A stretch of DNA of 64,000 nucleotides from Macrostomum lignano (taxonomy: Eukaryota), in NCBI GenBank assembly GCA_002269645.1, contig NIVC01004010.1, positions 44,756 to 108,755 of the forward strand. Reading direction: 5' to 3'. Under the pieces are notes generated by a model. It worked only from the letters and a program-made list of their open reading frames with translations, searched no databases and was not told the DNA's origin. Positions 1 to 64,000 of this stretch are shown piece by piece. Position numbers and translations under genes: made by a program. Position 1 is the first letter of the stretch. Every line of letters starts with the position of its first letter.

Positions 1-170
1 TCGGGAGCAGCCCTCGGCCTGGAGGGGGGGGGGGAGGCTGCGCTCTCTGAGACCCGCATGCCCGCACTTGAGCCACGCGTATAGCCAGACTATTAAATAG
101 ATGAAGAGCGGCAGCAAACAAGCTGTGCAGTTCGGGAAGGACCCAAAGCTGCAGAGTGTTGGCAGCGATC

Positions 171-959
171 ATGCCTCAGTTATGGAACGAGTCCAGAAGC
201 AACGACACTGCAGACTCCAGCTGGAGCCCGAAGCCGCTGTTCGTCGTGCCCAAGTCGGCCATCACGGTGATGGTCGCCTTTGCGCTGCTCGCCATCGGCT
301 TCGGCCTGGCCAAGCTGCTCAACCGCTTCTACAGGCGGTCTCATTTGCGCGACGACCGCAGCGACGTCAGCGACCACACGCGGCAGCTGCTGAGCCTGCA
401 GAAGTCAACCAGGCAAGGCCTCCTGCAGCGGCGTCGGGCGAAGCGGGCGGAAATGTCCGAGACGGAGCGACTGCAGTGGCAGATGACGGTGCTCAGCATG
501 TGGCAGCGCCGGCCGGAGGAGGAGGACGAGTCGGACATGGACCCGCACACCGCCATGCTCAGCCGCCTGCGCAAGGCCTGGCTGATGAAGCGCAACCGAA
601 GCCGGCAGCCGGAGGCTGGGCAGGCCAACGGGCAGCAGAAGAAGCAGCGCACGGAGGAGGAGCTGCAGGCCGAGGTGAAGCGGCTGGCACTCGCCTGGCT
701 GGCCGCGAGTCGCGCCGCCGCCGCCGTGACGCGCCGCAATCGGCGCCGATCGGCCAGCCACAACGCGATGATGCGCCGACTGAGTCGGGCCTGGCGCCAG
801 CACATGGGCACCATTGCCGAGGCCGAGGCGGGCGACTCGGACAATGACAGCTACATCACCGTCGCTGACCAGCTGTCGGCACGCGATGCCGCCAGCGCCG
901 CGGACTTGGAGGCCGCCTCGGGGCGCAGAGACGGAGGCTACACGTGCCGCCTGCAGTGA
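171..959 (+). CDS. Hypothetical single-pass membrane protein (~262 aa from ATG 171)
   Basis: Long GC-rich ORF; short N-terminus with N-glycosylation sequons NES and NDT, hydrophobic segment AITVMVAFALLAIGFGLAKLL followed by basic NRFYRR, then a charged cytoplasmic tail; AATAAA near 1076. No family recognised. Confidence 0.55.
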   Translation: MPQLWNESRSNDTADSSWSPKPLFVVPKSAITVMVAFALLAIGFGLAKLLNRFYRRSHLRDDRSDVSDHTRQLLSLQKSTRQGLLQRRRAKRAEMSETERLQWQMTVLSMWQRRPEEEDESDMDPHTAMLSRLRKAWLMKRNRSRQPEAGQANGQQKKQRTEEELQAEVKRLALAWLAASRAAAAVTRRNRRRSASHNAMMRRLSRAWRQHMGTIAEAEAGDSDNDSYITVADQLSARDAASAADLEAASGRRDGGYTCRLQ

Positions 960-1595
960 CCGTTTGCCCCGCCATGCAGAGTGCAGCCGTTGGCATTTAT
1001 CGACTTAAATTCGAATGTATATTTAGCCTAAACATCTAATTTAATTTCACGAGTGATTAGTATGAAATCAGCGATAATAAAATCATTAAAAGAATCAGCA
1101 ATAGCCCCCTCTTTTGCCAATAGCTAGTAAAGCGATGTCCGCTGAGACGAAAGCAACTTCATTTCGGCGCCTCAGTTGACATCCCTACTGTTATTTCGAC
1201 ACAATCTAGCATCTATCTAAATCTATCCTTACATATGTTTGCACCATATCAGCTCCAGTGTGTCCCTGGAGATATTTAGTCTTTATTCATACAGTGTCGA
1301 AGCTTGAAATTCTATAACTTTGACTCCAATTTTTTGAATTTCATAATTCAAAAACAATACTTTAACAAAAAATCTCTCGTCGTTCAAAAATTATTTGAAA
1401 TTTTTAAAGCCGCTTAAGTTTACTTGTTAAGCTTCGAATGGTGAGTTTCAGTATGAGATTCAAAATTTTTAGTTGGTTCAAAAACTTGAGTTAGTTCTGA
1501 GTTATTCCCCAGTTAAAAAAGCTTTCAGAGAGGTCATTACTGAGAAAGCTAAACTGGATTGCTATAAATCAATGGAAAATAAGACATTCCTGATT

Positions 1596-1953
1596 TGTGT
1601 CCTGTGGGTCAGTCAGCTGTAGCAGTGTATTGTGGGTCAGTCAGCTGTAGCAGTGTCTTGTGGATCAGTCAGCTGTAACAGTGTCTTGTAGGTCAGTCAG
1701 CTGTAGCAGTGTCTTGTGGATCAGTCAGCTGTAGCAGAGTATTGTGGGTCAGTCAGCTGTAGCAGTGTCTTGTGGGTCAGTCAGCTGTAGCAGTGTCTTG
1801 TGGGTCAGTTAGCTGTAGCAGTGTCTTGTAGGTCAGTCAGCTGTAGCAGTGTATTGTGGGTCAGTCAGCTGTAGCAGCGTCTTGTAGGTCAGTCAGCTGT
1901 AGCAGTGTCTTGTGGGTCAGTCAGCTGTAGCATTGTCTTGTGGGTCAGTCAGC
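1596..1953. repeat. 28-bp minisatellite, left part
   Basis: Unit tgtgggtcagtcagctgtagcagtgtct, ~12 copies. Confidence 0.95.
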
Positions 1954-4900
1954 GCCAAGTTCGCCAAGTTCGCGCCTGACCTCGCCAGTAGGGTGCCTGC
2001 AGCGTGAGCAGCAGCACCTCCTGCACCGGCTGTGGGCAGTACGACTCGGCGCGGATGAGATGGCCTGCGAGCTGGAGTCGCCGACGGCGCAGTAGATCGC
2101 TTGGACGTGGCAAGCCAGTGCGGCGATAGAGTGCCGCGTTGTTGACTCGCTTGACGCCGATGTTGAAGGCGGCGTGCAGCAGGCCAGCGTGCGCCGCATC
2201 GACTTGCTGTTCGAGTGAGTCCGTCAGCGTCCAGGTCTCGGCGTTGTAGAGCAGGACGGTCTCGATTACCGCCTGGAACAGCGCCGCCCATTGGCGGTCC
2301 GGTAGGGCCTCGGACTGCAGGACTGCCCTCACAGAACAAAAGGCAGCCCAGGCAAGCCCGCGACGGCGTCGCAGGTCCTAGCGAGCGTCTGGAACCAGAC
2401 CACCGAGGTAGACGAACTGCTGACATCGCGGGAGCTCGGTCGCCTGCCCGTCAGCGCCTCGGCAGAATATTGCAGCCTCGCTGTCGTCCGGCACGCAGAG
2501 CACAACGGTCTTCTGCGTGTTGACCACCAGGCCGACACTCGCCGCAACGGCAACCAGCCTGTCCAGCTGCCGTTGGGCGCCCTCGACGGTCGAGGACAGC
2601 AGGGCGAGGTCGTCGGCGTAGCCAAGCACGCTGAGCCGTTTCTCCGGTTGACGTCGACCACGCGTCGCCGCAGCAGAAAGCCGCGTCGTCGGTAGGCTGA
2701 GCAGTCCGCAGCACCCAGTCAAGCACCAGGATGAACAGGAACGGCGCCAACGTATCTCCCTGAAGCACTCCGGAGGAGGTCTCAAAGGAGTCCGATAGGC
2801 CGTCCGGTGTTGTCACAGCAGCTGTCGTATCACGGTACATCGCCATGATGGCGGAGATCAGCTGCTCAGGCACGTTGTACGCGAGGAGCACCATTGGAAG
2901 CACGGCTCTGACAACCAAATCGAATGCCTTCTTGAAATCAATAAAGATTAGAATCAGGATCGACTGGCGAATCCGCGCCTCCTCGATGACTCGGCGAAGA
3001 GCCAGGATCTGCGCCACTGTGCCGCGATGGGGCCGGAACCCGTTCTGCTCTGGGCGCAGGTACGGATCCAGCACGGGCTGCAACCGCGAAAGCAGCATCC
3101 GGTTGAATAGCTTCGCTGCACAGGACTGAAGGCAGATGCCTCGATGGTCTTCAAGCCTAGTGGTGCCCGGCTTCTTTGGAACAGCGACGATGTGCGCCGT
3201 GGTCCATTCGTTGGGCGCCGCCTCACCGAAGAGCACGCGGTTCATCACTCTGGCGACCTCAGCGGCCACACAGGGGATGCGCAGCGCCTCGATGGGCACC
3301 TCGTCCGGACCCAGCGCTTTCCCGCCCGGTGACTGCTGGGCGAGCTTGACAACGTCGGCTGCGTTGACTGGGGCTACGCTAAAACTCTCCTCTGCCGGCA
3401 ATGGCGTCTCCGGCGGCAGCGTCAGACTGTCTGGCAGCGGGGGTGGCGGCGCGTTAACGATGGCGGCGAAGAACTCGCGCAGCTCGTTCCTGCGCTCATC
3501 CGGAGTGTCACCAGCCAGGTTCAGCGGATTGCGCCGCTTTCGCCCCGTCAGAGCGTTGATGGCGGACCAGGCCACGCGCCCTCTGGCATCGGGCCCAGCG
3601 GCAGAGACAGCCTGAATGGCGTCATCGACAGCCGCTTGTTGGCGCTGCAGGTAGACAGCCGCCAGAGCTGCCTCTGCCTCGCGGGTTGGTCGCCTGCTCA
3701 AGCGGAGCCTCTCCAGATCTTCCCTCGATGCCTGAATCGCGGGGTCGTCCTGCCAGACCGGCTGCCCACGTTGAGCCGGTTGCATCATCGGGACTGCTTG
3801 CTCCGCGGCGGTTCTGACTGCAGCGCACACTTCCGCATACTCGGCATTTCCACGCTTGTCGCCCAGCGCAGTGTTAAAGGCGCTAGCAAAGCGACGCTGC
3901 GTATCGGTGGCTCTGAGCGCGCGGTAGTAACTCCGCGGTGGCCGCTTCGGCGGACGGTAGAGCGGATCGCGAAGGTTGAGGTCGCAGATGAGGAGCCGGT
4001 GATCGGACCGCAGAGCCAGCGGCGTGATGGTGCGGCAGTTAACGGCGCGACGACGCTCACGGAAACGCACGAGCACGTGGTCGAGCTGTGCTTGTCTCCG
4101 GGTTGCGTTCCTGCCACGCGCGTTCCGTCGCCTCCGCTTGCAGCCCACGAAGGTTGCGAGACCACTCAGTGGCTTGCGGAAGCGGGTGTTGGCCGACACC
4201 ATGTCCTGCCTCTCTAGGAAGTCCTCCAATGCCTCGGTGTTGTTGTTCTCGCGTGGCGTCACGAACAGCGACCTCTCGGACCTACGCAGGACTGCGTTCA
4301 GGTCTCCGAGGGCGACCGCTGTGTCACGCTGCGCCGTCGCCTCTACCTGCACTGAGAGCTGCTCGAAAAACTCTTGAGCCTCGTCAGGGCGTGTGGCATG
4401 GGGCGCGTACGCGCAGAACAGGCGAGCATTCCGACCGCGAAGCCGGACGTCGATCCGAAGCAACCGGGGGACAGGGAGACGCAGCGACAGCTCTGCTGCA
4501 GCCTCGGCCCGATCAGCGCTCCAACTCCTCCACGGCCTCGCTGGTCCGCAGAAGTATAGTAGAGGGGCCACCCGGCGCCAAGTCCTCACAATGAAGTCCC
4601 GGCTCGGCCTTGCAGCTCAGGTCGTAAGCTAGCTTCGCCAGCACCCCTCTACGCCAAGCAGCCTTGAGAGTGCGGCAGTTCAGCGTCCCGACCCCAAGCA
4701 TGCCCTGTGGTACGGCTGGGGCTCGATGCAGTTGAGCCTCACGGTCCCCGGCGCCGACCGGAGGATCCGAGTGGACCCGCGCGGCAGCCACGCAGCCGGC
4801 CTCGTCGGTTCCACTCACGCCGACGCTCAACACGCCGACGGGCGCTCCACTGCCCTCGCTTGGTCCTGCCGCATTTGGCCGCCGCAGCAGTTAAGCGCGG

Positions 4901-4962
4901 CTCTCCGTTCTGACCACGAGGAGATAGCGGCATTCATCTGCACCGTGGTGGAAATAAATTAA
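1954..4962 (-). mobile_element. Degenerate RTE-clade non-LTR retrotransposon (APE endonuclease + RT), 3-prime truncated
   Basis: APE motifs GTLNCRTL, LGDLNA, LDHVLV, SDHRLL; RT motifs QNGFRPHR, IDFKKAFD, GVLQGDTLAPFLF, LGYADDLALL, YLG; RTE-type C-terminus LLYNAETWTL...RRRRLQLAGHLIR. Frameshifts and one stop. Confidence 0.92.
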
Positions 4963-4966
4963 TCAG
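4867..4966 (-). ncRNA. HDV-like self-cleaving ribozyme fold at the 5-prime end of the RTE element
   Basis: Minus strand: P2 UGCCGC/GCGGCA, P3 AUC/GGU around L3 UCCUCGU, P1 3-prime strand CAGAAC, J1/4 GG, P4 GCCGC...GCGGC, J4/2 GGCCAA. The P1 5-prime strand is only partly present (CUG). Confidence 0.75.
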
Positions 4967-5551
4967 CTGTAGCAGTGTCTTGTAGGTCAGTCAGCTGTAG
5001 CAGTGTATTGTGGGTCAGTCAGCTGTAGCAGTGTCTTGTGGGTCAGTCAGCTGTAGCAGTGTCTTGTGGGTCAGTCAGCTGTAGCATTGTCTTGTGGGTC
5101 AGTCAGCTGTAGCAGTGTCTTGTGGGTCAGTCAGCTGTAGCAGAGTATTGTGGGTCAGTCAGCTGTAGCAGTGTCTTGTGGGTCATTCAGCTGTAGCAGT
5201 GTATTGTATGTCAGTCAGCTGTAGCAGTGTATTGTGGGTCAGTCAGCTGTAGCAGTGTCTTGTGGGTCAGTCAGCTGTAGCAGTGTCTTGTGGGTCAGTC
5301 AGCTGTAGCATTGTCTTGTGGGTCAGTCAGCTGTAGCAGTGTCTTGTGGGTCAGTCAGCTGTAGCAGAGTATTGTGGGTCAGTCAGCTGTAGCAGTGTCT
5401 TGTGGGTCATTCAGCTGTAGCAGTGTATTGTATGTCAGTCAGCTGTAGCATTGTCTTGTGGGTCAGTCAGCTGTAGCAGTGTCCTGTGGGTCAGTCAGCT
5501 GTAGCATTGTCTTGTGGGTCAGTCAGCCGTAGCAGTGTCTCGTAGGTCAGT
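4963..5551. repeat. 28-bp minisatellite, right part
   Basis: Same unit as 1596-1953, ~21 copies. Confidence 0.95.
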
Positions 5552-5554
5552 GAA

Positions 5555-5790
5555 GTTCTTGAGTTTAAAGCAACGTCATGTCAAACATAAAAGGAGCTCA
5601 ATGTAAAGGTGGATTGCTTAGATGTCAAGACTCATGGAGGGGAGTGTGGGTTGCTAAGATGCCAAGGGTCAATTTTAAGTTGTTGGTGGGCCAAGCCAAA
5701 GGGAGATTAGGGTTAAGCCATGCCCTAAAGCTCACAGGGGATGCTGATATCTTAGGCTTTCAGGGCTTTCAGGGCTGACGCTTTTTGCTT
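5555..5790 (-). repeat. Fragment of a dispersed repeat related to 59690-60720
   Basis: Reverse complement shares ccttggcat / gtcttgacatct / ctttgacatga / taaccctaa motifs with the 59.7-60.7 kb repeat. Confidence 0.45.
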
Positions 5791-6092
5791 TAAATATCAA
5801 TCAGTTTCTTTAGAATACTTTCAATAGCAGAAAACAAAAAAACAAGCAAAAAATTCCATTCTTTGTTGCCTCCCCAACAGGGGGGGGGGCGCTGATTGCT
5901 AGCTGGGTCTAACCTTGTATCTACTTTTTCTCATTAGTTTTATTTATCAAAAATGAGCATAACTGCTTCGTAAAACAAAAAGATGGTAGGTCTGCTTTTA
6001 ATTTTAATCATTGATTTATTGTGCGTTGTTAAACTCGTAATTTGGTTAAGAATTTCATTCAAAACAGCAATTCGATCCTCATTAGCAAACGA

Positions 6093-7127
6093 CTAGTAGA
6101 CGAGCATCTCAATCTCCATCAGGGAGTAGCAGCATCCGTAGCCGTCCAGCCAGATCAGACCCTGACCGAAGGGTCCGTTCGGGCAGTCGGCAGCGTCTGG
6201 TACCGGCCGTTCGGGTGGCAGCGAGAGACCGAGTTGAACCACCAAGCTCCTTGATAGTCAGAAGCCACGTTCACGGACGGCACTCCGTCATTGTCCTGCT
6301 CGTGGGTGCTGAACTTGCTGCCGCTCATCGGACCGAATGAGTCACCGATGGCCGAGCTGCTGCTGGAGAATCCGGACACGCTGAGTTGATAGCTGCTGGC
6401 CTCGGTCCAATGGAGAAGCTGGAGTACTCAGCCCAGGACTCGCTGCCGTTCCAAGACGTCATTACGAATCGGAGCTTGCGCCCTCCGGGAACAGAAGTGT
6501 AGCTATTCAGAGCTTCCAGGCCTGAAATTGGCGTGACAAAATGCTTTGTAGTCTACTTGCCTAAGTTTATATAGCCAGCATGTGGAAGCGTACCAATCCA
6601 GTAGTTTCTATCCTCATCCTCTCCGAACGGAAGTTTATATGCGGCCCAAGTGCGATAAAAATTGACGAATTTGAGACTCGGTGCTGCACCGTCATCCAGC
6701 ACTTGCTGGCAGCCGCGCTCGGATCTGGAATATTCGAGCTAAGAAATACACTGGAGCACAGCCAGCTTTACATGACAGCAGTTAAAAGCCTCCAAGAACA
6801 GTCACTTGGACCGGAACTCACCCAAACTTGCTGCTTTGCGGAGTTGATGTTTCGACACTTCCTACAGAGGCTTAACCCCAGGCGGCACTTGTAAATTCTG
6901 CACTCCGTTGTAGTTGAATTGTACTCAACGAGTTGAGCTGTAGTCAACTTTGAGCTGGCGGTTGCCAAGCATTGAAAAATTGATCCGCTTTGCTGCGAAG
7001 TGATTACTTCATAGTCCGACAGGTTGTCATGGCTTCGAATCCAGAGATCACTCAGCTGCGACATGGTCGATGCTCGATCAAACCTCGCAGAGAAATGCAG
7101 CAGGCACAGCAGGTGCACGAGCTTCAT
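6093..7127 (-). pseudogene. Secreted PAN/apple-like + fibrinogen C-terminal domain (FReD) gene, copy 1; 3 exons, two apparent 1-nt frameshifts
   Basis: Signal peptide MKLVHLLCLLHFS; PAN-like QCLATA...YNSTTTEC; FReD motifs [47 protein letters not shown]; frameshifts near 6406 and 6170 relative to copy 2. Confidence 0.75.
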
Positions 7128-7889
7128 TTTGACAACCTTTACTGTCAGTTTAGGCTAAAACAGCTCGAAAACAGGATCTTTATTGATTTATTTGCTGCTA
7201 TCTGCTTCCAAAAAGTTAAACTGTATTGGAAAAGTCTCACAAGTCCCGCGACTGACGTTGATTGAGAGAAGCGGTTCGTGCTGAATGCTTTACCCGACAG
7301 CAGAGGGTGACTTCTGCGTCTATTTGGTTTGATTAGCAAAAATTGTAGCTCTTACTCCCTTATTAAACTGTCTTTCAAAGCGCGCTCTCCATTGAAAACC
7401 TCACGCTCTGGCGACTGAGATTGAAGTGAAAGCAAGAAATAATTGGAACGGGCTTCCATTGTTTGCCTGCAAAATCATCAAAAACTCAAATTTCGGAGAC
7501 ACTTTTGCAAAACAAGCCGATTCAACTTGGGGATGGACTCTTATTGTTGTTGACAGTTGAGCTGATAGGCTCTATGGCTTCATCTGACAAAACGTTCCTA
7601 AAACAGTCTCAAGTAACATGTAACCGCCAAAATGCTTAATAGGATAGATGCATTTAGGAGTATTAGAAATGCTTTAGTCTAACTAGATGTACTACTCGTA
7701 CTGTAGTGAAGGGGAGGCAAAGACAGATAAGTGTGGCGAGGCAGTGAGAGCCTAGAGAATGCAAGCCAAAATATAACAGAGTAACATGTTGTGCACGCTA
7801 AAATTAAAAGAATGGTAATCTTCACTGCCCCAGATCAAATGCAGTTATTGATTATGAGATGAAAATGATTATTATTTAGAAAGATGATT

Positions 7890-8380
7890 ATTTCTCATCT
7901 CTGCTGTGCAGGAACTCGGCCTCATCCATGTGACTGCATCCCTGTAATAGAAGCAGCATTCCTAAAAACACCAGTCGCGTCAGACTGCCAGTCAACGAAT
8001 CACGAATTCAACCACCGTCACGGCGCACAGCCACGACACCTGAAGACGTCGAGTTGGGTTCCATGGCAACACAAGCCTTCTACGAAGTCCATAGGCCGAT
8101 ACGGATGGGGTGCTGCAAAGCCAAAAGCCACCAGGAGGGGTGGTGCACGACAGAGGGGCTCACAAAAACACTCACGAGGCCAATGCAGCTTGTTGAGAAT
8201 GTCCATTTGACGTCGGAGGAAAACTCTCCCGTGCCGAACAGCTTGCGACGCCCAGTCCAACTTTCCGATCAGCTTCTGAAAACACAACTTTGACAGCCTC
8301 TTTTTCAAGAAGCAGAGGGATCTAACGCGCAGCAAGTCTTGGACTTTGTCGGCGGGAAGAGACATCTGGCCAGCCAAGCT
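7890..8380 (-). mobile_element. DIRS/Ngaro-like (tyrosine-recombinase retroelement) RT-RNaseH remnant
   Basis: FQKLIGKLDWASQAVRHGRVFLRRQMDIL matches the DIRS-type linker between RT and RNase H; LVFLGMLL fragment in another frame. Confidence 0.55.
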
Positions 8381-9402
8381 ATCGAATAAAATCGAGCCAA
8401 TTCGCTGTTTAAGCCAAAATAACTGAAACACCTAAGTCCAGTAGCATTTATGGTAGAGATCTCCAAATACGATACAAAGTAAAGTACCGTAAGTAGTAAC
8501 ATAAAAACGCGAAAAACTTGAATGCTATAAAAATTGCAAATAACTATACTCTATTTTAAGACCATGAATACAACGTATGATGAAGCATGAGACAAGTTGC
8601 AACTATGGTGAAATATGATGAAATAAGATGAAATCTGATAAAATATGAGTCGCGCTACTAAGTATATACCAAAAATTCGACTATAAATATAAGCGTAAAA
8701 TCCGAGCTTAAACCTCAGACTCGGAGCAGCCTCAAAAGATCTTGTGGTTAGTCAGAGCAACTAATCGAGGCTATCTCTGGGAGATAGGATTATCAATCGA
8801 GAAGCGTTGTTTAAGTCTTCGTTATTGTGATTAATTGAGAGCGATTTTATTGCCGGCCATTGTTGATAAGTTGATTTACTGAGACTATTCGAGGCCTCCC
8901 ATTTTTCCTAATGGATTGGATAGGATCTGCGGACCGATTCCGATACCCTTAGAGGATTATTGATTGTTGATTTGGATTATCCTAGATTAACCGATAGGAG
9001 CACATCACTCCGATTCCGTTATTTCTAGAAGAAGACGCCCTTCCTGGAGGATCTCGTTATTATTACAGAAAGTTGATTTTGTTTTCAAGGGCGCATTGTT
9101 GATATTGATTATTGAACTTGGGGCCTATATTGATTTTGCATTCGAGAAATACTGCGACGTCGCCAGATTTGAGTGTTACGCTCTCACTTTCGGCCGATTC
9201 TAGACTTCAAGAAGATTCCTCCGGAGAAGAAGATTGGAAGAAGCAAGTTCTACACACGCGCGCAACAAAGAAGAAGAAACAAGGAACGAGCTCGGAGAAA
9301 CCGCCCGTCAAAGAAGAGGAGCCCGCCACCGTAAGTACACTACATTTTGTTCCCAGGCTTAGGGTCTGGAAGTGGGAGTTCGAGCGTTTAGACACTAGAC
9401 CA

Positions 9403-9406
<4 letters not shown>

Positions 9407-9472
<66 letters not shown>
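9407..9472. repeat. (CT)n microsatellite
   Basis: Direct reading. Confidence 0.98.
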
Positions 9473-9479
<7 letters not shown>

Positions 9480-10150
9480 TCTCTTTCTCTCTCTCCTTTC
9501 CCCTCTCTCTAGTGTGCTTAAACGAACTCTTCATTATGGTTAAAAAGGATAACTATTGATTTATATGCTGCTATATCAGCTTCCAAAACTGTATTGAAAA
9601 AGGACTCGTTGACTGACGTTGATTGAGGCAAGCGGATTGTGCCCAATGCTACCCAGCAGAAGACAAGCGGCTGTTTTTTTCAATTTGACTATCCTTCTCC
9701 GGCCAAACTGCAGTCTTTTAAAGCGGAATTGAGATGGAAGTAAAAAAGGAAAACAAAAAAACTTTATAATAATCCTATCGCCTGAGGCTTATTGTTTGCC
9801 TGAACAATAAAGCAACCGGTTTCTGACTTTATGAAGAGTTTCTTCCTTTTGGGCACGAAAACTTTAGATAAACTTTTTTTACTGCCGAGCTGGTTGTAAA
9901 TCATGTATGGGGGGTACGGTACCGCCACGCACAATCAATCAAAAGCGGCACTTCAGTACAAATTTTGAAACTGAAAATGTCAATCGGTTATGCTGTTTAT
10001 TACGAGCTAATTCCACTTCTGATCAGGCTTTGAAGCTTTGGTGCTGTAAAACACCACTTTAATATTTTATATTTCTGACTTCAGGGTAAAAACACCTTGT
10101 TTATGAGTTAATAACGGCCTCAGAAACGATCAGGCGAAACGCGTGCTTGC

Positions 10151-11492
<1,342 letters not shown>

Positions 11493-12076
11493 CTAAAAGA
11501 TTTGCAAACTGGTCTAACGTAAACAGGCGCACGAACGGAGACTCCTTAAATATATATTTGAGTTGCAAATAATTGTGAGCAGGAAGTCAATAAAATTAAA
11601 AAAAGCTCGAGAAATCGATTAACTTTTGTCAAGTTACTGCAATTGAAATTGAAATTTTCAAAATAAAAAACTGTGCTGATTCTGAATTCGTGGCGCTGGT
11701 CACGTATTGGGACTGACTTCCTTCCTGCTTTTAATTTGATTCGCTTTTTGTTTTAATTCTTTGATTTTGGTTTTAATTTTGGCTCGTAACTAACTTTTAT
11801 ATTGACTTTGATCTGGAAACCTGGCAAAGTTAGGGACAAAATATCCAAACTTATAAAAAACTCTTTTTATCAAATGATGCTTAGTATAAACCTAAAATAA
11901 TTCCCTACTGATAATTTTCCCTCTTCTGCAACCACTACTGACATAAGTAGTTTATCTACAAGGCATCACAATGCCAATAAAATTTTAATGGCATCTATCG
12001 ACACAACCTTTTGAATACGGTACAGAAGCAGTGAAATCTGGTAACAACTGACTTGGTGCTCTCAGCACTGCCTTTC

Positions 12077-12378
12077 ATTTACCAAGCTTGTCTTAATGCT
12101 TTCAGGTCCATTGGTATGACTTACCAAGCTTGTCTTGATGCTTTCAGGTCCATTGGTATGACTTACCAAGCTTGTCTTGATGCTTTCAGGTCCATTGGTA
12201 TGACTTACCAAGCTTGTCTTGATGCTTTCAGGTCCATTGGTATGACTTACCAAGCTTGTCTTGATGCTTTCAGGTCCATTGGTATGACTTACCAAGCTTG
12301 TCTTGATGCTTTCAGGTCCATTGGTATGACTTACCAAGCTTGTCTTGATGCTTTCAGCTTCGTTGGTATGACCTACCA
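12077..12378. repeat. 42-bp minisatellite
   Basis: Unit ttaccaagcttgtcttgatgctttcaggtccattggtatgac, ~7 copies. Confidence 0.95.
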
Positions 12379-12441
12379 TGTGTTATTGACTGTGCATCGG
12401 GCCAAGGTGTTTTAACTAACTGACTAACTTTGGGGCTAGAA

Positions 12442-13272
12442 TGTACATCGGTGTTCAATTACCTTATATGCATCGTGCGTTCAATTATGAGTATCGTTCG
12501 TTTGATTGCGTAACACTGTTGTCAACGTGCATATGAGTATAAATATATTAAGCGAGACCTGACAGTCTACGTAAGTTTCATCACTATAACTAAAAATACA
12601 ACGAATGGTGACCAGTGGACTCCCGTACCCAGCGGAGTTTCAACCAGTAACAGGCGAACCTCCTGTGCCATGGGCAAGGTGGATCAAGTCATTTGAGAAC
12701 TTTCTGGTAGCTGGAGATCTCGAAGAGGCATCCGAGAGCCGGAAAACGGCGATCCTCCTGCATCTGCTCGGTGAGGAAGGACGCCGCCGAGCTGCAAACA
12801 TTGATGCAAGCAAGTCGCTTCAGGAGACCAAAAAGGCACTGAAAGGGATTTGAGCTTGTCGAAAAGCATAATAGCAGAGCGTTTCGCCTTTCGGCAGCGA
12901 GCCCAGCACGACTGCGAGAGCATCGGAGACTACGTGATGGCCCTGAGAGAACTGGCAACAAACTGCAACTTTGGCACCTTCCACGACGAGATGATTCGAG
13001 ACCAACTCGTGGAGAAAACCTGCGTGCCTCGCATCAGGGAAAGACTTCTGATGGAGGAGGACAATCTGACGCTAGATGACGCTATCAAGAAGGCTGAGCG
13101 AATTGAGGCGGCCATCAGGGACACCAAGCAGGTCCGCGCCACAGAGCTCCACGTGAAGGCGCTGAGCAAGAAGCCGAAGCCAGTTTCTCGCCATGAGAAG
13201 ACTGCAGCACCAGGTCCAAAGTGCACTCGATGCGGAGGCAACCACGGAAAAAGCAATTCTGTTCGAGATTAA
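12442..13272 (+). mobile_element. Ty3/Gypsy gag remnant with possible short 5-prime LTR (12442-12600)
   Basis: Gag motifs W..W...FENFL, KTAILLHLLG, ERFAFRQRAQ..ESIGDYVMALRELATNCNFG, MIRDQLV, start of a CCHC knuckle CTRCG; frameshift near 12850; tg...ca segment followed by tggtgacc (PBS-like, weak). Confidence 0.8.
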
Positions 13273-14594
13273 AGCAATGTACGAGTGTAGATTATCACTG
13301 TTTATTGCCTCGATCTCTTCTAAAAGTTTGTATTTCTTGAAGAATTCGAGACAGGCTTAAAGTACGCGTCCGTTATGTAGTAGTAGCAGTATATCTTTCG
13401 TTGATATATGTGACAGGCCCTACAGCCTTCCGAAGGTGGTTATAAATTTAAGAAAGTTTCCATAAAATTATTCCGGGATCGGCACACTGATGATAAATGA
13501 ATCCCTGTATACGCGAAACGGACTTGTCTGTTTTTTCTATTAATCGTTGACCACAGAAGGCTTTCAATGCGGAAGGAATTCAAAGACAATGTAGAGTTAG
13601 ATTCCAGGCTGACGTTATGCACCCTATATAGGCTTATATCCGGTTTGCATACGCTGCTGGTCAGAACAGCTGGTGACCGGCGACATTTCTGAAATCGAAC
13701 AAGTCAGGCGAGTCATGTGTAATTGTTTCAGTGTCTGCCCTGTCTGCGGAATTTCCTGCAGTTCCTTTTCACCGATTTTGAAATACGAGACAACTCCTTT
13801 ACTGTTGACTATAGAAACTCGGCGCTGAAATATTGACGACGATAATTACAAAGGGAACAGTGAATCTGCACCCGCTCTAGCCAATTGCATGGCCCCGTAA
13901 TAGAAATTTCTATTTTTGCGTGTATTTGCATGCACGACCCACATAGTAAGATGAGCATAAAAATTTGTGTAAAAGTACATTGATTTATCATTTGTGGTAA
14001 CTAATTTCGCCATGCAGGGACCAACGAAATGGGCAAATTTATCAAGTAGCACCAACGTCATACACCTGTAATAACTTGAAAAATTGACGCCATTGTCTGA
14101 ATGTTAGCAGGCTGCAATCTCTTATGGTAGACTCCATGATATATGATCATATCAATTGGTGATATCCAATGCAAAACTTTCAAGTTTTCAGAGTCGGACT
14201 CCATCATCTCCGACTGGAGACGAATCAGGTCTGGCGCGCGGCGCATTTGCTCAGGAACGTCTGACTCAGCTGCGAGGGGGCGGCCTGACCTGAGCGCCAC
14301 CCTAAGCTGGCGCCGCCAGGTGCTGCTGGGCCACTGCCACCGGAGTGACGGCCGCGGCGACCAAAAAGTCCCGTTGGCGCTGGTCCTCCTGCACCAGCTG
14401 ACGGAGCAGAAACGCCACGGTCAAGGACCTGACGCTGTGACGCTGACAGGCTGTTTTGAGGCTGACTTGCAGGCTCGGCCCCAGACCGCACGCTGCCTGC
14501 CCCTCCCGTCTGTTTCCTCGAGCGCGTGTGCGCAAGAGCATACGAGCGTACATAGTTTTTTCGTGTATCTATCTGGTGTCCCAAAAGTTACCAG

Positions 14595-15120
14595 GGGGGT
14601 CTTTCTCGAAAGCAACTTACGATCGACAATAGACGTAAGTTTGGTAAGCTACACTTACGGGTTGCTCGAAGGGCTCGCAAGTTATCTATGCGTAAGATTG
14701 ATCGCAACTTTACGAGTCGTAACTTTGCGCAAAAGACTGTTTCTCGAAACGTTCGTATGTCTATGGTCTTTCGTAAGGTTGATCTTAACCCTACGACTGC
14801 TCGGTATCAGTCGTAAGACGCACTTAAGCACTAATCGCATAGTACGTGAAGCTCTAGTCAAGCCAAGTCAAGTTAAACTTTATCGAAAGTGGGTCTTTCT
14901 CGAAAGCAACTTACGATAGACTAAGTAAAGATATTTGCAGATTTATGACCATAGACATGCAACTTTTCGTTTCAGATACGACTTACGAACAGCGTAAGCC
15001 ACGCAAAGTCTAAGTGAGTTTTGAGAAAGCGTCTTACGAGCAAACTTACGCTACACGTAAATTTCTTTCTTACGATCTAACTTACCATAGAACTTACGTG
15101 AGTTTCGAGAAACACCCCCC
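14595..15120. mobile_element. PIF/Harbinger-like MITE inserted in the mariner left TIR
   Basis: TIR ggggt(c/g)tttctcgaaa at both ends, 3-bp TSD CAG (14592-14594, 15121-15123), many internal cttacg/cgtaag motifs. Confidence 0.8.
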
Positions 15121-15331
15121 CAGAATGTTTGCTCTAGCTCCTCAGTATTTTGATGTTGTATGTCTCAATTAAAGTAAAGATATTTTTTCAACAAAAAGGT
15201 CGTCATTTGAATTTCCTTTTCCATAGATGTCAAAACGTCTATGGATTAAACCAGTAAAATTGCTGATCAGATTTGCCGCTTGATTTCCCTTTAGAGTCAG
15301 CGGAGTCAAGTTTTTGCCCTGTGGTCTGCAG

Positions 15332-15632
15332 GGGTTGTAGCCTAATGGTCAGAGCGCCGGACTCACGACTTGAAGGTCGGAGGTTCGATTCTTGACTCAC
15401 TCGGAACAATTTGTGTCCTTGAGCAAGACACATCTCTGAATTGCTTCAGTTCACCCAGCTGTAGAATGGGTACCAGCATTAGCTGGGGTAATTGAGGGTG
15501 TGTGGCGACCCCCCAGTCCTTGGACTGAACAGCCGTACGCAGCCTTCAGATGCGCCGCGCAATAGCTGCGGCTGAGCTGTCGGTTGCACATCTGCCCATT
15601 AGGGCAGGTGTAATCAATTGTTATTGTTATTA
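15332..15632 (+). mobile_element. tRNA-derived SINE with CORE-like central block, copy 1
   Basis: A box tagcctaatgg, B box ggttcgattc, block gtccttgagcaagac...cccagctgtagaatgggt, (TTA)-rich tail, 7-bp TSD TCTGCAG (15325-15331, 15633-15639). Confidence 0.88.
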
Positions 15633-17408
15633 TCTGCAGAATGGAGTGGAGCCAAAATTGCGGAGCATCTTTTCTCTATCCATGGTGAGAACAGCATTAA
15701 GAAAACAGCTATTTACGGATGGATCCAACGGTTCAAGGATGGTCAGTCGTCCACTGTGAATGACCAGCAACGCTCTGGCCGACCCTGCACGTCGGGTGAC
15801 GAGACATCCTGTCAACGGGTCATGGCCCTGTTGGACTCAGATGCTCATCTGACAGTTCGAGAATTATCTGATCAATTGAACGTTTACAAATCAACTGTCC
15901 ATCGAATCGTCACCGCTGATCTGAATCTCTCAAAGATTTCTGCCCGTTGGTGCCCCGCCTCCTCACACCGGAGCTCAAGGCACAGACATTTAAGGTACTA
16001 ACCTTCCTTCACATTTCCTGATACAACTCTTAGTCAGAACCGGATAGAATGAAAATTCAAATGGACAAGCTTTTAGCTGAAAAATTATCGTTTGTTTCGA
16101 AAAAAATCGAAATTGGTCAAGCTACTGAGGAGCTAGAGCAAATATTACGGGAACTTTTGGGACAACCCCTATCTAGTATCTCTATCTATCTAGTATCTAC
16201 ATGTATCTAGTGTCTGAAAAGTGCCCTTCTCCCGTGTTTGCTTAAGGATCACTTTCGCTACTTTTGATAAAATTTGTTTTGACGGCTGCTCCCGCGGACA
16301 AATTTTTGTCGGAGGGCGCTCGCCATTCATAATTCTTATTGCCCGTAATCTCTGATGACTTACGACTGGCGCATTGTGCCTGACGGAATTTGATTCTGGG
16401 CCGTGACGAGAGGCGGACGAGAGGCAACTCATCCCAGTCAAAGCCCCAGCTAAATTGGCTCCGGTGGACATAAAGATAATAATTACTTCTGCTGGCTGAC
16501 CGCTGAGCGGTCGTACTTGTTATTTTGTTTGCGCTATGCGGCCCAGCGGAGGTTGAGAGTCTTAATGGACTGCTGGTTTATGCCGCGGAATGAATGCTTC
16601 ATCTGAGGCCAGCGGGTGCGGCCGCCTCGCAACTGCCTGCCTCAGACAGGGGAATGGCATCTGCAGCCCGGAGTCTCTTGAAAACCCAATTAGAACCGGT
16701 GGCAGGCTAACCGAAAATCCTCGAATTGCTAGACTTTGTTGCAACGCGAATTGCTACAAGTCCAGACCCGGGAAAATCCAGCTATGCAGGCATCAGGCTC
16801 TGACCGCAGCACCACATGAAGCTGCTTATCGGCTGTCTGCGCTGATGAGGTGCGAAAGAATTATGCTAATAAAAGAGTACTAATGAATTCGCAAGTATGG
16901 ATCAAATATAATAATTCGCCAACCGAAGTGTTCCTTTTGCGAATTGACTGCTGCTGTTTTGGGTCTTGGTTGACAAAGACTTCTCATCAACTCAGTGTTG
17001 TGCACGAGAAATATTTAAAAAGCATATTTTTTACAGAAGAAAATTAAGCTCGACAAAAATTTATATGTTTTCTCGTGGATAGACGATTATCAGAATTGGG
17101 GCGACCAAATCTACATAGGCCACTATAAAGTAGCTCGTATAAGTGAAGAAAAATTTAATAGTCTGTGAGGATTTGATAAAAATTGAGAAAGCCTTCAAAC
17201 ACGTAAGAATGAACGCTCAAAAGTCTTCCATCAGAGTCTACGCAATAAAATACGGACCAACTTGGCAAATGCATTGCAGGCATTATGCCATAACTTTACC
17301 GGTCCTGTTGCATCAGTTTTGATCAATGTGACTGTCCTGAATCCCAGCATTACCGAACGCACTCGGTGGGACAGTTGTCATAGAATGATGGCAGCGGCTT
17401 TGAAAGGA

Positions 17409-19199
17409 TCAACAAAGGCAGTTGAGTTTCAGCATCTTCAATATGTTGGCGGCAGTTCGGAAATCACCGTTCTGTCTGCTTCTGGGCAAGCTGCCAAGAG
17501 CTCTGGCAAAATTCTCGTCGGCTTCTTCGGTTGCGCCTGCACCTGCTGCTGCAGGCTGTTTGGCTGTGAATCCGCAGCTTTGCAGCAATCTCTTACTGGA
17601 TAGGTAGAGCAGCTCCAGCAGCTCGAATGCAGTAGTGACAGTCACGCCCAGTGTGAGGCCTCCCATACCTCCAAGTCGGCTCAGGAGCGCGCTGAGACTG
17701 ATCTGGAGGGTCTCCCTGTTCACCTGCGTGGTGTAGTCGAACCGGCTGACTGTCACTAGGGCCATTTTCTTCGACAGCCGTTTTTCCAAGCGACGAAGTC
17801 TGGTAACCTGCGGAGCGGTGGCGATTAACTCAAGTTGGCTAAAGGACAGCAGCTGCTCCAGCTTCTCTACCGCTTTCCGGCTAACGGGCCGCTCGGATAA
17901 CGCATTCAACGCACTGGAAATGTCACTCATCCAGTGGATCTGCCACAGCCGAGGAAACCAATCTGCGGCCGACAATTGGCTTTCGTAGTGAAAGAAGCTG
18001 CAACGTTTCGGGCACTCCGTCTGGCTGACACTGTTCGTCAGCTCGCTCAGATTTAGGTTGCGGACGCAGTTCAGTCTTCGAATAAAATCCATTGGATGCT
18101 CAGCGCTGTAAAAGCCGCAGTAGGGAGCCTTTTCTTGGGCATCGCTAGCCAAAGGTCGCACATGGTAGGTCGAAGTGCAATTGCACTTTTCCGTAATCAG
18201 CTGGCCGATGTGGCTGCTTAGACATGCATCAAAAGTATACAAGTACTTGCTGTCATCGTCCTGAATTATCGGCAATTGAGACGCTTCGGAGCATTCACCC
18301 TCCGGATAATTCTGTTTTTCCACCTTCACTGGCCGGTACTTGATCAGCGTCGAAGTTTGCATTTGTACGCTGAAACTCTGCGTGTCAATTAGCGGATAGG
18401 TGCCCGGCTCATGCAGAACGATCCGAAACCCGGAGGCTTCGTTGAACACGTTGAATGCGTAGTCTTCGCTTGACGAATCCTCCAAGTCAGACTCCGTCAG
18501 ATTGAAGTCGTTCATCAGCATTTCATTTTGGTGAGCATTGGATAGCAGAATCGACAAGCTGCTCACGTAGCTAGAATCTGGCTGCAAAAGCTCCAGGTCG
18601 TGGCAAAAGAAAAAATCCGGATGATGAAAACTGCTGCTTTCCTGGAACTCGCAGTCCTCTTCGTGAGCCACTGATGGATTGCCATTGGCGCTGTGTCGCA
18701 TGATGCAGAACGGCATTAAATCATTGAAGCTGTACGCCAGCTGCTTGGCAGAGGACTCGTTGATGAACTGAAAATAGGTGGACACCTTGTCGCTGTGGAA
18801 TAAGCTGGCCGCTTCTTTGTAGCGACCGTCCCGCAAAAAATCTCCCATGCCGCGGCGAAGCTGGCGGGAGAATTCAGCCGGACTGGCAATGCGGCCTTCC
18901 CTCCAGAGCTTCAACGCCCGCGCGGAGAACGGGCTCATGGAGCAAATCGTCAAGCTGGGGAATGGCGTCGGGTCGTTGAGCCGCTTCTCAATCTGATAGC
19001 TCTTGTGGTACTCGAAGAACTCACTGAACAGGTCGCACGTTCCGTAGCCAAGTAGAACGGCCATGCTGATGAGGTAAAGCAGCCACAGCAGACGCAGCGC
19101 TGAGTACTTTGTGGTGTAGCACTTCTTTATGCCACGAATAGTTGTATTTTCGATAAATGTAGATACGAGAAATTTTGGAAAGGCTAGGGTTTTGCTCAT
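17409..19199 (-). CDS. DEG/ENaC (amiloride-sensitive channel family) subunit, intronless, 596 aa
   Basis: TM1 after RLLW, FPSLTIC, GFRIVLHEPGTYP, Cys-rich thumb (YTFDAC...CNC...C...CPKRC...YE), TM2 LSRLGGMGGLTLGVTVTTAFELLE. Confidence 0.93.
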   Translation of the reverse strand: MSKTLAFPKFLVSTFIENTTIRGIKKCYTTKYSALRLLWLLYLISMAVLLGYGTCDLFSEFFEYHKSYQIEKRLNDPTPFPSLTICSMSPFSARALKLWREGRIASPAEFSRQLRRGMGDFLRDGRYKEAASLFHSDKVSTYFQFINESSAKQLAYSFNDLMPFCIMRHSANGNPSVAHEEDCEFQESSSFHHPDFFFCHDLELLQPDSSYVSSLSILLSNAHQNEMLMNDFNLTESDLEDSSSEDYAFNVFNEASGFRIVLHEPGTYPLIDTQSFSVQMQTSTLIKYRPVKVEKQNYPEGECSEASQLPIIQDDDSKYLYTFDACLSSHIGQLITEKCNCTSTYHVRPLASDAQEKAPYCGFYSAEHPMDFIRRLNCVRNLNLSELTNSVSQTECPKRCSFFHYESQLSAADWFPRLWQIHWMSDISSALNALSERPVSRKAVEKLEQLLSFSQLELIATAPQVTRLRRLEKRLSKKMALVTVSRFDYTTQVNRETLQISLSALLSRLGGMGGLTLGVTVTTAFELLELLYLSSKRLLQSCGFTAKQPAAAGAGATEEADENFARALGSLPRSRQNGDFRTAANILKMLKLNCLC

Positions 19200-21488
19200 G
19201 TTGTAATTCTAAGCAAGGGAAATTCTGGATGTATCTTCTTAGGATGGCAATCACCGCCCAATTATGGCATTAAAGCTGCAACTAATTTTGTGCGCCCAGA
19301 GCTTTTACGTGAATTTGCGTGCTTTTCAAATACAGTTGTATTCATTTCATTGGCTATGCCTGTCTCTGGCTAAACTGGACGAGAGCGAATCCGGCGCTGC
19401 GATATGATTACTACCACCAGTGATGCGAGCCGTAGAATGGAAAATGCCTGTGAAGACTCCGATTGGTCGTAGGTTTTGGTGTTGAAACTCTTACTATCAG
19501 CAGTATAATACATAATGCATGCACGTGTACTGTACAGTTGTATGTGTAAACTCTTAAAATTTCCAACGACAGAATGACATTGCTTGATTTTAGATAGGTG
19601 AGTTTGGTCACTGAGGAGTTTTTAGGTAAAAATATGAGGCACGGCCGGCTACTCGAAGACGCGGTTCCACTTTCGTTAATTTTGTCGTAGGAGTTCCTAA
19701 TTTCTATAGAGCCAATTAAATTTTCTCATGTGCGAGGCGCGGCTGTAAGCGTTAATTAATCTGACCCCCAAAAGTACTCCAGAATTTTTTCGAATGACGA
19801 GCGCGTATTTTTCTCTTACATGTAAATCTCTTTAAATTTTCCATTGTAGCTTGAGTAGCTCGATCGCATTAATCTCCTATTATCTTCGGTAATCTCTTGC
19901 GGAAGCTAAAATATTTTGTCGTCATGCACAAATTTTTAAATTACGGCTAGACATGTCAAGTTTCTGGGGGTCTGGGAGAGGCCACCTATTATAGGGGATG
20001 CTGTTTATAGGAGTTTAAGGCTTAGAGCCAATTAGAGTAGAGGCATTCAAATCCTAACTATAACTGCATACTATATACTACATAGTGAGTTATTGGGACT
20101 TAAAATATTAATATATAACTGATATCAAATTCATACTGTACACATCCAGTTAATTTTCAAGTTACATACAGGAATTACTGACTTTTATATGTATGTATAA
20201 GGACTCTGTTCTCCAGCTGAGTGATAAATTATGAATGCTTGGATCTAGCAAGCTAGCTATAAATTCCTATAATCGTCTGACATGTGTACTTCACCGGTTC
20301 ACCCCGCAACATCATAGTGCTACTGTAGTACACCTAAATTTCGTAATTTAAATTGGTGCCAACTCGAGGCGTGTGTTAAGTAAAGCAAAGTAATCGCATC
20401 GCAATGTAGTAATACTCGTATATTTTCGTTTCGTTCAATACTTTATATTCGTAACTTTATATCAGCTGAATTTCATCGCCTTAGCTCGATGGTGAGTCCA
20501 ATAAATGCTGAATCATAGCTCGAACTGTTACTGGCTATGCTTTAGAGTGTGCCTAGTAAGCAGTCAGCTGTGCAAGCTTGTGATTGGGCGGTAAAGGCTC
20601 AAAGTCAAATTTAGTGTCCTGCCTCCGTTCTTGCTACACTACTCACATTGAAAAATATTCGAAGAATCATTTTTTAACAAGCATATTGCTCCTTTATCAC
20701 AAAAAGTAAAAAACTGTTCCCACGAAATATTTTAGGCCTACTTAACGCATTAAAAGGGTCATTTTTATTTCAATATGGTCTGTATTTGTTAATTGCCTAT
20801 AGCCCTTTGTTATACAATACTGCGTTCTCGGAAATTTTGATTTTCGTTTTTCGCTTTTGCATTTGTAAACTTAACAGCGTGCTTTCTCTATAATAATCCT
20901 AATGATGCCACCAGCTGTTGTAGGGCTACTTCAAATTCCTACCCTGTAAATTTCCTAAAGCTGCCACCAAAGTTGTAACAGTGCTGATTGCTCTCTATCT
21001 AATTTATGTTGTTGACACCAAAGTTGTTCTAATAGTCCCTATAATTCTTGTTCTCTTACATATTTGTACTTCTAGTAGCATATATATTTATCAACTGGTA
21101 GCGCACGTATTAATCTACTGGTAGGTGGTAGGTAGCATATATACATGTACTGACACTGTACTGAGTTCTGACCTAAGTGGTCTTATGGCACTGTCTTACT
21201 GTCTAGTGTCTATCCTATCCTTATACTCTAAAAGTTTTTATTCTCTTAGTCCTAGATGTTCCGAGGATCAGAGGGTCATAGCTTACTTGCTGGGTATTCT
21301 CCCTTAAGGTGGGTTTCTTAGACTGTGAGTCTGGACTATTCTATCCTGTGGACCTGTGGTAGGATTTTTGCCTTCTAAAAGCAATTTCTCAGATTCTAAA
21401 TCTGGATGTCTCATTCTCTAAGAATAGATTGAATTCTTTCAATCTTGGGGCTATTCTTAACTTAGAAATAGCCCCAAATCCTAAGGAA

Positions 21489-21772
21489 CATACATGCGCA
21501 ACAGTCGGCCGAGTCGGCCGATCCGGCCGACCGATTTGGCGGCCAACCAAGGAAGTCGCAAAAATGCCAACCCGAAAAAACACGGAGTAGTAGTACTAAG
21601 TAGCTGACGAGGCATTTTGGCTTTATAAGACAGTCATAGTTTTTACAAAGTTGCGTTAATTTTTCTTTCGGGTTTTTTACATGTAAGTTGCATTTTTGGC
21701 CAAAAACTACGTCGCATTTTTGTTAAAACTAAGTCGCATGGCCGACCAAAATTTGGAGGTTGCGCATGTATG
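21489..21772. mobile_element. hAT-type MITE (284 bp)
   Basis: Perfect 14-bp TIR CATACATGCGCAAC and 8-bp TSD CTAAGGAA on both sides. Confidence 0.93.
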
Positions 21773-22501
21773 CTAAGGAATCCTAAGTCATTATTTACCA
21801 CTCAAAATAAGTAACACAAGAACAAATACAAGCCCTGAGGCTGATTGACTTACTTCTCCAAATATAATAACTAGAGAGATGCTTTGCAAATTGCAATTAT
21901 AAGAATAGTTATTGTTCAATCAACATGAAAACAATTTATTTGACTATGGCCCCTATTTATAGTAAAATTTTTTTTGCTATTTAAAACAAAATGATGATAT
22001 ATAAAATATATAGAATATGCAAAATATTTCTAATATTTGTACACTATAACAAAAACATATAATTTTAAAAGATGATATTTATAAGAAATAGTTTTACTAA
22101 TAAATGAAGTGTATTTCAAAATATTGATACTATAATAAAGGCCTTAGGCCTAATTCTTATATATATAGTTTTAAAATTATTTAAAAATATTTTTCTTAAT
22201 AATTAAGATAGTGTCTTTTGAAATAAAATAAAATAAATAATTTACTTTCTAATAAAATTTAGTTTTCTCTCTACTGACTTATTAGAGGTTGCCTTTTTTT
22301 GTTCATCAATCAAAAGTCTAATAATGATGAAAAAAAATTTCCTACAAGCCCTATTCAGGAAGATGTCTTTTGTATACCAAATTGAATTTTCTTTAAACCC
22401 TCTATATTTAATGTACAATAGGTTAGTTTTAGCTAAGATGAAGTATAGTTGTCTTGCCTGTTGTCTAGAGGCCTTCTATAGGAGCGCTGCCACCAATGAA
22501 G

Positions 22502-23536
22502 TGTTGTTATATATTTTTCTCAATAGCGTCTAGAGGTGGCCTGGCAGATCTTCTGGCTCCTGGTTGGTGACCTCCAGTTGGCGGTTTCTTAGAAAATAGT
22601 TCTCGTAGCGTAACTAGTGCTGCCACCAGCTTTGCAGAGTTGCAGTTTTTGGTGAGGTGTTGAGCTCGTAGAAGCAAAAAACTAAGACAAGAGAAAGAGA
22701 CTCGCACTTCGTGCAGATTTAGCAGTTCTCGCGCAGAGGTGCCCACCATCAGTAGTCCCTGCCAGGCTAGTGCGTGGTGAGAGCAAAAGTGCTAGCTACG
22801 GGCGATCTGAGCTGGCTTGCTAATTGATAGCAAGAACAATCAGAGGCAATCACACGCAAAGACAGGAGTCTTGGAATTTAAACTTTAGTACACACGCTGA
22901 GCAAAACGGTGGAACGGAGAAATGGATACAGAATAACGCGGAAATGCAGAAATGGAAGGCTTGTCTGAGCCAAGCCATGAAAGGGGCTGCATTTATAGGG
23001 AGGATCGATTGCACCATAGCACAAAAGGCCTCCACTAAGAGTCACAAGTGACTCTGTTGCTATTTTTAGCAACAAACAAGCGGGCCCTGCCTCAGAGGAG
23101 GCAAGGGGGGGTCCGGGCGCACGTGATCTACCCATAAACACAAGCCCAGCGCACAATGATGAAATCATTGCACTTTGGACTAAAGAAGGAAGAAGGCCTT
23201 GTCATGTGACTGACTCACATGACAAGGGGAAAAGGCCTACAAGTGAAGGCACTCGTGACCATGGGACTGGAAAACGGAATGGCACTCCAAATTTAGAGAT
23301 GCCAAACAGAGAACGAAACAGAGGCAGGCCAGACCAAGCTGTCTTGGCACTGCAAAAAGGGAAAATGAGACAAAAGGGGGCAAACGAGGACAAACAAACA
23401 GACAGGCAAACGGGCAGAGGACAAGCCAGAGGACAGGCGAGGGGGGGACAGGCAACTGCCCAGTGGCAGACAGAAGCCTAGGGCAAGGGCAACAGCTGAC
23501 TAGTGTGGCGCCTAACTAAACTAGCAACTCACTACA
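22502..23536 (-). mobile_element. Gypsy LTR (~1035 bp)
   Basis: Minus strand tgtagtgag...acaaca; PPT aaacggggagag adjacent at 23537-23548; homologous to the solo LTR at 39353-40259 and to 27655-27713. Confidence 0.8.
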
Positions 23537-26500
23537 CTCTCCCCGTTTAAATAAAGAGGCGAAGTGAAGTGGCACGCGCTTTATTTAAAATCAAATGCAG
23601 GTTTAATGCAAATGTCAAATAAAAAGGAACGGAAGTTGAGGCCTAACATAAAATGTTGTTACGTAGTTGCTTGGCTGGGCAGGCCACAGAGTTCTCGCCC
23701 GATACCGCAGGGGCACCAGCCTGCTATCAGAAAGGCGCCTAAGTACCGGTGTGGGCGCCAATCCACTAAACAAAGGCGCTCTTCATTCCTGAGCTAGCTC
23801 CACACCTAGAGTGAGCAGCTGGTGGCTCAAAGGCCGCGACCTGAATAAAATAACTACCGGCCTACAACACCTTTATAGGGGCAACCCCAAAAAGGGGCTG
23901 AGCTGGGCAATTCCATGCAAACCTAGATGCTGGAGAACACCAACATTGCGGCATCAACAAACAACAAAAAGGGGAACTGCGGGCACCGGTCCCTAGGATA
24001 AATAGTGGGCCGGCTAAGGCAGAGTCGAGAGCAAGCATGTCTCCCTTACCGTTTACAGATAGTCCAGTGGAGGGCGAGCCAGGACCGCAGGCAGCTCTGC
24101 CTCGCTGCCACCAAGGTGTCGCATCACGACCAGCGCGGCATGGTGCGCGGCATATGGCCGCAGCGGCGGCTGCAGATCAGAGCTACTCAGGCGAACAGCC
24201 TCTTCCATAATTGTCATGCGCTCAATGATGGTAGTCTGGCGCAGGCTGTTCCAGATAGGGCCCGCGAGCACAGCGGGCACGTGTCCATGGCGGGCCGCGC
24301 TGCCTAACAGATTACTCGCCAGGCAAGAGGCGGCGGTCAGCAGCGCCGCTCGTCTGTCATCACTCATCATCCGGTAGCTCGCTGGTCTGGGTGCCGACAT
24401 GGACCAGTAGTGGCGGGTCCGCCGGCGTGGGCGGCGGGGCGCGGGGCAGCTCGCGGCCCAACGCTTCCCAAGGTCGTCCCACGGGTCGTTCGGCGGGTCT
24501 GGATCTCCGTGGCCGCTACTTGGCAGCGGAACGCCGTCAGCGATCGACATCGGCGACTCCGCCTGCGCATAATGGATCCCTGGCGGCGGCGCGTTCCGCG
24601 GCCCGGTACTCGTGGCCTCGCCAGGATCATGTTGGCGGGCTGCACCCAGGGCTTCTGGTCCCGCTCCTGAAAAAGAATCAGCAATGTGGCGGCGGACCGC
24701 TTGGAGGCCTCGGCTGACCTCCTGCTCCAGTTGGACGTAGGCAAAAGCCGCGGCCAACCGCTGGGCCATGAGTCGGCGAACACTGCTGATCTCCGGCGGG
24801 GAATCAGCCGTTAGATCGATCACTTCAGGGCTTCAGCCCTGACAGTGTCCTGTGATCTGCGGCTTGGCCGGCTCCGCCGCGGCTCCGGCGACGGGGAGTC
24901 GCTTCGCCGGCCGTGCTCCCGTCCGCGTCGAGGCGGGCGCTCGGGATGCTCGCGGCCCTACACTTGGGCCAATTGGCGAGTGGCGAGAGGCCGGCGCGGA
25001 ATGCCCATGACCTCCGGGGAGGACGGGGTGCCCGGCCTTCGGCGGCTCCGACTGGGCCGGCCCTGGTCACTCTCGGATGACGAGCTTGGAGTCGGCTGGT
25101 GCTGTCGCTTGTGCATATCTGCGCTGCAAGGTTTTAATTTGTGCACACGCATGCGGGCAGTGCGACTAACGTACGTTTTGGCCCTAGGATCGCTAATCAG
25201 AAGCCTCTCCGGCGGCCTCCGATCCCTAACTGGCCTACCTACCACTACTGGTATGGGAGACGCTTCCACCTGAGTGGTGCAAGAAGGTGGCGCAGGAGAC
25301 TGCACCGCAGAAAAAGGTTCGGGAAGGGGGACGCATAGACAGGTGAAAAAGAAGCAGCAGGTGCAGACGCATTCAAACCAGGCACACCATCATGGCGATC
25401 ACCATACGGCAGTGGCTCACGCCGAAATGCACTTGCCTGGCTCGCTGGTGTCGTGACCGGTCCACCTCCTGGCCGCACATCCGGGATCGCCAACGGCCGG
25501 AAGTGCCACCGGAAGGCCGGCCATGCGTCATCGTCATCATCATCGTCATCGGGATCGTCCTCCGGGATCGGTGTCAGGGTCGCGGGTCCTGCACCGTCCG
25601 GGGTATCAGTCGACCTGCGGCGCTTCTTGGCCTTGTCGACTTCTGGATCCGAAGTCAGCTGGTAGTCGGCATCAGGTACGAGCAGCAGATTCCGGCGATG
25701 GACTACTAGCTCGTCGCGTCTTGCCCGCGGGTTTGGCACTCTACGGCGAATCTTGTAGACGACCTCGCCCTTGGGTTCGACTACCTCGTACAGCGCTTTG
25801 CGAGGTCGATGGAACTTCGCCGCTTCATCCGGTTCGATCACCGGGTTGTTGAGGAAAACCAGGTCACCGGGTTGGAGCTTCTTGGCGGCGGGCAGGTTCG
25901 AGTAGTGCTCGTCGCGCAGCTGCTGGTGCAGATGCAGGCGGTCTTTGGCCAGTTCGGTTGCTTCGTCCAATCGGCGCTGGAAGTCCTTGACATAGTCAGG
26001 CAGATCGGCATACTCCGGCAGCTTCTTGATCGCGTTGTCGATTGGTAGTCGAAAATCTCGACCAAACACCAGGTAGTGTGGCGTGAAGCCTGTCACCGGG
26101 TGTACACTAGAGCGGAGAGCCATCAGACAGGCTGCAGGCTGGGAGAAAGGTGTCCCAGTCGTTATGGTTGCGCTCGAGGAGGCAGGTGAGGACACTCTTC
26201 AGCTGCTTGTTGAGGTTCTCGACTTGCCCATTTGAAGCTGGATTGTACGGTGTTGTCGTCTTATTCCGGATGCCAAACAGGTTGCAGAACTTCTTGAAAG
26301 CTGAGCCAGTGAAATTGGTTCCTTGATCAGTGTGTATCCAGCATGGTACACCAAAGTCAGGGATCAAGCGCTCCTGCAGGATGTTGATGACCGTCTTGGC
26401 TTTCTGGTTACTCTTCCCAGAACTTCGCACACAGGGAAGCTCTGTACAGGTACTCGGTCTCGTCTTCGGGATTTACTTTCAAGACAGGCGCGGCACTTAC

Positions 26501-27713
26501 TGATAAAGTTCTCGGTGACACGGGCTAGTCCGGGCCTCCAGAATCGTTCACGTAGCCGCTTCAACGTCTTCGTCTGGCCGAGGTGTCCACACAGTGGCGA
26601 ACTGTGGAGCTCCTGGAGCACCTGGGCATCAAGAGACTCAGGCAGGACAACCTTCGGGGACTGCTGGCCGTCGGTCAGGTCGATCATCAGCAGGCCGTTG
26701 TCCTCTAGCAGATTATCATAATATCCGAGCAGGTTCCGCTGCTCCTTCGTCAGCCGCAACCGGGCGTCGAACTCAGGCTTCGGGGCTTTGTTCTCGACCA
26801 AGTTGAGCACGTAGCTGATAGCTCGGTCGGCGCGCTGCGCGTCGACAAACTGCTGCCGCGTCATCGGCAACCTCAGAAAATCGGTGAGCACGGCGCGGCA
26901 TGGCTGAGGGTTCCGGATTTCCTCAGTCTCCGCTTCTGTGGCTCGCAGTTGATCACACGACTCCGTCTTGTCGGCGTCAGGATTAGGTCGCTCCGAGGGA
27001 CTTTGTCTCACAACGTCGGCGTACGATCGCTGATCTCGTTTCGAAGTTCTCATCGTCGCTCTCTTGACAGGAATTTCCGCAGCTGGAGCAGTGCACTTGC
27101 CTCCACTGCACAGCCCAGGCGACTCTTGGCTGTAGGGCGAGACGCAACACGTGAAGCACGCCTCGTCGCAGGCAGCCGTAGCCGTCGGCTCGATCATCGT
27201 CGTCATTGGGTGAGTCTTCTCCAGCACTGGGCGGTGTCGCAAAGGGGGACTCGACTTTCCGCACAGGCGATGAGCAGCTGTCTGTCGGCTCGGGGGACAG
27301 AGCGTTGACCTTGCAGCCGTCGCGAGAGTCTGGCCTCTGTCAACACGGCGAGAACTCTCAGCGCAAAACTCCGGGGAGTTGAACTTACATTGCTGGTCTG
27401 GATTCGCGTTGTGGGCTAGCTGTCATCAGTAGGGCTGCTTGTTCAGTGGCCTCTGAGTCGTAGTCCATGGGCGTCTCCAGGTTCCGAGACCCGCAGTCTT
27501 GGACATCATCAAGGAGGTCTACGTCAGCAGTGGCCTCCGGGGTTTTGTCCGGGCGAATCTCCAAGTAACGGCAGTCGGCGTGGGCGTCGCTGCGGAGGGC
27601 TGAGGTGTCAGTGGCCTCCGGGTTGGTGTCCAAACCGGTCTCCAGGCGAGTGAGGGCGAGGGCGAGGGCAACAGCTGACTAGTGCGGCGCCTAACTAAAC
27701 TAGCGACTCACTA
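23537..27713 (-). mobile_element. Deleted Ty3/Gypsy internal region: RNaseH tail, integrase, extra ORF, 5-prime LTR stub
   Basis: Integrase Zn finger H...GHLG...RFWRP...C..C, core IHTDQGTNF, TTPYNPASNGQVENLN, TGFTPHYLVFGR, LQPGDLVFL; first catalytic Asp region, gag, protease and RT missing; ~60 bp of LTR start at 27655-27713. Confidence 0.88.
24053..24823 (-). CDS. Extra ORF between integrase and PPT of the Gypsy element, unknown function
   Basis: 256-aa GC-rich ORF, probably extendable to ~25305 across one frameshift and one stop; no env-like signal peptide or TM recognised. Confidence 0.45.
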   Translation of the reverse strand: MIDLTADSPPEISSVRRLMAQRLAAAFAYVQLEQEVSRGLQAVRRHIADSFSGAGPEALGAARQHDPGEATSTGPRNAPPPGIHYAQAESPMSIADGVPLPSSGHGDPDPPNDPWDDLGKRWAASCPAPRRPRRRTRHYWSMSAPRPASYRMMSDDRRAALLTAASCLASNLLGSAARHGHVPAVLAGPIWNSLRQTTIIERMTIMEEAVRLSSSDLQPPLRPYAAHHAALVVMRHLGGSEAELPAVLARPPLDYL

Positions 27714-28222
27714 AAAAGATATATATATATATATAGTTGAATAGGCTTAATATTGAAGCAAAAATAGGCCTGAAAAGCATTTTTTGTCTTCTAAATATTT
27801 TGCAATATACTTTATAAAAAAGGTGAATCAATTCACTTTTATAGACAAAGGGCTTATCAACTTGAGTTTATAAAGTAAAGTCCCTAGTTATTCCCTTGGT
27901 TGTTCTTCTCTATCCCAAGTCCAATTTTTGTTGCTCTTTTTTGCCAAACCCAGCATTCCAGTATCACTGTGAATAAAATGACGTATCATTTATATACACA
28001 TAGGTTACTCGGGCTCCACTTTATGAGCTAAGTTGACCAGCCCTTTTTAGGATAAATCATTATGCTATATTAAATTTATATTAGAATTTATATAACACTT
28101 TGACATGGTACTCTTTGCTCTTGTAGCATTGTGACAGTTTTTCACCAATGTATAAGAAAATTGTATAATTTTTATATCATGGCAATTTTCTGGATTAGAT
28201 GCATTCCAGGATTTCCTGGTAT

Positions 28223-28223
28223 A

Positions 28224-28268
<45 letters not shown>
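28223..28268. repeat. (TA)n microsatellite
   Basis: Direct reading. Confidence 0.95.
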
Positions 28269-28271
<3 letters not shown>

Positions 28272-28487
28272 TGTAATCCTGGCTAATGTGTTCATATTTC
28301 TATCCTTGTTGGAAAATCCTAACTAAATTCTTGTCAGTGGGTGACTTTTTGACAAGAAATAATTTTGCTAATAAATTGCATTGTAAAATAAAACAGTGTA
28401 GGTTGAAGTTAGGTTTAAGAGTTCCATATGGGTCCTCTCGCTAGTATTAATGATCTATAAAGTTCTGTACTTGACGATGATTTGCAG

Positions 28488-29072
28488 TCTCCAGCACCAC
28501 TAGGAGGTGGCAGAAGCTGGCAGCAGCTGCTGCACTCTGGCCAGCGGGCCCTGCCGCAGCCGGCCCTGCTGCTGGGCCCAGTGACCCGTGGATTCCAGCG
28601 CGGCCGTCGGCTGGGCTTTCCAACCGCAAATCTGGCATCAGACGCACTGGTGGATGCTGACCGATTGCCCAGCCATGGCGTCTACTGCGGCCGCGCCGTG
28701 CTGCTTGATGAAGCTGCAGCTGAAGCTGGCAGCTTGAGGAGTTATCGATTCACGGGGCCATCCCTGCCAGCCATTCTGAGCTGGGGCTCGAACCCGCAGT
28801 TCGGGCTGGACAAGGCACTGTTTGAGGTGCACATCATCCACTGGCCGGCCAGCCAGCCCGCAGAGTTCTATGGCCGCACCCTGGCCTGCCTGGTGACTCA
28901 CTACTTGCGGGATGAGGCCAGATTTCCCGGCGGCATCGATCAGCTGACCGAAGCAATTCGATTGGACCTGCTAGTTGCTAAGGCGTTGCTAGGGCCACTT
29001 GCTGATGCACAAGATCGACAACTGAAGGATCGGTTAGTCCGTCTGGAGACTGCAGCTGCCAGCAAACTGTGA
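28488..29072 (+). CDS. RFK: Riboflavin kinase (coding exon begins at acceptor tttgcag; no in-frame ATG)
   Basis: GPVTRGFQRGRRLGFPTANL, GVYCG, SWGSNPQF, FEVHII, EFYG, YLRDEARF, AIRLD. Confidence 0.88.
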   Translation, partial: SPAPLGGGRSWQQLLHSGQRALPQPALLLGPVTRGFQRGRRLGFPTANLASDALVDADRLPSHGVYCGRAVLLDEAAAEAGSLRSYRFTGPSLPAILSWGSNPQFGLDKALFEVHIIHWPASQPAEFYGRTLACLVTHYLRDEARFPGGIDQLTEAIRLDLLVAKALLGPLADAQDRQLKDRLVRLETAAASKL

Positions 29073-30342
29073 TTGCAGTGCAGCTAACTGCTTTTTTAGT
29101 CCATCTATGAATGAACTGGAATCGGCACAAACTGTTTTCATGTCAGACGATGCAACAAGTTTCAACAACCTGCAACATACGAATTTCAGAGATTGCTTGT
29201 TTTTCTAGTAAATTAACTATTTCCTATGTTAATTTAGATTATTTGAAACAAGTTTGCTAGTCATTTAAACCCCTAGAATTGTTTTTCCGGATTTTATTTG
29301 TATTGTTACCATAGACAAATCACACCGATGTAGAGTAGAAGTAACCAGGATTGGTCGATGGCAATCCTGATGTCAGATCTCAGGACTAATTGACGTAAAT
29401 AATTCATACTCCACGTTAGGAGATTGGAGAGTTTTAGACAGAGTATAGACCACAGTTTATAGAATCTGTGGTATAGACAGAGTTCGGGATTGAAACTTCA
29501 GCATGTTGCTAAGTGTATATTTAACATCCTAATTGTTACAGAATATGTCTGATTCAATTGGCTCTTCTGCAACCTTCCCCAGTGCTTTTAACTCTGTAGT
29601 CTATGGTAAACTCCTGAAGTACATAACAAATCCCGCAAAAACGTCACTTAATTGTGTATCATTTTTTGGTGCTATTCAATTTATAAAGGCCATGAATCGA
29701 GTCATTTAGAGCCGTTTGAACCAGGTTAAGCTTGACCAGAATTTATCCATTTTGCCTTGAATCATAAAACTGTTCCATCTGGGAACTGCTCTAGACGCAA
29801 CTCAGTGATTCTGCAATCTGCATAGATTCGGATACGACTCTATGGCCCCAGAGTCGCAGACAATAAAACTCCTCTAATTGGCTCTTAGGCGACTCTTTGA
29901 CAACTATTAGCGTATTATTCAATCATTGCTAGCAACTGTATTGCCTACGGTATTACAAAATGTTCATTTTTTGAAGAAAAGAATTCAAACGCGCCCTGAT
30001 TTTTTCATTAGATTATCATGAACTTTTTATTACAAAGGCCACTTTCAATTATGCGATTGGTGTTGGGTTTAAATAGATAGTACCTGTCTTAATGCATTAT
30101 AGAATAATTTTTAGCATTTTCTAGTGCTTTTTACATTCATTAAATAAATTTTTATGAATGATTGAAATATCTGGGACCTTTTTTGCTCTCCTTTGAATAT
30201 ATTGATTTATTGCTTACTTGTTAGCTAGCTAGCTTGATAGTTGATTGAGCAAATAGAGAGCTCTTAAAATTTAGAGCAGCACTTCCTAGTTGATTTGCCG
30301 GCAATTTACCTGGTTATCCTCGTTGTTGCTGCCTTTGCGAGC

Positions 30343-32516
30343 ATGGACTCGGGTGGCAAGGGTTCGACAGCGGAGGAGAGCGGCGATGCTCTGAATCTGG
30401 CCGTTGTCTCGAAGCCCTGCTCAACTGATCAGCCAATCGACCTGTCGAAGCCTTCTCGGTCATCGTCAGGAATGAACTCTGCAGAGACGCAGCCTTCTCG
30501 GTCATCGTCAGGAATGAACTCTGCAGAGACGCAGCCTTCTCGGTCATCGTCAGGAATGAACTCTGCAGAGACGCAGCCTTCTCGGTCATCGTCAGGAATG
30601 AACTCTGCAGAGACGCAGCCTTCTCGGTCATCGTCAGGAATGAACTCTGCAGAGACGCAGCCTTCTCGGTCATCGTCAGGAATGAACTCTGCAGAGACGC
30701 AGCCTTCTCGGTCATCGTCAGGAATGAACTCTGCAGAGACGCAGCCTTCTCGGTCATCGTCAGGAATGAACTCTGCAGAGACGCAGCCTTCTCGGTCATC
30801 GTCAGGAATGAACTCTGCAGAGACGCAGCCTTCTCGGTCATCGTCAGGAATGAACTCTGCAGAGACGCAGCCTTCTCGGTCATCGTCAGGAATGAACTCT
30901 GCAGAGACGCAGCAGCAGCAACAAGAGCAGGACTCATCAGTCGAAGCAGCCGGTAGTCACGAAGTGTCCAGTTCGGCTGAACCTGCCAAGCCGACTGATT
31001 CGACAGACTGCAAAGCGAAGCCGCCATCGACTGCGGCTCAGGAATCGCAGTCTGAGAAGGCTGAGCCGCCGACTGCTTCAGTTGCTGCCGACAAGGCGCC
31101 CATTGTGTGCAAGTTGTGCAAGGTGAACTGCAGCTCGCTGCACAACTACAAAATGCATCTGGACGGCAGGCAGCACCGGAAGGCCGCCGCGTTTGCCGGC
31201 ATTGTTGTCAGGGAGAACGTCAGGCTGACTGCTGAGTCGGATTCCCGTTCTGCTGCTTTGGTTTCATTTGGAGAGGCTGCACCGAAGGCGAAGGTGAGGG
31301 AGCGCTTCGGTGTGGATTGGTGCTACTTGGCATGTTGGTCCTTTTCATATCAGAGGCAGCGGCTGTGTGCACCCTGGCGCACTTGAAGCGACATTGTCAC
31401 GAAACCGGCGAGAGGCATTGCTGCCCATTTCGCCGACTCCCCTGAGCAGGCACACACACATGAGTGTACAGCGGCCCTAACTTTATTTATCTTTAGGCAT
31501 TTAGACTTCGCTGCGCCTTGGGGATTGGCCCTCAGGGGCGTTAATTGCACGAGCAGAGCCAAGCCGAGCTTCCAGTTTAGCCCCAAGTTAATGCGACCGC
31601 ACTTGGATTCGAACCTCTGGCACATCAGAACGCTGCGCTAGACCACTGGACTACGGCCCCTCAATTTGGTCCTTGCAGATAAATAACCCCACCTGTACTT
31701 ATTATTTCTGGGAAAGTCATTATTAATTTTAATATGAAGTTTCAATAAGAAAAAAGTTTAGCTACAGGTGTCATGCCTGTACGTCCATGTAGGTGATTCA
31801 ATTAGTAGTTTGTTGCATGTTGCAGCTTTCACCAAATTATGTCACGGAACAGTCTCAGAAACTGGTTGCCACATGGGACTCTCTGTATAGCTTATCTGGC
31901 TATTAGTAAATTATTACATAGTCTGACAGTTTGAAATAGTAACTTTTCGGGCATTTACAACATTATTAAGATTACCTTGTTGAACTTTAAAAATTGTCAG
32001 CCAGAATCAAGATTATAGCAAGTGGTAGAGGGCACTGCCCCCTTATTAGCCAGAGCTGAAGTATTCAACGCGAACCTTTGTCCGCAGAAAGCCCCGCCGG
32101 ACTTGTCCGCCGCGACCTCATCGACGTCAGCAGGTCCGAGTGCGTTTCACTGCGACGTGTGCAACATCGACGTGACGGGAGCTGAGAACCTCAAAGCGCA
32201 TTACGCGGGCAAGAAGCATCGCAACGCCGTTGCCGGCTTGGAGAAGCAGAAAAATGATCAACAGGATCGGCAGTCTGCAGAGCTGCGGTGCGAGATTTGC
32301 GACCTGAAATTCGCCGGCCCGTGCCCCTATAAGGATCACATGCAGGGCAGGAAGCATGCTGCCAAGCTTCGCGAACTCGATGCGATCCGAGATCTTGAGA
32401 AGCAGGGCTGCTTGCCGAAATCCAGCTTGAGCAGCGGCAAGCGCTCGACGACAGACGATGGCGACGGAACGTCGACCGCATCTGTCAAAAAATGCAAGAT
32501 TGACAAGATTGATTGA
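30343..32516 (+). CDS. Protein with three U1/matrin-type (JAZ-like) C2H2 zinc fingers and an N-terminal 14-aa tandem repeat (exons ~30343-31293, 32088-32516)
   Basis: CKLCKVNC...HLDGRQH, CDVCNID...HYAGKKH, CEICDLK...HMQGRKH; donor aag|gtgagg and acceptor ccgcag both phase 0 (donor choice uncertain). Confidence 0.8.
30449..30912 (+). repeat. Coding 42-bp tandem repeat, 11 identical copies (PSRSSSGMNSAETQ)
   Basis: atgaactct recurs every 42 bp from 30472 to 30892. Confidence 0.95.
31481..31660 (-). mobile_element. tRNA-derived SINE, second family (in the zinc-finger gene intron)
   Basis: Minus strand ggggccgtagtccagtgg (A box), ggttcgaatcc (B box), A-rich tail taaagataaataaag. Confidence 0.65.
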
Positions 32517-34827
32517 AGTTTTTTATGCAACAGTATTCCAAGACTTTTATAAAGCAGTTGCGATGATCGCAGGTACGTACAGGTCTGTAAATTTCATTGC
32601 TTTCAAAATCGCGTATTTGATACGCAGTAGTTTTCTTTCCACCCACTGAAACTTGGTAGTGCAGTAGTTTTTGCAAATTCGTTTGCCTGTTGCTTCAAGC
32701 TACGCCAAGTGTTAACACACATTAATAGATGCTAATAATTTACTCACGAAAGCGAAATCAAAGTTTTTATATAAAATTGTTTAGTATCCGTGTTTAAAAT
32801 TGTTTGTTCAGTTACAAAATTTTCTGTCTGCATGCCGTTTTTGGAGCCTTTTATTAATTTCAGAGATTCAAACCGTACATACACTTTAAAATCGATAACT
32901 GGGTAATGGGCCGTTTTTTCGTTTGTAGCCATTTGTTATGGCATCGACATAACAGCCTAAAACAGTTAAAACAAAAGTTACGAGCTAAGTGCATATTTAT
33001 AAATGCAATACTGAAATGTGTCGGCAGACTTAAGTTATGCAAAGGCTACAGTAAAAAGTTTCTGGGGTATTCAAGTTCTCGGGTGTTTGAAGTCTACCAT
33101 TTTAATTTGTTCGTGCATTTCCTGCACAAAAAACTGACTTTAATAAAAGCTACGTCGTTACGTCGTGACGACCAGGTGTTGGATTGTGTCTGGTGCCAAA
33201 TTTATGGTCGTACTATCTTGTTGCGTATTCACTGCAGTGTGTTTTTCCTACAAGACAGCTGTACAAGTTAGTACTTAACATGCACAACTACATGTAGCTA
33301 GTACAGTTGTACATGTAAAAGGCATGTGCATCGTACATGACATGCGGAAAACCAAAAATTAACGAAATTTAGCCTTTTTTATCAAGAGAAACATGCATAC
33401 AACATAAAAACAACATAACCATAAAACATAGTTGATTTATTTTCAGTGTAAAGCATACGAGTAAAGCAGATACATACATGTGTATAACGATCGATTTCAC
33501 TAAAATCTTCCACTAAAATGTTTTCCGGTAAACTTTTCCCACTGAATGAAACTACGTGTACGTCATTTTTTCTTTTGTTCCCTCCCTGGTGGTTTTGTTT
33601 TACTGCCAGTGTGTATCCGGCTGCCGAATTTTCGTTTATTGCGCTGCTGCCATGCATTTTTATCTGTTCTACAGTAGTGCATGATCCCGCTTCCCGCGTT
33701 TTCCACTTGCTGCATCCACTCCATTTCCTCTCCACTTGGCGGTCCCTGATCTTTTTTCCCCCAGTATACCGGCTATTCCCACCCGGTGGCTCGATCATGA
33801 GAGTCTGAGTCTGCGCTGCCAGTCTTGGCCAGACTCCAGTGGTAACCGTCAGATCTAAAGGATCTCATAAAAATTAAGAGTCCTCGGTTGGTTAGGCCTA
33901 GTTCGAGCTGGCTCTCAGGCACTTTGGATTTCTTCTCCGTGAATTATCATGGTGGTAGCCATTTACTACTATAACCATTAGCGAGTAAGCCGACAAACAC
34001 AAAGTATCTTCAAAATCATGTAATTCCGCATATTCTGGCGTACAACCTGCCTTGCAGTCTGGTGGAAAATGGAATCAACTTGAATAACTAAGCCACAACA
34101 AAAGCTACCTTCCTCTTGAGCTTGAAGAACTCATAAGCTGTAGCTCCCCATTGCTCCCATTTTGTTTGAATCGACTTAGATTTCCTGGAAATTCTAGCAC
34201 TCATTTAAAGGAGGCAAACTTTCGCCACCGATCTCAACAGTCGATAGTTTAAAGCGAATTATTTTATTTGCTTATTTTAATTAAGCTCTTGGTGCTTTAT
34301 CTGATTTCTTGGTTTCAATTTACTGATGCAAATTTTATTTCTTTTATTTAAGCGATATATAGTCCTAACTGTAACTGAGCCTAATTGGTATCTACTATCT
34401 AATATTGTTATTGATTTTGACAGTCATTTTAGAATTTTGAATTAAAAAAAAATTTTTTTTTGATAGGCGTGGACCGCATAAACCCTGCTTTTTACTCATT
34501 AAATTGTCATCATACAGTAGTAACTCAAAACTTCTTTGGAGACGCGAAGCATCTTATAAAACAAATGAAGAGAGCAATATTTTTTCTGTTTCAATCTATG
34601 AATATGATTAGGGCCTAGTTACAAATTTGAAATTTGTAAAATGCATTCATATTGTGAGCAAAAATGTAATTACTAAGCTTTAAACCATTGCAAACTAATT
34701 TGTTTTTTAAGATACCCAATTATTGATATTAGTACATAGTGCATAAGTTTTTTGAGCACAAATCTGTAGTGTAAACTAAACAAATTTAACCATTTTTCTT
34801 GTGCTTTTATGTCTGTGACATAGCTAT

Positions 34828-35215
34828 TAGAGATCGGACGGGATCCCGATCCTGATCCCGAAATCTCAGGATCCCAAGGAAAATTGAATTCCCACAGGAC
34901 CAGAATCCCGACCCTAAAAAACTTGAGATTCGGGAACAGGTCTTTTGATTAATAATTTATAGAATTAGTGATTACTTGAAGGTATTTTGCTTTAACTTGT
35001 ACTCGTTACATTATTTACTTTGTTGGTTACAAAACTTCATATCAATTTCGTTGTGTTTTACTTCTTGATCTTGACAATCTTTTCTCAATTTTGTTTAACT
35101 TTACATGGACAATACACTAAAAGACCTGATCCCAATTCCCAAAATCCCGATCCCAAGAAAAAAATTATTCCCGATCCCGATCCCACCCGAAGATTTCAAT
35201 CCCGTCCAACCTCTA
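34828..35215. mobile_element. hAT-type MITE (388 bp)
   Basis: TIR TAGAG(A/G)T(C/T)GGACGGGAT, 8-bp TSD ATAGCTAT on both sides, subterminal gatccc repeats. Confidence 0.92.
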
Positions 35216-36954
35216 ATAGCTATATCTTTATAAATGAAGAAAAACTAATTTGGAAAAATTGATGATTTTTTCTTCTGGCTATTCTATTTCCAACAATCCA
35301 ACTGCATGATATGCTGTATTTTAACTCAAACTTTCATTACTTGTGCGTAGCAGTGATGGTGGCAAGCAGGTGGTTCAAGTGGTTGTCTGGGTCTACATCT
35401 GGATTTGTAGAAATATTGATTAAAACATTTCAATTATAATTTATTACATTTTATGGTATCATTTTTATTGATTTTGGTAAAGCAGAAGAAACTTGGTTTT
35501 TTTAATTCTTATTCATTCTATTCTTATTCTTATTCTTATTCTTATTACTCAGCAAAATGGGGGTGATATATCCCCATACCCCCTTAGGTACGCTACTGCT
35601 TATATCAAACCCCCTTAGCTTTGGTTCACAATCATTTATAGGCCATATATTTATCCCATTTAAATGATTATAAATGAAATAGATATATAAGATCTTCTTT
35701 AACAAAAATTTCTAGAAAATGAAATGATAAGAGTAAAACCCCCTATGGCTTCAATTTACAATAATTCATGATCACATATACAACAAAGGTACTTGCAATT
35801 ATTTAGCCTGCATCAACATATATCCCAGCATATATGACAGTGGAAAATTTTCAGCTTATATCAAAATTGTCTTTTCTTAGTGCACATAGCTAAAGCAAAA
35901 GTGCATAATTTGTTGTAAGTTTGTTGCTCTACATAAATAATGAATTCAATAATGAAAAAGCATAAAACTTTGGTGTGTAAAATTGAAAACATTTTTAGTC
36001 CTGGTGTATAAATGTGGTCCCTATAATTTTTCTCCCATTGGATATGGTGTATACTAATGCATGTTCCAAACTATGGGTCATGTTTTTGGAGAAAAAATAA
36101 GTCCCATGGCCAGTGTAAATCAGGGGGTTGCACATGCATATTGCATGACATATAATGTTCTAGATCATGATTGAAATGATTGATAGTAATATACAAGCCT
36201 GCATAAAACATAAGCTAAAACACAAAAATATTGCTTGTATAAAAGACAACAATAAATGGGCTATTAAATAGAAGCATCAAGTTTTTTAGCTTTGCATAAG
36301 AAATTTTTGTTTACTCCTATCTTGTGGCCCTGTGTAGGCTTATTCAGAGGCTAACTTGTTATCTAGCAGTTTGTTAAGCATGTTCAAAATGCATGCTTGA
36401 ATTGTTTTGCCACATAGATGCCTAATGAGAAAATACTACAAAGATAATTTGGGTACTAAATGAATAAGCAAGTCAATGAATTTTAATTTCATATTTAATA
36501 TTGTCTATTATAGATTTTGATCAAAGGCCTTGAATGCCAAAATCAATAGCTACCAGAATAACACCTGCCAGCCTAGCTAAATTAAGGTTAATAAATTATA
36601 AAAATCAAATTGAACTTCCTTAATTTTGCATATTTGTAAGAATAAAAGTGACAAAACAGGCAATTTATCTTGAAAGAGCTCATTAAATTTTTATTTGAAA
36701 TTGCTTCTAATAGAAATTTATTGTTACATTTATGTTGCATTTTTATAATTGGACAAGATACAATTATTTTGAGTCATTCCTAAACTTACATGGACTATTG
36801 TTTAGCACTTGGAAATGAAGCTTATGTGGAAATCGTCAACTTGCTTCTCCTTATGCTCCTGCAAAAAGTCATTAATCAACTGCTGAGAGTAAAGCCGCAG
36901 CAGCTGCACAATAAGTGCATTTGGAACCAGTATCAGTTATTCAGAATTGCAAGC

Positions 36955-37305
36955 ATGTCCGTTAGTAGTGCAACTACTACTAACAGCCACTCAGTAGTAT
37001 ATGTGACTGTGCCGAATCAGCAGGTTGGTGAAAAATTGGCCCGCGGTTTGGTTGGGGAGCGGCTGGCGGCCTGCGTGAACATTGTGCCCGGGGTCACCTC
37101 AGTCTACGCCTGGGAGGGCAAGGTTGAGCAGGACAGCGAACTGCTGCTCATCATCAAGACTCGCACTGGCCTGCTCTCCAGCCTCACTGACTATGTGAAA
37201 GCCAATCACGACTACGATGTACCGGAGGTGATTTCTCTGCCTATTCAGGATGGCCTGCCAGCCTATCTGAACTGGGTTGACAGCTCCACGAAGGAGCCGG
37301 CTTAA
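36955..37305 (+). CDS. CUTA: CutA divalent cation tolerance protein homolog
   Basis: VVYVTVPN, LARGLVGERLAACVNIVPGVTSVYAWEGKV, ELLLIIKT, HDYDVPEVISLPI, YLNWV. Confidence 0.95.
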   Translation: MSVSSATTTNSHSVVYVTVPNQQVGEKLARGLVGERLAACVNIVPGVTSVYAWEGKVEQDSELLLIIKTRTGLLSSLTDYVKANHDYDVPEVISLPIQDGLPAYLNWVDSSTKEPA

Positions 37306-37525
37306 GACTGTTTGAAAATGCTTACTTATACTTAGCCTTGGCTTTGATATGATCGAAATATACTACTTAGTTTTTGTGCTTTATCTCTATTCAAGTGTCT
37401 TGTGTTATTTATAAACAGGTAGTTTTGAGATTTGTCGATTCTGGCTCATGTACACTGATGTGCTCGCATGTCTGTCTCTTGTGAGTTATCAAAACAGTTG
37501 CTGCACTGTCTTTAGGGTCACAGCG

Positions 37526-38103
37526 TGTGTCAGTGACACACCAGCTTTCATTTTGTGTCACAGTGTGTCAGTGACACATCAGCTTTCATTTTGTGTCACA
37601 GTGTGTCAGTGACACACCAGCTTTCATTTTGTGTTACAGCGTGTGTCAGTGACACACCAGCTTTCATTTTGTGTTACAGCGTGTGTCATGACACACTAGC
37701 TTTCATTTTGTATTACAGCGTGTGTCAGTGACACATCAGCTTTCATTTTGTGTTACAGTGTGTGTCAGTGACACACCAGCTTTCATTTTGTGTTACAGCG
37801 TGTGTCAGTGACACACCAGCTTTCATTTTGTGTTACAGCGTGTGTCAGTGACACACCAGCTTTCATTTTGTGTTACAGCGTGTGTCAGTGACACACCAGC
37901 TTTCATTTTGTGTTACAGCGTGTGTCAGTGACACACCAGCTTTCATTTTGTGTTACAGCGTGTGTCAGTGACACACCAGCTTTCATTTTGTGTTACAGCG
38001 TGTGTCAGTGACACACCAGCTTTCATTTTGTGTTACAGCGTGTGTCAGTGACACACCAGCTTTCATTTTGTGTTACAGCGTGTGTCAGTGACACACCAGC
38101 TTT
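37526..38103. repeat. 40-bp minisatellite between CutA and TTLL1
   Basis: Unit gtgtgtcagtgacacaccagctttcattttgtgttacagc, ~14 copies, with an imperfect internal palindrome. Confidence 0.95.
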
Positions 38104-38209
38104 GCTTTAGGTCAAAGTGACCATTGCTTGGCTTTCATGAATAGCGTGCATCGCACATTCCATAAGACGAGTTAACAATCGAATCATTAACATTCGCTAC
38201 TAAAAGTAG

Positions 38210-42721
<4,512 letters not shown>

Positions 42722-42774
42722 AAATGCAAACTGTGATACTCAAACTACTGTAATGTCTCACTTCTCTTATCCCC

Positions 42775-43065
42775 TTACTGTAGCTCTTCTCCCTCCCCAT
42801 CTCCCATCTATTCTCACTACCCATCTCCCATCTATTCTCCCTCTCCATCTCCTATCTATTCTCCCTACCCATCTCCCATCTATTTTCCCTCCCCATCTCC
42901 TATCTATTCTTCCTCTGAATCTCCCATCTATTCTCCTCATCTCCCATCTATTCTCATCTCCCATCTATTCTCCTCATCTCCCATCTATTCTCCCTCTCCA
43001 TCTCGTATCTATTCTTCCTCCCTATTTATCTATTCCTTTCTCCGTAACTCCTATCTATTCTGTCT
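42775..43065. repeat. Pyrimidine-rich degenerate repeat (ctcccatctatt) downstream of the TTLL1 stop
   Basis: Direct reading. Confidence 0.85.
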
Positions 43066-43974
43066 TCCTTTCTTCCTTCTATTCTCTCTGTCGTCTCCAT
43101 CTTTCATCCCCACTTTTCCAGTCCTGTTTCCCTTCCCAATAACAAAATTCCAAGAGCTATTTGTTTACTTATAAACTAATTTCCGTGCCTATATTTCTAT
43201 ACATATCGCCAAATTCTGTTCCAACAGACTGCTTGAAAATTACTGCTTTCTGAGTTTGAGCTGCTTGATGCACTGATTCCGTCCTGACTCTGCATGCTGT
43301 GTTTTTCTAGTCACTTTTATTCCCCACGGATTTAAGAATCAATGACAGTTATACAATTATTACGATTTCAGAGTAAAACGGGTCACTTAGTTTCCTAGAG
43401 AAGGTTTGAGTTTTTACTTTGCAAAACAAAGCCGTACGCCCATATTCGTGTATTTGTAATTTTTTTACCTTGTTAAGTTTTCTTGGCTGCTATTGCGTTA
43501 ATGTGATCCATTTTTATAAAAAAATATATCGTGAAACAATATCTTTATCACTAATTAAAAGTTGATTCTTATCTCATTGGTTATTTTTATTGCAGTCAAT
43601 TATACGTAGTGTAATAAAAATATTATAGCATATCTTCTAATAAACTTTTAAACATTTTTTCCAGAGCAAGCGTTGTAAATTAATTTCACGCTTATCAGCT
43701 TACTGACTGACCTGCGATCTCCGAAACGGACGCGCCCGCGCTTTTGGAATTGTTAATTTAAACTGAAAATGTCATCGGGTATTGATAAGGCGCTTCGCCA
43801 GGTTATTAATGTGAGTGTGCGCTGACTGCCTTTTATGTAGGCTTTACAACTGCTTGTGTAATTATTGGCCTGAGTCATTGGCAGCTTGAACCATAGACTA
43901 TTTATTGAGGGTCTGAGATGCTTACAGCAGCCATAGACTAACAAAATTATGGCTTGAGTTCATGGCAGCTAATG

Positions 43975-44290
43975 CCATAGACTAACCAACTGATAGCAAC
44001 AGTCCCTGGTAGTTTAAGCCATAAACCAACCAACTGATAGCCAGAGTTCCTGGTATTTTCAGCCATAGACTAACCAACTGATAGCCAGAGTTCCTGGTAT
44101 TTTCAGCCATAGACTAACCAACTGATAGCCAGAGTTCCTGGTATTTTCAGCCATAGACTAACCAACTGATAGCAACAGTCCCCGGTGGTTTAAGCCATAA
44201 ACCAACCAACTGATAGCAAGAGTTCCTTTTAAGCTATAGACTACCCAACTGATAGCGAGAGTCCCTGGTAGTTTGAGCCATAGACTAATC
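43975..44290. repeat. ~44-bp minisatellite
   Basis: Unit ccatagactaaccaactgatagccagagttcctggtattttcag and variants. Confidence 0.88.
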
Positions 44291-44357
44291 CGATCAAGCA
44301 CCGGAGACGCTGGCATTTCAAAAAACAACACTGCCAAATACCATTCTTTAACCGCAG

Positions 44358-47300
44358 GATGTGTACACCGCCTGCAAGCAGAAGGAGCAGCAGGCTGCTG
44401 ACGCCAGCGCTGACAACAGCCCTGTTGGCATGGACTCTGCAGCTGTGCAGGAGAAACTGCAGTTCCTTGAGTGCTACTTGAATAGCGATGTAAGTTTTAT
44501 TTTGTATATGAAATATGTAGCCTTAGCCTCTAAAAGTCTCCCCGAATAAGTCAAATTCATCAGCATGTGCAATTCCTAAACCATTGACATTGCAGACCAA
44601 TAGTTTGTCCAATCGTTGCAAGGCCGGCTCCGCATTCATCGCTTTGAAAAAGCACTATCTGGGATGTAATCTGTCCAAAGCTTTGGAGTACTTTGCCTGT
44701 AAGACACTTGTTTAATTTGTTAAGCTAAGCCGAACAATTCAGGGCCACTGTACACCCTGTGTGAGCGTGTGTATGAGTGCGTGCCGTGAGTACAGTATTG
44801 GCGCGCTTGTGTGCGCTCAGGAGTCTGCGGAATGGGCAGAGATAGCCTCGGCGCTGATTGTGGGCACCATGGTGTCTGCAGCCCTCATGCAATTTTTATT
44901 TGTGAGTTAGCTAGTTAGTCAGTCAGTCAGTCATTTAGTCAGTCAGTCAATCAGTCAGCCAGTCAGTCAGTCAGTCAGTTAGTTAGTCAGTGAAAGCTTC
45001 TCCTCCGCCCCATTCCAGGCTCCGCGCTGCCGGTGCAGATCTGCCTCATCCAGGGCCTGGTCACCGCGCACGAGCCCAGCCTCACGGAGGAGAGCGCCGA
45101 CATCTTGCTGGAGACGCTGTACTCCGGGCTGAAGCAGCAGGACCTGGTGTTCCACTGCCTCACCTGCCTGCTGAGTCTGCTCAGCCTTGGCGAGTCCGCC
45201 GCAACTCCGCCGGCTCCAGCGGAGGCAGCGGGCGGCTCGCAGCAGCAGCAGCGCAACTTCTTCACCGCCCCGGCCGTGCTGCAGTCGATCCTGCGCCGCC
45301 TGCTGGGCTTCTGGGACTCCCCGCTGTACTTTGTGCCCAACCTGACCGTGAAGATCTTCCACTGCATCGTGGCTAACTGGTCCACAGACTCCGGCTCGCC
45401 CAATCCCGCCCTGGCTGCCTTCATTGACGAGCTCTGGACAATGCCCATGCTGTGCCGCGGCGCCCTGCGCTTCTGGTCTGCGCTGGTGCCGCTGCTAGAC
45501 GAGATCCGCATCATCGGCCTCTGCAGCCGCCTGGTTGACGCTCTGGACGTCAACTACACCGCCAGCGCCGCTGCCAGTCTTTTTGGCGTCATCGCCGGGG
45601 CGCTGACCCAGCGCGGCAAGACGGACCTGCTAGCCCAGATCTTCCCGGACATGTGCCACCGGATGCGCCACATGTCGCAGCTGTCGCAGCGCAACTTCTG
45701 CTCCCTGATCCTGCCCGTGTACATCGCCGCCGACACGAGTTTCAATTTCAGCGCCCGGGAACTACCGGACGGCAACAATCCGCACGGGAACTTCTTCGAC
45801 ATTCAGTGCTGGTGCAGCGTGGCCAAGCACTGCAAGCTGCGCGGCTGCCTGCCTAGAATGCGCATGGCTGATCTGAGAATGGCCCTCATCCACTGCGATG
45901 AGCAGACCAGGGCGGCTGCACTGGAGGTGCTCTGTCTGAGCAACAAGCCGGTTAGTTGCCTGCCCCTGACTGTGTTTGAAATTGCCGATATGTTGTGTAA
46001 TTAACTTTATAAAGACTGTGTCCCCTTGCCGCACCCAGACGTGCCACATCACGCCGCAGTCGCTGAAGATGATCCTGGAGTTCTTCTGCCTCAACATGAA
46101 CTCCGACCAGCCGCCGTTCCGCCAGCGCCTCCTGGCCTGCTTCCGGTCCGTCTGCCAGCAGGTGAAGGACGGCTGCATCCAGGCACTGCCGGAGCTGAGC
46201 ACCCGCCTGGCCGCTGAGCCGCCGGCTGAACTGGCGGCGGCTGAAGGGGCAGAGGAGTACGACGATGGCGGCGGCGCCTCCCGGCTGGTGCACTGCCTGC
46301 TGCCCGACATCTCCGTGGCGACGCGGATTGCCCAGTTCGACGCCATCGTCTCCTCCGCCGCCGTGATTGGCGCCAACTCCGGCGACAAGACCGACAGCGC
46401 CGAGGAGTTCCTGGTGTTCGAGGACGACCCGTCGAAGACTTCGCCGGATGCTTTGCTTAGCAACGTGAAACTGTTGGCGCAGTTCGTTCATCAGCTGTTG
46501 GATAGCGACGTGTGGTTTCCTGGGGCCTGCTACCAGCGCCAGCGCACCTGCATTGAGTACCTGCAGATCGCCTGCACGCACTATTTTGGCAGCTCGTCAG
46601 GAATGAAGAAACGCGGCTATCCTAGCGAAGTGCTGGACAAGGTGACTCTTATTGACGATCTGGGCCATCTTAGGATCCCACCCATTTCTTATAATCCCAC
46701 TCTGGAAATTCAAAGATCCCACCAATTTTCAATAATCCCACTCTGGAAATCCTAAGATCCCGTATATTCCCAATAATCCCCCTCTGAAAATCCCAAGATC
46801 GTGTCTATTCTCAATAATCCCACTCTGGAAATCTCAAGATCCCGTATATTCTCAATAATTTCACTCTGGTAATCCTAAGATCCCGTATATTCTCAATAAT
46901 CCCCCTCTGAAAATCCCAAGATCGTGTCTATTCTCAATAATCCCACTCTGGAAATCTCAAGATCCCGTATATTCTCAATAATCCCACTCTGGAAATCCCA
47001 AGACCCCACACTCGTCCCCAATAATCCCACTCTGAAAATCCCAATATCCCGTCTATTCCCAATAATCCCACTCTAGAAATTCTAATATCCCATTTTCCCA
47101 TCACTAAGAGCGCCATGCATCCCACGCTTCCCCACTCCCACCGCAGGTGACCGAATTCCTTCGCGAGGCGTTCCGCCGCTTCGGCGCTCCCATGGACGGT
47201 CCGGAAGCCGCTGAACGCGTTGTTGGCCGCCTGCTCCGCTCGGCGCTGCACTGCTCACGGGACATCCAGGACAGCATGCTGGGCCTGCTGACTGAGCACT

Positions 47301-50300
47301 ACCCCATGGCCCGCCTGCCGCAGACCGGCCCGGCCAGTCTGGACCGCCTGCTGCCGCTGCTGCTCCGCCGGTGCCATTCGCCGGACGCCGAGCAGTTCCA
47401 CGGAGCCGGCCGGGTGCTCGCCTACCTGCTGGCCAATTCCGCCGTGGATGTCGGCGGCGCCGAGCCGCTGCGCTACTGCCTGGACGCGGTGGCGGCCGCC
47501 CTGGCCAAAGCCAAGGCCGAGCCTGCCGCAGCGGCCTCCGAGTGCACCGGCCACGGCTACCTGCTGGCGGCCGGCCTGTACCTCAGCCGGGGTGGCGGCG
47601 AGGTCAACCGAGGACCGGCTGTGCAACGGCAGCTGTTCAACGAGGCCACCGCGCTGTGCTTCGACTTGATCACCTCGCTGATGTCCGTCATGGGCTTCCG
47701 AGGCGGCGGCGAAGGCGGAGGCGAAGTCGCGGACTGGTCAGCCGATGCGGCGCCGTCGTTCGAGGAGCTCGGGCGGGCGATTGAGAAGGCGGCCGGGGTA
47801 AGTGGTGCTTAACCATGCCATTCGTTAGGTTCTCAAAATCCCAGTAACCCATAATCCTCGATACTGAAATCCCAATAACCCATAATCCTCGATTCTGAAA
47901 TCCCAATAACCCATAATCCTCGATACTGAAATCCCAATAACCCATAATCCTTGATTCTGAAATCCCAATAACCCATAATCCTCGATTCTGAAATCCCAAT
48001 AACCCATAATCCTTGATTCTGAATTCCTAATAACCCATAATCCTTGATTCTGAATTCCTAATAACCCATAATCCTCGATACTGAAATCCCAATAACCCAT
48101 AATCCTCGATTCTGAAATCCCAATAACCCATAATCCTCGATACTGAAATCCCAATAACCCATAATCCTCGATACTGAAATCCCAATAACCCATAATCCTC
48201 GATACTGAAATCCCAATTACCCATAATCCTCGATTCTGAAATCCCAATAACCCATAATCCTCGATTCCATAATTCACGATTGTGAAATCTTATAAATTTA
48301 GATAAAAATCCAACGAACTCAAGCCCTGTTATCTCAGGCGCCCCCACGCAATCACCCGCGCCAACCGCCATCAGGTGGACGCCGACCTGGACGAGGACCT
48401 GCTGTCCGGCGCCCGGCTGTCGCCCCACTACCAGCGCATCCTGGCCTGGGCCTGGCGCAACCTGGCCATGGCTGCCGACCTGCTGGTCCAGCTGTGCGCC
48501 GCCCACCTGCGCGTCGCCGATGCCGACATCGATTTGGACGGCGTGCGCCGCGTCGGCCGCCGGCTGGCCGCCGTGGTGACGGGCAGTCGGCACCGAGGCA
48601 CCATCGAGGCGGTGGCCAACTCGCTGCGCGAATTCTGCCAGCTGATCCGGTGGCGACAGGAGCTGGCCGACCTGCCAGGCGAGCTGGTCAACGCGCCGCT
48701 GGTTGCTATGGAAACGGCAAGCTATTCGGTAACCAGGCGAAGCGCCGGCCTGCCGCTGCTACTGACCTCCGTGCTGTCGGCAGTGTGCGCCGGCCAGTGG
48801 TCGGAGCCGCTGCTGGACCGGACGGTGGCCCGGCTGCTGCGCTGCGTTGAGTCGACCACGGCCGATAAGGCGACTGCGGAGGACGAGGCCGAAGGAGGCA
48901 GCGATAAGGTGGGCCTCTCAAAAGTTCTGCCCACGCAGCTTTGTTTAAATTGGCTCCAAGCATTACTCACAGTCGCATCCCCCGTAAACGCCCCTTGATC
49001 CTGTTTATTCCCTAAATCCCCGGAAGAATCGCCCCAATCCATCAGAGAATCGCCCAATCCATCAGAAAAATCCCCCAATCCATCAGAGAATCCCCAATCC
49101 ATCAGAAAAATCGCCCCAATCCATCAGAGAATCCCCCAACCCATCAGAGAATCGCCCCAATCCATCTGAAAATCCCCCAATCCATCTGAAAATCCCCCAG
49201 TCCATCAGAGAATCGCCCCAATCCATCAGAGAATCGCCCCAATCCATCAGAGAATCCCCCAACCCATCAGAGAATCCCCCAATCCATCTGAAAATCCCCC
49301 AATCCATCTGAAAATCCCCCAGTCCATCAGAGAATCGCCCAATCTTTTAGAGAATCACCCAAATCTATCAAAAAATCGCCCCAATCCATTAGAAGAATCG
49401 CTCCAAAAGCCTTTGCCAGAGCCATTGCAAAGCACTCGAGAGTGGAAGGTCTGCATTGCTGTTTCTTCAGCTGTCTCCATTCCCTCACTCGCCATCTCCC
49501 AGGTGGACAGCCCGAAGGTGCACGCCCTGAACCTGCTGCGTGCAGTGGTTCGCGAAGCGGCCCTGTACAATGCCACCACGAGGCACCACGAGGCCATCAC
49601 CCGGGCCACCCTGACCAACTTCTCCGACCGCTCCTGGGCGGTGCGCAACGCCTGCGTCCAGCTGCTTGGCGCGCTGTCCCAGCGGATGCTGGGCGTCGGC
49701 CGGCCGCACATCACGCCGACTGAGTTCTTCTCGGCCTATCCTCGGTTGCAGCGCTGCTTCCTGGAGGTGCTGGTGCGCGGCGCCAATCCCAGCAGCGCCA
49801 AGTTCATTGCCCACCAGGCCACGGTGCCTGTGCTGTCCTTCCTGTCGCAGCTATCGCCGGATCCTCCGACCGCCCTGCTGGACAATGTCGAGCCGTTCCG
49901 ACAGCCCCTGGTGACGCTGCTGTCCAGTCCGGTGTACGCCATCCGCCTCATGGCCGCCAAGTCCCTGGTATCGTTCGCTCCGCCCAAAGTGCGGCTGGAC
50001 CTGCTCAGCGCCCATGTGCGACTTCTGGGGTGTTACTTGAAGTAGTGGGTTTGGGATTATAGAAATTCAAAGAGTACAGTAAAATACAACTTTAGTGTGA
50101 TAAGAAATACTTTGAGTGTGATCTACCTTTAGTACAGATACTTTAATATCTGATAAGCTTTTAGATGATTGGCTAATATTGAAGATACATGGCTGAGATT
50201 GGAGATACTTGACTGAGAGTAGAGATACTTGGCTAAGATCAGAGATACTTGGCTGAGATTGGAGATACTTGACTGAGAGTAGAGATACTTGGCTAAGATC

Positions 50301-53300
50301 AGAGATACTTGGCTGAGATTGGAGATACTTGACTGAGAGTAGAGATACTTGGCTGAGATTGGAGATACTTGGCTGAGATCGGAGATACTTGGCTAAGATC
50401 AGAGATGCTTAGCTGAGATTAGATTTCGTATAGTACGGTTGAGACTGGAGATACTTGGCTGAGATTTGAGATGCTTATGGTTGAGATTAGAGATATCTTG
50501 CCGAGATCGGAGATACTTGGCTGAAATTAGAGATAATAAAGGTAGAGATTAGTCTACTGCCACTAGGCACTGAGTACACGGAGGCAGCCCCGCCCCCAAC
50601 TCCCCGCAGGTGCACAATCTCTCCAGCCTGCACCGCAGCGCCAACTCGCTGCACGGTCACATCCTGCTATGTCAGCGACTGGCCCTCGGCCTCTCCGGTC
50701 ACCAGGACCTGTCGGTCATCCTGTCCGTCATTGTCGACCTCCTGCTTGTGCTCATCACCTTTAAGAGCTGGTTCCTAGCTCGCGAGAGTCTCCGACTGCT
50801 CCGCCTCCTGATGAAGCGCCACGACCCCGGCGTCAGCCTCAACCTGCCAAACAGCCTGGCGCCGACTGGGAAAGCGGCTCCGCCCGACATCTTCTTCGAC
50901 ATGTTCGACCAGGAGCTCACCGAGCTGTCCATGGAGCACCCCAACATCTTCGAGAATGTCCGCTGGGACCCCGGCTACCTGTTCAAGTCGCTGGCCGCCA
51001 GCTCCGAGGAGACCACTCAGCACTTCCTCACCCAGCAGGACCAGCTGAAGGAGCAGCGGATGAAGCTGGCTCTGTCTGGCCGGCGCGGGGTCACCGAGGA
51101 CATGCCGAAGGCCGTCTGCTCGCCGCAGGACCTCATCGACTATGCGATTGGGCAGCCGCCTGAGCAGTGTCTCACCAGCAACCTGGCCGTCAGGGTGCTG
51201 GCTATGCTGGTCACCTATAATCAGGGATTCTTCGCTACCGGGTATCTCAAGGCAAGCATCCGGAAATAAAAAATTCAGATTTATTCTAGTTCAAGTCACA
51301 GTCTGCTGTCTGAGACTCACCATCTCAAAGCCGAGAATCCCAATCCTCAAGTGGAGAATCCCAATCGTGAGTAGAGAATCCTGGGAGCACCCAGCTGGCA
51401 CAGATCACACCCAGCTGGCACAGATCACACCCAGCTAGCACAGATCACATCCAGCTGGCACAGATCACACCCAGCTGGCACAGATCATACCCAGCTGGCA
51501 CAGATCACACCCAGCTGGCACAGATCACACCCAGCTGGCACAGATCACACCCAGCTGACACAGATCACACTCAGCTGGCACAGATCACACCCAGCTGACA
51601 CAGATCACACCCAGCTGACACAGATCACACACAGCTGGCACAGATCACACCCAGCTGGCACAGATCACACCCAGCTGGCACAGATCACATCCAGCTGGCA
51701 CAGATCACACCCAGCTGGCACAGATCACATCCAGCTGGCACAGATCACACCCAGCTGGCAAAGATTACACACAGCTGGCATAGATCACACCCAGCTGGTA
51801 CAGATCACACCCAGCTGGCACAGATCACACCCAGCTGGCACAGATCACACCCAGCTGGCACAGATCACATCCAGCTGGCACAGATCACACCCAGCTGGCA
51901 CAGATCACATCCAGCTGGCAAAGATCACACCCAGCTGGCACAGATCACACTCAGCCGGCATTCTGTATCTCCGCTTCAGTGTCTGCCTGGCGCAGCTCAC
52001 CAGCTGACCTTGCAGTGACCTCTAGCGGTCGAAAGAATGCTAAACTAGCTGGGGCTTCGCTGCCCTGCTAAGCACAAATCGTTGGTCAATTGGCTGTGTT
52101 TGGTTCCAATTGGCCTGGTGTTGCTTTGTACATTGCTCTCTGTTTCATTAACAAAACGTATGGCAATATGGTGTCCATTTCTTTTTCATTGTGTCAAATT
52201 TCCCGAAGTTTCGTCGGGTTGGAGATAAACTAACGTTATAGATAAAGATACAGTTCTTGACCTGCATAGGGATTTTTGACTTGGGATTTTAGCTTCGCCA
52301 TTAAATTATTGACTTTGAGGTGGGGTTCTTCATTCTGAGATGAGATTCTTGACTTTAAGATGAGATTCTCGACTCTGAGATGACAATCTTGACTCTGAGA
52401 TAAGATTTTCACTCAGAGATGAGATTCTTAACTCCGAGATGAGATTCGTAACGCTGAGATGAGATTCTTAACTCTGAGATGGGATTCTTGACTCTGAGAT
52501 GAGATTCTTGACTCTAGGATGAGATTTTTCACTCTAAGATGAGATTCTCGACTCTGAGATAAGATTCTTGACTGTGAGATGAGATTCTTGACTCTGAGAT
52601 GAGATTCTTGACTGTGAAATGAGATTCTTGACTCTGGGATAAGATTCTTAACTCTGAGATGAGATTCATGACTCTGAGATAAGATTCTTTACTGTGAGAT
52701 GAGATTATTGACTTTGAGATGAGATTCTTGACTATGAGATAAGATTCTTAACACTGAGATGAGATTCATGACTCTGAGATGAGATTCATGACTCTGAGAT
52801 GAGATTCATGGCTCTGAGATGGGATTCTTGGCTTTTAGAAAGTATTCATAAATCTGTATTTATCGGGATTCCCTGTTTGTGGATATGAATGCCTCAACCT
52901 TACCAGCTGGCATCTTGTCTTCAACAACAGGAGTACCTGGCCTTCATCAGCGACCAGCTTCGTCAGCTGCCGTCCGACTGCCCGAGCGAGCGGTTCTCGT
53001 CGCTGATCCTGCTGCAGAGCCACCTGGTGAACACGCTGTTCGACAAGGCCGCTTGCCAGGACCTCCTGGCCTACCTGAACCGCTTCTCCGACTACTCGAT
53101 CAGCGAGGACCTCCGCCTGTCGGCCGCCAACGCGCTGCTGATTCTGGTGAGCGGCCGGCTGTGGGCGCAGAGCCGGGCCCAGACTGAGGACGAGCGAGTC
53201 CGCGAGATCCTGTTCCGCATGCTGTTTGACGAGTCCACGGCTGTGCGGGTGCTGGCCTGCTCCATCGTGTACCGCTGCGGCTGGCTGCCCGCCCTGTCCC

Positions 53301-55578
53301 ACCACCGCATCTCCGGCCTGGCGCTCACGCATCCCATTGTGGCCAGGCCGGCTGGCGCTAAGGAGCTGGACGCCGGCACGACTGCGACTGGCTGGTGCGC
53401 ACTCTGGCCGGCCTGGTGCAGCGGATGTCCACCGCCTGCCGGCTGCGTCTGCGCGAGTGCCATCAGCAGACCATGTACCAGCGGGAGGAGGCCAATATCT
53501 TTGTGGAATGGCGCTACCTCATTGAGCTGTGCTTCTACAAGCTGTATCTGTCCGCTCCCGTGAGTTTTTTGTGCTCACTGTCTGAGAATGCCAGTTTTTT
53601 TTATGTACCACAACTTCTATTCAGAATTTCCCAGGGATTTCTGTCCTGAGTCCGAGAGTCCCGATCCCGCTGATCCCGAGTATATCTAGCTGGCACAGAT
53701 CACACCCAGCTGGCACAGATCACACCCAGCTGGCACAGATCACACCCAGCTGGCACAGATCACATCCAGCTGGCGCAGATCACATCCAACCGGCGCAGAT
53801 CACATCCAACCGGCGCAGATCACACACAGCTAGCAAAGATCACACCCAGTTGGCACAGATGATGTCAGATCACACCCAGCCGGCACAGATCACACACAGC
53901 TGGCACAGATCACACCCAGCTGGCACAGATGATGCCAGATCACACCCAGCTGGCATAGATCACACCCAGCTGGCGCAGATCACATCCAACCGGCGCAGAT
54001 CACATCCAACCGGCACAGATCACACCCAGCTGGCAAAGATCACACCCAGCTGGCACAGATCACACCCAGCTGGCACAGATCACACCCAGCTGGCACAGAT
54101 CACATCCAGCTGGCAAAGATCACACCCAGCTGGCACAGATCACACCCAGCTGGCACAGATCACACCCAGCTGGCACAGATCACACCCAGCTGGCATAGAT
54201 CACACCCAGCTGGCACAGATCACACCCAGCTGGCACAGATCACACCCAGCTGGCACAGATCACACCCAGCTGGCACAGATCACACCCAGCTGGCATAGAT
54301 CACATCCAGCTGGCAAAGATCACACCCAGCTGGCACAGATCACACCCAGCTGGCATAGATCACATCCAGCTGGCAAAGATCACACCCAGCTGGCACAGAT
54401 CACACCCAGCCGGCATTCTGTATCTCCGCTTCAGCGTCTGCCTGGCGCAGCTCACCAGCTGGCCTTGCAGTGACCTCTAGCGGTCGAAAGAATGCTAAAC
54501 TAGCTGGGGCTTCGCTGCCCTGCTAAGCACAAATCGTTGGTCAATTGGCTGTGTTTGGTTCCAATTGGCCTGGTGTTGCTTTGTACATTTTCATTAGTTT
54601 GATTTATATGTGCTTACGGACATAATAACATATATGCATCGGGCATTCTGTATCTCCGCCCCTGTGTCCAGCTGCTGAAACTGCACCAAGTGACCTTTTG
54701 GCGGTCGAACGAATGCCAGATTAACAAAGCCTCGCATGGCTTGGCTGTGCGCAAATCGTTGGTCGAATTAGGGCTACCCGCCTAATAGCCGTTCGACCTG
54801 GTGTTGCATTGCACACTTGCTGGTGTAGAAAATAGCCATTGAATTCATTTCTATTTGCTACTTGCTGCTCAGTAGCATGTAAAGAATTTTGTAGCCATTT
54901 TTACTGAATGAGTGTTACGAGTGGCATTTATTAATTTCTCGTGAGCTTTCTCCCATTAAGGCCTCAGACTTTTAAACTTCTATAGACTGAGCAGTTCTTC
55001 TGTAGGGGTTGTGGCCTAGTGGTTAGGAGCGTCAGACTCACGACTGGAAGGTCGAGGGTTCGATTCTCGATCCACTCGGAACAATTTGTGTCCTTGAGCA
55101 ATAAATACTCTGCATTGCTTCAATCCACCCAGCTGTAGAATGGGTGCCAGCATTAGCTGAGGTAATTGAGGGTTGAATTGAGGACCCCCCAGTCCTTGGA
55201 CTGAACAGCCGTACGCAGCCTTCAGATGCGCCGCGCAATAGCTGCGGCTGAGCTGTCGGTTGCTGTGCTTTTATCAATTATTAAACTATTATTATTGTAT
55301 AATAAGCTACTGGAAGTAGTTTATGCGCACATCTGATGTCCTCCCAAACTCTTTCATCCAACACCCAGACGCTGGACAAGCAGGAGCGGGCCCGCATCGG
55401 CGAGTCCCTGGCCGACATTCGGGTGCAGCTGGCCAACGCCTCGGCCAGGGGCGACAGCGCCGAGGCTGCCTGGCCGAGCAGCCTGGTGGACTCGGCAGTG
55501 ATGGAGCACTCGGCTCCGTTTCATGCCATGCTGTACGCTGGCCGGCTGTGCGACCTGCTGATTGGCCAGCTTTGCTAA
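44358..55578 (+). CDS. THADA: THADA / Trm732 homolog, ~1650 aa (exons 44358-44489, 44596-44698, 45019-45950, 46015-46641, 47147-47797, 48375-48908, 49503-~49988, 50610-51251, 52907-53559, 55369-55578)
   Basis: DUF2428-region motifs SRHRGTIE, VTRRSAGLP, KVHALNLLR, WAVRN..QLLGAL..R..G, EFFSAYPRL, C-terminal EEANIFVE; exon phases reconcile except for one 1-nt frameshift near 53385. Confidence 0.88.
44915..44990. repeat. (AGTC)n microsatellite
   Basis: Direct reading. Confidence 0.9.
46655..47095. repeat. ~40-bp minisatellite in a THADA intron
   Basis: ataatcccactctggaaatcccaagatcccgtatattctca variants. Confidence 0.9.
47835..48270. repeat. 31-bp minisatellite in a THADA intron
   Basis: aataacccataatcctcgattctgaaatccc, ~14 copies. 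Confidence 0.93.
49010..49395. repeat. ~20-bp minisatellite in a THADA intron
   Basis: ccccaatccatcagagaatc variants. Confidence 0.92.
50185..50535. repeat. 20-bp minisatellite in a THADA intron
   Basis: gagatacttggctgagattg variants. Confidence 0.9.
51390..52135. repeat. 20-bp satellite (cacagatcacacccagctgg) plus ~180-bp unique cassette, copy 1
   Basis: Near-identical module at 53690-54590. Confidence 0.92.
52335..52830. repeat. 20-bp minisatellite
   Basis: gagatgagattcttgactct variants, ~24 copies. Confidence 0.93.
53690..54590. repeat. 20-bp satellite plus ~180-bp cassette, copy 2 (diverged cassette-only copy at ~54640-54815)
   Basis: cggcattctgtatctccgcttcag...ggtgttgctttgtacatt shared with 51957-52135. 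Confidence 0.92.
55006..55295 (+). mobile_element. tRNA-derived SINE, same family as 15332-15632, copy 2
   Basis: A/B boxes, same central block, 3-prime 78 bp identical to copy 1, (TTA) tail. Confidence 0.88.
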
Positions 55579-57562
55579 TTTATTACTTTCTTCATAATTT
55601 AATTTGCTGCATTTTTGTTACTTTGAGCTGAGCTGCTAAAGCTCCGCTTTGGTTGCCTTGCTTGATATATAATCTGGTCTTTCGGCCACTTGAGCCTGGA
55701 AACCGCATCAGAATACATAGCAACTGCATGGTAACAAAATAGTAACCGCATAGTAACGACATAGCAACAGCAACAACCGCATAGTAACGGCATAGCAACC
55801 GCATAGTAACGACATAGCAAGTGCATAATAACGACTAAGCAAGTGATAGGACTTGAGAATTCTTGCAAATATTAGCATAATTGCCACTTTAAATCCCGCC
55901 GCCCCTTATAATAATTTCATCCAAACTTCTTTCTTATTTTTATCATGGAAATTGTGTGCCCCAGTGTTGTGAGCTACCAGCTATCGCTTACCGTAGTTTT
56001 CATAATTTATGATGATATGTAATAATGATACTGATAATGAGTATGCTGTACCTCATTTTCTTATCTATGGCTCCAATTTCGTCGCTACGCAGGTGAACTG
56101 TTAAATTCTGCGTCAAATTACTGATTTAAGCCCGAGGCTTCAGTCCGGAACCGATCTGCTTGGGTGCCTGCATTTGGTAATAATTCTAGACCACAATAGC
56201 AAGCGGCACCTAGAAGTCTTGACTTGAATCGCTTTATTCATTATGATATTTAATTTCGTGTCATATTTATGAATATTACTAATAAAATTTTTCTAGTATA
56301 TCCCTGTGCGTTTCTGTTTTTTCTTCATGCTTCTCGTAACTCTTGTGACCCGCTTATCAATTAGCTAGAGAATTCAATATATTTACTCAAACGCTTTTTG
56401 AACTTCGCTTTTTCATCCGTTTAATCTAAACGTACATGTATTTGCATCGAGACGATTCACTTTAAGCGTGTTTCATCTGCTTATTGTTAAATAAAACTAT
56501 CGACTCTGCCTGGTTAAATATATATGTTCATAAATGCCTCCCGTGGTTTGAGGTAAAAAACATTAAATAAATCGAAAGAGCATAAATCTGTCGTTTTCAC
56601 ATTTAATCGAAGACAGGTCCAGGTGACAACCGTAAAGAAACTTTCGACTAAGTTATCATTATATCGATTTTTCCATCGTTTTTACTAAGCAAAGTACCGA
56701 CAGCCAAGGGGATATGCATTCATTGGCTTCAGCTACATGAACTAGTATGCATGTTATTGTGCATTAATTATAAAAACCTTTGCGATTAGCATTGCATATT
56801 TGAGCTTCTGATGCCAGTTAGCTTAAATGGCTTATTAAAAATCAACGTAAAACCGTAACAACGTAACAACGTAAAATACAAATCAGGAAGTTATTTTTTA
56901 GAATACATGAAGGGTCTCCATCTCACTATTTAAAGCTTGAAAAAAACTGGCCGAGTTTGCGAATTAGAAATGCAGAACTAAAACAAAGTTTTAAAGTTAA
57001 AAGATAAATTTAACAGTAACAATAAAATATATTACAAGATGTAAAGTATTGTTTTTAATACTAAAGATTCTCTCATTCTACTACGCATTATGTATTCTAA
57101 TGCTTTGCATTTGAATTTGCGTATGAGGAAGTTAATTTTTGTAATGGTAAATTTGTATTATCGATTTGGATTAGATGGTCCATCCAAGCCCTGAAAGAAT
57201 AACACCACATGAGTGACGACTCATAGCGTCATGACTAAAATAACACTACCTACTTTTAGGTATGGTTTAGAAATAAATTTAGAGCACTTAGTCTTTTAAA
57301 AAAGTTGTTAAGTAGTCCTTGCATAATTGTTATTGTATCTATCTATATATTCTATTTATCTGGATTAGGCCTATAAAACTATATAGCTAGAACTTAAAAA
57401 TGCTTAATCAGGATATATATTTATAATTTTAACATCAATGTACTTTTGGGCCTGAGGATAAATGACTTTTAAAAAGTTATCTTGTTTTTCATATTTAAAT
57501 TATGAATATGTGTTTATAGGCCCCCCTAGCACTATGGTAAAGTTGCACGTCTGAGAAAAAGT

Positions 57563-58862
57563 AGAATTAAGGTGAGCGCTATCATTTTTTATGCAACATG
57601 TTTCGCCTCGCATCAGGCATTGTCAGGCTCTTAAAATTAGTAACAATTTATTTGTTTATTTATATTTAACAATTAACACTAAGAACAGGTCGATAAAAGT
57701 CAGAAATGTATATAAATTAACAGTAGATTGTACAGTCCCACGAAGCGCTCACAGAGTTGCAATGAGGGGAGAGAGAGAGAGAGTGAGATGAGCATAAGTG
57801 TACACCTAGAATACTCTAATCTCTAAGGAGGGCATTGGCACCATGATTGGCTGGCAAGTTGTTTATTTAGGATTGGTTTACGCAGTTTTATATATAGGGC
57901 TTCAAGCAGTCTGTACTCATTTGAGCATGTATGGATGGTGGAAAAGTTTTTATCTATTTGGCTGTCACAGCATTCTTTGCATATCATCAGGTGGTTGTGC
58001 ATAGCCAACATCTTTTGCCTATGTTCTCTACTTCTCACATATAGGTATCGGGTAGTTTCACCTATGTGGGTGATACTCTGGTCGCCAGGGAATTAAAATT
58101 AATAAACAACACCTGCCTGTAAGGAGCTGGGAATGCGGCATTTCAAATTCTTAACAAATTGACCAATTTTCTTGCAACAGAAAATGACCATGAGCTTCAC
58201 ATTTAAATACTTATTAAATGCTCTGATGACATGCTTGGGCGCAACCTTGGGATTCACTCGGCCGTTTCTATTGGCAACACACACGTGTATGTCGCTATTG
58301 GACATAATAGTAGTCACGTGACTGCTCTCAGCCAATAGCGACTTACATGTGTGTGTTGCCAATAGAAACGGCCGGGTGATTCCCAAGGTTGCGCGCGTAT
58401 GTCTGATGAGGTTCTTTTTAAATGAACAGAAGCACGCCCATAGAAAAGAATGGAGATATGGGTGCAATCAGTCCTTAGATCTTTCGATTACCACATTAGG
58501 AAATTCATTGATGGTAAAGTCGCGAAACCTAACAATAGACAAAATAATGAAGAATAGAAAGATCTGAGGACTGATTGCCCCCATATCTCCATTCCTTTTT
58601 ATGGGCCTGCTTCTGTTTATTTTTTTCCTCTCTCTCTTTCCCTCTCTCTCTTTCTCTCCCCTCATTGCAACTCTGTGAGCACTCCATCAGACTGTATATT
58701 CTACTCTTATTTATATACATTTCTGACTTTTATTGACCTGTTCTTAGTGTTAATTGTTAAATATAAATAAACAAATAAATTGTTACTAATTTTAAGAGCC
58801 TGACGATGCCTGATGTGAGGCAAAACATGTCGCTTAAAAATGATAGTGCTCATCTTAATTCT
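57563..58862. mobile_element. Foldback-like element: ~230-bp diverged inverted arms with two internal hairpins
   Basis: 57563-57790 is the reverse complement of 58640-58862; internal palindromes at 58239-58394 and 58437-58605; no TSD identified. Confidence 0.6.
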
Positions 58863-59689
58863 GTTTATAGCACATTTATTTTTTCCAATGTCTGTTAAAT
58901 ATATATGTGAAACTGTAACTGGCAACCAATATCAATATGGCTCGTATAAATTATATTAGACTATAGTTGCAAAATAACAACCCTAAAATAAGAAAAAAAG
59001 AAGAGGAAAAAAGGCATAAAGAAACAAAGTTAGAAAACACAATAAAATTAAAAGAAATAAAAACAAAAGGTTGCAAAAAAGCAAACTAAGGTTGCATTTT
59101 GGTCAAGACAAAGTTGCAAGCAAGACTGATATATAGTTTTAGAGTTTATATATATTATATATGCTTTTAATTAAACTAGGCCTATCAATTGACATTAAAT
59201 GCATACAATTTTTATGCTACACAAATAGGCATACTAACATAACTTTATAACTTGATGGCATACTTGGTATATACCTAAACTTTTGCCCAAAAACTCTGGC
59301 ATACATGGGACACCTTCCTGACAGTATCTTAGTGTGCTTGTTACTAAAATATGAAAGTATATATAATGTCTACTCATATTCATTATTAAATGTCTTTCAT
59401 TATTGATTATTATAGTTAAATTTGCTCATATATATGCAGTGCAGTACTTGAAGTAAGAATACAAATAATTCAAAATGATATTAGTTTCACTAATTATAGA
59501 ATTACCATGTACAAAAGTCAAAATAATTTTGAATATATTACAAATCTGAGACATTTAATGCCATTTTCAATCATATTTTTAACACCTGTGATGCATTTTT
59601 GCTGGTCTTTATAATGCTTAAATAGACTCCATGGGACAAGTTTCTTGCATTACATTTTTAGTATATGTACTAGCAATCAGTGCCTCCTG

Positions 59690-60720
59690 TTGGGGAGCCT
59701 AAAAAATGCAGTACAAGTTGTTTTAATAAACTACATGTAGCGTCTCTTTGCATTTTACCCCAGCAGTCCCTTGTAAGTCTTGACATGTCAGCAATTCCTC
59801 CCACAAGCCTTAACATATCAACTCCCCCCTTGACATCTCAGCGATGCCCTTATAAGCCTTGAAATCTTAAAAAAATCTGTCTACTTTCTAACCCTAGCCT
59901 AACCCTAACCCTAAAGCATTGAAATTTCAGTAATTCTCTCAAGAGTCATTATAGCACTACTACAGCATTATAGCGATTCCCTGCAAGCCTCGACATCGTA
60001 GGGATTCCCAAATGAATCTCTTAACTTTGACATGAAGCTTCTTTTATTTTTACATTATGCTTTTTTTATCAGTGATCCCTCCCATGAGGAGCCAACAAAT
60101 AATGTATTAAAAAGTTTTCAATAAACTACATGTAGCTTCTGACTTTAGCCTTGACATCTCATTTATTCCCCTGTGAGCCTTGAATCTCAGCTATTCCCCC
60201 ATAAGCCTTGACATCTCAGCTATTCCCCCCATAAGCCTTGACATGTCAGCGATGCCCCTCATAAACCTTTAAATCTAAAAAATCCCTGTTAACATTGAAA
60301 CCCGCTAAAATCTAACCCTCAACCCAAACCTGACCTAAACCTAACTTTAACCCAACCTAAAGCCTTGAAATCTCAGCAATTCTTTTCCCCTAAGCCTTGG
60401 CATTTTAGTGATTCCTTCTTTAAGAATCACAGCGCTATAACGATTCCCTCCAAGCTTTGCAATCGTAGCAATTCCCAAATGAATCTTTTAACTTCGACAT
60501 GACTTTTCTTTTATGTATACATAGTGCTACTTTTATTTTTTACATGACTCTTCTTCTATCAGCGCCCCCCCGTGGCGAGCCAACAAAGAATGTAATAAAA
60601 AATTGAGTAAAGTACATGTACTTTGAAGTAGCTTCTGACTTTTGCTTTGACATCTCAGAAACCCCCCCCCCCCGTAATCTCAGTTATTCTCTGTGAGCCT
60701 TGACGTCTCAGTAATTCTCC
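59690..60720. repeat. Diverged tandem repeat (~400-480 bp units, ~2.5 copies) with telomere-like TAACCC motifs
   Basis: Recurrent gagcc.a.aaa.aatg...aaactacatgtagc...ccttgacatctcag blocks at ~59690, ~60085, ~60570; aaccctaacccta at 59891-59913. Confidence 0.6.
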
Positions 60721-60931
60721 CCAGCACAGCACAATAGCTTCATTTAATTTTTACATGACGCTTCTTTGATTCTTCCATGATGCTTCTTAACTTTAGTTTT
60801 TCGAATATTTAATCCCTTTAGCATTGACCGATTTCTTAGCGAGATTTAGTATATTTGAATTTATTTAATTGTAATAAACTGTCATTCTTAAACACTTCAG
60901 CAATCTGGTATATCTGATACAGCAAATTGAA

Positions 60932-62037
60932 ATGCTTGTGGAGTACGAGAACAGTGACTCGGAGTCCGAGTCAGACGCTGAACAGCAGCAGCAGAAACAG
61001 GAGGAGAAGAAATCTTCAGCCAGGCAGGCGCAGAGGAGCCGGCAGGCACTGACACTGAGGAGGCGCCCGTCATTTCGCGATGACGAAGCCGAAACAGTCC
61101 AGAACGATGCGGAGCGCCAGCAGGAGGCGGCGGCGGGCGGCGTCGAGGCAGCCGATGGCCTGGCCGCGATGGCAGCCGCGGACGACACTGTGGAGGAGAA
61201 TCTGCGAATGCGCGTTCCCGCGTCGCCCAGGCGCCAGCGACATCCGGGTCGGGGACTTCGGCGGAGCCAGCAGCCGCGGCGGCCGAATCGCTGGCTCAGC
61301 AGAAGCAGCAAAGACAGAAGCAACAGCAGCTGCTGCTGCAGCAAAAGCGCCGCCGACTTCTCCTGTTGGAACGAGCGCTGCCGCCAACGGCGCTGACGAG
61401 GACGACGATGAAGACGACGAGGACGCGGTCAAGCGTCGCCGGATCGCGTCGGCCGCCGCCGCCGGCCAGATGCGCGGCGCCACGTCACTGCTGGCGCAGC
61501 TGCCCAAGCCCAAGGCGCTGGCCGTCCGCGAGGGCGCCGGGCGCGTCTTCGTGCCGCCGATGCGGCCGACAATCCGGCCACCGAGTCCGCCGGCGCGAAG
61601 CTGCCAGCGGCGACATCTTCGATGGTGGATGACGAAGCGCCGTTTGCCGCGGAGCCTGCCGACTCCAACCTGCCGCAGCAGCAGAGCCTTCTTGGCGCCG
61701 TCTGCCGCCCAGCGAGCTGCACCGCTACCGCCAGGCCACCGGCGCCTCGCTCACCGCCGACGTCGCCGCTGACGCTGGCAGCGGCGGGATCATCGACATC
61801 CGACAGTCTGACCAGGTGGCCGGCGCCGAGCTCGAGCTGACGAAACAGTTAACTCGCAACGCCGGCGCCGATGCAAGGCACAAGCCGGAAGGCCCCGAGC
61901 CCAGCTCGATGGCGAAGCGGAAGCACCAGATCACCTACCTGGCCTATCAGGCCAAGGAGCGCGAGCTGGAGCTGAAAAACTCCTGGTCTGACGCGCGCTT
62001 CAATCAGCGGAGCAGTCAGAGGAAGTACGGCTTCTGA
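60932..62037 (+). CDS. PRCC: Proline-rich mitotic checkpoint control factor PRCC homolog (about three apparent frameshifts)
   Basis: N-terminus MLVEYENSDSESE; LLAQLPKPK; C-terminus KRKHQITYLAYQAKERELELKNSWSDARFNQRSSQRKYGF* matches the PRCC domain. Confidence 0.88.
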
Positions 62038-62384
62038 TTGGCCGGACTGTGGAGTTGGTTACTTTTTTGCTTGCATTTTATGTCTCTGCGGGTAGCGTGT
62101 CTTTTGCTTTGTATGCCTCGTATATTTGCGGTATAGAATAGAGTCTTAGCAACCGGGAGTTTAGGCGTCCTTGTATAGTGCAAATATGGAATATATTCTC
62201 ATGCTAAACGTTCATGTTTTCTATTATTGAACTGGAAATCTATTATATTTCGTGTGCAACTCTGCTTTCTCGTAACATTGCTCTTTAGCTGCAGTAGTTG
62301 TGTGTCATCATTTTTGCGCGAATTCAAACTGCCGAAATAAACACTGATTGCAGTAAAGCATTTTTGTCTTATGACTCAATTAGA

Positions 62385-63055
62385 AATCGCCCTTAGACTT
62401 CAATTAGGAATCGCCCTTAAAGTAGAGTCGAGGTAAGGTACATCGTTTGATAAAAGCCAGGAGAACGAAAGCAAAAACGAACATTCGCATTTTTTCTTTA
62501 ATACGATTATTTTCTTCAACTTAATAAAGAAAAATATGCGAATGTTCGTTTTTGCTTTCGTTCTCCTGGCTTTTATCAAATCGCCCTTAGGCTTCAATTA
62601 GAAATCGCCCTTAGGCTTCAATTAGAAATTGCCATTAGGCTTCAATTAGAAATTGCCCTTAGGCTTCAATTAGAAATCGCCCTTAGGCTTCAATTAGAAA
62701 TCGCCATTAGGCTTCAATTAGGAATCGCCATTAGGCTTCGATTAGAAATTACCCTTAGGCTTCAATTAGGAATCGCCATTAGGCTTCGATTAGAAATTAC
62801 CCTTAGGCTTCAATTAGGAATCGCCCGTAAGGCTTCAATTAGGAATCGCCCTTAAGCTTCAATTAGGAATCGCCCTTAGGCTTCAATTAGGAATCGCCCT
62901 TAGGCTACAATTAGAAATTGCCATTAGGCTTCAATTAGAAATTGCCCTTAGGCTTCAATTAGGAATCGCCCTTAGGCTTCAATTAGGAATCGCCCTTAGG
63001 CTTAAATTAGGAATCGCCCTTAGGCTTCGATTAGAAATCGCCATTAGGCTTCAAT
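62385..63055. repeat. 24-bp minisatellite ending at the acceptor of the claudin-like gene
   Basis: cttcaattaggaatcgcccttagg variants, ~20 copies. Confidence 0.93.
62446..62580. other. Near-perfect hairpin, ~55-bp arms with ~25-nt loop
   Basis: tttgataaaagccaggagaacgaaagcaaaaacgaacattcgcat... and its exact inverse, with one indel. Confidence 0.93.
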
Positions 63056-63089
63056 TCACCAGCTCATCCGCACCCCGAACTGCTGCACA

Positions 63090-63866
63090 ATGAAGGCGCT
63101 CCAGTCGGACAACCGGCAGCGCCACCTCATGTTCCACCTGGCCCTGCTGTTCTGCTGCGTTGCCATGGTAACCTATTTCTTAGCTTTCGTATCGCCGCAC
63201 TGGCTGGAGTCGCAGCCGGAGTATCACAGCCACTTCCTGCGCATCGGCCTGTGGGAGGTCTGCTTTGACGGCTACCTGCACCCCACAGACTACGTGTCCA
63301 AGGCCTACTTCGGCTGCTGGTACATCTACTTCCCGGAGTTCTCCCGCATCAGCGGCTGGCTCATCCCACCCTGGTACTACGCTGTGCAGATGCTGGGCAT
63401 TGTCGCCTTCATCTCCATCCTGCTGTCCACCATCGCCATGGGCTCGCAGTTTGTCCGCGTGCTGAATCGCGACTCAAAGCGCTGGCTGCGGGCCAACACG
63501 ATTTTCCACCTGCTAGCCGGCGCCTGCATCGCCTTCCAGCTCATTGTGATGGCCATCCAGAGCCGCGACCGCCGCTGGATGCCGCGGCCCGACCAGAACC
63601 GGCTCGGGTTCGCCTACGCCATGGCGCTCATCGCGTGCCTGGCCTGCACCTTCACCGTCGGCTTCCTTGCCATGATGTACATCAAGGAGGACGAGGAGCA
63701 GCTCGTCTTCAGCGACGTCACCGACGCCGGCCCTGACATCGGCGCGGCAGCCGCGTCCCAGCCGATGGGCGGCTACGGCGGTGCCAGCGGTCAGGACAAA
63801 TTTATGGAGGCCGGCGGCGGTCGATATTTTGTCGGCGGCGGCGGGCAAAGCGACAGCGCCGTTTGA
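63090..63866 (+). CDS. Invertebrate claudin-like protein (PMP22/claudin superfamily, Pickel/Megatrachea-Kune type)
   Basis: Four TM segments; W-LES...GLWEVCF...GCW signature; WMPRPDQNRLGFAY before TM4. Confidence 0.85.
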   Translation: MKALQSDNRQRHLMFHLALLFCCVAMVTYFLAFVSPHWLESQPEYHSHFLRIGLWEVCFDGYLHPTDYVSKAYFGCWYIYFPEFSRISGWLIPPWYYAVQMLGIVAFISILLSTIAMGSQFVRVLNRDSKRWLRANTIFHLLAGACIAFQLIVMAIQSRDRRWMPRPDQNRLGFAYAMALIACLACTFTVGFLAMMYIKEDEEQLVFSDVTDAGPDIGAAAASQPMGGYGGASGQDKFMEAGGGRYFVGGGGQSDSAV

Positions 63867-63869
63867 GCT

Positions 63870-63975
63870 TTTGGGACTCGGACTCTGTTGTTGGGACTTA
63901 AATTGGGACTCGGGGACTCTGTTGTTGGGACTTGAATTGGGACTCGGGGATTCTGTTGTTGGGACTTAATTGGGT
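63870..63975. repeat. ~33-bp tandem repeat, ~3 copies
   Basis: gggactcggggactctgttgttgggacttaaatt variants. Confidence 0.8.
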
Positions 63976-64000
63976 TAAGCCTGCTTGTGATCGTGTGTTT

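Follow-up and report, generated by a model that had tools for sequence, protein, structure and literature searches.

Putative spliced-leader acceptor sites and candidate operon-like gene pairs in a co-oriented seven-gene cluster of Macrostomum lignano

Introduction

The flatworm Macrostomum lignano uses one 35-nt spliced leader (SL) that ends in AUG and is joined to acceptors with the motif [T/C]TNCAG (PMC8629364), and conserved housekeeping genes are its typical targets (PMC5730564; PMC8629364). The operons of this species mostly comprise two or three genes, with satellite-inflated spacers and a modal spacing of ~100 nt (PMC8629364). In Caenorhabditis elegans operons, SL1 is found on first genes and SL2 on downstream genes. 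According to the comparison given in PMC8629364, these operons mostly comprise two genes, with a modal spacing of ~100 nt. In tunicates (Ciona, Oikopleura) one leader serves monocistronic as well as downstream operon genes (PMC8629364). For Schistosoma mansoni, the 3'-terminal AUG of the SL is the initiator methionine according to Cheng et al. 2006, as quoted in PMC9851317.

Here we analyse a locus of M. lignano assembly Mlig_3_7 (GCA_002269645.1, contig NIVC01004010.1) within a window of 64,000 nt, the whole stretch of DNA under study, from whose first letter all positions are counted. Exact protein matches assign the window to this contig. An earlier note had proposed one or several SL-resolved operons here. 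The locus has no individual description in Wudarski et al. 2017 (PMC5730564) or Ustyantsev & Berezikov 2021 (PMC8629364). Compared with the published operons, which come from the same species and assembly, it shows no difference of kind, and GenBank already gives its gene boundaries and unit names. It differs in that the published operon criterion (spacing < 1 kb after subtraction of tandem repeats; PMC8629364) is exceeded at two of the six junctions and in that several acceptor AGs cannot be read in the reference.

Results

Pfam matches and gene tables place all seven genes (RFK, a zinc-finger gene, CutA, TTLL1, THADA, PRCC and a claudin-like gene) on the + strand (Table 1), which confirms the co-orientation described earlier; likewise, in the public annotation of NIVC01004010.1 no coding gene on the minus strand separates them. 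Upstream, an ASC channel gene on the minus strand (CDS start 19199) borders the cluster, and in paralogous copies the claudin gene is followed, after 2.4-3.3 kb, by a minus-strand gene.

Table 1 Features of the seven-gene cluster (positions in the window; a slash marks the splice boundary)
Feature	Position	Strand	Remarks
RFK trans-splice acceptor AG	28486-28487	+	gatTTTGCAG/TCTCC; exon start 28488; same in three copies
RFK second AG	28493-28494	+	TCTCCAG/; exon start 28495
RFK (riboflavin kinase) ORF	28488-29072	+	194 codons; Pfam Flavokinase, 7e-25; paralogs 'partial' in GenBank
Zinc-finger trans-splice site	30328-30331	+	exon start 30332; expected acceptor unreadable
Zinc-finger gene	30332-32516	+	Pfam zf-met/JAZ; exons 30332-31293 and 32088-32516; genomic ATG 30343
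CutA trans-splice acceptor	36853-36855	+	exon start 36856
CutA	36856-37305	+	Pfam CutA1, 2e-38
CutA-TTLL1 spacer	37306-38238	+	933 nt; 584 nt are a 40-bp satellite, 349 nt remain
TTLL1 acceptor	38237-38238	+	ttatTTTTCAG/; same in three copies
TTLL1	38239-42721	+	Pfam TTL; exons 38239-38424, 38827-~39149, ~41431-41809, 42278-42721; ATG 38249
TTLL1 3' UTR and TTLL1-THADA spacer	42722-43664	+	24-bp satellite 42787-43022; AATAAA 43613, 43639
Candidate THADA 5' UTR	43665-43768	+	opens at candidate SL acceptor (cattTTTTCCAG/AGCAAG)
THADA/Trm732-like gene	43769-55578	+	Pfam THADA/Trm732 (DUF2428); annotated CDS start 43769
THADA exon 1	43769-43810	+	42 nt, ATG...AAT/gtgagt; GT donor splices in frame to 44358
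THADA intron 1	43811-44357	+	holds 44-bp satellite
THADA later exons	44358 (start of exon 2), 44596-44698, 45019-45950, 46039 onward	+	
THADA-PRCC gap	55579-60900		~5.3-5.4 kb, AT-rich; small satellites
PRCC	60901-62037	+	Pfam PRCC; single exon; acceptor aacaCTTCAG/ 60899-60900; ATG 60932
PRCC-claudin spacer	62038-63062	+	AATAAA 62336; 24-bp satellite, 531 nt
Claudin-like gene	63063-63866	+	Pfam Claudin_2 at 63090-63866; genomic ATG 63090

All genes except THADA (six of seven) carry a 5'-partial CDS in the annotation, which begins 0-4 nt past an acceptor-like AG or past an AG that has apparently been overwritten; GenBank names all six 'partial'. These starts without ATG lie at 28491/28497, 30334, 36856, 38240 and the equivalents of 60905 and 63099; those of RFK (in the paralogs), PRCC and claudin are 1-4 nt past the AG. 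GenBank CDSs were obtained by cutting transcripts at SL-read and poly(A) peaks, followed by TransDecoder (PMC5730564), and we infer that the annotated boundaries correspond to SL sites. The six YAG acceptors on which the earlier note had relied all exist but are no better than chance: a YAG lies 0-27 nt upstream of 249 of the 467 ATG triplets (53%) between 28 and 64 kb, and four of the six proposed positions turned out to be wrong or unsupported. The motif [TC]TNCAG occurs 0.0028 times per nt across the region, and it ends 0-4 nt before the annotated starts of RFK, TTLL1, PRCC and, in the copy c3165, CutA. At the revised sites the SL AUG is in frame for RFK, CutA and claudin; for the zinc-finger gene, TTLL1, the THADA candidate site and PRCC it is out of frame and opens short upstream ORFs.

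The RFK acceptor fits the published motif (PMC8629364). Its proposed exon start at 28488 agrees with the annotated 5'-partial CDS, which begins at 28497 in the window; the paralogs have this start at the equivalent of 28491. No Met codon was found in the RFK ORF (P0001), an in-frame stop lies at 28458 with no in-frame genomic ATG, and an upstream exon is annotated in none of the three copies. A frame check showed that an SL-terminal AUG would be in frame at 28488; since the ORF has no Met codon, its translation would need this AUG. The annotated TTLL1 CDS (P0006, 443 aa) opens with RKDM at 38240, which puts the transcript start at 38239, just where the acceptor had been placed before.

The 5'-partial CDS of CutA starts at exactly 36856 in three copies, and the same start (LLQKV) is found in P0012, an older independent gene model; the previously proposed 36945 is thus wrong. 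The acceptor triplet reads CAG in c3165 and ATG, the last three bases of the SL, in the window and in c0033; neither of these two copies is the closest relative of the other. In c3165 this acceptor is joined by cis-splicing to an upstream exon found in that copy alone. Together with the in-frame SL AUG, CutA would have 150 aa including an N-terminal extension of 33 aa; from the internal ATG at 36955 the product would measure 116 aa. At the zinc-finger site the window has GCTG, c3165 TCTG and c0033 CATG within otherwise identical flanks, so that T stands at position -2 in all three states and CATG in one; the annotated 5'-partial CDS begins at 30334 in two copies. SL-terminal bases stand in place of AG exactly at the annotated 5' ends of CutA and the zinc-finger gene. 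The assembly was polished by Pilon with STAR-mapped RNA-seq (PMC5730564), and it appears that this polishing overwrote the acceptor AG with SL-terminal bases at both genes and thereby marks real trans-splice sites, the bases at 30328-30331 being a presumed SL imprint. Among the copies, single A/T changes before G show no overall enrichment, and the PRCC change in c0033, a diverged copy, could be a genuine mutation. The two-exon model of the zinc-finger gene is the only one-intron solution that gives the annotated 462 aa and agrees with P0020; a 42-bp satellite (30449-30913) is part of its coding sequence.

In the window, PRCC contains six 1-nt indels. The annotated PRCC of c4266 (P0016, 378 aa, 'partial') opens with LVYLIQQIEM, equivalent to 60905, and puts the 5' end at ~60901-60905 instead of the formerly assumed 60923. 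For the claudin-like gene there are two possible acceptors, 63061-63062, on which the earlier exon start at 63063 was based, and 63094-63095, whose pyrimidine tract is poor. The CDS of the paralog begins at the equivalent of 63099 and leaves 63063 unsupported; the window's own claudin model must reach upstream past an in-frame stop at 63045.

For THADA, the position 44358 taken before as an SL acceptor is of the wrong kind, being the cis acceptor of intron 1 in a CDS that starts with the ATG at 43769. The candidate SL site at 43665 fits the motif, lies 26 nt past an AATAAA, is kept in three copies and is used as an acceptor by P0010 and P0012, two older fused models; joining 42717 to 43665-43674 and then to 44358 gives the junction peptide TWKASVDVY (read by hand). 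We regard 43665 as a candidate only. The window model of THADA has 1637 aa and ends at 55501 in a shifted frame, and the paralogs have 1663/1664 aa.

The 5'-partial CDSs might also result from incomplete transcript assembly, the true mRNAs having cis-spliced non-coding first exons and no trans-splicing at all. The cis-spliced first exon of THADA, the cis-spliced upstream exon of one CutA copy and the chance level of the YAG criterion would agree with this. However, RFK has neither a Met codon nor an annotated upstream exon, the rare trans-splice motif turns up right at the annotated start of four or five genes, SL-terminal bases take the place of AG precisely at two such starts, and the annotation boundaries were set with SL reads. 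We therefore consider this explanation very improbable; most likely, all seven genes receive the spliced leader.

The spacers proved to be of the size, and partly filled with satellites, as had been described. The raw spacers measure 0.9-1.3 kb, and those of CutA-TTLL1 and PRCC-claudin consist mostly of minisatellite. Subtraction of tandem repeats leaves 349 nt for CutA-TTLL1, about 500-527 nt for PRCC-claudin and 707 nt for TTLL1-THADA, values which still include the upstream 3' UTR. The ZnF-CutA and THADA-PRCC gaps (4.3 and 5.4 kb) are the two of six junctions beyond the operon criterion, and subtraction shortens them merely from 4339 to 4297 nt and from 5399 to 4923 nt. The CutA-TTLL1 spacer contains no AATAAA or ATTAAA, and TATAAA occurs at ~37409 and 38213. 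An element with 221-bp inverted repeats (57563-58862) lies in the THADA-PRCC gap, whose ORFs have no Pfam match, and an AATAAA at 60873 precedes the PRCC acceptor by 28 nt. CutA and TTLL1 are named Mlig012852g1 and Mlig012852g2, and PRCC and claudin, on the same contig, Mlig023733g1 and Mlig023733g2; RFK and the zinc-finger gene have different unit names. The unit prefixes come from assembled transcriptional units (PMC5730564). The g-numbers also count paralogous copies, the g1 and g2 of the zinc-finger gene being on different contigs, and a common prefix therefore tells no more than that both genes lie within some assembled unit, and such units can stem from read-through or overlapping UTRs.

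All seven genes could form one operon of ~35 kb with a single promoter upstream of RFK, resolved by the SL and with spacers laden with transposons and satellites. The strict co-orientation without an annotated minus-strand CDS in between and the acceptor-like site ahead of every gene would suit such a unit, and so would the AATAAA 26-28 nt before the THADA candidate and PRCC acceptors, which is weak evidence because this hexamer is expected ~1 per 400-800 nt at 34% G+C. Operons of this species reach nine genes, and units built from RNA-seq are prone to be interrupted at spacers rich in repeats (PMC8629364). Against it, four unit prefixes are distributed over RFK, the zinc-finger gene, CutA/TTLL1 and PRCC/claudin, and the two large gaps, long even after repeat subtraction, vary among the copies by indels of 0.3-1.6 kb, like ordinary intergenic DNA. 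A seven-gene operon is hence quite improbable. Of the earlier proposal of one or several operons, the part that stands is that close pairs look operon-like; nothing was found for a single operon of all seven.

Conversely, each gene might have its own promoter and outron and be trans-spliced monocistronically, the common unit names being read-through or overlapping UTRs merged by the assembler. About 60% of the trans-spliced genes of this species are not assigned to operons (PMC8629364), the type of SL is silent on operon membership because one SL serves all genes, and raw spacers of 0.9-1.3 kb could hold a promoter. Moreover, c3165 has a transcript that begins 1.5 kb upstream of CutA, within an insertion specific to that copy, and reaches the CutA acceptor by cis-splicing, which shows independent initiation upstream of CutA. 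On the other hand, two gene pairs have a common unit prefix on the same contigs, and their repeat-adjusted spacers of 349-527 nt (3' UTR counted) are within the published operon mode. In addition, the older fused models use splice sites within the spacers, and among them a 10-nt exon from 43665, to link CutA with TTLL1 and THADA; this is easier to explain given read-through RNA. A locus devoid of operons thus seems rather unlikely, and two or three closely spaced operon-like pairs are probable rather than one seven-gene operon.

Discussion

We propose, as a moderately probable reading, that the region is an ordinary stretch of the genome in which at least six of the seven genes are trans-spliced, close pairs are polycistronic and the blocks have separate promoters. 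The mRNA 5' ends of at least six of the seven genes would be made by trans-splicing of the single 35-nt SL (...TTGCATG), with putative acceptors that fit [T/C]TNCAG at RFK 28488, CutA 36856, TTLL1 38239 and PRCC 60901. At 30332, the acceptor of the zinc-finger gene is deduced, its AG having apparently been overwritten in each of the three copies; the claudin-like gene may use a site near 63096 outside the motif, and 43665 is the unproven candidate for THADA. The SL-terminal AUG would be the sole possible start codon of RFK, could be used in frame at CutA and claudin, and would open a short upstream ORF at the others. CutA-TTLL1 and PRCC-claudin are predicted to be polycistronic precursors with minisatellites in their spacers, resolved by 3'-end formation and trans-splicing, and THADA probably follows TTLL1 in the same precursor. 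RFK, the zinc-finger gene, the CutA block and the PRCC block most likely have separate promoters. Polycistronic transcription at this locus is thus suggested by sequence and annotation.

The predicted resolution of polycistronic precursors by 3'-end formation and trans-splicing resembles that of C. elegans. Unlike C. elegans, flatworms are without an SL2-type leader for downstream genes, so that operon membership is unreadable from the leader, and the spacers here measure 0.9-1.3 kb. The single leader for both gene classes is shared with the tunicates. Tunicate operons have almost no intercistronic spacer, whereas the spacers at this locus extend over hundreds of nucleotides and include repeats. 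The RFK ORF, which lacks an AUG but is in frame with that of the SL, resembles the Schistosoma case, and at CutA and claudin the in-frame SL AUG would add or replace N-terminal residues; in contrast to the S. mansoni work, such use is deduced here from the DNA alone.

SL-trans-spliced housekeeping genes, some of them in operons, fit the organism, a view that our data support in part. The locus would thus be an ordinary feature of the M. lignano genome, a species for which SL trans-splicing and operons have already been published.

Gene content and borders of the cluster

The seven genes in question, namely RFK, a zinc-finger gene (ZnF), CutA, TTLL1, THADA, PRCC and a claudin-like gene, are real. 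As claimed in the earlier note, they all lie on the + strand without an annotated minus-strand coding gene between them, as judged from Pfam and the public annotation tables (window position equals position in the NIVC01004010.1 record minus 44,755). All coding genes annotated from 28.5 to 63.9 kb are on this strand, so that the uninterrupted same-strand adjacency of an operon is found; the GenBank annotation used is stripped of non-coding and repeat-overlapping transcripts, and the result covers coding genes. ORFs in the gaps of the cluster gave no Pfam match. Upstream, the cluster is bordered by a divergent minus-strand ASC channel gene (CDS start 19199) followed by retrotransposon debris, and downstream, in the paralogous copies, by a convergent minus-strand gene after claudin. 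Within the 9 kb separating the ASC channel gene from RFK, a retrotransposon fragment is marked by a minus-strand ORF (26364-27242) for an H2C2 integrase zinc-binding domain.

Neither spliced leader (SL) RNA nor any other RNA family was matched by Rfam in the window, and no SL stretch of at least 12 nt was found in the window or the paralogous loci. A 9-nt match to the SL end at 36139 was discarded; it is present in all copies and corresponds to chance-level expectation. Between THADA exons lies a tRNA-like sequence (55005-55079, GGGGTTGTGGCCTAGTGGTTAGG...GGTTCGATTCTCGATCC), with a second copy upstream at about 15330-15400. Both probably belong to a tRNA-derived SINE, because ARAGORN calls a tRNA at neither.

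Transcript 5' ends and acceptor sites

The phenomenon proposed for this locus is already established for the M. lignano genome and is not novel. The species has one 35-nt SL, CGGTCTCTTACTGCGAAGACTCAATTTATTGCATG, and the acceptor motif for trans-splicing is [T/C]TNCAG; about 30-39% of the genes are trans-spliced, about 15% are assigned to operons, and multi-gene precursors represent about 7% of the assembled transcripts (PMC5730564; PMC8629364). For the GenBank CDSs, transcript ends were set at peaks of SL reads and poly(A) before TransDecoder was applied (PMC5730564), and therefore a "partial" CDS without an ATG should begin at most 2 bases from the 5' end of its transcript. Such 5'-partial, non-ATG starts are found in six genes (TTLL1, RFK, CutA, ZnF, PRCC and claudin), from which THADA differs.

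Annotated 5' ends of the seven genes and distance from each stop codon to the acceptor of the next gene. A slash marks the junction; c0033 and c4266 (NIVC01004266.1) are paralogous copies of the locus on other contigs.
Gene	Strand	Annotated CDS start	Sequence context	Raw distance (nt)	Adjusted distance (nt)	Relation to 1 kb
RFK	+	28497 in the window; equivalent of 28491 in two paralogs	tandem acceptors TTTGCAG/28488 and TCTCCAG/28495	1259	1259	below only if RFK 3' UTR >260 nt
ZnF	+	30334, predicted transcript start 30332	genomic ATG 11 nt downstream of 30332	4339	4297	above
CutA	+	36856 in the window and c0033		933	349	below
TTLL1	+	38240 (RKDMSKV...), predicted transcript start 38239	directly after ttatTTTTCAG	943 (to 43665)	707	below
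THADA	+	ATG 43769	42-nt exon (MSSGIDKALRQVIN) with donor gtgagt, joined in frame to 44358	5399	4923	above
PRCC	+	equivalent of 60905 in c4266	after aacaCTTCAG/60901	about 1040	about 500-510	below
Claudin-like	+	equivalent of 63099 in two paralogs	just after AAG/63096			

In c3165, the copy on NIVC01003165.1, an annotated exon begins at the base equivalent to 36856 of CutA, after cttctcCTTCAG. The window model of claudin starts at ATG 63090, which demands a transcript extending past the in-frame stop at 63045. With 101 occurrences in 36 kb, the density of the published motif is 0.0028 per nt. In RFK, TTLL1 and PRCC, and also in CutA of c3165, it ends 0-4 nt upstream of the annotated start; the chance of finding it at four of six starts is estimated at roughly 1e-6. 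The downstream genes ZnF, CutA, TTLL1, PRCC and claudin all have 5'-partial starts, several of which are adjoined by a motif-matching AG or by SL-like bases.

The acceptors of the earlier note had been chosen as YAG triplets shortly before the coding start. These triplets are present, but they are uninformative as evidence, since 53% of all ATG triplets between 28 and 64 kb have a YAG at most 27 nt upstream. The positions proposed for RFK (28488) and TTLL1 (38239) agree with annotated 5'-partial starts and with the motif. None of the four remaining sites matches [T/C]TNCAG: 36945 lies 89 nt downstream of the annotated start of CutA, 60923 lies 22 nt downstream of the PRCC acceptor indicated by paralog annotation and motif, and 63063 fits neither of the two annotated claudin starts. 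For THADA, 44358 is the cis acceptor of intron 1, because the 42-nt first exon splices in frame to it; a 44-bp satellite sits within this intron. The rule of a YAG a few bases before an ATG fails at this locus, being at chance level with four of six sites missed or misplaced, and is far outperformed by the published motif combined with annotated boundaries.

Further acceptor-like sequences lie in the gaps. Before claudin, a 24-bp satellite (62578-63056) with CCCTTAG/GCTTCAATTAG in its unit forms a repeated acceptor-like site, and a related single copy of this unit is found at 35748 (35740-35760), where the window reads TATG vs TAAG in four other loci. At 59598-59605, 1.3 kb upstream of PRCC, two paralogs have a strong acceptor-like site, TTTTTGCAG/GTC, and the window reads TTTTTGCTG; an AATAAA follows 120 nt downstream of the site. 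This difference could be a plain SNP or reflect an unannotated trans-spliced RNA.

The leader AUG as a predicted start codon

Among flatworms, Schistosoma provides a known case of the leader AUG acting as initiator (Cheng et al. 2006, cited in PMC9851317). The RFK frame comprises 194 codons and no Met; an in-frame stop at 28458 is followed by no in-frame ATG, and the annotation has no upstream exon in any of the three copies. Splicing at 28488 would place the leader AUG in frame, and splicing at 28495 would give AUG-CAC-CAC-UAG, a dead end. In its sequence, RFK combines the two features of an slORF, the lack of a usable genomic start and a frame continuous with the SL AUG, and is a clean example of a gene predicted to be untranslatable without the leader AUG. 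The leader AUG is also in frame in CutA at 36856, where it would add 33 residues, and in claudin at 63096 or 63063. In ZnF, TTLL1, PRCC and at the candidate THADA site it begins short upstream ORFs (6-21 codons). Exact protein look-ups, in a collection without transcript-derived copies, gave no match for CutA from ATG 36955 or 36790, for RFK from the SL AUG or for RFK from 28491.

Spacing, unit names and possible read-through

Operons in M. lignano are defined by a common strand, a trans-spliced downstream gene and a gap that stays under 1 kb after adjustment for repeats (Ustyantsev & Berezikov 2021, PMC8629364); most commonly the distance is about 100 nt, and the biggest operon has nine genes (PMC5730564; PMC8629364). 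A polycistronic unit in the TBONE sense is a single assembled transcript with several trans-splice sites and at least two ORFs (Wudarski et al. 2017, PMC5730564). Our distances run from each stop codon to the next acceptor, are given raw and with TRF tandem repeats subtracted, and still include the upstream 3' UTR. By distance, three junctions fit an operon, one is borderline and two are too wide. In both wide gaps, ZnF-CutA and THADA-PRCC, insertions of 0.3-1.6 kb set the copies apart. The latter gap contains a transposon-like element (57563-58862) with two 221-bp inverted repeats, 91% identical, around about 860 bp, whose ORFs have no Pfam match. A single operon of all seven genes would agree with the uninterrupted strand, but it would have to span both of these gaps and appears very improbable.

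Locus-tag prefixes derive from clustered assembled transcriptional units. A common prefix is carried by CutA (Mlig012852g1) and TTLL1 (Mlig012852g2) and, on one contig, by PRCC (Mlig023733g1) and claudin (Mlig023733g2); RFK (Mlig004108, Mlig025405) and ZnF (Mlig022682) have separate prefixes. Because the g-numbers count paralogous copies too, a prefix common to different genes implies no more than the existence of an assembled unit covering both. The prefixes compared are those of the six genes other than THADA, for which homology searches gave no usable match. The candidate THADA acceptor at 43665 (TTTTCCAG) follows an AATAAA at a distance of 26 nt, and three copies have kept it. Two older fused models, UniRef A0A1I8J2S9 and A0A1I8FZA3, have the junction peptide TWKASVDVY, which is reproduced, as read by hand, by joining the TTLL1 end (42717), a 10-nt exon (43665-43674) and 44358; the same models link CutA to TTLL1 (37275 to 38210). 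These fused models hint at read-through RNA. Purely monocistronic trans-splicing would fit less well with the fused models and is considered unlikely.

In c3165, a copy-specific 312-bp insertion (17328-17639 of the NIVC01003165.1 locus), which is GC-rich and has a GTAAGT donor, provides an additional 5' exon, which is joined to the CutA acceptor by cis-splicing; the annotated result is a 167-aa "partial" CutA. This shows that the CutA acceptor is functional and that transcription can begin well upstream of CutA there. Strand skews were rejected as a sign of transcription through the gaps, as introns and gaps were not separated. Identifiers of the cluster genes were not found in searches of supplements and full-text literature.

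We think it fairly probable that the locus consists of consecutive trans-spliced housekeeping genes with small operons among them. In this arrangement, CutA-TTLL1 and PRCC-claudin would be two bicistronic units, THADA may follow TTLL1, and RFK, ZnF, the CutA-TTLL1 block and the PRCC-claudin block would each be transcribed from their own promoter. Of the operon or operons suggested in the earlier note, such a trans-spliced run is the most likely picture, and the version with one seven-gene operon is not. The suggestion correctly recognized a known feature of the species, with several sites misassigned. It carries little biological weight, the locus being already divided into genes in the public annotation.

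Copy differences and probable assembly errors within the genes

In ZnF exon 1 the 42-bp "satellite" at 30449-30913 is coding and specifies a 14-residue repeat, of which the window has 11 units, c3165 has 25 and c0033 has 1; the protein has 462 aa in the window vs 322 aa in c0033 because the number of repeat units differs. Compared with the intact single-exon PRCC of NIVC01004266.1 (378 aa), the window copy (60901-62037) has six single-base indels by C/G runs, which look like uncorrected long-read errors; an annotated 230-aa "gene" (61080-61772) is the middle of PRCC alone, isolated by the frameshifts. For THADA, the 1637-aa model of the window stops at 55501, in a shifted frame that yields a Pro/Arg/Trp-rich tail. 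Its paralogs have 1663 and 1664 aa, and the corresponding end would be near 55578 (region about 55300-55578), so the shifted end probably reflects another indel in the window contig. For TTLL1 intron 2 (39149-41431), no canonical GT-AG pair yields the annotated protein and the junction is one base off, which suggests a 1-nt assembly error.

Leader-like bases in place of acceptor AGs

At the CutA acceptor (36853-36855), c3165 reads CTTCAG/CTCCTG, and the window and c0033 read CTTATG/CTCCTG, in which the last three bases of the leader stand before the junction. The window is overall nearer to c3165 than to c0033, and the ATG common to window and c0033 departs from the copy relationships. In ZnF, the four bases before 30332 (30328-30331) vary among the three copies as GCTG, TCTG and CATG, with otherwise identical flanks; position -2 is always T, and the CATG of one copy equals that of the leader. 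The paralog equivalents of the overwritten sites are 18953-55 in the NIVC01003165.1 locus and 19781-83 and 11954-57 in L004, another paralogous locus. The replaced AGs (ATG, CATG, xCTG) fall exactly at annotated trans-spliced 5' ends, and their state varies among near-identical copies.

Mlig_3_7 was polished with Pilon, using RNA-seq reads mapped with STAR (PMC5730564). We infer that leader-bearing reads, aligned with mismatches, probably outvoted the genomic AG during this step; the replacement fades away from the junction, as such reads predict. Alternatively, the ATG of CutA in two copies and the CATG of ZnF in one copy could be real germline alleles in which the leader AUG has been hard-wired in the genome, e.g. 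by conversion from SL-bearing mRNA, and trans-spliced genes would thereby have become conventional ones with an unchanged N-terminus. Conversion from mRNA is disfavoured because a longer leader tract would be carried, and we regard germline alleles as extremely improbable.

Other candidate imprints were set aside. In c0033 the PRCC acceptor shows a similar change of A to T, which was not counted; the stretch is more diverged and also has a deletion. Single changes at 35748, 42781 and 59605 were dropped because single A/T changes before G showed no overall enrichment among the copies.

If overwriting by SL reads during polishing is the right explanation, the footprints would independently support trans-splicing at 30332 and 36856. 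Leader-derived bases seem to be present in the M. lignano reference at some strongly expressed trans-spliced genes, and acceptors overwritten in this way would be misleading at exactly these positions, be it in surveys of splice sites, in the search for motifs or in the design of guides and primers.
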